NCBI RefSeq assembly: GCF_964355755.1
Contig: NC_092670.1
Span: 27,328,795-27,392,794, forward strand
DNA: 64,000 nucleotides
From: Antedon mediterranea
Taxonomy: Eukaryota > Animalia > Echinodermata
Direction: 5' to 3'
Part shown: one piece after another, positions 1 to 64,000 of the stretch
How the letters are laid out: each line of letters opens with the position of its first letter
How positions within the stretch are numbered: the first letter of the stretch is position 1
Notes under the pieces: model-generated
Databases searched by the model: none
What the model was told of the DNA's origin: nothing
The model's input: only the letters and a program-made list of their open reading frames with translations
Translations under genes and position numbers: made by a program

Positions 1-470
1 AATCATCTTATACAGCCAGAGTAACTAGTTATGTCAAAAAATAAAAGGGGCGAAATTTGGATATTTTTCGAAAATTTTCCTGCGGGGGACCATAGGAATT
101 TTTTCGAAAAATTACAAAAATGTCCACCTTTTAAAACTCAATATAATTAGACTATAATATTGCCATTTATGCACATATTATATTGTGTTAACATCATCTT
201 ATAGAGCCATAGTAACGAGTTATGTCAAAAAATAAAAGGATCGAAATTTGGCCATTTTTTGAAAATTTTCTTGCAGGGGACCATAGAATTTTTTTCGAAA
301 AATTGACAAAATTTCCAATTTCTAAAATTCGAAAATTATGCTATAATATTGTAATTTATACAAATATATTGTGTTAACATCATCTTATAGAGACATAGCA
401 GCTAGTTATGTCAAAAAAATAAAAGGGTCGAAAAATGACCAAAATTCCCACTTTTTAAAATTCAAAAATT
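1..470 (-). repeat. Satellite A (~188-bp monomer), left arm, opposite orientation to 1824-4530
   Basis: Repeating catcttatagagccatagtaac...agttatgtcaaaaaataaaagg is the reverse complement of the unit ccttttattttttgacataactagttactatggctctataagatgatg seen at 1824-4530. Truncated by the window edge. Confidence 0.9.
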
Positions 471-1823
471 AGAGATAGATCAGCGAGAGAGAGATAGATC
501 AGCGAGAGAGAGATAGATCAGCGAGAGAGAGAGATAGATCAGCGAGAGAGATAGATCAACGAGAGAGAGATAGATCAGCGAGAGAGAGATAGATCAGCGG
601 GGGAGAGAGAGATAGATCAGCGAGAGAGAGAGATAGATCAGCGAGAGAGAGAGAGATAGATCAGCGAGAGAGAGATAGATCAGCGAGAGAGAGTTAGATA
701 GATCAGTGAGAGAGAGCTAGACCAGCGAGAGAGAGACAGATCAGCGAGAGAGAGATAGATAGATCAGCGAGAGAGAGATAGATCAGCGAGAGAGATAGAT
801 CAGCGAGAGAGATAGATCAGCGAGAGAGAGATAGATCAGCGAGAAAGAGATAGATCAGCGAGAGAGAGAGAGATAGATCAGCGAGAGAGAAATAGATAGA
901 TCAGCGAGAGAGAGAGATAGATCAGCAAGGGAGAGATAGATCAGCGAGAGAGATAGATCAGCGAGAGAGAGGTAGATAGATCAGCGAGAGAGAGATAGTT
1001 CAGGGAGAGAGAGAGATAGATAGATCAGCGAGAGAGAGAGATAGATCAACGAGAGAGAGAGAGATAGATCAGCGAGAGAGAGAGAGAGAGAGAGAGATAG
1101 ATCAGCGAGAGAGAGATAGATCAGCGAGAGAGAGAGATAGAGAGAGAGATAGATCAGCGAGAGAGAGAGAGAGATAGATCAGCGAGAGAGAGATAGATAG
1201 ATCAGCGAGAGAGAGATAGATCAGCGAGAGAGAGATAGATCAGCGAGAAAGAGGTAGATAGATCAGCGAGAGAAAGATAGATCAGCGAGAGAGAGATAGA
1301 TCAGCGAAAGAGAGATAGATCAGCGAGAGAGATAGATCAGCGAGAGAGATAGATAGATCAGCGAGAGAGAGATAGATCAGCGAGAGAGAGATAGATAGAT
1401 TAGCGAGAGAGAGATAGATCAGCGAGAGAGAGATAGATAGATCAGCGAGAGAGAGATAGATCAGCGAGAGAGAGATAGATAGATCAGCGAGAGAGAGATA
1501 GATAGATCAGCGAGAGAGAGATAGATAGATCAGCGAGAGAGAGACAGATAGATCAGCGAGAGAGAGATGGATCAGCGAGAGAGAGAGATAGATCAGCGAA
1601 AGAGAGATAGATAGATCAGCGAGAGTGAGATAGATCAGCGAGAGAGAGATAGATAGATCAGCGAGAGATAGATAGATCAGCGAGAGACAGATAGATCAGC
1701 GAGAGACAGATAGATCAACGAGAGACAGATAGATCAGCGAGAGAGAGATAGATCAGCAAGAGAGAGATAGATCAGCGAGAGAGAGATAGATCAGCGAGAG
1801 AGAGATAGATCTGCGAGAGAGAG
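471..1823. repeat. Compound micro/minisatellite [(GATA)1-2 GATCAGC (GA)n]
   Basis: About 1.35 kb of tandem gatagatcagc followed by variable-length GA runs; strongly purine-rich + strand. Confidence 0.97.
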
Positions 1824-4530
1824 TAAATTTTCGCCATTTTTCGAAAAAAAATTCTTATGGCCTCTTGCAGGAACATTTTTCGAAAAATGGCTAAATTTCG
1901 AACCTTTTATTTTTTGACATAACTAGTTACTATGGCTCTATAAGATGATGTTAACACAATATATTTGCATAAATGGCAATATTATAATTTATCATAATTA
2001 TAGAATCTTAAAAATTGGACATTTTGGCCCTTTTTCAAAAAAATTCCTATAGTCCCCCAGAAGGAAATTTTCGAAAATTAGCAAAATTTTGACTCTTTTC
2101 TTTTTTAACATAACTATTTACGATGGCTCTATAAGATGATGTTAACACAATATATGTCCATAAATGGCAAAATTATAGCATAATTATTTAATTTTAAAAA
2201 GTGTAAAATTTTTGCCATTTTCGACCCTTTTATATTTTGACATAAGTAGTTGCTATGGCTCTATAAGATGATGTCAGCACAATATATGTGCATAAATGGC
2301 AATATTATAGCATAATTTTTGAATTTTAAAAAGTGGAAATTTTAGTCATTTTTCGAAAAAATTCCTATGGACCCCCCAGGGAAATTTTTCGCAAAAATGG
2401 CCAAATTTTAACCCTTTTATTTTTTGACATAACTAGTAAATATGGCTCTATAAGATGATGTTAGCACAATATATTTGCAAAAATGACAATATTATCGCAT
2501 AATTATTGAATTTTAAAAAGTGGGAATTTTGGCCATTTTTCGACCCTTTTATTTTTTTGACATAACTAGCTGCTATGTCTCTATAAGATGATGTAAACAC
2601 AATATATTTGCATAAATTCCAATATTATAGCATAATTATTGAATTTTAAAAAGTGGAAATTTTGGCCATTTTTCGAAAAAATTCCTATGGTCCCCAGCAG
2701 GGCAATTTTCAAAAAATGTCCAAATTTTGATCCTTTTATTTTTTGACATAACTAGTTACTATAGCTCTATAAGATGATGTTAGCACAATATAGTTATTTG
2801 CATAAATGGCAATATTATAGCATAATTTATGAATTTTAAACAATGGAAATTTTGACCATTTTTCGAAAAACAATCTTATGGTTCCCTGCAGGGAAATTTT
2901 CGCAAAAATGGCCAAATTTCGACCCTTTTATTTCTTGACATAACTAGTTACTATGGCTCTATAAGATGATGTTAAAACAATATATGCGCATAAATGGCAA
3001 TATTATAGCCTAACTATAGAATTTTGAAAATTGGAAATTTTTGCCATTTTTCGAAAAAATTCCTATGGTCCCCCGCAGGGAAATTTTCGCAAAAATGGCC
3101 AAACTTCAAACCTTTTATTAGTCGCGTGGACGCGACTCTACAGTTCCCTATGTCGGTCGGTCTGTCGGTCTGTCTGTCGGTCCGGTATCACTTTGCGTTT
3201 TATCGCTTTTCTGTACTTTTGAACTGTTTTGATGTACAGAAAAGTTTTAAAGTACATTACTTTTTGAAAGTTCAATTATTTCTGAGAGCACGCAACTTAT
3301 TGTTGTTGGCCTTGTTTTTTGACATAACGAGTTACTATGGCTGTATAAGATGATGTTAACACAATATATGTGCATAAATGGCAATATTATAGCCTAATTA
3401 TAGAAATTAAAAAGGTGGACATTTTGGTCGTTTTCGAAAAAAATCGTATGGTCCCCCGCCGGGAAATTGTCGCAAAAATGTCGAAATTTCAAACCTTTTA
3501 TTTTTTGACATAACTATTTACCTTGGCTCTATAAGTTGATGTTTACACAACATATGTGCATAAATGGCAATATTATAGTCTAATTATTGAATTTTAAAAG
3601 GTGGAAATTTTGGTCATTTTGCGAAAAAATTCCTGTGGTCCCCGCAGGAAAATTTAGGAAAAAAAGCCAAATTTCGACCCTTTTATTTTTTGACATAACT
3701 AGTTACTCTGGCTGTATAAGGTGATGTTAGCACAATATATTTGCATAAATGGCAATATTATTGCATAATTTTCGAATTTTAAAAAGTGTAAATTTTCGCC
3801 ATTTTTCGAAAAAAAAATCTTATGGTCCCCCTCTGGGAAATTTTATAAAAATGGCCAAATTTAGACCTTTTTATTTTTCGACATAACTAGTTATTATGGC
3901 TCTATAAGATGATGTTAGCACAATGTGCATAAATGGCAATATTATAGCATAATTTCTGAATTTTAAAAAGTGGAAATTTTGGCCATTTTTCGGAAAAAAT
4001 TTTCGATAAATTGTTAAATTTCGATCCTTTTATTTTTTGACATAACTAGTTACGATGGCTCTATAAGAAGATGATGCTAACACAATATATTTGCATAAAT
4101 GCCAATAAAATAATAGCATAATTATTGAATTTTAAAAAGTGGAAATTTTGGCCAGTTTTCCGCAGGGAAATTTTCGCAAAAATTGCCAAATTTCAAACCT
4201 TTTATTTTTTGACATAACTATTTACTATTGCTTTTTAAGATAACTAGTTACTATGGCTCTATAAGATGATGTTAGCACAATATATGTGCATAGATAGCAA
4301 TATTATAGCATAATTTTTGAATTTAAAAAAGTGGGAATTTTAGTCATTTTTCGAAAAAAATTCCTATGGTCCCCACCCCTCCCCAATATAAAAAGGGCAA
4401 TATTATAGCATAATTATTGAATTTTCGAATTTTAAAAAGTGTAAATTTTCGCCATTTTTCGAAAAAAAAATCTTATGGTTCCCCTCCGGGAAATTTACGA
4501 AAAATGGCCAAATTTAGACGCTTTTATTTT
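1824..4530 (+). repeat. Satellite A, right arm; long (~186-192 bp) and short (~132 bp) monomers
   Basis: Anchor taagatg recurs at 1941, 2132, 2264, 2451, 2584, 2770, 2962 (spacings 191, 132, 187, 133, 186, 192). Long units contain an internal inverted repeat tttggccatttttcgaaaa...ttttcgcaaaaatggccaaa. Confidence 0.92.
3120..3316 (+). mobile_element. Non-autonomous Helentron-associated element (HINE/DINE-1-like), ~195 bp
   Basis: Interrupts a SatA T-run (ccttttatt|...|ttttttgacata) with no TSD. 5' palindrome agtcgcgt-gg-acgcgact (3120-3137), (gtcg/gtct)n microsatellite at 3151-3184, 3' subterminal repeat cacgcaact (3289-3297) inverted to the 5' end, and terminus ggccttgtt. This matches HINE/DINE-1 architecture. 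Confidence 0.8.
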
Positions 4531-5059
4531 AATAGTCTATTTATATGAAATGAATGATCAATCAATGAAAAATAATGCCATGCAACTTTGCTTCTGATTT
4601 TAAAAAAGGTCCACTTGTTTAGGCCTGACATTTACAACACTCAAAATATCTCACTTTCAAAAACAATATTTATTTTCCATTAAAAAAAAAAAAGAAAAAA
4701 ATATTCGTAGAGGTTCGAACCCACTACTGCGAGAACTCAAACCTGAGCACTACCGGTTACACCACAAACCAGTAGATGACAGAAGAGCTGATAACAGTCT
4801 ATTTATATGAAATGAATGATCAATCAATGAAAAATAATGCCATGCAACTTTTTTTCTGATTGAAAAAAATGTCCACTTGTTTAGGCCTGACATTTACAAC
4901 CCTCAAAATATCTCACTTTCAAAAACAATATTTATTTTCAAATAAAAAAAAAATATCCTTACAGGTTTGAACCCACTACTGGGAGCACTCAAAACTGAGC
5001 ATTACCCGTTATGCCATAATGTAGTACACGACAGAACAGTTTATAATAGTCTATTTATA

Positions 5060-6539
5060 AGTGTATTACGTAATTCATCATTACGTCATAAATATCATAT
5101 TAACCTTTTTAAAACCAAAATGGCCAGTTAGCTCAGACGACTGAGCGTCGTGTTGACAACACGTATGTCGTGGGTTCGATTCCCACGCTGGTCGGTGGAA
5201 TAGAGTTAAAGGTATGCGACCAACTGTGTTTGGGGTTCACAGAATTTACGTCCCCCTTTCCACCACACATCTTGAGAAGGCACTAGCAATGCATCTGGTG
5301 ATGATGTGGTGGAAACGACCACAAGGCCGTGGCAGGGCCTTAGTGCTGAGGCAGGGAGAGCACATTTTTAAAATTTTTTTGGGGCTTTCGCTACATGTAT
5401 TTGATCTCGTAAATTTTATGTTTAGCGCCCTCAATTTAATGTAAAAAGAAATTAATTTATCTTCGTTACGTGTTTAGAAGAGAATGTATGTCTCACCGTA
5501 GTTTGGTATGCCGTTTGTTATTATGCAAATGAGTTTTTGCAGGTGTAGTGGGAAAGATGGTATTGTTAGTAATTCGCGGTCAACACGCCACACTGTTGAA
5601 TTTTGATTTTGTTAATCAATGTTGCTACATTGGTAGTGAAATGTCCGATTCATGCAAGATATTGTATTGTAATATGTTATGAATAAACATTTATGGATGG
5701 TAATTGGTGTGTATGGCCGCACCGTCCCAGAATAAACATGTTTTAACAGATAATTTGTCTCCGATGATTTTGTATGGGGTTAATGGAGAGTGAAATAGAT
5801 CAAATATAGAACATTTGCAAAGATGCCGATTTCCAGACTAATTTCGAAACTTAGACTAATTCCGCCGCCGGGCTGGGCCTTAGGCATATACGAAGTCGAG
5901 TTTTTAAAGTAGAAAACTCTACCTAAACTTTTGAATTCGCATCTGGATAGTTGAATTTTTAACAAATATCATAAATATCATAGGTGATTATGTATGGTAA
6001 TAAGTATAAGTATAAGTGCAATTCTGGGCTCTATTTTCATTATTAGCTCTGCCCCAAACACGGTGGGCTAGTAGGCCTACTGGAGACCTAATATTTAATT
6101 TCATATTTCAATGAATAGGTGCACTTTCCGGGGACAAGCTCTATTGTCCTTGTTAGTCTTATATATTTTGTTTCATATAATTTCAAATCATGTAAAGTAC
6201 CATTTTCAGGCGGGAGTCTGTGCAACTCTATTTTTTTATTTTAAACAGTTTGGTATGCCGTCGTGGTTGTTATGCAAATGAGCTTGTGCACGTGTATTAT
6301 GGGGAAGATAATATGTTAATCATTCGCGGTCAACACGCCACACTGTTAAATTTTGATGCTGTTAATATTTACATTAGAATATTGTTCAAATAATGTAAAT
6401 AAAATATTTTCCGGCCGGGAACCCAGCAGCTCTCGAAAAGAACTTCAGGTGGAAAAGAAGCTCACCCATGAGTACTGAATATGAAGGAGCACATTGGCTT
6501 CTTTTGGAGGCTTTATGGCAGTCTTTTTATATGTATTTC
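5060..6539 (+). repeat. ~1.48-kb cassette, copy 1 (tRNA-like head, structured tail, two octamer-containing sub-repeats)
   Basis: Non-satellite sequence nearly identical to 16253-17738, 37368-38852 and 56456-57940; always joined to SatB at the same points. Confidence 0.92.
5122..5194 (+). tRNA. tRNA-like cloverleaf, anticodon GAC on a tRNA-Ile(AAT)-like body; probable pseudogene or SINE head
   Basis: GGCCAGT/GCTGGTC acceptor stem, GCTC/GAGC D stem, CGTG/CACG anticodon stem with loop TTGACAA, GTGGG/CCCAC T stem with TTCGATT loop. The D-loop GG is mutated to GA in this copy, and there is no T-run directly downstream. Confidence 0.7.
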
Positions 6540-9107
6540 ATTTCAAAAACAATATTTATTTTCAAATAAAAAAAAAGAAAAAAAAATATTCATAGAGGTT
6601 TGAACCCACTACTGAGAGAACTCAAACCTGAGCATTACCGGTTACGCCACAAGCCAGTAGATGAGTGAAGAGCTGATAATAGTCTATTTATATGAAATGA
6701 ATGATCCATCAATGTAAAATGATGTTATGCAACTTTGTTTCTGATTTAAAAAAAAGGTCCACATGGTTAGGCTTGACATTAAAAACCATAAAAATATCTC
6801 ACTTTCAAAAACAATATCTATTTTCAATTAAAAAAAAATCCCTAGAGGTTCGACCCACTACTTGCAACTGAACTGAAATGAATGATCCATCAATGTAAAA
6901 TGATGTTATGCAACTTTGTTTCTGATTTAAAAAAAAGGTCCACTTGGTTAGGCTTGACATTAAAAACCATAAAAATATCTCACTTTCAAAAACAATATTT
7001 ATTTTCAAATAAAAAAAAAATGAAAAAAAATATCCCTAGAAGTTCGAACCCACTATTGAAATCACTCAAACCTGAGCATTACCCGTTACGCCGCAAACCA
7101 GTATATGACTGAAGAGCTGATAATAGTCTATTTATATGAAATGGATGATCAATCAATGAAAAATAATGCCATGCAACTTTGTTTCTGATTTTAAAAAAGG
7201 TTCACTTGTTTAGGCCTGACAGTTGCAACCCTCAAAATATCTCACTTTCAAAAACAATATTTATTTTCAATTAAAAAAAAAAGAAAAAAAATACCCGTAT
7301 AGGTTCGAACCACTACTGAGAGCACTCAAAAACCTGAGCATTACCCGTTACGCCACAAACCAGTAGATGTCTGAGGAGCTGATAATAGTCTATATATATG
7401 AAATGAATGATCAATCAATGAAAAATAATGCCATGCAACTTTGTTTCTGATTTAAAAAAAGGTCCACTTGGTTAGGCTTGACATTAAAAACCATAAAAAT
7501 ATCTCACTTTCAAAAACAATATTTATTTTCAAATAAAAAAAAAATGAAAAAAAATATCCCTAGAAGTTCGAACCCACTATTGAAATCACTCAAACCTGAG
7601 CATTACCCGTTACGCCGCAAACCAGTATATGACTAAAGAGCTGATAATAGTCTATTTATATGAAATAGATGATCAATCAATGAAAAATAATGCCATGCAA
7701 CTTTGTTTCTGATTTTAAAAAAGGTTCACTTGTTTATGCCTACCAGTTGCAACCCTCAAAATATCTCACTTTCAAAAACAATATTTATTTTCAATTAAAG
7801 AAAAAAGAAAAAAAATACCCGTATAGGTTCGAACCCACTACTGAGAGCACTCAAACCTGAGCATTACCCGTTACGCCACAAACCAGTAGATGTCTGAGGA
7901 GCTGATAATAGTCTATATATATGAAATGAATGATCAATCAATGAAAAATAATGCCATGCAACTTTGTTTCTGATTTTAAAAAAGGTCCACTTGTTTAGGC
8001 CTGACATTTACAACCCTCAATATATCTCACTTTAAAAAACCATATTTATTTTCAATTTAAAAAAAAAAAGAAAAAAAATATCCCTAGAGGTTCGACCCAC
8101 TCCTCAGAGCACTCAAACCTGAGAATTACCCGTTACGCCACAAACCAGTAGATGACTGAAGAGCTGATAATAGTCTATTTATATAAAATGAATGATCAAT
8201 CAATGAAAAATAATGCCATGCAACTTTGTTTCTGATTTAAAAAAATTTCCACTTATTTAGGCCTGACATTTACAACCCTCAAAATATCTCACTTTTAAAA
8301 AACCATATTTATTTTCAATTTAAAAAAAAAGAAAAACAAATATCCCTAGAGGTTCGACCCACTACTCAGAGCACTCAAACCTGAGCATTACCCGTTACGC
8401 CACAAACCAGTAGATGAATGAAGAGCTGATAATAGTCTATTTATATGAAATGAATGATCAATCAATGAAAAATAATGCCATGCAACTTTGTTTCTGATTT
8501 TTAAAAAGATCCATTTGTTTAGGCCTGACATTTACAACCCTCAAAATATCTCACTTTCAAAAAAAAATATTTATTTTCAATTAAAAAAGAAAAAAGAAAC
8601 AAAATATCCGTAGAGTTTCGAACCCACTAGTGAGAGCACTCAAACTTGAGCATTACCCGTTACGCCATAAACCAGTAGATGACTGAAGAGCTGATAATAC
8701 TCTATTCATATGAAATAAATAATAAATCAATGAAAAATAATGCCATGCAACTTTGTTTCTGATTTAAAAAAAAGTCCACTTGTTTAGGCCTGATATTTAC
8801 AACCCTCAAAATATCTCACTTTCAAAAAAAATATTTATTTTCAATAAAAAAAAAAAGAAAAGAAATATCCCTGAGAAATGATCCATCAATGTAAAATGAT
8901 GTTATGCAACTTTGTTTCTGATTTAAAAAAAGGTCCACTTGGTTAGGCTTAACATTTAAAACCATAAAAATATCTCACTTTCAAAAAAAATATTCCTAGA
9001 GGTTTGAACCCACTACTGAGAGAACTCAAACCTGAGCATTACCGGTTACGCCACAAACCAGTAGATGAGTGAAGAGCTGATAATAGTCTATTTATATGAA
9101 ATGCTGA

Positions 9108-10718
9108 ATAATAACTATCAACGTCGACGAGTCATGTAATAGTAGTTTCGCTGAATTTGAGCAAACATCAGAAGATACGGTATGCAAAGTCATCGCTGAA
9201 AGCGCATCTAAGTCCAGTAGAATTGACCCAATTCCAACACGGTTACTAAAAAACTGCATTGACGCTCTACTACCGCATATCACTAAAATCGTCAACATGT
9301 CGCTGTCATCAGGTACTGTACCATCTGCATTTAAATTGTCCCTCGTTATGCCACTGTTGAAAAAGCAAAATCTCGACTCCAACGTCCTACAAAATTATAG
9401 ACCAATAGCAAATCTTCCCTTCCTTTTCAAAGTCTTGGAAAGAATTGCAACTGCTCAGATAAAAGCATATATGGATGAACATTTCCTATTTTCAAAAGTC
9501 CAATCAGCCTACCGCCGCTTCCACTCAACTGAAACCGCTTTATTACGTATTACAAACGATCTACTACTTGCTTTAGACAAAGGTAATGAAGCGGTACTTA
9601 TTCTACTCGACTACTCCGCCGCATTTGACACTATCAATCATGATTTATTATTTCAACGTCTTCAGAAAAGATACGACATAAGCGGAACCGCATTGAAATG
9701 GTTTATTTCATATTTTGAGAATCGTATACAAGCAATCATTGTGGGTGATTCGATGTCTGATGAGTTCGCTCTACCCTGGGGTGTACCGCGGGGATCCGTA
9801 AAAGGTCCACTTGATTTCATCTTATACACTGGACCACTCAGCAAAATCATTGATTTCCACCCGGAAGTTCGTCATATGATCTATGCAGATGACAATCAAC
9901 TATATTTAATCATGAAACCTACACATCACTCTGAATCTGTTAACAGCCTTGAATCATGCATTGCAGATGTTCGCTCATGGGCCATTCAAAATAAACTCAT
10001 GCTCAACGACTCCAAGACTGAAATGATCCATTTTCATTCAAAGTTCCGTTAGGCATCATCCTTTCCTTTGGTCCATATCGGAGATACTAGTGTCTCTACC
10101 TCCAGCTCAGCCAGAAATCGAGGCGTCCAACTAGACAACAGCCTCGGTTTAAAAGAACACATTCGTAATGTTTGCCGTGGTGCTTCCTTTGGAATTTACC
10201 ATATCGGCCAGATTCGTAAGTACCTTGACAAAACATCAACTGAACGTCTTGTTCATGCTTTTGTTTCATCTCGTCTGGACTGTAATAACTCGCTTCTGTA
10301 CGGCCTACCAACTTCTTATCTGTCTCCTCTTCAACGAATCCAAAATTCCGCCGCAAGACTTATCACTGGCACTAAACGACATGAACATATTTCTCCCGTT
10401 TTACGTGACTTACACTGGTTGCCTGTTGATCAGCGCATTCGTTTTAAAATCCTGTTGCTGACATATAAGGCCATCAACGGATGTGCTCCAGCCTATATAT
10501 GTGACATCATTACTCCGTCAACCAACTCTTCGCTTCGTTCATCCAGCAGACTTCTTCTAAAACATGAACCCCGTTCCAGAACTCGGTTTTACGGTGATCG
10601 TGCTTTCGCTGTCGCAGCCCCAAAACTCTGGAACACTCTACCCCTCGAAATACGCTCATTAAAATCTGTTATCACATTTAAAACTAAACTCAAAACTCAT
10701 CTCTTCAGAGAAGCATAA
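9108..10718 (+). pseudogene. Reverse transcriptase ORF2 fragment, interrupted by one in-frame TAG at 10050-10052
   Basis: ORFs 9297-10052 and 10068-10718 are in the same frame. The endonuclease domain is missing and the usual GVPQGSVLGP motif reads GVPRGSVKGP. Confidence 0.88.
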
Positions 10719-10810
10719 TCGCACGCTACTACTTGCACAGATCTTGGATAACACAGCGCTTTGAAACCTTTGTCTCTTGCGCTTTATAAATGTTATTTAT
10801 TATTATTATT
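9108..10810 (+). mobile_element. 5'-truncated non-LTR retrotransposon, L2/CR1 group
   Basis: Open frame from 9108 (SASKSSRIDPIPTRLLK..., YRPIANLP, QSAYR, LLDYSAAFDTI, GVPRGS, YADD, SSRLDCNNSLL, LHWLPV, GDRAFAVAAPKLWN). Short 3' UTR with agcgctttga...gcgctttataaat and a (TTA)n tail; flanked by SatB on both sides. Confidence 0.93.
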
Positions 10811-13800
10811 AATGATCCATCAATGTAAAATGATGTTATGCAACTTTGTTTCTGATTTAAAAAAAGGTCCACTTGGTTAGGCTTGACATTTAAAACCATA
10901 AAAATATCTCACTTTCAAAAACAATATTTATTTTCAAATAAAAAAAAAGAAAAAAAATATCCCTAGAAGTTCGAACCCACTATTGAAATCACTCAAACCT
11001 GAGCATTACCCGTTACGCCGCAAACCAGTATATGACTGAAGAGCTGATAATAGTCTATTTATATGAAATGGATGATCATCAATGAAAAATAATGCCATGC
11101 AACTTTGTTTCTGATTTTAAAAAAGGTTCACTTGTTTAGGCCTGACAGTTGCAACCCTCAAAATATCTCAGTTTCAAAAACAATATTTATTTTCAATTAA
11201 AAAAAAATAAAAAAAAAAACCCGTATAGGTTCGAATCCACTACTGAGAGCACTCAAACCTGAGCATTACCCGTTACGCCACAAACCAGTAGATGACTGAG
11301 GAGCTGATAATAGTCTATATATATGAAATGAATGATCAATCAATGAAAAATAATGCCATGCAACTTTGTTTCTGATTTTAGAAAAGGTCCACTTGTTTAG
11401 GCCTGACATTTACAACCCTCAAAATATCTCACTTTCAAAAACCATATTTATTTTCAATTTAAAAAAAAAAAAAAAAAATATCCCTAGAGGTTCGACCCAC
11501 TACTCAGAGCACTCAAACCTGAGCATTACCCGTTACGCCGCAAACCAGTATATGACTGAAGAGCTGATAATAGTCTATTTATATGAAATGGATGATCAAT
11601 CAATGAAAAATAATGCCATGCAACTTTGTTTCTGATTTTAAAAAAGGTTCACTTGTTTAGGCCTGACAGTTTCAACCCTCAAAATATCTCACTTTTAAAA
11701 AACCATATTTATTTTCAATTTAAAAAAAAAAAGAAAACAAATATCCCTAGAGGTTCGACCCACTACTCAGAGCACTCAAACCTGAGCATTACCCGTTACG
11801 CCGCAAACCAGTATATGACTGAAGAGCTGATAATAGTCTATTTATAAGAAATGGATGATCAATCAATGAAAAATAATGCCATGCAACTTTGTTTCTGATT
11901 TTAAAAAAGGTCCATTTGTTTAGGCCTGACATTTACAACCCTCAAAATATCTCACTTTCAAAAACCATATTTATTTTCAATTTAAAAAAAAAAGAAAAAA
12001 AAATATCCCTAGAGGTTCGACCCACTACTCAGAGCACTCAAACCTGAGCATTACCCGTTACGCCACAAACCAGTAGATGACTGAAGACCTGATAATAGTC
12101 TATTTATATGAAATAAATGATCAATCAATGGAAAATAATGCCATGCAACTTTGTTTCTGATTTTAAAAAAGATCCATTTGTTTAGGCCTGACATTCACAA
12201 CCCTAAAAAATATCTCATTTTCAAAAAAATATTTATTTTAAATAAGAAAAAAAAAAGCAATATCCCTAGAGGTTGGAAGCCGCTACTGAGAGCACTACTG
12301 GTTACCCGGCAAACCAGTAGATGACTGAAGAGCTGATAACAGTCTATTTATATGAAATGAATGATCAATCAATGAAAAATAATGCCATGCAACTTTGTTT
12401 CTGAATGAAAAAAATGTCCACTTGTTTATGCCTGACATTTACAACACCCAAAATATCTCACTTTCAAAAACAATATTTATTTTCAATTAAAAAAAAAGAA
12501 AGAAAAAAATTATTCGTAGAGGTTCGAACCCACTACTGCGAAAACTCAAACCTGAGGACTACCGGTTACACCACAAACCAGTAGATGAGTGAAGAGCTGA
12601 TAATAGTCTATTTATATGAAATGAATGATCCATCAATGTAAAATGATGTTATGCAACTTTGTTTCTGATTTAAAAAAAGGTCCACTTGGTTAGGCTTGAC
12701 ATTTAAAACCATAAAAATATCTCACTTTCAAAAACAATATTTATTTTGAAATAAAAAAAAAAGAAAAAAAAATATTCATAGAGCTTTGAACCCACTACTG
12801 ATAGAACTCAAACCTGAGCATTACCGGTTACGCCACAAACCAGTAGGTGAATGAAGAGCTGATAATAGTCTATTTATATGAAATGCGGAATAATCCATCA
12901 ATGTAAAATGATGTTATGCAATTTTGTTTCTGATTTAAAAAAGGTCCACTTGGTTAGGCTTGACATTTAAAACCATAAAAATATCTCACTTTCAAAAACA
13001 ATATTTATTTTCAAATAAAAAAAAAAAAAAAAATATCCCTAGAAGTTCGAACCCACTATTGAAATCACTCAAACCTGAGCATTACCCGTTACGCCGCAAA
13101 CCAGTATATGACTGAAGAGCTGATAATAGTCTATTTATATGAAATGGATGATCAATCAATGAAAAATAATGCCATGCAACTTTGTTTCTGATTTTAAAAA
13201 AGGTTCACTTGTTTAGGCCTGACAGTTGCAACCCTCAAAATATCTCACTTTCAAAAACAATATTTATTTTCAATTAAAAAAAAAAGAAAAAAAATACCCG
13301 TATAGGTTCGAATCCACTACTGAGAGCACTCAAACCTGAGCATTACCCGTTAGGCCAAAAACCAGTAGATGACTGAGGAGCTGATAATAGTCTATATATA
13401 TAAAATGAATGATCGATCAATAAAAAATAATGCCATGCAACTTTGTTTCTGATTTTAAAAAAGGTCCACTTGTTTAGGCCTGACATTTACAACCTCAAAA
13501 TATCTCATTTCAAAAACAATATTTATTTTCAATTTAAAAAAAAAAAAAAAAAATATCCCTAGAGGTTCGACCCACTACTCAGAGCACTCAAACCTGAGCA
13601 ATACCCGTTACGCCACAAACCAGTAGATGACTGAAGAGCTGATAATAGTCTATTTATATGAAATGGATGATCAATCAATGAAAAATAATGCCATGCAACT
13701 TTGTTTCTGATTTTAAAAAAGGTCCACTTGTTTAGGCCTGACATTTACAACCCTCAAAATATCTCATTTCAAAAACAATTTTTATTTTCAATTAAAAAAA

Positions 13801-15624
13801 AAAGAAAAAAAATACCCGTATAGGTTCGAACCCACTACTGAGAGCACTCAAACCTGAGCATTACCCGTTACGCCACAAACCAGTAGATGACTGAGGAGCT
13901 GTTAATTGTCTATATATATGAACTAAATGATCAATCAATGAAAGATATTGCCATGCAACTTTGTTTCTGATTTTAAAAAAGGTCCACTTGTTTAGGCCTG
14001 ACATTTACAACCCTCAAAATATCTCACTTTCAAAAACCATATTTATTTTCAATTTAAAAAAAAAAAGAAAAAAAATATCCCTAGAGGATCGACCCACTTC
14101 TCAGAGCACTCAAACCTGAGTATTACCCGTTACGCCACAAACCAGTAGATGACTGAAGAGCTGATAATAGTCTATTTATATGAAATGGATGATCAATCAA
14201 TGAAAAATAATGCCATGCAACTTTGTTTCTGATTTTAAAAAAGGTTCACTAGTTTAGGCCTGACAGTTGCAACCCTCAAAATATCTCACTTTTAAAAACA
14301 ATTTTTATTTTCAATTAAAAAAAAAAGAAAAAAAATACCCGTATAGGTTCGAACCCACTACTGAGAGCACTCAAACCTAAGCATTACCCGTTACCCCACA
14401 AACCAGTAGATGACTGAGGAGCTCATAATTGTCTATATATATGAAATAAATGATCAATCAATGAAAAATAATGCCATGCAACTTTGTTTCTGATTTTAAA
14501 AAAGGTCCACTTGTTTAGGCCTGACATTTACAACCCTCAAAATATCTCACTTTCAAAAACCATATTTATTTTCAATTTAAAAAAAAAAAGAAAAAAAATA
14601 TCCCTAGAGGATCGACCCACTTCTCAGAGCACTCAAACCTGAGTATTACCCGTTACGCCACAAACCAGTAGATGACTGAAGAGCTGATAATAGTCTATTT
14701 ATATGAAATGAATGATCAATCAATGCAAAATAATGCCATGCAACTTTGTTTCTTATTTTAAAAAAGATCCATTTGTTTAGGCCTGTCATTCACAACCCTA
14801 AAAAATATCTCTTTTTCAAAAAAAATATCTATTTTCAATAAGAAAAAAAAAAAGCAGTATCCCTAGAGGTTGGAACCCGCTACTGAGAGCACTCAAACCT
14901 GGATATTACCCGTTACGCCACAAACCAGTAGATAACTGAAGAGCTGATAATAGTCTATTTATATGAAATTAATGATCAATCAATGAAAAATAATGCCATG
15001 CAACTTTGTTTCTGATTTTAAAAAAGGTTCATTTGTTTAGGCCTGACATTTACAACCCTCAAAATATCTCACTTTAAAAAAAAATATTATTTTCAATTAA
15101 AAAAAAGAAAGAAAAGAAATATCCCTAGAGGTTCGAACCCACTACTGCGAGCACTCAAACTTTAGCATTACCAGTTACGCCTCAAACCAATAGATGACTG
15201 AAGAGCTGATAATACTCTATTTATATGAAATGAATAATAAATCAATGAAAAATAATGCCATGCAACTTTGTTTCTGATTTTAAAAAAGGTTCACTTGTTT
15301 AGGCCTGACATTTACAACCCTCAAATTATCGCACTTTCAAAAACAATATTTATTTTCAATTAAAAAAAAAAAGAAACAAAATATCCGTAGAGGTTCGAAC
15401 CCACTAGTGAGAGCACTCAAACTTGAGCATTACCCGTTACGCCACAAACCAGTAGATGAGTGAAGAGCTGATAATACTCTATTTATATGAAATAAATAAT
15501 AAATCAATGAAAAATAATGCCATGCAACTTTGTTTCTGATTTAAAAAAAGATCCACTTGTTTAGGCCTGATATTTACAACCCTCAAAATATCTCACTTTC
15601 AAAAACAATATTTATTTTCAATTT

Positions 15625-15738
15625 AAAAAAAAAATCCCTAGAGGTTCGAACCCACTACTGAGAGCACTCAAACCTGAGCATTATCCGTTACGCCACAAAC
15701 CAGTAGATGACTGAGGAGCTGATAATAGTCTATTTATA
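15625..15738 (-). promoter_or_regulatory. Example SatB monomer: type-2 Pol III promoter layout (TATA, A box, B box, oligo-T terminator)
   Basis: Minus strand: TATAAATA (15738-15731), 29 nt, then GGTTTG-TGGCGTAACGG (A box, 15695-15685) ... GGTTCGAACC (B box, 15652-15643) TCTAGGGA followed by a T-run (15634-15625). D-arm-like stem GCGT/ATGC is present. Confidence 0.7.
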
Positions 15739-16252
15739 TGAAATGAATGATCAATCAATGAAAAATAATGCCATGCTACTTTGTTTCTGATTTTAAAAAA
15801 GGTCCACTTGTTTAGGCCTGACATTTACAACCCTCAAAATATCTCACTTTCAAAAACAATATTTGTTGTCAATTAAAAAAAAAAAGAAAAAAAATATTCG
15901 TAGAGGTTCGAACCCACTACTGAGAGAACTCAAACCTGAGCACTACTGGTTACGCCACAAACCAGTAGATGACTGAAGAGCTGATAACAGTCTATTTATA
16001 TGAAATGAATGATCAATCAATGAAAAATAATGCCACGCAACTTTGTTTCTGATTGAAAAAAATGTCCACTTGTTTAGGCCTGACATTTACAACCCTCAAA
16101 ATATCTCACTTTCAAAAACAATATTTATTTTCAAATAAAAAAAAATATCCTTACAGGTTCGAACCCACTACTGGGAGCACTCAAAACTGAGCATTACCCG
16201 TTTATGCCATAAAGTAGTACACGAAAGAACAATTTATAATAGTCTATTTATA

Positions 16253-17738
16253 AGTGTATTACGTAATTCATCATTACGTCATAAATATCATATTAACCTT
16301 TTTAAAACCAAAATGGCCAGTTAGCTCAGACGGCTGAGCGTCGTGTTGACGACAACACGTATGTCGTGGGTTCGATTCTCACGCTGGTCGGTGGAATAGA
16401 GTTAAAGGTAGGCGACCAACTGTGTTTGGGGTTCACAGAATTTACGTCCCCCTTTCCACCACACATCTTGAGAAGGCACTAGCAATGCATCTGGTGATGA
16501 TGTGGTGGAAACAACCCCAATGCCGTGGCAGGGCCTTAGTGCTGAGGCAGGGAGAGCACATTTTTAAATTTTTTGGGGGGCTTTCGCTACATGTATTTGA
16601 TCTCGTAAATTTTATGTTTAGTGCCCTCAATTTAATGTAAAAAGAAATTAATTTATCTTCGTTACGTGTTTAGAAGAGAATGTATGTCTCACCGTAGTTT
16701 GGTATGCCGTTTGTTATTATGCAAATGAGTTTTTGCAGGTGTAGTGGGAAAGATGGTATTGTTAGTAATTCGCGGTCAACACGCCACACTGTTGAATTTT
16801 GATTTTGTTAATCAATGTTGCTACATTGGTAGCGAAATGTCCGATTCATGCAAGATATTGTATTGTACTATGTTATGAATAAATATTTATGGATGGTAGT
16901 TGGTGTGTATGGCCGCACCGTCCCAGAATAAACATGGTTTAAACAGATAATTTGTCTCCGATGATTTTTGTATGGGGTTAATGGAGAATGAAATAGATCA
17001 AATATAGAACATTTGCAAAGATGCCGATTTCCAGACTGATTTCGAAACTTAGACTAATTCCGCTGCCGGGCTGGGCCTTAGGCATATACGAAGTCGAGTT
17101 TTTAAAGTAGAAAACTCTACCTAAACTTTTGAATTCGCATCTGGATATTTGAATTTTTAACAAATATCATAAATATCATAGGTGATTATGTATGGTAATA
17201 AGTATAAGTATAAGTGCAATTCTGGGCTCTATTTTCATTATTAGCTCTTCCCAAAACATGGTGGGCTAGTAGGCCTACTGGAGACCTAATATTTAATTTC
17301 ATATTTCAATGAATAGGTGCACTTTCCGGGGACATGCTCTATTGTCCTTGTTAGTCTTATATATTTTGTTTCATATAATTTCAAATCATTTAAAGTACCA
17401 TTTTCAGGCGGGATTCTGTGCAACTCTATTTTTTTTATTTTAAACAGTTTGGTATGCCGTCGTGGTTGTTATGCAAATGAGCTTGTAAAGGGATATTATG
17501 GGAAGATAATATGTTAATCATTCGCGGTCAACACGCCACACTGTTAAATTTTGATGCTGTTAATATTTACATTAGAATATTGTTCAAATCATGTAAATAA
17601 AAAATTTTCCGGGCGGGAACCCAGCAGCTCTCGAAAAGAACTCCAGGTGGAAAAGAAGCTCACCCATGAGTACTGAATATGAAGGAGCACATTGGCTTCT
17701 TTTGGAGGCTTTATGGCAGTCTTTTTGCATGTATTTGA
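16253..17738 (+). repeat. ~1.48-kb cassette, copy 2
   Basis: Near-identical to copy 1; the same spurious ORFs recur (16442, 16978). Confidence 0.92.
16315..16390 (+). pseudogene. tRNA-like cloverleaf with duplicated anticodon (loop TTGACGACAA)
   Basis: Same stems as 5122-5194, D-loop AGACGGCT, 3-nt duplication in the anticodon loop, T stem GTGGG/CTCAC. Confidence 0.7.
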
Positions 17739-19846
17739 TTTCAAAAACAATATATATTTTCAATTTAAAAAAAAAAAGAAAAAAAATATTCCTAGAGGTT
17801 CGAACCTACTACTGAGAGAACTCAAACCTGAGCATTACCGGTTACGCCACAAACCAGTAGATGAGTGAAGAGCTGATAATAGTCTATTTATATGAAATGA
17901 ATGATCCATCAATGTAAAATGATGTTATGCAACCTTGTTTCTGATTTAAAAAAAGGTCCCCTTGGTTAGGCTTGACATTTAAAACCATAAAAATATCTCA
18001 CTTTTTAAAAACAATATTTATTTTCAAATTAAAAAAAAAAGAAAAAAAATATCCCTAGAGGTTCGACCCACTATTCAGAGCACTCAAACCTGAGCATTAC
18101 CCGTTAGGCCACAAACCAGTATATGACTGAAGAGCTGATAATAGTCTATTTATATGAAATGAATGATCAATCAATGAAAAATAATGCCATGCAACTTTGT
18201 TTCTGATTTTAAAAAAGATCCATTTGTTTAGACCTGACATTCACAACCCTAAAAAATATCTCATTTAAAAAAAAAAAAATTATTTTCAATAAGAAATAAA
18301 AAGCAATATCCCTAGAGGTTGGAACCAGCTACTGAGAGCACTCAAACCTGGGTATTACCCGTTACGCCACAAACCAGTACATAACTGAAGAGCTGATAAT
18401 AGTATATTTATATGAAATTAATGATCAATCAATGAAAAATAATGCCATGCAACTTTGTTTCTGATTTTAAAAAAAGGTTCATTTGTTTAGGCCTGACATT
18501 TACAACCCTCAAAATATCTCACTTTAAAAAAAATATTTATTTTCAATTAAAAAAAAGAAAGAAAAGAAATATCCCTAGAGGTTCGAACCCACTACTGCGA
18601 GCACTCAAACTTGAGCATTACTAGTTACGCCTCAAACCAGTAGATGACTGAAGAGCTGATAATACTCTATTTATATGAAATGAATAATAAATCAATGAAA
18701 AATAATGCCATGCAACTTTGTTTCTGATTTTAAAAAATGTTCACTTGTTTAGGCCTGACATTTACAACCCTCAAAATATCTCACTTTCAAAAACAATATT
18801 TATTTTCAATTAAAAAAAAAAAAGAAACAAAATATCCGTAGAGGTTCGAACCCACTACTGAGAGAACTCAAACCTGAGCATTACCGGTTACGCCACAAAC
18901 CAGTAGGTGAGTGAAGAGCTGATAATAGTCTATTTATATGAAATGCTGAATAATCCATCAATGTAAAATGATGTTATTTAACTTTGTTTCTGATTTAAAA
19001 AAAGGTCCACTTGGTTAGGCTTGACATTTAAAACCATAAAAATATCTCACTTTCAAAAACAATATTTATTTTCAAATAAAAAAAAAAAAAAAATATCCCT
19101 AGAAGTTCGAACCCACTATTGAAATCACTCAAACCTGAGCATTACCCGTTACGCCGCAAACCAGTATATGACTGAAGAGGTGATAATAGTCTATTTATAT
19201 GAAATGGATGATCAATCAATGAAAAATAATGCCATGCAACTTTGTTTCTGATTTTAAAAAAGGTCCACTTGGTTAGGCTTGACATTTAAAACCATAAAAA
19301 TATCTCACTTTCAAAAACAATATTATTTTCAAATAAAAAAAAAGAAGAAAAAAAACATCCCTAGAAGTTCGAACCCACTATTGAAATCACCCAAACCTGA
19401 GCATTACCCGTTACGCCGCAAACCAGTATATGACTGAAGAGCTGATAATAGTCTATTTATATGAAATGGATGATCAATCAATGAAAAATAATGCCATGCA
19501 ACTTTGTTTCTGATTTTAAAGAAGGTTCACTTGTTTAGGCCTGACAGTTGCAACCCTCAAAATATCTCACTTTCAAAAACAATATTTATTTTCAATTAAA
19601 AACAAAAGAAAAAAAAATACCCGTATAGGTTCGAACCCACTACTGAGAGCACTCAAGCCTGAGCATTACCCGTTACGCCACAAACCAGTATAAGACTGAG
19701 GAGCTGATAATAGTCTATATATATGAAATGAATGATCAATCAATGAAAAATAATGCAATGCAACTTTGTTTCTGATTTTAAAAAAAGTCCACTTGTTTAG
19801 GCATGACATTTACAACCCTCAAAATATCTCACTTTCAAAAACCATA

Positions 19847-21282
19847 TCTATATATAAATTTACGTAAGGGCAAAATTCGGTAAATCGCAGTTTATTTCTA
19901 GAATTTTTACTCGATGGTATATAAAGTTGGTTCGTACTTTCGGTACTGATTTTAACCATTTGATGTAACCATGTTTACTAATTAAATTGAGTTAGATAAT
20001 TAGTTATTGACAATTAAAACGAATTTAGGTTCAACGATTTGCCCTAAATAGGGGTGTTTCGTGGTCGTGGTATACACTGTCTAATGGATGTCCAACTTGA
20101 AAAATTCCCGCAGACAATTGTGCGAGGATGCTTCGCATTTTCCTATCTCCTCCTACGATAATTGTTTTTAATAGCTGAAAACCGGTTGAACAGCTCGAGT
20201 ACAGCATCATAATGTTGAAGACAGGCCGATTTTCTTTAAAAAATACTATTTTTATAGATTTAATATACGTTTATACAAATCTTTTGATCTGCGATATATG
20301 GAACATTCCAATCTCTGTTCCACAAGTGTCTATTCCCTCAGGCGTCATAAAGACAAGTACTGTACAGCCATAACAGAAATTCGATACACTTTTTTCCAAT
20401 CTGTGGAATCTTTTTTTTAACGCATAATGAGCTAGCCTTTCCAGTCGCCGTCTATTATGTACAATCAAATTTATTATTGCAGCTAAACCACCACCAACAC
20501 CACCACCCTCCCCTCACTGGCATGAGTAGCGTTGTAAAGCCAGTAGAGGGCAGGCCTACAGTACGAATGATCAGTACATGCCCTAAACGCAGAACAACTT
20601 TTCAATACAAGTTGGGTAGTGGGTAGCATAATTGGCTCTATGAAACAATTAACCATTAGGCCTACTAATTAAGTTGAGTTAGATAATTATTTATTGACGA
20701 TTAAAGCGAATTTACGATTTGCCCCGAATAGAGGTGTTTAATATATTACTGACAGTTCCTTCTGAACGTTTGTAATCATGTAACTTCAAAAAAATATAAA
20801 CGTCGTATTAGTGATGTATCGTTACATGTACTGTACTATTTCAATCGACTATGACGGTGACAGTTTCAACAAAGTATTAAATCGCAATGTTTTACTGTGT
20901 TTACTGGTATATTATTTGTAAAACATGAAAACAATTCATATTTCGTTACTAAATCGATAAAGAATATATTTAAAAATTGTTCGTCTTTGCATCCATCCTC
21001 TTCCCCATCCCTCAACCCAAATGTTACATACAAAACACAAATTCAGTTTGTTTCTTATTTTGTGACAAGTTTCTTTTTCGGAAATAATTCCCGGGGTGCT
21101 AATTTTAGTTGAGTACATAAATCACTGTGTCTATTTATTCGTTCCTGTAAACAACATGTATTATTGTCCTGCATGTGCATTTGAAGTCGCCAGTTTTTTA
21201 AACGCTGAAATTAGTATGTATTCGAGAACCATCTGTGGGCACGACCTAGATGGTACGCGAGCGAAGCGAGCGTACCATCTAG
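19847..21282 (+). mobile_element. Non-autonomous Helitron (1436 bp)
   Basis: 5' TCTATATATAAA, 3' hairpin ctagatggtacgc...gcgtaccatCTAG ending in CTAG. Inserted between A and T of the satellite (accata|tttattttc) with no TSD. The empty paralogous site is visible near 23089-23100. Confidence 0.9.
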
Positions 21283-24200
21283 TTTATTTTCAATTAAAAA
21301 AGAAAAAAAATACCCGTATAGGTTCAAACCCACTACTGAGAGCACTCAAACCTGAGCATTACCCGTTACGCCACAAACCAGTAGATGACTGAGGAGCTGA
21401 TAATAGTCTATTTTTATGAAATTAATGATCAATCAATGAAAAATAATGCCATGCAACTTTGTTTCTGATTTTTAAAAAGATCCATTTGTTTAGGCCTGAC
21501 ATTTACAACCCTCAAAATATCTCACTTTCAAAAAAAATATTATTTTCAATAAGCAAAAAAAAAGAAACAAAATATCCGTAGAGGTTCGAACCCACTAGTG
21601 AGAGCACTCAAACTTGAGCATTACCCGTTACGCCACAAACCAGTAGATGACTGAATAGCTGATAATACTCTATTCATATGAAATAAATAATAAATCAATG
21701 AAAAATAATGCCACGCAACTTTGTTTCTGATTTTAAAAAAAGTCCACTTGTTTAGGCCTGATATTTACAACCCTCAAAATATCTCACTTTCAAAAACAAT
21801 ATTTATTTTCAATTTAAAAAAAAAATCCCTAGAGGTTCGAACCCACTACTGAGAGCACTCAAACCTGAGCATTATCCGTTACGCCACAAACCAGTAGATG
21901 ACTGAGGAGCTGATAATAGTCTATTTATATGAAATGAATGATCAGTCAATGAAAAATAATGCCATGCAACTTTGTTTCTGGTTTTAAAAAAGGTCCACTT
22001 GTTTAGGCCTGACATTTACAACCCTCAAAATATCTCACTTTCAAAAACAATATTTATTGTCAATTAAAAAAAAAAAGAAAAAAAATATTCGTAGAGGTTC
22101 GAACCCACTACTGCGAGAACTCAAACCTGAGCACTACCGGTTACTCCACAAACTAGTAGATGACTGAAGAGCTGATAACAGTCTATTTATATGAAATGAA
22201 TGATCAATCAATGAAAAATAATGCCATGCAACTTTGTTTCTGATTGAAAAAAATGTCCACTTGTTTAGGCCTGACATTTACAACCCTCAAAATATCTCAC
22301 TTTCAAAAACAATATTTATTTTCAAATAAAAAAAAAAAAAATATTCCTAGAGGTTTGAACCCACTACTGAGAGCACTCAAACCTGAACATTACCGGTTAC
22401 GCCACCAACCAGTAGATGAGTGAACGAGCTGATAATAGTCTATTTATATGAAATGAAGGATCCAGCAATGTAAAATTATGTTATTCAACTTTGTTTCTGA
22501 TTTAAAAAAAGGTCCACTTGGTTAGGCTTGACATTTAAAACCATAAAAATATCTCACTTTCAAAAACAATATTATTTTCAAATAAAAAAAAAAGAAAAAA
22601 AACATCCCTAGAAGTTCGAACCCACTATTGAAATCACCCAAACCTGAGCATTACCCGTTACGCCGCAAACCAGTATATGACTGAAGAGCTGATAATAGTC
22701 TATTTATATGAAATGGATGATCAATCAATGAAAAATAATGCCATGCAACTTTGTTTCTGATTTTAAAGAAGGTTCACTTGTTTAGGCCTGACAGTTGCAA
22801 CCCTCAAATAATCTCACTTTCAAAAACAATATTTATTTTCAATTAAAAACAAAAGAAAAAAAAATACCCGTATAGGTTCGAACCCACTACTGAGAGCACT
22901 CAAGCCTGAGCATTACCCGTTACGCCACAAACCAGTATATGACTGAGGAGCTGATAATAGTCTATATATATGAACTGAATGATCAATCAATGAAAAATAA
23001 TGCAATGCAACTTTGTTTCTGATTTAAAAAAAAGTCCACTTGTTTAGGCATGACATTTACAACCCTCAAAATATCTCACTTTCAAAAACCATATTTATTT
23101 TCAATTAAAAAAGAAAAAAAATACCCGTATAGGTTCAAACCCACTACTGAGAGCACTCAAACCTGAGCATTACCCGTTACGCCACAAACCAGTAGATGAC
23201 TGAGGAGCTGATAATAGTCTATTTTTATGAAATTAATGATCAATCAATGAAAAAGAATGCCATGCAACTTTGTTTCTGATTTTTAAAAAGATCCATTTGT
23301 TTAGGCCTGACATTTACAACCCTCAAAATATCTCACTTTCAAAAAAAATATTATTTTCAATAAGCAAAAAAAAAAGAAACAAAATATCCGTAGAGGTTCG
23401 AACCCACTAGTGAGAGCACTCAAACTTGAGCATTACCCGTTACGCCACAAACCAGTAGATGACTGAATAGCTTATAATACTCTATTCATATGAAATAAAT
23501 AATAAATCAATGAAAAATAATGCCACGCAAGTTTGTTTCTGATTTAAAAAAAAGTCCACTTGTTTAGGCCTGATATTTACAACCCTCAAAATATCTCACT
23601 TTCAAAAACTATATTTATTTTCAATTTAAAAAAAAAATCCCTAGAGGTTCGAACCCACTACTGAGAGCACTCAAACCTGAGCATTATCCGTTACGCCACA
23701 AACCAGTAGATGACTGAGGAGCTGATAATAGTCTATTTATATGAAATGAATGATCCATCAATGTAAAATGATGTTATGCAACTTTGTTTCTGATTTAAAA
23801 AAAGGTCCACTTGGTTATGCTTGACATTTAAAACCATAAAAATATCTCACTTTCAAAAACAATATTTATTTTCGAATAAAAAAAGAAAAGAAAAAAAATA
23901 TCCCTTAGAAGTTCGAACCCACTATTGAAATCACTCTAACCTGAGCAATACCCGTTACGCCGCAAACCAGTATATGACTGAATAGCTGATAATAGTCTAT
24001 TTATATGAAAAAATAATAAATCAATGAAAAATAATGCCATGCAACTTTGTTTCTGATTTTAAAAAAGGTCCACTTGTTTAGGCCTGATATTTACAAACCT
24101 CAAAATATCTCACTTTCAAAAACAATATTTATTTTCAATTTAAAAAAAAATAATCCCTAGAGGTTCGAACCCACTACTGAGAGCACTCAAACGTGAGCAC

Positions 24201-27200
24201 TACCGGTTACTCCACAAACTAGTAGATGCCTGAAGAGCTGATAACAGTCTATTTATATGAAATGAATGATCAATCAATGAAAAATAATGCCATGCAACTT
24301 TGTTTCTGATTGAAAAAAATGTCCACTTGTTTAGGCCTGACATTTACAACCCTCAAAATATCTCACTTTCAAAAACAATATTTATTTTCAAATAAAAAAA
24401 AAAAAAATATTCCTAGAGGTTTGAACCCACTACTGAGAGCACTCAAACCTGAACATTACCGGTTACGCCACCAACCAGTACATGAGTGAACGAGCTGATA
24501 ATAGTCTATTTATATGAAATGAAGGATCCAGCAATGTAAAATTATGTTATTCAACTTTGTTTCTGATTTAAAAAAAGGTCCACTTGGTTAGGCTTGACAT
24601 TTAAAACCATAAAAATATCTCACTTTCAAAAACAATATTATTTTCAAATTAAAAAAAAAAGAAAAAAAAACATCCCTAGAAGTTCGAACCCACTATTGAA
24701 ATCACCCAAACCTGAGCATTACCCGTTACGCCGCAAACCAGTATATGACTGAAGAGCTGATAATAGTCTATTTATATGAAATGGATGATCAATCAATGAA
24801 AAATAATGCCATGCAACTTTGTTTCTGATTTTAAAGAAGGTTCACTTGTTTAGGCCTGACAGTTGCAACCCTCAAAATATCTCACTTTCAAAAACAATAT
24901 TTATTTTCAATTAAAAACAAAAGAAAAAAAAATACCCGTATAGGTTCGAACCCACTACTGAGAGCACTCAAGCCTGAGCATTACCCGTTACGCCACAAAC
25001 CAGTATATGACTGAGGAGCTGATAATAGTCTATATATATGAAATGAATGATCAATCAATGAAAAATAATGCAATGCAACTTTGTTTCTGATTTTAAAAAA
25101 GGTCCACTTGTTTAGGCCTGACATTTACAACCCTCAAAATATCTCACTTTCAAAAACAATATTTATTGTCAATTAAAAAAAAAAAGAAAAAAAATATTCG
25201 TAGAGGTTCGAACCCACTACTGCGAGAACTCAAACCTGAGCACTACCGGTTACTCCACAAACTAGTAGATGACTGAAGAGCTGATAACAGTCTATTTATA
25301 TGAAATTAATGATCAATCAATGAAAAATAATGCCATGCAACTTTGTTTCTGATTTAAAAAAAGGTCCACTTGGTTAGGCTTGACATTTAAAACCATAAAA
25401 ATATCTCACTTTCAAAAACAATATTTATTTTCAAATTAAAAAAAAAAGAAAAAAATTATCCCTAGAAGTTCGAATCCACTATTGAAATCACTCAAACCTG
25501 AGCACTACCCGTTACACCACAAACTAGTAGATGAGTGAAGAGCTGATAATAGTCTATTTACATGAACTGAATGATCCATCAATGTAAAATTATGTTATTC
25601 AACTTTGTTTCTGATTTAAAAAAAGGTCCACTTGGTTAGACTTGACATTTAAAACCATAACAATATCTCACTTTCAAAAACAATATTTATTTTCAAATAA
25701 AAAAAAAAAGAAAAAAATATCCCTAGAAGTTCGAACCCACTATTGAAATCACTCAAACCTGAGCATTACCCGTTACGCCGCAAACCAGTATATGACTGAA
25801 GAGCTGATAATAGTCTATTTATATGAAATGGATGATCAATCAATGAAAAATAATGCCATGCAACTTTGTTTCTGATTTTAAAGAAGGTTCACTTGTTTAG
25901 GCCTGACAGTTGCAACCCTCAAAATATCTCACTTTCAAAAACAATATTTATTTTCAATTAAAAAAAAAAGAAAAAAAATACCCGTATAGGTTCGAACCCA
26001 CTACTGAGAGCACTCAAACCTGAGCATTACCCGTTACTCCACAAACCAGTAGATGACTGAGGAGCTGATAATAGTCTATATATATGAAATGAATGATCAA
26101 TCAATGAAAAATAATGCCATGCAACTTTGTTCCTGATTTTAAAAAAGGTCCACTTGTTTAGGACTGACATTTACAACCCTCAAAATATCTCACTTTCAAA
26201 AACCATATTTATTTTCAATTTAAAAAAAAAAGAAAAAAAAATATCCCTAGAGGTTCGACCCACTACTCAGAGCACTCAAACCTGAGCATTACCCGTTACG
26301 CCACAAACCAGTAGATGACTGAAGAGCTGTTAATAGTCTATTTATATGAAATGAATGATCAATCAATGAAAAATAATGCCATGCAACTTTGTTTCTGATT
26401 TTAAAAAAGATCCATTTGTTTAGACCTGACATTCACAACCCTAAAAAATATCTCATTTAAAAAAAAAAAATTATTTTCAATAAGAAAAAAAAGCAATATC
26501 CCTAGAGGTTGGAACCCGCTACTGAGAGCACTCAAACCTGGGTAATACGCGTTACGCCACAAACCAGTAGATAAATGAAGAGCTGATAATAGTCTATTTA
26601 TATGAAATTAATGATCAATCAATGAAAAAATAATAATGCCATGCAACTTTGTTTCTGATTTAAAAAAAGGTCCACTTGGTTACGCTTGACATTGAAAACC
26701 ATGAAAATATCTCGCTTTCAAAAACAATATTTATTTTCAAATTAAAAAAAAAGAAAAAAATTATCCCTAGAAGTTCGAACCCACTATTGAAATCACCCAA
26801 ACCTGAGCATTACCCGTTACGCCACAAACCAGTAGATAACTGAAGAGGTGATAATAATATATTTATATGAAATTAATGATCAATTAATGAAAAATAATGC
26901 CATGCAACTTTGTTTCTGATTTTAAAAAAGGTTTATTTGTTTAGGCCTGACATTTACAACCCTCAAAATATCTCACTTTCAAAAAAAATATTTATTTTCA
27001 ATTAAAAAAAAAAAGAAAAAAGATATCCCTAGAGGTTCGACCCACTACTCAGAGCACTCAAACCTGATCATTACCCGTTACGCCACAAACCAGTAGATGA
27101 CCGAAGAGCTGATAATAGTCTATTTATATGAAATGAATGATCAATCAATGAAAAATAATGCCATGCAACTTTGTTTCTGATTTTAAAAAAGATCCATTTG

Positions 27201-30200
27201 TTTAGACCTGACATTCACAACCCTAAAAAATATCTCATTTAAAAAAAAAAAAATTATTTTCAATAAGAAAAAAAAAAGCAATATCCCTAGAGGTTGGAAC
27301 CCGCTACTGAGAGCACTCAAACCTGGATATTACCCGTTACGCCACAAACCAGTAGATAACTGAAGAGCTGATAATAGTATATTTATATGAAATTAATGAT
27401 CAATCAATGAAAAATAATGCCATGCAACTTTGTTTCTGATTTTAAAAAAGGTTTATTTGTTTAGGCCTGACATTTACAACCCTCAAAATATCTCACTTTC
27501 AAAAAAAATATTTATTTTCAATTAAAAAAAAAAAGAAAATAAATATCCCTAGAGGTTCGAACCCACTACTGCGAGCACTCAAACTTGAGCATTACCCGTT
27601 ACGCCTCAAACCAGTAGATGACTGAAGAGCTGATAATACTCTATTTATATGAAATCAATAATAAATCAATGAAAAATAATGCCATGCAACTTTGTTTCTG
27701 ATTTTAAAAAAGGTCCACTTGTTTAGGCCTGACATTCACAACCCTAAAAAATCTCATTTTTCCAAAAAATATTTATTTTCAATAAGAAAAAAAAAAGAAA
27801 TATCCCTATAGGTTGGAATCCGCTACTGAGAGTACTCAAACCTGGGCATTACCCGTTACGCCACAAACCAGTAGATAACTGAAGAGCTGATAATAGTCTA
27901 TTGATATGAAATTAATTATCAATCAATGAAAAATAATGCCATGCAACTTTGTTTCTGATTTTAAAAAAGGTTCATTTGTTTAAGCCTGACATTTACAAAC
28001 CTCAAAATATCTCACTTTCAAAAAAAATATTTATTTTCAATTAAAAAAAAGAAAGAAAAGAAATATCCCAAGAGGTTCGAACCCACTACTGCGAGCACTC
28101 AAACTTGAGCATTACCCGTTACGCCTCAAACCAGTAGATGACTGAAGAGCTGATAATAGTATATTTATATGAAATTAATGATCAATCAATGAAAAATAAT
28201 GCCATGCAACTTTGTTTCTGATTTTAAAAAAGGTTCACTTGTTTAGGCCTGACATTTACAACCCTCAAAATATCTCACTTTCAAAAACAATATTTATTTT
28301 CAATTAAAAAAAAAATCCCTAGAGTTTCGAACCCACTACTGGGAGCACTCAAACCTGAGCATTCTCCGTTACGCCACAAACCAGTAGATGGCTGAGTAGC
28401 TGATAATAGTCTATTTATATGAAATGAATGATCAATCAATGAAAAATAATGCCATGCAACTTTGTTTCTGCTTTTAAAAAAGATCCATTTGTTTAGGCCT
28501 GACATTCACAACCCTAAAAAATATCTCATTTAAAAAAAAAATATTTATTTTCAATAAGAAAAAAAAAAGCAATATCACTAGAGGTTGGAACCCGCTACTG
28601 AGAGCACTCAAACCTGGGTATTACCCGTTACGCCACAAACCAGTAGATAACTGAAGAGCTGATAATAGTCTATTTATATGAAATTAATGATCAATCAATG
28701 AAAAATAATGCCATGCAACTTTGTTTCTGATTTTAAAAAAGATCCATTTGTTTAGACCTGACATTCACAACCCTAAAAAATATCTCATTTAAAAAAAAAA
28801 ATTATTTTCAATAAGAAAAAAAAGCAATATCCCTAGAGGTTGGAACCCGCTACTGAGATCATTCAAACCTGGGTAATACCCGTTACGCCACAAACCAGTA
28901 GATAAATGAAGAGCTGATAATAGTCTATTTATATGAAATTAATGATCAATCAATGAAAAAATAATAATGCCATGCAACTTTGTTTCTGATTTAAAAAAAG
29001 GTCCACTTGGTTACGCTTGACATTTAAAACCATAAAAATATCTCACTTTCAAAAACAATATTTATTTTCAAATTAAAAAAAAAGAAAAAAATTTTCCCTA
29101 GAAGTTCGAACCCACTATTGAAATCACTCAAACCTGAGCATTACCCGTTACGCCACAAACCAGTAGATAACTGAAGAGCTGATAATAATATATTTATATG
29201 AAATTAATGATCAATTAATGAAAAATAATGCCATGCAACTTTGTTTCTGATTTTAAAAAAGGTTTATTTGTTTAGGCCTGACATTTACAATCCTCAAAAT
29301 ATCTCACTTTCAAAAACAATATTTATTTTCAATTAAAAAAAAAAAAAACCAAAATATCCGTAGAGGTTCGAACCCACTAGTGAGAGCACTCAAACTTGAG
29401 TATTACCCGTTACGCCACAAACCAGTAGATGACTGAAGAGCTGATAATACTCTATTTATATGAAATAAATAATAAATCAATGAAAAATAATGCCATGCAA
29501 CTTTGTTTCTGATTTTAAAAAAGGTCCACTTGTTTAGGCCTGATATTTACAACCCTCAAAATATCTCACTTTCCCTAGAGGTTCGAACCCACTACTGAGA
29601 GCACTCAAACATGAGCATTATCCGTTACGCCACAAACCAGTAGATGACTGAGGAGCTGATAATAGTCTATTTATATGAAATGAATGATCAATCAATGAAA
29701 AATAATGCCATGCAACTTTGTTTCAGATTTTAAAAAAGGTCCACTTGTTTAGGCCTGACATTTACAACCCTCAAAATATCTCACTTTCAAAAACAATATT
29801 TATTGTCAATTAAAAAAAAGAAAAGAAAAAAAATATTCGTAGAGGTTCGAAACCACTACTGCGAGAACTCAAACCTGAGCACTACTGGTTACCCCGCAAA
29901 CCAGTAGATGACTGAAGAGCTGATAACAGTCTATTTATATGAAATGAATGATCAATCAATGTAAAATGATGTTATGCAACTTTGTTTCTGATTGAAAAAC
30001 ATGTCCACTTGTTTATGCCTGACATTTACAACACCCAAAATATCTCACTTTCAAAAACAATATTTATTTTCAATTAAAAAAAAAGAAAGAAAAAAAAATA
30101 TTCGTAGAGGTTCGAACCCACTACTGCGAGATCTCAAACCTGAGCACTACCGGTTACGCCACAAACCAGTAGATTAGTGAAGAGCTGATAATAGTCTATT

Positions 30201-33200
30201 TATATGAAATGAATGATCCATCAATGTAAAATGATGTTATGCAACTTTGTTTCTGATTTTAAAAAAGGTCCACTTGGTTAGGCTTGACATTTAAAACCAT
30301 AAAAATATCTCACTTTCAAAAACAATATTTATTTTCAAATAAAAAAAAAGAAAAAAAAATATTCATAGAGGTTTGAACCCACTACTGAGAGAACTCAAAC
30401 CTGAGCATTACCGGTTACGCCACAAACCAGTAGGTGAGTGAAGAGCTGATAATCGTCTATTTATATGAAATGCTGAATAATCCATCAATGTAAAATGATG
30501 TTATGCAACTTTGTTTCTGATTTATAAAAAGGTCCACTTGATTAGGCTTGACATTTAAAACCATAAAAATATCTCACTTTCAAAAACAATATTTATTTTC
30601 AAATAAAAAAAAAAAAAAAAATATCCCTAGAAGTTCGAACCCACTATTGAAATCACTCAAACCTGAGCATTACCCGTTAACTTTGTTTCTGATTTTAAAA
30701 AAGGTTCACTAGTTTAGGCCTGACAGTTGCAACCCTCAAAATATCTCACTTTCAAAAACAATATTTATTTTCAATTAAAAAAAAAAGAAAAAAAATACAC
30801 GTATAGGTTCGAACCCACTACTGAGAGCACTCAAACCTGAGCATTACCCGTTACGCCACAAACCAGTAGATGACTGAGGAGCTGATAATAGTCTATATAT
30901 ATGAAATAAATGATCAATCAATGAAAAATAATGCCATGCAACTTTGTTTCTGATTTTAAAAAAGGTCCACTTGTTTAGGCCTGACATTTACAACCCTCAA
31001 AATATCTCACTTTCAAAAACCATATTTATTTTAAATTTAAAAAAAAAAAAAAAAAATGTCCCTAGAGGTTCGACCCACTACTAGGAGCACTCAAACCTGA
31101 GCATTACCCGTTACGCCACAAACCAGTAGATGACTGAAAAGCTGTTAATAGTCTATTTATATGAAATGAATGATCAATCAATGAAAAATAATGCCATGCA
31201 ACTTTGTTTCTGATTTGAAAAAAGATCCATTTGTTTAGGCCTGACATTCACAACCCTAAAAAATATCTCATTTTCAAAAAAAATTTTTATTTTCAATAAG
31301 AAAAAAAAGCAATATCACTAGAGGTTGGAACCCGCTACTGAGAGCACTCAAACCTGAGCATTACCCGTTGCGCCACAAACTGAGGGGCTGATAATAGTCT
31401 ATTTATATGGAATTAATGATCAATCAATGAAAAAATAATAATGCCATGCAACTTTGTTTCTGATTTTAAAAAAGGTCCACTTGGTTACGCTTGACATTTA
31501 AAACCATAAAAATATCTCACTTTCAAAAACAATATTTATTTTCAAATTAAAAAAAAAGAAAAAAATTATCCCTAGAAGTTCGAACCCACTATTGAAATCA
31601 CTCAAACCTGAGCATTACCCGTTACGCCACAAACCATTAGATGACTGAAGAGCTGATAATAGTCTTTTTATAATGAATGGATGATCAATCAATGAAAAAT
31701 AATGCCATGCAACTTTGTTTCTGATTTTAAAAAAGGTTCACTTGTTTAGGCCTGACCGTTGCAACCCTCAAAATATCTCATTTTCAAGAAAAATATTTAT
31801 TTTCAATAATAAAAAAAAAAGCAATATCCCTAGAGGTTGGAACCCGCTACTGAGAGCACTCAAACCTGGATATTACCCGTTACGCCACAAACCAGTATAT
31901 GATTGAAGAGATGATAATAGTCTATTTATATGAAATAGATGATCAATCAATGAAAAATAATGCCATGCAACTTTGTTTCTGATTTTAAAAAAGGTTCACT
32001 TGTTTAGGCCTGACAGTTGCAACCCTCAAAATATCTCACTTTCAAAAACAATATTTATTTTCAATAAGAAAAAAAGAGAAAAAAAATACCCTTATAGGTT
32101 CGAACCCACTACTGAGAGCACTCAACCCTGAGCATTACCCGTTACGCCACAAACCAGTAGATGAGTGAAGAGCTGATAATAGTCTATTTATATGAAATGA
32201 ATGATCCATCAATGTAAAATGATGTTATGCAACTTTGTTTCTGAATTTAAAAAAGGACCACTTGGTTAGGCTTGACATTTAAAACCATAAAAATATCTCA
32301 CTTTCAAAAACAATATTTATTTTCAAATAAAAAAAAAAAAGAAAACAAAATATTCCTAGAGGTTTGAACCCACTACTGAGAGAACGCAAACCTGAGCATT
32401 ACCGGTTACGCCGCAAACCAGTATATGACTGAAGAGCTGATAATAGTCTATTTATATGAAATGGATGATCAATCAATGAAAAATAATGCCATGCAACTTT
32501 GTTTCTGATTTTAAAGAAGGTTCACTTGTTTAGGCCTGACAGTTGCAACCCTCAAAATATCTCACTTTCAAAAACAATATTTATTTTCAATTTAAAAAAA
32601 AAGAAAAAAAATACCCGTATAGGTTCGAACCCACTACTGAGAGCACTCAAACCTAAGCATTACCCGTTACTCCACAAACCAATAGATGACTGATGAGCTG
32701 ATAATAGTCTATATATATGAAATGAATGATCAATCAATGAAAAATAATGCCATGCAACTTTGTTTCTGATTTTAAAAAAGGTCCACTTGTTTAGGACTGA
32801 CATTTACAACCCTCAAAATATCTCACTTTCAAAAATCATATTTATTTTCAATTTAAAAAAAAAAGAAAAAAAATATCCTTAGAGGTTCGACCCACTACTC
32901 AGAGCACTCAAACCTGAGCATTACCCGTTACGCCACAAACCAGTAGATGACTGAAGAGCTGTTAATAGTCTATTTATATGAAATGAATTATCAATCAATG
33001 AAAAATAATTCCATGCAACTTTGTTTCTGATTTTAAAAAAGATCCATTTGTTTAGGCCTGACATTCACAACCCTAAAAAATATCTCATTTTCAAACAAAA
33101 ATTTTATTTTCAATAAGAAAAAAAAGCAATATCACTAGAGGTTGGAACCCGCTACTGAGAGCACTCAAACCTGAGCATTACCCGTTACGCCACAAACCAG

Positions 33201-36200
33201 TAGATGACTGAGGAGCTGGTAATAGTCTATATATATGAATGAATGATCAATTAATGAAAAATAATGCCATGCAACTTTGTTTCTGATTTTAAAAAAGGTC
33301 CACTTGGTTAGGCTTGACATTTAAAACCATAACAATATCTCACTTTCAAAAACAATATTTATTTTCAAATTAAAAAAAATATAAAAAAAATATCCCTAGA
33401 AGTTTGAACCCACTATTGAAATCACTCAAACCTGAGCATTACCCGTTACGCCGCAAACCAGTATATGACTGAAGACCTGATAATAGTCTATTTATATGAA
33501 ATGGATGATCAATCAATGAAAAATAATGCCATGCAACTTTGTTTCTGATTTTAAAGAAGGTTCACTTGTTTAGGCCTGACAGTTGCAATCCTCAAAATAT
33601 CTCACTTTCAAAAACAATATTTATTTTCAATTAAAAAAAAAAGAAAAAAAAATACCCCTAGAGGTTCGACCCACTACTCAGAGCACTCAAACCTGAGCAT
33701 TACCCGTTACGCCACAAACCAGTAGATGAGTGAAGAGCTGATAATAGTCTATTTATATGAACTGAATGATCAATCAATGAAAAATAATGCTATGCAACTT
33801 TGTTTCTGATTTTTAAAAAGATCCATTTGTTTAGGCCTGACATTCACAACCCTAAAAAATATCTCATTTTAAAAAAAAATATTTATTTTCAATAAGAAAA
33901 AAAAAAGCAATATCCTTAGAGGTTGGAACCCGCTACTGAGAGCACTCAAACCTGTGTATTACCCGTTACGCCACAAACCAGTAGATAACTGAAGAGCTGA
34001 TAATAGTTTATTTATATGAAATTAATGATCAATCAATGAAAAATAATGCCATGCAACTTTGTTTCTGATTTTAAAAAAAGGTTCATTTGGTTAGGCCAGA
34101 CATTTACAATCCTCAAAATATCTCACTTTCAAAAAAAATATTTATTTTCAATTTAAAAAAAAGAAGAAAAGAAATATCCCTAGAGGTTCGAACCCGCTAC
34201 TGAGAGCACTCAAACCTGGGCATTACCCGTTACGCCACAAACCAGTAGATGACTGAGGAGCTGATAATAGTCTATTTATATGAAATTAATGATCAATCAA
34301 TGACAAATAATGCCATGCAACTTTTTTTCTGATTTTAAAAATGGTTCATTTGTTTAGGCCTGACATTTACAACCCTCAAAATATCTCACTTTCAAAAAAA
34401 ATATTTATTTTCAATTAAAAAAAAGAAAGAAAAGAAATATCCCAAGAGGTTCGAACCCACTGCTGCGAGCACTCAAACTTGAGCATTACCCGTTACGCCT
34501 CAAACCAGTAGATGACTGAAGAGCTGATAATACTCTATTTATATGAAATGAATAATAAATCAATGAAAAATAATGCCATGCAACTTTGTTTCTGATTTTA
34601 AAAAAGGTTCATTTGTTTAGGCCTGACATTTACAACCCTCAAAATATCTCACTTTAAAAAAAAAATATTTATTTTCAATTAAAAAAAAAAGAAAAGAAAT
34701 ATCCCTAGAGGTTCGAACCCGCTACTGAGAGCACTCAAACCTGGGCATTACCCGTTACGCCACAAACCAGTAGATGACCGAGGAGCTGATAATAGTCTAT
34801 TTATATGAAATTAATGATTAATCAATGAAAAATAATGCCATGCAACTTTGTTTCTGATTTTAAAAAAGGTTCATTTGTTTAGGCCTGACATTTACAACCC
34901 TCAAAATATCTCACTTTCAAAAAAAATATTTATTTTCAATAAAAAAAAAAAGAACAGAAATATCCCAAGAGGTTCGAACCCGCTACTGAGAGCACTCAAA
35001 CTTGAGCATTACCCGTTACGCCTCAAACCAGTAGATGACTGAAGAGCTGATAATACTCTATTTATATGAAATGAATAATAAATCAATGAAAAATAATGCC
35101 ATGCAACTTTGTTTCTGATTTTAAAAAAGGTTCACTTGTTTAGGCCTGATATTTACAACCCTCAAAATATCTCACTTTCAAAAACAATATTTATTTTCAA
35201 TTAAAAAAAAAATCCCTAGAGGTTCACACCCACTAGTGAGAGCACTCAAACCTGAGCATTCTCCGTTACGCCACAAACCAGTAGATGACTGAGTAGCTGA
35301 TAATAGTCTATTTATATGAAATGAATGATCAATCAATGAAAAATAATACCATGCAACTTTGTTTCTGATTTTAAAAAAGATCCATTTGTTTAGGCCTGGC
35401 ATTCACAACCCTAAAAAATATCTCATTTTCAAAAAAAATATTTATTTTCAATAAGAAAAAAAAAGAAATATCACTAGAGGTTGGAACCCGCTACTGAGAG
35501 CACTCAAACCTGGGTATTACCCGTTACGCCACAAACCAGTAGATAACTGAAGAGCTGATAATAGTCTATTTATATAAAATAAATAATAAATCAATGAAAA
35601 ATAATGCCATGCAACTTTGTTTCTGATTTTAGAAAAGGTCCACTTGTTTAGGCCTGATATTTACAACCCTCAACATATCTCACTTTCAAAAACAATATTT
35701 ATTTTCAATTTAAAAAAAAAAATTCCTAGAGGTTCGAACCCACTACTGAGAGCACTCAAACCTGAGCATTATCCGTTACGCCACAAACCAGTAGATGACT
35801 GAGGAGCTGATAATAGTCTATTTATATGAAATGAATGATCAATCAATGAAAAATAATGCCATGCAACTTTATTTCTGATTTTAAACAAGATCCATTTGTT
35901 TAGGCCTGACATTTACAACCCTCAAAATATCTCATTTTCAAAAAAAATATTATTTTTTCAATAAGAAAAAAAAAAGCAATATCTCTAGAGGTTGGAACCC
36001 GCTACTGAGAGCACTCAAACCTGGGTATTACCCGTTACGCCACAAACCAGTAGATAACTGAAGAGCTGATAATAGTCTATTTATATAAAATTAATGATCA
36101 ATCAATGAAAAATAATGCCATGCAACTTTGTTTCTGATTTTAAAAAAGGTTCATTTGTTTAGGCCTGACATTTACAACCCTCAAAATATCTCACTTTCAA

Positions 36201-37367
36201 AAAAAATATTTATTTTCAATTAAAAAAAAGAAATATCCCAAGAGGTTCGAACCCACTACTGCGAGCACTCAAACTTGAGCATTACCCGTTACGCCTCAAA
36301 CCAGTAGATGACTGAAGAGCTGATAATACTCTATTTATATGAAATGAATAATAAATCAATGAAAAATAATGCCATGCAACTTTGTTTCTGATTTTAAAAA
36401 AGGTTCACTTGTTTAGGCCTGACATTTACAACCCTCAAAATATCATACTTTCAAAAACAATATTTATTTTCAATTAAAAAAAAAAATCCCTAGAGGTTCG
36501 AACCCACTACTGGGAGCACTCAAACCTGAGCATTCTCCGTTACGCCACAAACCAGTAGATGACTGAGTAGCTGATAAAAGTCTATTTATATGAAATGAAT
36601 GATCAATCAATGAAAAATAATGCCATGCAACTTTGTTTCTGATTTTAAAAAAGGTTCACTTGTTTAGGCCTGACATTTACAACCCTCAAATTATCGCACT
36701 TTCAAAAACAATATTTATTTTCAATTAAAAAAAAAAAGAAACAAAATATCCGTAGAGGTTCGAACCCACTAGTGAGAGCACTCAAACTTGAGCATTACCC
36801 GTTACGCCACAAACCAGTAGATGAGTGAAGAGCTGATAATACTCTATTTATATGAAATAAATAATAAATCAATGAAAAATAATGTCATGCAACTTTGTTT
36901 CTGATTTAAAAAAAGATCCACTTGTTTAGGCCTGATATTTACAACCCTCAAAATATCTCACTTTCAAAAACAATATTTATTTTCAATTAAAAAAAAAAAT
37001 CCCTAGAGGTTCGAACCCACTACTGAGAGCACTCAAACCTGAGCATTATCCGTTACGCCACAAACCAGTAGATGACTGAGGAGCTGATAATAGTCTATTT
37101 ATATGAAATGAATGATCAATCAATGAAAAATAATGCCATGCTACTTTGTTTCTGATTTTAAAAAAGGTCCACTTGTTTAGGCCTGACATTTACAACCCTC
37201 AAAATATCTCACTTTCAAAAACAATATTTGTTGTCAATTAAAAAAAAAAAGAAAAAAAATATTCGTAGAGGTTCGAACCCACTACTGCGAGAACTCAAAC
37301 CTGAGCACTCTCCCTTTTATGCCATAAAGTAGTACACGAAAGAACAGTTTATAATAGTCTATTTATA

Positions 37368-38852
37368 AGTGTATTACGTAATTCATCATTACGTCATAAA
37401 TATCATATTAACCTTTTTAAAACCAAAATGGCCAGTTAGCTCAGACGGCTGAGCGTCGTGTTGACGACAACACGTATGTCGTGGGTTCGATTCTCACGCT
37501 GGTCGGTGGAATAGAGTTAAAGGTAGGCGACCAACTGTGTTTGGGGTTCACAGAATTTACGTCCCCCTTTCCACCACACATCTTGAGAAGGCACTAGCAA
37601 TGCATCTGGTGATGATGTGGTGGAAACGACCCCAATGCCATGGCAGGGCCTTAGTGCTGAGGCAGGGAGAGCACATTTTTAAATTTTTTGGGGGGCTTTC
37701 GCTACATGTATTTGATCTCGTAAATTTTATGTTTAGTGCCCTCAATTTAATGTAAAAAGAAATTAATTTATCTTCGTTACGTGTTTAGAAGAGAATGTAT
37801 GTCTCACCGTAGTTTGGTATGCCGTTTGTTATTATGCAAATGAGTTTTTGCAGGTGTAGTGGGAAAGATGGTATTGTTAGTAATTCGCGGTCAACACGCC
37901 ACACTGTTGAATTTTGATTTTGTTAATCAATGTTGCTACATTGGTAGCGAAATGTCCGATTCATGCAAGATATTGTATTGTACTATGTTATGAATAAATA
38001 TTTATGGATGGTAGTTGGTGTGTATGGCCGCACCGTCCCAGAATAAACATGGTTTAAACAGATAATTTGTCTCCGATGATTTTTGTATGGGGTTAATGGA
38101 GAATGAAATAGATCAAATATAGAACATTTGCAAAGATGCCGATTTCCAGACTGATTTCGAAACTTAGACTAATTCCGCCGCCGGGCTGGGCCTTAGGCAT
38201 ATACGAAGTCGAGTTTTTAAAGTAGAAAACTCTACCTAAACTTTTGAATTCGCATCTGGATATTTGAATTTTTAACAAATATAAAAAATATCATAGGTGA
38301 TTATGTATGGTAATAAGTATAAGTATAAGTGCAATTCTGGGCTCTATTTTCATTATTAGCTCTTCCCAAAACATGGTGGGCTAGTAGGCCTACTGGAGAC
38401 CTAATATTTAATTTCATATTTCAATGAATAGGTGCACTTTCCGGGGACATGCTCTATTGTCCTTGTTAGTCTTATATATTTTGTTTCATATAATTTCAAA
38501 TCATTTAAAGTACCATTTTCAGGTGGGAGTCTGTGCAACTCTATTTTTTTATTTTAAACAGTTTGGTATGCCGTCGTGGTTGTTATGCAAATGAGCTTGT
38601 AAAGGGGTATTATGGGAAGATAATATGTTAATCATTCGCCGTCAACACGCCACACTGTTAAATTTTGATGCTGTTAATATTTACATTAGAATATTGTTCA
38701 AATCATGTAAATAAAAAATTTTCCGGGCGGGAACCCAGCAGCTCTCGAAAAGAACTCCAGGTGGAAAAGAAGCTCACCCATGAGTACTGAATATGAAGGA
38801 GCACATTGGCTTCTTTTGGAGGCTTTATGGCAGTCTTTTTGCATGTATTTGA
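37368..38852 (+). repeat. ~1.48-kb cassette, copy 3
   Basis: Near-identical to copies 2 and 4. Confidence 0.92.
37430..37505 (+). pseudogene. tRNA-like cloverleaf with duplicated anticodon
   Basis: Identical by eye to 16315-16390. Confidence 0.7.
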
Positions 38853-41800
38853 TTTCAAAAACAATATATATTTTCAATTTAAAAAAAAAAAGAAAAAAAA
38901 TATTCCTAGAGGTTCGAACCTACTACTGAGAGAACTCAAACCTGAGCATTACCGGTTACGCCACAAACCAGTAGATGAGTGAAGAGCTGATAATAGTCTA
39001 TTTATATGAAATGAATGATCCATCAATGTAAAATGATGTTATGCAACCTTGTTTCTGATTTAAAAAAGGTCCCCTTGGTTAGGCTTGACATTTAAAACCA
39101 TAAAAATATCTCACTTTTTAAAAACAATATTTATTTTCAAATAAAAAAAAAAAGAAAAAAAAATATCCCTAGAGGTTCGACCCACTATTCAGAGCACTCA
39201 AACCTGAGCATTACCCGTTAGGCCACAAACCAGTATATGACTGAAGAGCTGATAATAGTCTATTTATATGAAATGAATGATCAATCAATGAAAAATAATG
39301 CCATGCAACTTTGTTTCTGATTTTAAAAAAGATCCATTTGTTTAGACCTGACATTCACAACCCTAAAAAATATCTCATTTAAAAAAAAAAAAATTATTTT
39401 CAATAAGAAATAAAAAGCAATATCCCTAGAGGTTGGAACCAGCTACTGAGAGCACTCAAACCTGGGTATTACCCGTTACGCCACAAACCAGTACATAACT
39501 GAAGAGCTGATAATAGTATATTTATATGAAATTAATGATCAATCAATGAAAAATAATGCCATGCAACTTTGTTTCTGATTTTAAAAAAAGGTTCATTTGT
39601 TTAGGCCTGACATTTACAACCCTCAAAATATCTCACTTTAAAAAAAATATTTATTTTCAATTAAAAAAAAGAAAGAAAAGAAATATCCCTAGAGGTTCAA
39701 ACCCACTACTGCGAGCACTCAAACTTGAGCATTACTAGTTACGCCTCAAACCAGTAGATGACTGAAGAGCTGATAATACTCTATTTATATGAAATGAATA
39801 ATAAATCAATGAAAAATAATGCCATGCAACTTTGTTTCTGATTTTAAAAAAGATTCACTTGTTTAGGCCTGACATTTACAACCCTCAAAATATCTCACTT
39901 TCAAAAACAATATTTATTTTCATGTAAAAAAAAAAAAGAAACAAAATATCCGTAGAGGTTCGAACCCACTACTGAGAGAACTCAAACCTGAGCATTACCG
40001 GTTACGCCACAAACCAGTAGGTGAGTGAAGAGCTGATAATAGTCTATTTATATGAAATGCTGAATAATCCATCAATGTAAAATGATGTTATTTAACTTTG
40101 TTTCTGATTTAAAAAAAGGTCCACTTGGTTAGGCTTGACATTTAAAACCATAAAAATATCTCACTTTCAAAAACAATATTTATTTTCAAATAAAAAAAAA
40201 AAAAAAAATATCCCTAGAAGTTCGAACCCACTATTGAAATCACTCAAACCTGAGCATTACCCGTTACGCCGCAAACCAGTATATGACTGAAGAGGTGATA
40301 ATAGTCTATTTATATGAAATGGATGATCAATCAATGAAAAATAATGGAATGCAACTTTGTTTCTGATTTTAAAAAAGGTTCACTTGTTTAGGCCTGACAA
40401 GTGAACAACCCTCAAAATATCTCATTTCAAAAACCATATTTATTTTCAATTTAAAAAAAAAAGAAAAAAAATATCCCTATAGGTTCGACCCACTACTCAG
40501 AGCATTCAAACCTGAGCATTATCCGTTACGCCGCAAACCAGTATATGAATGAAGAGCTGATAATAGTCTATTTATATGAAATGGATGATCAATCAATGAA
40601 AAATAATGCCATGCAACTTTGTTTCTGATTTTAAAAAAGGTTCACTAGTTTAGGCCTGACAGTTGCAACCCTCAAAATATCTCACTTTCAAAAACAATAT
40701 TTATTTTCAATCAAAAAAAAAAGAAAAAAAATACACGTATAGGTTCGAACCCACTACTGAGAGCACTCAAACCTGAGCATTACCCGTTACGCCACAAACC
40801 AGTAGATGACTGAGGAGCTGATAATAGTCTATATATATGAAATAAATGATCAATCAATGAAAAATAATGCCATGCAACTTTGTTTCTGATTTTAAAAAAG
40901 GTTCACTAGTTTAGGCCTGACAGTTGCAACCCTCAAAATATCTCACTTTCAAAAACAATATTTATTTTCAATTTAAAAAAAAAAGAAAAAAAATGTCCCT
41001 AGAGGATCGACCCACTACTCAGAGCACTCAAACCTGAGCATTACCCGTTACGCCACAAACCAGTAGATGACTGAAGAGCTGATAATAGTCTATTTATATG
41101 AAATGAATTATCAATCAATGAAAAATAATGCCATGCAACTTTGTTTCTTATTTTAAAAAGATCCATTTGTTTAGGCCTGACATTCACAACCCTAAAAAAT
41201 ATCTCATTTTCAAAAAAAATATTTATTTTCAATAAGAAAAAAAAAAGCAATATCCCTAGAGGTTGGAACCCGCTACTGAGACCACTCAAACCTGGGTATT
41301 ACCCGTTACGCCACAAACCAGTAGATAACTGAAGATCTGATAATAGTCTATATATATAAAATGAATGATCAATCAATGAAAAATAATGCCATGCAACTTT
41401 GTTTCTGATTTTAAAAAAGGTCCACTTGTTTAGGACTGACATTTACAACCCTCAAAATATCTCACTTTCAAAAATCATATGTATTTTCAATTTAAAAAAA
41501 AAAAAAAAAATATCCCTAGAGGTTCGACCCACTACTCAGAGCACTCAAACCTGAGCATTACCCGTTACGCCACAAACCAGTAGATGACTGAAGAGCTGTT
41601 AATAGTCTATTTATATGAAATGAATTATCAATCAATGAAAAATAATGCCATGCAACTTTGTTTCTGATTTTAAAAAAGATCCATTTGTTTAGGCCTGACA
41701 GTTGCAACCCTCAAAATATCTCATTTTCAAAAACAATATTTATTTTCAATAAGAAAAAAAGAGAAAAAAAATACCCTTATAGGTTCAAACCCACTACTGA

Positions 41801-44800
41801 GAGCACTCAAACCTGAGCATTACCCGTTACGCCACAAACCAGTAGATGAGTGAAGAGCTGATAATAGTCTATTTATATGAAATGAATGATCCATCAATGT
41901 AAAATGATGTTATGCAACTTTGTTTCTGAATTTAAAAAAGGACCACTTGGTTAGGCTTGACAATTAAAACCATAAAAATATCTCACTTTCAAAAACAATA
42001 TTTATTTTCAAATAAAAAAAAAAAGAAAAAAAAATATTCCCAGAGGTTTGAACCCACTACTGAGAGAACGCAAACCTGAGCATTACCGGTTTCGCCACCA
42101 ACCAGTAGATGAGTGAAGGGCTGATAATAGTCTATTTATATGAAATGAATGATCCATCAATGTAAAATTATGTTATGCAACTTTGTTTCTGATTTAAAAA
42201 AAGGCCCACTTGGTTAGGCTTGACATTTAAAACCATAAAAATATCTCACTTTCAAAAACAATATTTATTTTCTAATAAAAAAAAAGAAGAAAAAAAATAT
42301 CCCTAGAAGTTCGAACCCACTATTGAAATCACTCAAACCTGAGCATTACCCGTTACGCCGCAAACCAGTATATGACTGAAAAGCTGATAATAGTCTATTT
42401 ATATGAAATGGATGATCAATCAATGAAAAATAATGCCATGCAACTTTGTTTCTGATTTTAAAGAAGGTTCACTTGTTTCGGCCTGACAGTTGCAACCCTC
42501 AAAATATCTCACTTTCAAAAACAATATTTATTTTCAATTAAAAAAAAGAGAAAAAAAATACCCTTATAGGTTCGAACCCACTACTGAGAGCACTCAAACC
42601 TGAGCATGACCCGTTACGCCACAAACCAGTAGATGAGTGAAGAGCTGATAATAGTCTATTTATATGAAATAGATGATCAATCAATGAAAAATAATGCCAT
42701 GCAACTTTGTTTCTGATTTTAAAAAAGGTTCACTTGTTTAGGCCTGACAGTTGCAACCCTCAAAATATCTCACTTTCAAAAACAATATTTATTTTCAATA
42801 AGAAAAAAAGAGAAAAAAAATATCCCTAGAGGTTCGACCCACTACTCAGAGCACTCAAACCTGAGCATTACCCGTTACGCCACAAACCAGTAGATGACTG
42901 AAGAGCTGTTAATAGTCTATTTATATGAAATGAATTATCAATCAATGAAAAATAATGCCATGCAACTTTGTTTCTGATTTTAAAAAAGATCCATTTGTTT
43001 AGGCCTGACATTTACAACCCTCAAAATATCTCACTTTCAAAAAAAATATTTATTTTCAATAAGAAAAAAAAGCAATATCCCTAGAGGTTGGAACCCGCTA
43101 CTGAGACCACTCAAACCTGGGTATTACCCGTTACGCCACAAACCAGTAGATAACTGAAGAGCTGATAATAGTCTATTTATATGAAATTAATGATCAATCA
43201 ATGAAAAATAATGCCATGCAACTTTGTTTCTGATTTTAAAAAAGGTTCATTTGTTTAGGCCTGACATTTACAACCCTCAAAATATCTCACTTTCAATAAG
43301 AAAAAAAAGCAATATCCCTAGAGGTTGGAACCCGCTACTGAGACCACTCAAACCTGGGTATTACCCGTTACGCCACAAACCAGTAGATAACTGAAGAGCT
43401 GATAATAGTCTATTTATATGAAATTAATGATCAATCAATGAAAAATAATGCCATGCAACTTTGTTTCTGATTTTAAAAAAGGTTCATTTGTTTAGGCCTG
43501 ACATTTACAACCCTCAAAATATCTCACTTTCAAAAAAAAAATATTTATTTTCAATTAAAAAAAAAAGAAAAAAAATATCCCTAGAGGTTCGACCCACTAC
43601 TCAGAGAACTCAAACTTGAGCATTACCCGTTACGCCACAAACCAGTAGATGACTGAAGAGCTGATAATAGTCTATTTATATGAAATTAATGATCAATCAA
43701 TGAAAAATAATGTCATGCAACTTTGTTTCTGATTTTAAAAAAGATCCATTTGTTTAGGCCTGTCATTCACAACCCTAAAAAATATCTCATTTTCCAAAAA
43801 AATAATTTTTTTCAATAAGAAAAAAAAAAAGCAATATCTCTAGAGGTTGGAACCCGCTACTGAGAGCACTCAAACCTGGGTATTACCCGTTACGCCACGA
43901 ACCAGTAGATAACTGAAGAGCTGATAATAGTCTATTTATATGAAATTAATGATCAATCAATGAAAAATAATGCCATGCAACTTTGTTTCTGATTTTAAAA
44001 AAGGTTCTTTTTTTTAGGCCTGACATTTACAACCCTCAAAATATCTCACTTTCAAAAAAAATATTTATTTTCAATTAAAAAAAAGAAAGAAAAGAAAAAT
44101 CCCAAGAGGTTCGAACCCACTACTGCGAACACTCAAACTTGAGCATTACCCATTACGCCTCAAACCAGTAGATGACTGAAGAGCTGATAATAGTCTATTG
44201 ATATGAAATGAATGATCAATCAATGAAAAATAATGCCAGGCAACTTTGTTTCTGATTTTAAAAAAGGTTCACTTGTTTAGGCCTGACATTCACAACCCTA
44301 AAAAAATCTCATTTTCCCAAAAAATTCTTATTTTCAATAAGAAAAAAAAAAAGAAATATCCCTAGAGGTTGGAACCCGCTACTGAGAGTACTCAAACCTG
44401 GGCATTACCCGTTACACCACAAACCAGTAGATAACTCAAGAGCTGATAATAGTCTATTTATATGAAATTAATGATCAATCAATGAAAAATAATGCCATGC
44501 AACTTTGTTTCTGATTTTAAAAAAGGTTCATTTGTTTAGGCCTGACATTTACAACCCTCAAAATATCTCACTTTCAAAAAAAATATTTATTTTCAATTAA
44601 AAAAAAGAAAGAAAGAAATATCCCTAGAGGTTCGAACCCACTACTGCGAGCACTCAAACTTGAGCATTACCCGTTACGCCTCAAACCAGTAGATGACTGA
44701 AGAGCTGATAATACTCTATTTATATGAAATGAATAATAAATCAATGAAAAATAATGCCATGCAACTTTGTTTCTGATTTAAAAAATGTTCACTTGTTTAG

Positions 44801-46015
44801 GCCTGACATTTACAACCCTCAAAATATCTCACTTTCAAAAATAATATTTATTTTCAATTAAAAAAAAAAAGAAACAAAATATCCGTAGAGGTTCGAACCC
44901 ACTAGTGAGAGCACTCAAACTTGAGTATTACCCGTTACGCCACAAACCAGTAGATGACTGAAGAGCTGATAATACTCTATTTATATGAAATAAATAATAA
45001 ATCAATGAAAAATAATGCCATGCAACTTTGTTTCTGATTTTAAAAAAGGTCCACTTGTTTAGGCCTGATATTTACAACCCTCAAAATATCTCACTTTCAA
45101 AAACCATATTTATTTTCAATTTAAAAAAAAAAGAAAAAAAATGTCCCCAGAGGATCGACCCACTACTCAGAGCACTCAAACTTGAGCATTACCCATTACG
45201 CCTCAAACCAGTAGATGACTGAAGTGCTGATAATAGTCTATTTATATGAAATGAATGATCAATCAATGAAAAATAATGCCATGCAACTTTGTTTCTGATT
45301 TTAAAAAAGGTCCACTTGTTTAGGCCTGACATTCACAACCCTAAAAAAATCTCATTTTCCCAATAAGAAAAAAAAAAGAAATATCCCTAGAGGTTGGAAC
45401 CCGCTACTGAGAATACTCAAACCTGGGCATTACCCGTTACACCACAAACCAGTAGATAACTGAAGAGCTGATAATAGTCTATTTATATGAAATTAATGAT
45501 CAATCAATAAAAAATAATGCCATTCAACTTTGTTTCTGATTTTAAAAAAAGGTTCATTTATTTAGGCCTGACATTTACAACCCTCAAAATATCTCACTTT
45601 AAAAAAAAACTTTTATTTTCAATTAAAAAAAAAAAGAAAGGAAATATCCCTAGAGGTTCGAACCCACTACTGCGAGCACTCAAACTTGAGCATTATCCGT
45701 TACGCCACAAACCAGTAGATGGCTGAGTAGCTGATAATATTCTATTTATATGAAATGAATGATCAATCAATGAAACATAATGCCATGCAACTTTGTTTCT
45801 GATTTAAAAAAATGTCCACTTGTTTAAGCCTGACATTTACTACCCTCAAAATATCTCACTTTTAAAAAACCATATTTATTTTCAATTTAAAAAAAAAAAG
45901 AAAAAACAATATCCCTAGAGGTTCGACCCACAACTCAGAGCACTCAAACCTGAGCATTACCCGTTAGGCCACAAACCAGTAGATGACTGAAGAGCTGATA
46001 ATAGTCTATTTATAT

Positions 46016-47190
46016 CAATATATATATCAATTTTCAAAATAGCATGGGCTTAGATAATATACCATCTTTTTATTATAATGTTCTAAAGTGTTGTGTTGAA
46101 TTTAATAATATGAATAATGAAGGTACAATTAACGAGTATGAAGAAGTGATAAAACAAAACTTATGGGGTAATAATGATATTAAATATAGAAACAAACCAC
46201 TATTCTTTAAGAAGTGGATAGATGCAGGTTTTAATCAAATTGGAGATATAATTATTTTCAATCGTCTAATGAAACCTATAGAAATAATTAAACAATTACG
46301 TATTAAGAAAAACTGGATAGCTGAATATTTTTCTCTAACCAGAGCTATTCCAAAAGAGTGGTTAAGTATAATTAAACATAATATGCCAAATATGAACCAA
46401 TATATGAATGTGAATCTGGAATACAATATCAACAATATAATTAAGATGACAACAAAAGATGTTTATTCTAACTTTGTTAATAATGTTTTTATTCCCCCGA
46501 AAAGCATACTTAAATGGAATAACATATTCAATGAAGATATCAAGTGGTGTGATGTCTGGAAAAGAAAAGTGAAAAACGAAAAAATTAAGAAATTTGCACA
46601 ATTGAATTACAAATTACTAAATAGAGTTGTACCTACAAATCTAAAACTGTATAACTGGAAACTGAAAAATAATAACATATGTAACAATTGTGGAGTCATT
46701 GAAGACGAAAAACATATGTTTTATTATTGTAGACGTAATCAAATAATGTGGGAAAAAATTGACAATATATTTAAAAAGCTAGATAACAGCAGTAGCTCGT
46801 TCAAAGAACTCCTGTTAGGAAGTAAATGTCAATTAAAAAACCAATTGTATTCAATAGCTGTGTACGTCATATACATAATTAAAATTAAAACTGAACTTAA
46901 AAAACCTGTATGCCAGAATCCCTGGATTCAGTTTAAATATATTTTAAAAGATATGAATACACTAGGCATGTTGTAACTTATAAGTGGCATCCATTTTTGT
47001 ATTTTAAGATGTACAGTTTTTGTATGCATATAATCAAACCACTATATGTATAAAGGTTAAAAGAGTAAAAATCAGAAAATAACGAAAAAAGTAGAAAACA
47101 GAAATTTAATGTATGAAAATGAAATGTGAACGAAATTTGTATGAAAGAATGAATAAAGGTGGTGGTTAACCACAAAAGAGAAAAAAAAAA
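46016..47190 (+). mobile_element. 5'-truncated non-LTR retrotransposon, L1/Tx1 clade (3' end)
   Basis: ORF 46044-46976 with IPSFY, LWGNNDI, WIDAG...IGDI, AIPKEW, KWN, and a CCHC-type motif CNNCGVIEDEKHMFYYC typical of the L1/Tx1 ORF2 C-terminus. AATAAA at 47152 and an A-tail to ~47190. Confidence 0.85.
46044..46976 (+). pseudogene. C-terminal fragment of L1/Tx1 ORF2 (zinc-binding region; no RT core)
   Basis: 310-aa uninterrupted frame ending in the C-x2-C-x7-H-x4-C region; the start is cut off by the satellite junction. Confidence 0.8.
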
Positions 47191-50100
47191 ATATCTCATT
47201 TTCAAAATAAATATTTATTTGCAATAAGAAAAAAAAAGCAATATCCCTAGAGGTTGGAACCCGCTACTGAGAGCACTCAAACCTGGATATTACCCGTTAC
47301 GCCACAAACCAGTAGATAACTGAAGAGCTGATAATAATATATTTATATGAAATTAATGATCAATTAATGAAAAATAATGCCATGCAACTTTGTTTCTGAT
47401 TTTAAAAAAGGTTTATTTGTTTAGGCCTGACATTTACAACCCTCAAAATATCTCAATTAAAAAAAAAATATTTATTTTCAATTAAAAAAAAGAAAGAAAA
47501 GAAATATCCCTAGAGGTTCGAACCCACTACTGCGAGCACTCAAACTTGAGCATTACCCGTTACGCCTCAAACCAGTAGATGACTGAAGAGCTGATAATAC
47601 TCTATTTATATGAAATCAATAATAAATCAATGAAAAATAATGCCATGCAGCTTTGTTTCTGATTTCAAAAAAGGTTCACTTGTTTAGGCCTGACATTTAC
47701 AACCCTCAAAATATCTCACTTTCAAAAACAATATTTATTTTCAATTAAAAAAAAAAGAAACAAAATATCCGTAGAGGTTCGAACCCACTAGTGAGAGCAC
47801 TCAAACTTGAGTATTACCCGTTACGCCACAAACCAGTAGATGACTGAAGAGCTGATAATACTCTATTTATATGAAATAAATAATAAATCAATGAAAAATA
47901 ATGCCATGCAACTTTGTTTCTGATTGAAAAAAATGTCCACTTGTTTAGGCCTGACATTTACAACCCTCAAAATATCTCACTTTCAAAAACAATATTTATT
48001 TTCAAATAAAAAAAAATAAAAAAATATTCCTAGAGGTTCGAACCCACTACTGAGAGCACTCAAACCTGAACATTACCGGTTACGCCACCAACCAGTAGAT
48101 GAGTGAACGAGCTGATAATAGTCTATTTATATGAAATCAATGATCCAGCAATGTAAAATTATGTTATTCAACTTTTTTTCTAAAAAAAGGTCCACTTGTT
48201 CAGGCCTGACATTTACAACACTCAAAATATCTCACTTTCAAAAACAATATTTATTTTCAATTAAAAAAAAAAAAGAAAAAAAATATTCGTAGAGGTTCGA
48301 ACCCACTACTGCGAGAACTCAAACCTGACCACTACCGGTTACGCCACAAACCAGTAGATAAATGAAGAGCTGATAATAGTCTATTTATATGAAATTAATG
48401 ATCAATCAATGAAAAATAATGCCATGAAACTTTGTTTCTGATTTAAAAAAAGGTCCACTTGGTTAGGCTTGACATTTAAAACCATAAAAATATCTCACTT
48501 TCAAAAACAATATTTATTTTCAAATTAAAAAAAAAAGAAAAAAATTATCCCTAGAAGTTCGAATCCACTATTGAAATCACTCAAACCTGAGCATTACCCG
48601 TTACGCCACAAACCAGTAGATGAGTGAAGAGCTGATAATAGTCTATTTATATGAAATGAATGATCAATCAATGAAAAATAATGCCATGCAACTTTGTTTC
48701 TGATTTAAAAAAAGATCCATTTGTTTAGGCCTGTCATTCACAACCCTAAAAAATATCTCATTTTCAAAAAAAATATTTATTTTCAATAAGAAAAAAAAAA
48801 GCAGTATCCCTAGAAGTTGGAACCCGCTACTGAGAGCACTCAAACCTGGGTATTACCCGTTACGCCACAAACCAGTAGATAACTGAAGAGCTGATAATAG
48901 TTTATTTATATGAAATTAATGATCAATCAATGAAAAATAATGCCATGCAACTTTGTTTCTGATTTTAAAAAAAGGTTCATTTGTTTAGGCCTGACATTTA
49001 CAACCCTCAAAATATCTCAATTAAAAAAAAAATATTTATTTTCAATTAAAAAAAAAAAGAAAAGAAATATCCCTAGAGGTTCGAACCCACTACTGCGAGC
49101 ACTCAAACTTGAGCATTACCCGTTACGCCTCAAACCAGTAGATGACTGAAGAGCTGATAATACTCTATTTATATGAAATGAATAATAAATCAATGAAAAA
49201 TAATGCCATGCAGCTTTGTTTCTGATTTTAAAAAAGGTTCACTTGTTTAGGCCTGACATTTACAACCCTCAAAATATCTCACTTTCAAAAACAATATTTA
49301 TTTTCAATTAAAAAAAAAAGAAACAAAATATCCGTAGAGGTTCGAACCCACTAGTGAGAGCACTCAAACTTGAGCATTACCCGTTACGCCACAAACCAGT
49401 AGATGACTGAAGAGCTGATAATACTCTATTTATATGAAATAAATAATAAATCAATGAAAAATAATGCCATGCAACTTTGTTTCTGATTGAAAAAAATGTC
49501 CACTTGTTTAGGCCTGACATTTACAACCCTCAAAATATCTCACTTTCAAAAACAATATTTATTTTCAAATAAAAAAAAATAAAAAAATATTCCTAGAGGT
49601 TCGAACCCACTACTGGGAGCACTCAAACCTGAGCATTCTCCGTTACGCCACAAACCAGTAGATGGCTGAGTAGCTGATAATAGTCTATTTATATGAAATG
49701 AATGATCAATCAATGAAAAATAATGCCATGCAACTTTATTTCTGCTTTTAAAAAAGATCCATTTGTTTAGGCCTGACATTCACAACCCTAAAAAATATCT
49801 CATTTAAAAAAAAAATATTTATTTTCAATAAGAAAAAAAAAAGCAATATCACTAGAGGTTGGAACCCGCTACTGAGAGCACTCAAACCTGGGTATTACCC
49901 GTTACGCCACAAACCAGTAGATAACTGAAGAGCTGATAATAGTCTATTTATATGAAATTAATGATCAATCAATGAAAAATAATGCCATGCAACTTTGTTT
50001 CTGATTTTAAAAAAGATCCATTTGTTTAGACCTGACATTCACAACCCTAAAAAATATCTCATTTAAAAAAAAAAATTATTTTCAATAAGAAAAAAAAGCA

Positions 50101-50715
50101 ATATCCCTAGAGGTTGGAACCCGCTACTGAGATCATTCAAACCTGGGTAATACCCGTTACGCCACAAACCAGTAGATGACTGAAGAGCTGATAATAGTCT
50201 TTTTATAATGTATGGATGATCAATCAATGAAAAATAATACCATGCAACTTTGTTTCTGATTTTAAAAAAGGTTCACTTGTTTAGGCCTGACCGTTGCAAC
50301 CCTCAAAATATCTCATTTTCAAAAAAAATGTTTATTTTCAATAAGGAAAAAAAAGCAATATCCCTAGAGGTTGGAACCCGCTACTGAGAGCACTCAACCC
50401 TGGGTATTACCCGTTAGGCCACAAACCAGTATATGATTGAAGAGATGATAATAGTCTATTTATATGAAATAGATGATCAATCATTGAAAAATAATGCCAT
50501 GCAACTTTGTTTCTGATTTTAAAAAAGGTTCACTTGTTTAGGCCTGACAGTTGCAACTCTCAAAATATCTCACTTTCAAAAACAATATTTATTTTCAATA
50601 AGAAAAAAAGAGAAAAAAAATACCCTTATAGGTTCGAACCCACTACTGAGAGCACTCAAACCTGAGCATTACCCGTTACGCCACAAACCAGTAGATGAGT
50701 GAAGAGCTGATAATA

Positions 50716-53598
50716 TCACGTGATTGCGGGGCGCCCTCGCAATCATCTTTTGACAGCGTGAGCATCTCATCCTCTTCACCTCACGCTGTCAACAGATTAC
50801 CACGCCAGTTTTTGGCTAAGTAAAATAATTTTCACTTTTACATTTACCAGTTCATTTTATCCTCATACACTTATAGGCTGTGTGAACTCACACAATATAC
50901 TTTGACTGGAATTTATCTAACACCTTATCTTACCCCCATTCTGTTCGATTTTTTGTACTTTACTGTAATTTTGTTGTCTGGTTGTGTCCTACTAACTAGG
51001 CTCAACTCATTCGTTTCCGGTTTGAGCGAAAGCCTCGCTTTCCAACACGGCTTGGGTAATTCGTCCGACTCCATACTTGGTTCACATCAACCTTTGCCTG
51101 ACTTCCGAATCAGTCATCACTATGAATGATAATACTGTACTGTTCTTTGGGGGGTGCCCGGCCTAAAGATAAACGACCTAACTAATTTTGTAAATCAAGT
51201 GGCAACATTCAAGCCAGATTTTTGATAATCGTCCTCGGATCGAATGACCTAGTTAAAAAGTAAGGTCTGCTTTCATACACGGAGCCTCTTATGCTAAGTT
51301 ATGCCATTAAATAACAACAATCTTATTATCTGTTACTACTACTGCAGTCACTGTGGACAATCCGGAACCGGATTTTAGAGGAAAAAAAAAACATAATTAA
51401 ACAGAATAAACAAAAAAAAAATGCCAGGCAATACACTGTTGACACCATTTATTATTTTTCCATTGTTTTACATCCAAAAGAAATAAATAATAACTTGTTG
51501 TTTTTCTTTCTTGATGCTACGCTAAACTGGCAAATATTTTGCACAAATCTGAATGGTTTATAGTTAGTATAGCATTCATCTTATGACTCATGCTGGTTCC
51601 CTAAGTACATCATTCATTATATTAAGACACATGCTGGTTTCCAAAGTACAGCATTCATTATGACTCATGCTAGTTTCCCAAGTACAGCATTCATTATGAC
51701 GATATGATGCTGGTTCCTATACTACCACCACATAATTGACTTATGCTGGTTCATACGCCGACATACGCCGGTGTTTTATCACTCATCCTCTTAAGTACAG
51801 CATTCATTATATGACTCATGCTGGTTCCTATACTACCACCACATAAATTGCTTATGCTGGTTCATACGCCGACATACGCCGGTGTTTTATCACTCATCCT
51901 CTTACGTACAGCATTCATTATGACTCATGCTGGTTCCCATACTACCACCACATAATTACTTATGCTGCTTCATTTACTACCCCCACATACGGCGGTGTTT
52001 TATCACTCATGCTCTTAAGTACAGCATTCATTTTATGACTCATGCTGGTTTCACTACTACCACCACATAATTTCTTATGCTGGTTCATTAACCCTTCTAC
52101 CACCACATAATTTCTTATGCTGGTTCATTACCTACCTCCACATACGGCGGTGTTTTATCACTCATGCCCTTAAGTACAGCATTCTTTATATGACTCATGC
52201 TGGTTATATGACTCATGCTGGTTTCACTACTACCACCACATAATTTCTTATGCTGGTTCACCATTATATGAATACTACCACCACATAATTTCTTATGCTG
52301 GTTTACCATTATATGACTACTACCACCAAATAATTTCTTATGCTGGTTCACCATTATATGAATACTACCACCACATAATTTCTTATGCTGGTTTACCATT
52401 ATATGAATACTACCACCACATAATTTCTTATGCTGGTTTACCATTATATGACTACTACCACCACATAATTTCTTATGCTGGTTCACCATTATATGACTAC
52501 TACCACCACATAATTTCTTATGCTGGTTTACCATTATATGACTACTACCACCACATAATTTCTTATGCTGGTTCACCATTATATGACTACTACCACCACA
52601 TAATTTCTTATGCTGGTTTACCATTATATGACTACTACCACCACATAATTTCTTATGCTGGTTCACCATTATATGACTACTACCACCACATAATTTCTTA
52701 TGCTGGTTTACCATTATATGACTACTACCACCACATAATTTCTTATGCTGGTTCACCATTATATGACTACTACCACCACATAATTTCTTATGCTGGTTTA
52801 CCATTATATGACTACTACCACCACATAATTTCTTATGCTGGTTTACCATTATATGACTACTACCACCACATAATTTCTTATGCTGGTTCACCATTATATG
52901 ACTACTACCACCACATAATTTCTTATGCTGGTTTACCATTATATGACTACCACCACCACATAATTTCTTATGCTGGTTTACCATTATATGACTACTACCA
53001 CCACATAATTTCTTATGCTGGTTCACCATTATATGACTACTACCACCACATAATTTCTTATGCTGGTTTACCACTATATGACTACCACCACCACATAATT
53101 TCTTATGCTGGTTTACCATTATATGACTACTACCACCACATAATTTCTTATGCTGGTTCATTCATTATATTATGACTCATGCTGGTTCCCCTATTACCAC
53201 CACATAATTACTTATGCTGGTTCATTAACCCTACTACCACCACATGATTTCTTATGCTGGTTCATTACCCACCCCCACATACGGCGGTGTTTTTATCACT
53301 CATGCTCTTAAGTACAGCATTCATTATATGACTCATGCTGGTTTCCCTACTACCACCGCATAATTACTTATGCTGGTTCATTAACTACCCCCACATACGG
53401 CGGTGTTTTATCACTCATGCTCTTAAGTACAGCATTCATTATTTGACTCATGCTGGTTATTTGACTCATGCTGGTCCCCCTACTATCACCCCATAGGGCG
53501 GTGGTGTCTTATCACCCTCCTCTAAGTACAGCATTTCTTTAAATGACTCATGCTGGTTTCATTCTCTACCCCAATGCTGACTCTTGTCTCCAATCTTT
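50716..53598. other. Unclassified 2.9-kb insert in SatB (terminal hairpins, unique segment, nested tandem repeats)
   Basis: SatB stops after gctgataata (50715) and resumes at ttacgccacaaacc (~53599). No TSD or TIR recognised. Confidence 0.7.
52261..53160. repeat. 45-bp minisatellite, 20 near-perfect copies, inside a degenerate related array (51570-53580)
   Basis: Unit ccattatatgactactaccaccacataatttcttatgctggtt(c/t)a; 900 bp = 20 x 45. Confidence 0.97.
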
Positions 53599-56455
53599 TT
53601 ACGCCACAAACCAGTAGATAACTGAAGAGCTGATAATAATATATTTATATGAAATTAATGATCAATTAATGAAAAATAATGCCATGCAACTTTGTTTCTG
53701 ATTTTAAAAAAGGTTTATTTGTTTAGGCCTGACATTTACAATCCTCAAAATATCTCACTTTCAAAAACAATATTTATTTTCAATTAAAAAAAAAAAAAAA
53801 CAAAATATCCGTAGAGGTTCGAACCCACTAGTGAGAGCACTCAAACTTGAGTATTACCCGTTACGCCACAAACCAGTAGATGACTGAAGAGCTGATAATA
53901 CTCTATTTATATGAAATAAATAATAAATCAATGAAAAATAATGCCATGCAACTTTGTTTCTGATTTTAAAAAAGGTCCACTTGTTTAGGCCTGATATTTA
54001 CAACCCTCAAAATATCTCACTTTCCCTAGAGGTTCGAACCCACTACTGAAAGCACTCAAACATGAGCATTATCCGTTACGCCACAAACCAGTAGATGACT
54101 GAGGAGCTGATAATAGTCTATTTATATGAAATGAATGATCAATCAATGAAAAATAATGCTATGCAACTTTGTTTCTGATTTTTAAAAAGATCCATTTGTT
54201 TAGGCCTGACATTCACAACCCTAAAAAATATCTCATTTTAAAAAAAAATATTTATTTTCAATAAGAAAAAAAAAAGCAATATCCTTAGAGGTTGGAACCC
54301 GCTACTGAGAGCACTCAAACCTGTGTATTACCCGTTACGCCACAAACCAGTAGATAACTGAAGAGCTGATAATAGTTTATTTATATGAAATTAATGATCA
54401 ATCAATGAAAAATAATGCCATGCAACTTTGTTTCTGATTTTAAAAAAAGGTTCATTTTGTTTAGGCCAGACAAGTGAACAACCCTCAAAATATCTCATTT
54501 CAAAAACCATATTTATTTTCAATTTAAAAAAAAAAGAAAAAAAATATCCCTATAGGTTCGACCCACTACTCAGAGCATTCAAACCTGAGCATTATCCGTT
54601 ACGCCGCAAACCAGTATATGACTGAAGAGCTGATAATAGTCTATTTATATGAAATGGATGATCAATCAATGAAAAATAATGCCATGCAACTTTGTTTCTG
54701 ATTTTAAAAAAGGTTCACTAGTTTAGGCCTGACAGTTGCAATCCTCAAAATATCTCACTTTCAAAAAAAATATTTATTTTCAATTTAAAAAAAAGAAGAA
54801 AAGAAATACACGTATAGGTTCGAACCCACTACTGAGAGCACTCAAACCTGAGCATTACCCGTTACGCCACAAACCAGTAGATGACTGAGGAGCTGATAAT
54901 AGTCTATATATATGAAATAAATGATCAATCAATGAAAAATAATGCCATGCAACTTTGTTTCTGATTTTAAAAAAGGTCCACTTGTTTAGGCCTGACATTT
55001 ACAACCCTCAAAATATCTCACTTTCAAAAACCATATTTATTTTCAATTTAAAAAAAAAAGAAAAAAAATGTCCCTAGAGGATCGACCCACTACTCAGAGC
55101 ACTCAAACCTGAGCATTACCCGTTACGCCACAAACCAGTAGATGACTGAAGAGCTGATAATAGTCTATTTATATGAAATTAATGATCAATCAATGAAAAA
55201 TAATGCCATGCAACTTTGTTTCTGATTTTAAAAAAGGTTCATTTGTTTAGGCCTGACATTTACAACCCTCAAAATATCTCACTTTCAAAAAAAATATTTA
55301 TTTTCAATTAAAAAAAAGAAATATCCCAAGAGGTTCGAACCCACTACTGCGAGCACTCAAACTTGAGCATTACCCGTTACGCCTCAAACCAGTAGATGAC
55401 TGAAGAGCTGATAATACTCTATTTATATGAAATGAATAATAAATCAATGAAAAATAATGCCATGCAACTTTGTTTCTGATTTTAAAAAAGGTTCACTTGT
55501 TTAGGTCTGACATTTACAACCCTCAAAATATCATACTTTCAAAAACAATATTTATTTTCAATTAAAAAAAAAAATCCCTAGAGGTTCGAACCCACTACTG
55601 GGAGCACTCAAACCTGAGCATTCTCCGTTACGCCACAAACCAGTAGATGACTGAGTAGCTGATAAAAGTCTATTTATATGAAATGAATGATCAATCAATG
55701 AAAAATAATGCCATGCAACTTTGTTTCTGATTTTAAAAAAGGTTCACTTGTTTAGGCCTGACATTTACAACCCTCAAATTATCGCACTTTCAAAAACAAT
55801 ATTTATTTTCAATTAAAAAAAAAAAGAAACAAAATATCCGTAGAGGTTCGAACCCACTAGTGAGAGCACTCAAACTTGAGCATTACCCGTTACGCCACAA
55901 ACCAGTAGATGAGTGAAGAGCTGATAATACTCTATTTATATGAAATACATAATAAATCAATGAAAAATAATGTCATGCAACTTTGTTTCTGATTTAAAAA
56001 AAGATCCACTTGTTTAGGCCTGATATTTACAACCCTCAAAATATCTCACTTTCAAAAACAATATTTATTTTCAATTTAAAAAAAAAATCCCTAGAGGTTC
56101 GAACCCACTACTGAGAGCACTCAAACCTGAGCATTATCCGTTACGCCACAAACCAGTAGATGACTGAGGAGCTGATAATAGTCTATTTATATGAAATGAA
56201 TGATCAATCAATGAAAAATAATGCCATGCTACTTTGTTTCTGATTTTAAAAAAGGTCCACTTGTTTAGGCCTGACATTTACAACCCTCAAAATATCTCAC
56301 TTTCAAAAACAATATTTGTTGTCAATTAAAAAAAAAAAGAAAAAAAATATTCGTAGAGGTTCGAACCCACTACTGCGAGAACTCAAACCTGAGCACTCTC
56401 CCTTTTATGCCATAAAGTAGTACACGAAAGAACAGTTTATAATAGTCTATTTATA

Positions 56456-57940
56456 AGTGTATTACGTAATTCATCATTACGTCATAAATATCATATTAAC
56501 CTTTTTAAAACCAAAATGGCCAGTTAGCTCAGACGGCTGAGCGTCGTGTTGACGACAACACGTATGTCGTGGGTTCGATTCTCACGCTGGTCGGTGGAAT
56601 AGAGTTAAAGGTAGGCGACCAACTGTGTTTGGGGTTCACAGAATTTACGTCCCCCTTTCCACCACACATCTTGAGAAGGCACTAGCAATGCATCTGGTGA
56701 TGATGTGGTGGAAACGACCCCAATGCCGTGGCAGGGCCTTAGTGCTGAGGCAGGGAGAGCACATTTTTAAATTTTTTGGGGGGCTTTCGCTACATGTATT
56801 TGATCTCCTAAATTTTATGTTTAGTGCCCTCAATTTAATGTAAAAAGAAATTAATTTATCTTCGTTACGTGTTTAGAAGAGAATGTATGTCTCACCGTAG
56901 TTTGGTATGCCGTTTGTTATTATGCAAATGAGTTTTTGCAGGTGTAGTGGGAAAGATGGTATTGTTAGTAATTCGCGGTCAACACGCCACACTGTTGAAT
57001 TTTGATTTTGTTAATCAATGTTGCTACATTGGTAGCGAAATGTCCGATTCATGCAAGATATTGTATTGTACTATGTTATGAATAAATATTTATGGATGGT
57101 AGTTGGTGTGTATGGCCGCACCGTCCCAGAATAAACATGGTTTAAACAGATAATTTGTCTCCGATGATTTTTGTATGGGGTTAATGGAGAATGGAATAGA
57201 TCAAATATAGAACATTTGCAAAGATGCCGATTTCCAGACTGATTTCGAAACTTAGACTAATTCCGCTGCCGGGCTGGGCCTTAGGCATATACGAAGTCGA
57301 GTTTTTAAAGTAGAAAACTCTACCTAAACTTTTGAATTCGCATCTGGATATTTGAATTTTTAACAAATATAAAAAATATCATAGGTGATTATGTATGGTA
57401 ATAAGTATAAGTATAAGTGCAATTCTGGGCTCTATTTTCATTATTAGCTCTTCCCAAAACATGGTGGGCTAGTAGGCCTACTGGAGACCTAATATTTAAT
57501 TTCATATTTCAATGAATAGGTGCACTTTCCGGGGACATGCTCTATTGTCCTTGTTAGTCTTATATATTTTGTTTCATATAATTTCAAATCATTTAAAGTA
57601 CCATTTTCAGGCGGGAGTCTGTGCAACTCTATTTTTTTATTTTAAACAGTTTGGTATGCCGTCGTGGTTGTTATGCAAATGAGCTTGTAAAGGGGTATTA
57701 TGGGAAGATGATATGTTAATCATTCGCGGTCAACACGCCACACTGTTAAATTTTGATGCTGTTAATATTTACATTAGAATATTGTTCAAATCATGTAAAT
57801 AAAAAATTTTCCGGGCGGGAACCCAGCAGCTCTCGAAAAGAACTCCAGGTGGAAAAGAAGCTCACCCATGAGTACTGAATATGAAGGAGCACATTGGCTT
57901 CTTTTGGAGGCTTTATGGCAGTCTTTTTGCATGTATTTGA
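56456..57940 (+). repeat. ~1.48-kb cassette, copy 4
   Basis: Near-identical to copy 3, including the upstream cactctcccttttatgcc junction. Confidence 0.92.
56518..56593 (+). pseudogene. tRNA-like cloverleaf with duplicated anticodon
   Basis: Identical by eye to 37430-37505. Confidence 0.7.
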
Positions 57941-60900
57941 TTTCAAAAACAATATATATTTTCAATTTAAAAAAAAAAAGAAAAAAAATATTCCTAGAGG
58001 TTCGAACCTACTACTGAGTGAACTCAAACCTGAGCATTACCGGTTACGCCACAAACCAGTAGATGAGTGAAGAGCTGATAATAGTCTATTTATATGAAAT
58101 GAATGATCCATCAATGTAAAATGATGTTATGCAACCTTGTTTCTGATTTAAAAAAAGGTCCTTTTGGTTAGGCTTGACATTTAAAACCATAAAAATATCT
58201 CACTTTTTAAAAACAATATTTATTTTCAAATAAAAAAAAAAAGAAAAAAAAATATCCCTAGAGGTTCGACCCACTATTCAGAGCACTCAAACCTGAGCAT
58301 TACCCGTTAGGCCACAAACCAGTATATGACTGAAGAGCTGATAATAGTCTATTTATATGAAATGAATGATCAATCAATGAAAAATAATGCCATGCAACTT
58401 TGTTTCTGATTTTAAAAAAGATCCATTTGTTTAGACCTGACATTCACAACCCTAAAAAATATCTCATTTAAAAAAAAAAAAATTATTTTCAATAAGAAAT
58501 AAAAAGCAATATCCCTAGAGGTTGGAACCAGCTACTGAGAGCACTCAAACCTGGGTATTACCCGTTACGCCACAAACCAGTACATAACTGAAAAGCTGAT
58601 AATAGTATATTTATATGAAATTAATGATCAATCAATGAAAAATAATGCCATGCAACTTTGTTTCTGATTTTAAAAAAAGGTTCATTTGTTTAGGCCTGAC
58701 ATTTACAACCCTCAAAATATCTCACTTTAAAAAAAATATTTATTTTCAATTAAAAAAAAGAAAGAAAAGAAATATCCCTAGAGGTTCGAACCCACTACTG
58801 CGAGCACTCAAACTTGAGCATTACTAGTTACGCCTCAAACCAGTAGATGACTGAAGAGCTGATAATACTCTATTTATATGAAATGAATAATAAATCAATG
58901 AAAAATAATGCCATGCAACTTTGTTTCTGATTTTAAAAAAGGTTCACTTGTTTAGGCCTGACATTTACAACCCTCAAAATATCTCACTTTCAAAAACAAT
59001 ATTTATTTTCAATTAAAAAAAAAAAAGAAACAAAATATCCGTAGAGGTTCGAACCCACTACTGAGAGAACTCAAACCTGAGCATTACCGGTTACGCCACA
59101 AACCAGTAGGTGAGTGAAGAGCTGATAATAGTCTATTTATATGAAATGCTGAATAATCCATCAATGTAAAATGATGTTATTTAACTTTGTTTCTGATTTA
59201 AAAAAAGGTCCACTTGGTTAGGCTTGACATTTAAAACCATAAAAATATCTCACTTTCAAAAACAATATTTATTTTCAAATAAAAAAAAAAAAAAAAATAT
59301 CCCTAGAAGTTCGAACCCACTATTGAAATCACTCAAACCTGAGCATTACCCGTTACGCCGCAAACCAGTATATGACTGAAGAGGTGATAATAGTCTATTT
59401 ATATGAAATGGATGATCAATCAATGAAAAATAATGGAATGCAACTTTGTTTCTGATTTTAAAAAAGGTTCACTTGTTTAGGCCTGACAAGTGAACAACCC
59501 TCAAAATATCTCATTTCAAAAACCATATTTATTTTCAATTTAAAAGAAAAAGAAAAAAAATATCCCTATAGGTTCGACCCACTACTCAGAGCATTCAAAC
59601 CTGAGCATTATCCGTTACGCCGCAAACCAGTATATGACTGAAGAGCTGATAATAGTCTATTTATATGAAATGGATGATCAATCAATGAAAAATAATGCCA
59701 TGCAACTTTGTTTCTGATTTTAAAAAAGGTTCACTAGTTTAGGCCTGACAGTTGCAACCCTCAAAATATCTCACTTTCAAAAACAATATTTATTTTCAAT
59801 CAAAAAAAAAAGAAAAAAAATACACGTATAGGTTCGAACCCACTACTGAGAGCACTCAAACCTGAGCATTACCCGTTACGCCACAAACCAGTAGATGACT
59901 GAGGAGCTGATAATAGTCTATATATATGAAATAAATGATCAATCAATGAAAAATAATGCCATGCAACTTTGTTTCTGATTTTAAAAAAGGTCCACTTGTT
60001 TAGGCCTGACATTTACAACCCTCAAAATATCTCACTTTCAAAAACCATATTTATTTTCAATTTAAAAAAAAAAGAAAAAAAATGTCCCTAGAGGATCGAC
60101 CCACTACTCAGAGCACTCAAACCTGAGCATTACCCGTTACGCCACAAACCAGTAGATGACTGAAGAGCTGATAATAGTCTATTTATATGAAATGAATTAT
60201 CAATCAATGAAAAATAATGCCATGCAACTTTGTTTCTTATTTTAAAAAGATCCATTTGTTTAGGCCTGACATTCACAACCCTAAAAAATATCTCATTTTC
60301 AAAAAAAATATTTATTTTCAATAAGAAAAAAAAAAGCAATATCCCTAGAGGTTGGAACCCGCTACTGAGACCACTCAAACCTGGGTATTACCCGTTACGC
60401 CACAAACCAGTAGATAACTGAAGATCTGATAATAGTCTATATATATAAAATGAATGATCAATCAATGAAAAATAATGCCATGCAACTTTGTTTCTGATTT
60501 TAAAAAAGGTCCACTTGTTTAGGACTGACATTTACAACCCTCAAAATATCTCACTTTCAAAAATCATATGTATTTTCAATTTAAAAAAAAAAAAAAAAAA
60601 TATCCCTAGAGGTTCGACCCACTACTCAGAGCACTCAAACCTGAGCATTACCCGTTACGCCACAAACCAGTAGATGACTGAAGAGCTGTTAATAGTCTAT
60701 TTATATGAAATGAATTATCAATCAATGAAAAATAATGCCATGCAACTTTGTTTCTGATTTTAAAAAAGATCCATTTGTTTAGGCCTGACAGTTGCAACCC
60801 TCAAAATATCTCATTTTCAAAAACAATATTTATTTTCAATAAGAAAAAAAGAGAAAAAAAATACCCTTATAGGTTCGAACCCACTACTGAGAGCACTCAA

Positions 60901-63900
60901 ACCTGAGCATTACCCGTTACGCCACAAACCAGTAGATGAGTGAAGAGCTGATAATAGTCTATTTATATGAAATGAATGATCCATCAATGTAAAATGATGT
61001 TATGCAACTTTGTTTCTGAATTTAAAAAAGGACCACTTGGTTAGGCTTGACAATTAAAACCATAAAAATATCTCACTTTCAAAAACAATATTTATTTTCA
61101 AATAAAAAAAAAAAGAAAAAAAAATATTCCTAGAGGTTTGAACCCACTACTGAGAGAACGCAAACCTGAGCATTACCGGTTTCGCCACCAACCAGTAGAT
61201 GAGTGAAGGGCTGATAATAGTCTATTTATATGAAATGAATGATCCATCAATGTAAAATTATGTTATGCAACTTTGTTTCTGATTTAAAAAAAGGCCCACT
61301 TGGTTAGGCTTGACATTTAAAACCATAAAAATATCTCACTTTCAAAAACAATATTTATTTTCAAATAAAAAAAAAGAAGAAAAAAAATATCCCTAGAAGT
61401 TCGAACCCACTATTGAAATCACTCAAACCTGAGCATTACCCGTTACGCCGCAAACCAGTATATGACTGAAAAGCTGATAATAGTCTATTTATATGAAATG
61501 GATGATCAATCAATGAAAAATAATGCCATGCAACTTTGTTTCTGATTTTAAAGAAGGTTCACTTGTTTAGGCCTGACAGTTGCAACCCTCAAAATATCTC
61601 ACTTTCAAAAACAATATTTATTTTCAATTAAAAAAAAGAGAAAAAAAATACCCTTATAGGTTCGAACCCACTACTGAGAGCACTCAAACCTGAGCATGAC
61701 CCGTTACGCCACAAACCAGTAGATGAGTGAAGAGCTGATAATAGTCTATTTATATGAAATAGATGATCAATCAATGAAAAATAATGCCATGCAACTTTGT
61801 TTCTGATTTTAAAAAAGGTTCACTTGTTTAGGCCTGACAGTTGCAACCCTCAAAATATCTCACTTTCAAAAACAATATTTATTTTCAATAAGAAAAAAAG
61901 AGAAAAAAAATACCCTTATAGGTTCGAACCCACTACTGAGAGCACTCAACCCTGAGCATTACCCGTTACGCCACAAACCAGTAGATGAGTGAAGAGCTGA
62001 TAATAGTCTATTTATATGAAATGAATGATCCATCAATGTAAAATGATGTTATGCAACTTTGTTTCTGAATTTAAAAAAGGACCACTTGGTTAGGCTTGAC
62101 ATTTAAAACCATAAAAATATCTCACTTTCAAAAACAATATTTATTTTCAAATAAAAAAAAAAAGAAAAAAAAATATTCCTAGAGGTTTGAACCCACTACT
62201 GAGAGAACGCAAACCTGAGCATTACCGGTTACGCCACCAACCAGTAGATGAGTGAAGGGCTGTTAATAGTCTATTTATATGAAATGAATTATCAATCAAT
62301 GAAAAATAATGCCATGCAACTTTGTTTCTGATTTTAAAAAAGATCCATTTGTTTAGGCCTGACATTTACAACCCTCAAAATATCTCACTTTCAAAAAAAA
62401 TATTTATTTTCAATAAGAAAAAAAAGCAATATCCCTAGAGGTTGGAACCCGCTACTGAGACCACTCAAACCTGGGTATTACCCGTTACGCCACAAACCAG
62501 TAGATAACTGAAGAGCTGATAATAGTCTATTTATATGAAATTAATGATCAATCAATGAAAAATAATGCCATGCAACTTTGTTTCTGATTTTAAAAAAGGT
62601 TCATTTGTTTAGGCCTGACATTTACAACCCTCAAAATATCTCACTTTCAATAAGAAAAAAAAGCAATATCTCTAGAGGTTGGAACCCGCTACTGAGACCA
62701 CTCAAACCTGGGTATTACCCGTTACGCCACAAACCAGTAGATAACTGAAGAGCTGATAATAGTCTATTTATATGAAATTAATGATCAATCAATGAAAAAT
62801 AATGCCATGCAACTTTGTTTCTGATTTTAAAAAAGGTTCATTTGTTTAGGCCTGACATTTACAACCCTCAAAATATCTCACTTTCAAAAAAAAAAAAATT
62901 TATTTTCAATTAAAAAAAAAAGAAAAAAAATATCCCTAGAGGTTCGACCCACTACTCAGAGAACTCAAACTTGAGCATTACCCGTTACGCCACAAACCAG
63001 TAGATGACTGAAGAGCTGATAATAGTCTATTTATATGAAATTAATGATCAATGAATGAAAAATAATGTCATGCAACTTTGTTTCTGATTTTAAAAAAGAT
63101 CCATTTGTTTAGGCCTGTCATTCACAACCCTAAAAAATATCTCATTTTCCAAAAAAATAATTTTTTTCAATAAGAAAAAAAAAAAGCAATATCTCTAGAG
63201 GTTGGAACCCGCTACTGAGAGCACTCAAACCTGGGTATTACCCGTTACGCCACGAACCAGTAGATAACTGAAGAGCTGATAATAGTCTATTTATATGAAA
63301 TTAATGATCAATCAATGAAAAATAATGCCATGCAACTTTGTTTCTGATTTTAAAAAAGGTTCATTTTTTTAGGCCTGACATTTACAACCCTAAAAATATC
63401 TCACTTTCAAAAAAAATATTTATTTTCAATTAAAAAAAAGAAAGAAAAGAAAAATCCCAAGAGGTTCGAACCCACTACTGCGAACACTCAAACTTGAGCA
63501 TTACCCATTACGCCTCAAACCAGTAGATGACTGAAGAGCTGATAATAGTCTATTGATATGAAATGAATGATCAATCAATGAAAAATAATGCCAGGCAACT
63601 TTGTTTCTGATTTTAAAAAAGGTTCACTTGTTTAGGCCTGACATTCACAACCCTAAAAAAATCTCATTTTCCCAAAAAATTCTTATTTTCAATAAGAAAA
63701 AAAAAAAGAAATATCCCTAGAGGTTGGAACCCGCTACTGAGAGTACTCAAACCTGGGCATTACCCGTTACACCACAAACCAGTAGATAACTCAAGAGCTG
63801 ATAATAGTCTATTTATATGAAATTAATGATCAATCAATGAAAAATAATGCCATGCAACTTTGTTTCTGATTTTAAAAAAGGTTCATTTGTTTAGGCCTGA

Positions 63901-64000
63901 CATTTACAACCCTCAAAATATCTCACTTTCAAAAAAAATATTTATTTTCAATTAAAAAAAAGAAAGAAAGAAATATCCCTAGAGGTTCGAACCCACTACT

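What the first reader, a model, noticed from the sequence alone, without database searches (positions are those of the whole stretch)
4530..64000. The 260-bp satellite is an array of tRNA-like Pol III transcription units
Seen: on the minus strand each monomer reads TATAAATA-29 nt-GGTTTG TGGCGTAACGG GTAATGCTCAGGTTTGAGTGCTCTCAGTAGTG GGTTCGAACC TCTAGGGATA-T-rich run. Established: TRGCNNARYGG (A box) and GGTTCGANNC (B box) at tRNA-like spacing, an upstream TATA and an oligo-T terminator define a type-2 Pol III gene. A D-arm (GCGT/ATGC) and a partial T-arm can form, but the acceptor and anticodon stems do not pair well, so these are not canonical tRNAs. The 5' half resembles tRNA-Gln or tRNA-Arg (unresolved). 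Inference: a tRNA-derived satellite that kept all four promoter and terminator elements. It may produce a ~70-80-nt ncRNA from ~175 copies here, or act as a dense TFIIIC-binding platform (barrier/insulator or pericentromeric organiser, by analogy with tDNA barriers).
Basis: partly seen in the sequence, partly recalled or inferred. Interest (0 to 1): 0.85.

Follow-up and report, generated by a model that had tools for sequence, protein, structure and literature searches.

The report
Decayed tRNA gene turned satellite
About 176 tandem copies of a 262-base repeat each carry the worn remains of a tRNA gene with its promoter layout, but only about one copy in five keeps all four signals and these are no better conserved than the spacer, so this is likely a drifting tRNA-derived satellite, of a kind known from amphibians, rather than a working gene array.

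Summary
The layout is real. Each 262-bp monomer (176 starts, 162 full copies) carries TATA, A box, B box and a T-run on the minus strand at tRNA spacing; 0 of 20,000 shuffles reproduce it. A tRNA model built from unrelated tRNAs aligns the best copy collinearly (22.8 bits, E about 0.001), so the ancestor was likely a tRNA gene; Rfam itself finds no monomer. The functional reading fails its own test: 32 of 162 full copies keep all four signals, box sites vary as much as matched spacer sites (34 changes versus 42 expected, range 24-65), and subfamilies with broken B boxes spread as well as intact ones. In a second organism the same unit mostly leads into that cassette, and a 12-bp repeat at the TATA box joins the two forms, so the monomer is likely a deletion product of a 1.8-kb unit (direction not settled). 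Expression is untested. Precedents: Rana/polIII, newt PolIII/TAN, Xenopus OAX. New member of a known kind; interest 0.25.

The parts
4531..64000 (-). Array of 262-bp monomers in nine segments (about 4531-5015, 6534-9112, 10810-16202, 17739-19846, 21283-37307, 38853-46015, 47187-50715, 53600-56395, 57941-64000); runs off the window's right end
15378..15487 (-). Example unit with all four signals: TATA about 15480-15487, A box about 15434-15444, B box about 15392-15401, T-run below 15382; one of 39 such patterns
   Evidence: pattern and spacings 35/32/10; model match 15384-15448
30101..30165 (-). Most tRNA-like monomer body (22.8 bits, one 1-nt gap after the D arm)
4704..4768 (-). Second most tRNA-like body (18.4 bits), first monomer of the array
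5016..6533 (.). 1.5-kb cassette, copy 1 (begins with a divergent leader and the TATA box of the adjoining unit)
16203..17738 (.). 1.5-kb cassette, copy 2
37308..38852 (.). 1.5-kb cassette, copy 3
56396..57940 (.). 1.5-kb cassette, copy 4 (99.6% identical to copy 3, 19.1 kb away)
5122..5194 (+). Second tRNA-like gene (anticodon GAC), well-formed cloverleaf, head to head with the satellite unit; followed by about 180 nt with hairpins and a T-run
   Evidence: RF00005 50.1 bits, ARAGORN, fold z -2.9 for 5122-5372
16315..16390 (+). Same gene with a 3-bp duplication in the anticodon loop and a T-stem change; also at 37430-37505 and 56518-56593
   Evidence: 36.7 bits, alignment
9113..10809 (+). 5'-truncated LINE (reverse transcriptase) inserted about 15 bp upstream of a TATA box
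   Evidence: RVT_1 E 2e-23; junctions
19847..21282 (+). Non-coding insertion with TC start, terminal hairpin and CTAG end (Helitron-like; hallmarks recalled)
46016..47190 (+). 3' fragment of a LINE with A-rich tail, joined at the upstream edge of a TATA box
   Evidence: zf-RVT E 1.4e-05, 26.1 bits, below the 27.5 cut-off
50716..53599 (.). Insertion holding a 45-bp minisatellite (52226-53170), left junction in the leader about 8 bp from a TATA box

Best explanation
The repeat is a tandem array of a decayed tRNA gene with its flanking TATA box and T-run, and it is likely amplified by DNA-level unequal exchange without selection on its promoter. Steps: (1) shown: each monomer holds a 65-70-nt body collinear with a short-arm tRNA, with TATA upstream and T-run downstream; (2) inferred: the ancestor was a gene in place rather than an RNA retrocopy, because the sense strand ends in T's, not A's, and has an upstream TATA box; (3) shown: the body also occurs in a 1.8-kb form, head to head with a second tRNA-like gene, and the two forms meet at a 12-bp repeat covering the TATA box; inferred: crossing-over or deletion between the two 12-bp repeats made the 262-bp monomer (about 60%; insertion of the cassette with a 12-bp duplication about 40%); (4) shown: monomers fall into subfamilies arranged in 0.5-2-kb and 19-21-kb higher-order repeats, and subfamilies with damaged boxes expanded like intact ones; (5) inferred: most copies are silent or give non-functional RNA; the 39 intact patterns would be able to bind TFIIIC if accessible, as a by-product.
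For: Geometry beyond chance. tRNA model from 23 phage tRNAs: 56 of the 71 matches at E<=10 lie on minus-strand monomer bodies, best 22.8 bits E 0.0012, second 18.4 bits E 0.016 (E-values rough). No selection seen: 12 key box sites have 34 parsimony changes against 42 for base-matched spacer sites (2.5-97.5%: 24-65; P 0.26); 41 of 162 copies are unchanged at all 12 against 37% expected; A+B+TATA sites versus spacer P 0.74. Subfamily B (21 copies) changes B-box R57 to C, D (15) and L (3) lose T54, C (18) changes A-box T8, F (10) and H (8) change C61. Cloverleaf is lost: mean 7.1 Watson-Crick pairs of 18, two-sided changes in 6 cells; majority body folds no better than shuffles, z -0.5. Nearest-neighbour monomers lie most often 19.1-19.4 kb apart (36 of 162), median divergence 1.25%. 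Organism B: 7 of 8 listed pieces stop at the TATA box and 7 contigs continue there into cassette-like letters; cassette-end letters join the TATA box plus spacer in 3 contigs of B and 2 of A; the whole cassette is covered in runs of A and B.
Against: No expression or chromatin data: a copy can be unconstrained and still transcribed or bound. The test has limited power: the spacer-matched range is wide, gene conversion blurs tree counts, and several box sites (G10, A14, G52, A58) are invariant in 162 copies. TATA is kept in 152 and the T-run in 161 of 162. Selection could act on the array total, not on each copy. One window only; the genome-wide majority of the cassette differs from the window's copies at about 77-94 sites, so this array may be a worn outlier. 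Rfam finds no monomer at E<=10. Direction of origin is not rooted; table 8 hid 398 pieces.
Confidence: 0.72

Rival explanations
1. The array is a maintained Pol III platform: the intact fifth of the copies bind TFIIIC/TFIIIB, make a 75-85-nt RNA or keep the TATA region open, and act as a chromatin barrier or organiser.
For: 39 complete patterns in 60 kb with fixed spacing; TATA and T-run nearly always kept; five of six independent junctions fall within 31 bp around the TATA box (scan P 0.005); amphibian PolIII/TAN is transcribed in vitro (PMC10702118 passages); tRNA genes and orphan Pol III elements are described as insulators or organisers (PMC4233971 passages).
Against: Boxes not more conserved than spacer; damaged subfamilies as large as intact ones; no conserved RNA fold; the junction clustering was seen after the fact, and for the four clear transposon insertions alone P is 0.15.
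Confidence: 0.15
2. The body is the head of a SINE or a retroposed tRNA copy that later expanded in tandem, as in SINE-derived satellites; TATA and T-run are chance features of AT-rich flanks.
For: SINE-derived satellites exist (PMC10702118 passages); an unchecked AI note reports dispersed retro-copies for a similar satellite in another genome (e1-9535991); the neighbouring GAC gene with its 180-nt extension looks SINE-like.
Against: The sense strand ends in a T-run directly after the tRNA body, with no SINE body or A-tail; all four signals occur in 0 of 20,000 shuffles; share of laid contigs running on into unlike sequence is 0 and 0.02 in the two deep runs, which does not point to many dispersed copies.
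Confidence: 0.1
3. The boxes are a coincidence in an ordinary satellite with no tRNA ancestry.
For: No Rfam match at E<=10; relaxed ARAGORN calls are only about twice those on shuffles (54 versus 26 at threshold 80).
Against: Shuffle test; collinear model match with E about 0.001.
Confidence: 0.03

Closest known systems
Rana/polIII of Palearctic green frogs; newt PolIII/TAN; Xenopus OAX/satellite I; Hydromantes Hy/polIII (as summarised in PMC10702118, passages read)
   Same: Tandem repeats of about 200-360 nt with a tRNA-related segment and no matching SINE; Rana/polIII is about 250 nt with 64% identity to tRNA over 64 nt, close to this case.
   Different: Independent origin outside amphibians (likely an echinoderm, from unchecked AI notes); here the relation to a longer two-gene unit is visible; transcription is reported for PolIII/TAN in vitro and untested here.
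SINE-derived satellites (sSat) of squamates (PMC10702118, passages)
   Same: Tandem amplification of DNA that holds Pol III promoter boxes.
   Different: sSat units are parts of a known dispersed SINE; no parent SINE was shown here, and the unit has upstream TATA and downstream T-run.
Tandem tRNA gene arrays such as the human 1q23.3 tDNA repeat (PMC4041453, search listing and start of abstract only)
   Same: Tandem units with tRNA genes, variable copy number, proposed boundary role.
   Different: Those units are 7.3 kb with CTCF binding; here the unit is 262 bp and the tRNA fold is lost.
tRNA (Rfam RF00005)
   Same: A and B boxes, D arm, spacing of a short-arm tRNA.
   Different: No match at gathering score or at E<=10; acceptor, anticodon and T stems broken; one base missing after the D arm.

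Membership tests
Functional tRNA gene (RF00005) | Covariance-model score at gathering threshold | tested here: not met
   No monomer hit; the cassette gene does pass (50.1 and 36.7 bits)
Functional tRNA gene (RF00005) | Four paired stems kept by compensatory change | tested here: not met
   Mean 11.5 of 18 pairs, 7.1 Watson-Crick; 6 two-sided cells
tRNA-derived tandem repeat (Rana/polIII kind) | Head-to-tail array of units of a few hundred bp | tested here: met
tRNA-derived tandem repeat (Rana/polIII kind) | tRNA-related segment with A and B boxes | tested here: met
   (weak score, rough E-values)
tRNA-derived tandem repeat (Rana/polIII kind) | Transcription by Pol III (shown for some members) | not testable with these tools
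   No raw RNA reads available
Type-2 Pol III transcription unit | A box, B box at tRNA spacing, T4+ terminator in the same copy | tested here: met
   Met in 32 of 162 full copies with TATA, 36 of 162 for A+B; not met in the majority
Type-2 Pol III transcription unit | Purifying selection on the boxes | tested here: not met
   limited power
SINE or SINE-derived satellite | Dispersed parent copies with body, tail and target-site duplication | tested here: inconclusive
   No genome held; contigs rarely run on into unlike sequence; no A-tail on the sense strand
Hammerhead satellite / retrozyme | Hammerhead core with stems I-III | tested here: not met
   105 plus-strand core-like words, 0 with stems II>=2, III>=1, I>=4; no Rfam hit
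tDNA barrier/insulator | TFIIIC occupancy and boundary activity | not testable with these tools
   Needs ChIP and reporter data

The most novel reading that the evidence does not exclude
A satellite born by collapse of a head-to-head pair of tRNA-like genes at their TATA box, in which the intact fifth of the copies still recruits TFIIIC/TFIIIB, making the densest known Pol III promoter platform, keeping the TATA region open so that unrelated transposons land there, and giving a 75-85-nt RNA.
Probability: 0.15. Interest if true: 0.65.

Novelty: new member of a known kind. Interest (0 to 1): 0.25.

Why it matters
As an inert relic it adds an invertebrate case to the short list of tRNA-derived satellites and shows a likely birth route (a 1.8-kb two-gene unit and a 262-bp unit joined at a 12-bp repeat), with intact and broken subfamilies side by side. 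That makes a natural test of whether Pol III boxes matter for satellite spread; here they appear not to. If TFIIIC did occupy the intact copies, the array would be a direct test of the tDNA-barrier idea in an animal satellite.

Tried and rejected
No whole genome is held, so dispersed copies, array ends and chromosomal position are open. Expression: no RNA holder listed; run X5 is only guessed to be RNA, is held as contigs, and covers body, spacer and all 30 bins of the cassette, so it says nothing for or against transcription. Runs X14 and X16 (organisms C, D) hold near-identical pieces at very low depth, which carry-over from organism A would also give; not used. The A-rich 104 letters of the monomer were skipped by the read tool. 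Rfam scans at E<=10 of 4500-9100, 7795-7925, 16380-17760 and 55560-55960 gave only chance-level hits besides the cassette gene. Relaxed ARAGORN gives inconsistent isotypes and many calls on shuffles. Hammerhead/retrozyme idea rejected. A 22-base pattern found nothing in metagenome contigs. My pair indexing for the cassette gene was off by one; I rely for that gene, and rather than 42 for the anticodon register. Insertion clustering at the TATA box is not significant for transposons alone. Paper searches; 'crinoid + satellite DNA + tRNA' found 0 papers; one search returned irrelevant papers; no passage on tRNA-array-targeting Tx1 elements was found. The original amphibian papers were not read. 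Earlier-findings look-ups by sequence, near and relatives were empty.

Full report
Observation. The window from 4531 to its end is an array of a 262-bp repeat. Using one monomer as probe I found 176 starts and 162 full copies of 235-285 bp, 152 of them distinct, mean pairwise identity 90%; 14 shorter or interrupted copies were left out of the alignment counts. All lie in one orientation, and eight non-satellite blocks take 13,364 of 59,470 bp. TATA to A box is 35 nt and A to B box 32 nt in 38 of 39 complete patterns. With recalled box consensuses, A+B appears in 4 and all four signals in 0 of 20,000 dinucleotide shuffles. The layout is therefore real.

Is it a tRNA? Rfam and ARAGORN at normal thresholds find no monomer, nor does Rfam at E<=10 on three stretches holding monomers. 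Because those E-values are multiplied by 4,227 families, I built one model from 23 tRNAs of a phage record, independent of the window and not ideal for animal tRNAs. With filters off it gave 71 matches at E<=10 in 64 kb: 56 on minus-strand monomer bodies, 1 other minus-strand match, 14 on the plus strand. The best body scores 22.8 bits (E 0.0012), the next 18.4 (E 0.016), collinear with model positions 4-69 and one base short after the D arm (calibration is rough, and about two thirds of the copies give no match). So tRNA ancestry is likely, but the fold is gone: mean 7.1 Watson-Crick pairs of 18, two T-stem pairs formed in 0 and 7 of 162 copies, 6 cells with two-sided change, folding z -0.5.

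Are the signals kept? No more than the rest. Of 162 copies the A box matches in 100, the B box in 72, both in 36, all four signals in 32. Parsimony changes per site are 2.69 for A, B and TATA sites and 2.62 for the spacer (P 0.74). For 12 key box sites the count is 34 against 42 for base-matched spacer sites (range 24-65), and 25% of copies are unchanged at all 12 against 37% expected. The damage is by subfamily: B (21 copies) alters R57, D and L (18) lose T54, C (18) alters T8, F and H (18) alter C61, next to intact A (23), E (11) and G (9). Broken units spread as well as intact ones. Against over-reading this: the range is wide, gene conversion blurs tree counts, some box sites are invariant, and this is one window.

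The larger unit. Four of the eight interruptions are one 1.5-kb cassette, 96-99.6% alike. It starts at the TATA box of the adjoining unit, whose leader differs from the monomers', and about 60 bp further holds a second tRNA-like gene on the plus strand, head to head with the satellite unit (RF00005 50.1 bits in copy 1, one non-standard pair; 36.7 in the others). Monomer order repeats at 19-21 kb together with the cassette. Public contigs show the family in a second organism. In organism B (run X7) 7 of 8 listed pieces stop at 60184-60188, the TATA box, 7 contigs continue there with letters like the cassette's start, and most depth carries the cassette-type leader (398 pieces not shown). In B (3 contigs) and A (2 contigs) letters like the cassette's end run into the same 12 bases around the TATA box and on into the spacer; the window's four copies have lost about 110 bp there. 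The whole cassette is covered in A and B. Summed depths are no copy numbers, but body against median cassette depth is about 16 in X1 and near 1 in X7 (my arithmetic), and 176 to 4 in the window. So a 1.8-kb unit bounded by a 12-bp direct repeat and the 262-bp monomer are two states of one sequence. Deletion between the repeats gives the monomer; insertion with a 12-bp duplication gives the cassette form. I lean to deletion (about 60%): reading the cassette ends shows no inverted termini or A-tail, and B keeps the cassette-linked form and a more tRNA-like acceptor base. It is not rooted.

Other interruptions are a truncated LINE (RVT_1), a LINE 3' end (zf-RVT below cut-off), a Helitron-like element and a minisatellite-bearing insertion. 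Five of six independent junctions lie within 31 bp around the TATA box (scan P 0.005), but this was seen after the fact and P is 0.15 for the four clear insertions; it is a lead for TFIIIB-type accessibility, not evidence.

Mechanism. Most likely a tRNA gene in its native setting decayed, was cut down to 262 bp, and spread by unequal exchange, with no selection on its boxes (0.72). A maintained TFIIIC platform or small-RNA source remains possible (0.15), since 39 patterns are intact and expression could not be tested. A SINE-head origin is less likely (0.10). A hammerhead reading was tested and rejected.

What is known. PMC10702118 (passages read) lists Rana/polIII (about 250 nt, 64% to tRNA over 64 nt, up to 10% of the genome), newt PolIII/TAN (about 360 nt, transcribed in vitro), Xenopus OAX and Hy/polIII; I did not read the originals. 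PMC4233971 (passages) mentions orphan Pol III elements and tRNA genes as insulators; PMC4041453 (listing and start of abstract) describes a human tDNA repeat as a boundary candidate. Unchecked AI notes call this genome a feather star and report similar relics in other genomes; I did not test either. One search for crinoid, satellite DNA and tRNA found no paper; the library lacks most subscription journals and I read no supplements.

Verdict. Observation partly confirmed; tRNA origin supported; functional reading unsupported on the one test available. New member of a known kind, interest 0.25; 0.65 if the intact copies prove to be an occupied Pol III platform (probability 0.15).

Noticed in passing
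window 5122-5372 (+), and three more copies: Second tRNA-like gene with anticodon GAC, TATA-like word about 33 bp upstream, 180-nt hairpin-rich extension and T-run. In runs of organisms A and B most contigs have a better-paired acceptor, an intact B box and no loop duplication compared with copy 2, so the fold is kept across both. A G34 valine anticodon is unusual in eukaryotes (recalled). SINE head or tRNA-like gene: unresolved.
   Followed up: partly
window 16390-16465 (+), also 5194-5269, 37505-37580, 56593-56668: A second full-length but non-significant tRNA-model match (13.2 bits, E 0.35) directly behind that gene, with a 7-bp acceptor-like stem.
   Followed up: no
window 16696-16812 and 17446-17564: Two copies, 82% alike, of a 118-bp element with an octamer word inside each cassette; no Rfam match.
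   Followed up: partly
window 17600-17735 and 16520-16570: A contig of run X5 joins the cassette's last part to the 3' end of the GAC gene's extension through 30 other letters (table 5c), suggesting two SINE-like elements that share one tail.
   Followed up: no
window 4531, 5058, 9113, 46016, 50716: Five of six independent junctions lie within 31 bp around the TATA box (P 0.005, after the fact; 0.15 for the four clear insertions).
   Followed up: partly
window 1-4530: Two opposed arrays of a 186-bp repeat around a 1.35-kb GA-rich microsatellite (471-1823), like the foldback elements noted elsewhere in this genome (unchecked note e1-10650426); a short unrelated insertion with GGTC/TGTC repeats sits at about 3118-3315.
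   Followed up: no
window 50716-53599: Insertion with layered 36-, 45-, 111-bp repeats; the long frames over the 45-bp array are a by-product of a period divisible by three.
   Followed up: no
window 60093-60150 laid on run X7: Organism B's loose ends show the acceptor-pairing base that only 37 of 162 copies have here, hinting that the form that dominates this array is the more decayed one.
   Followed up: partly
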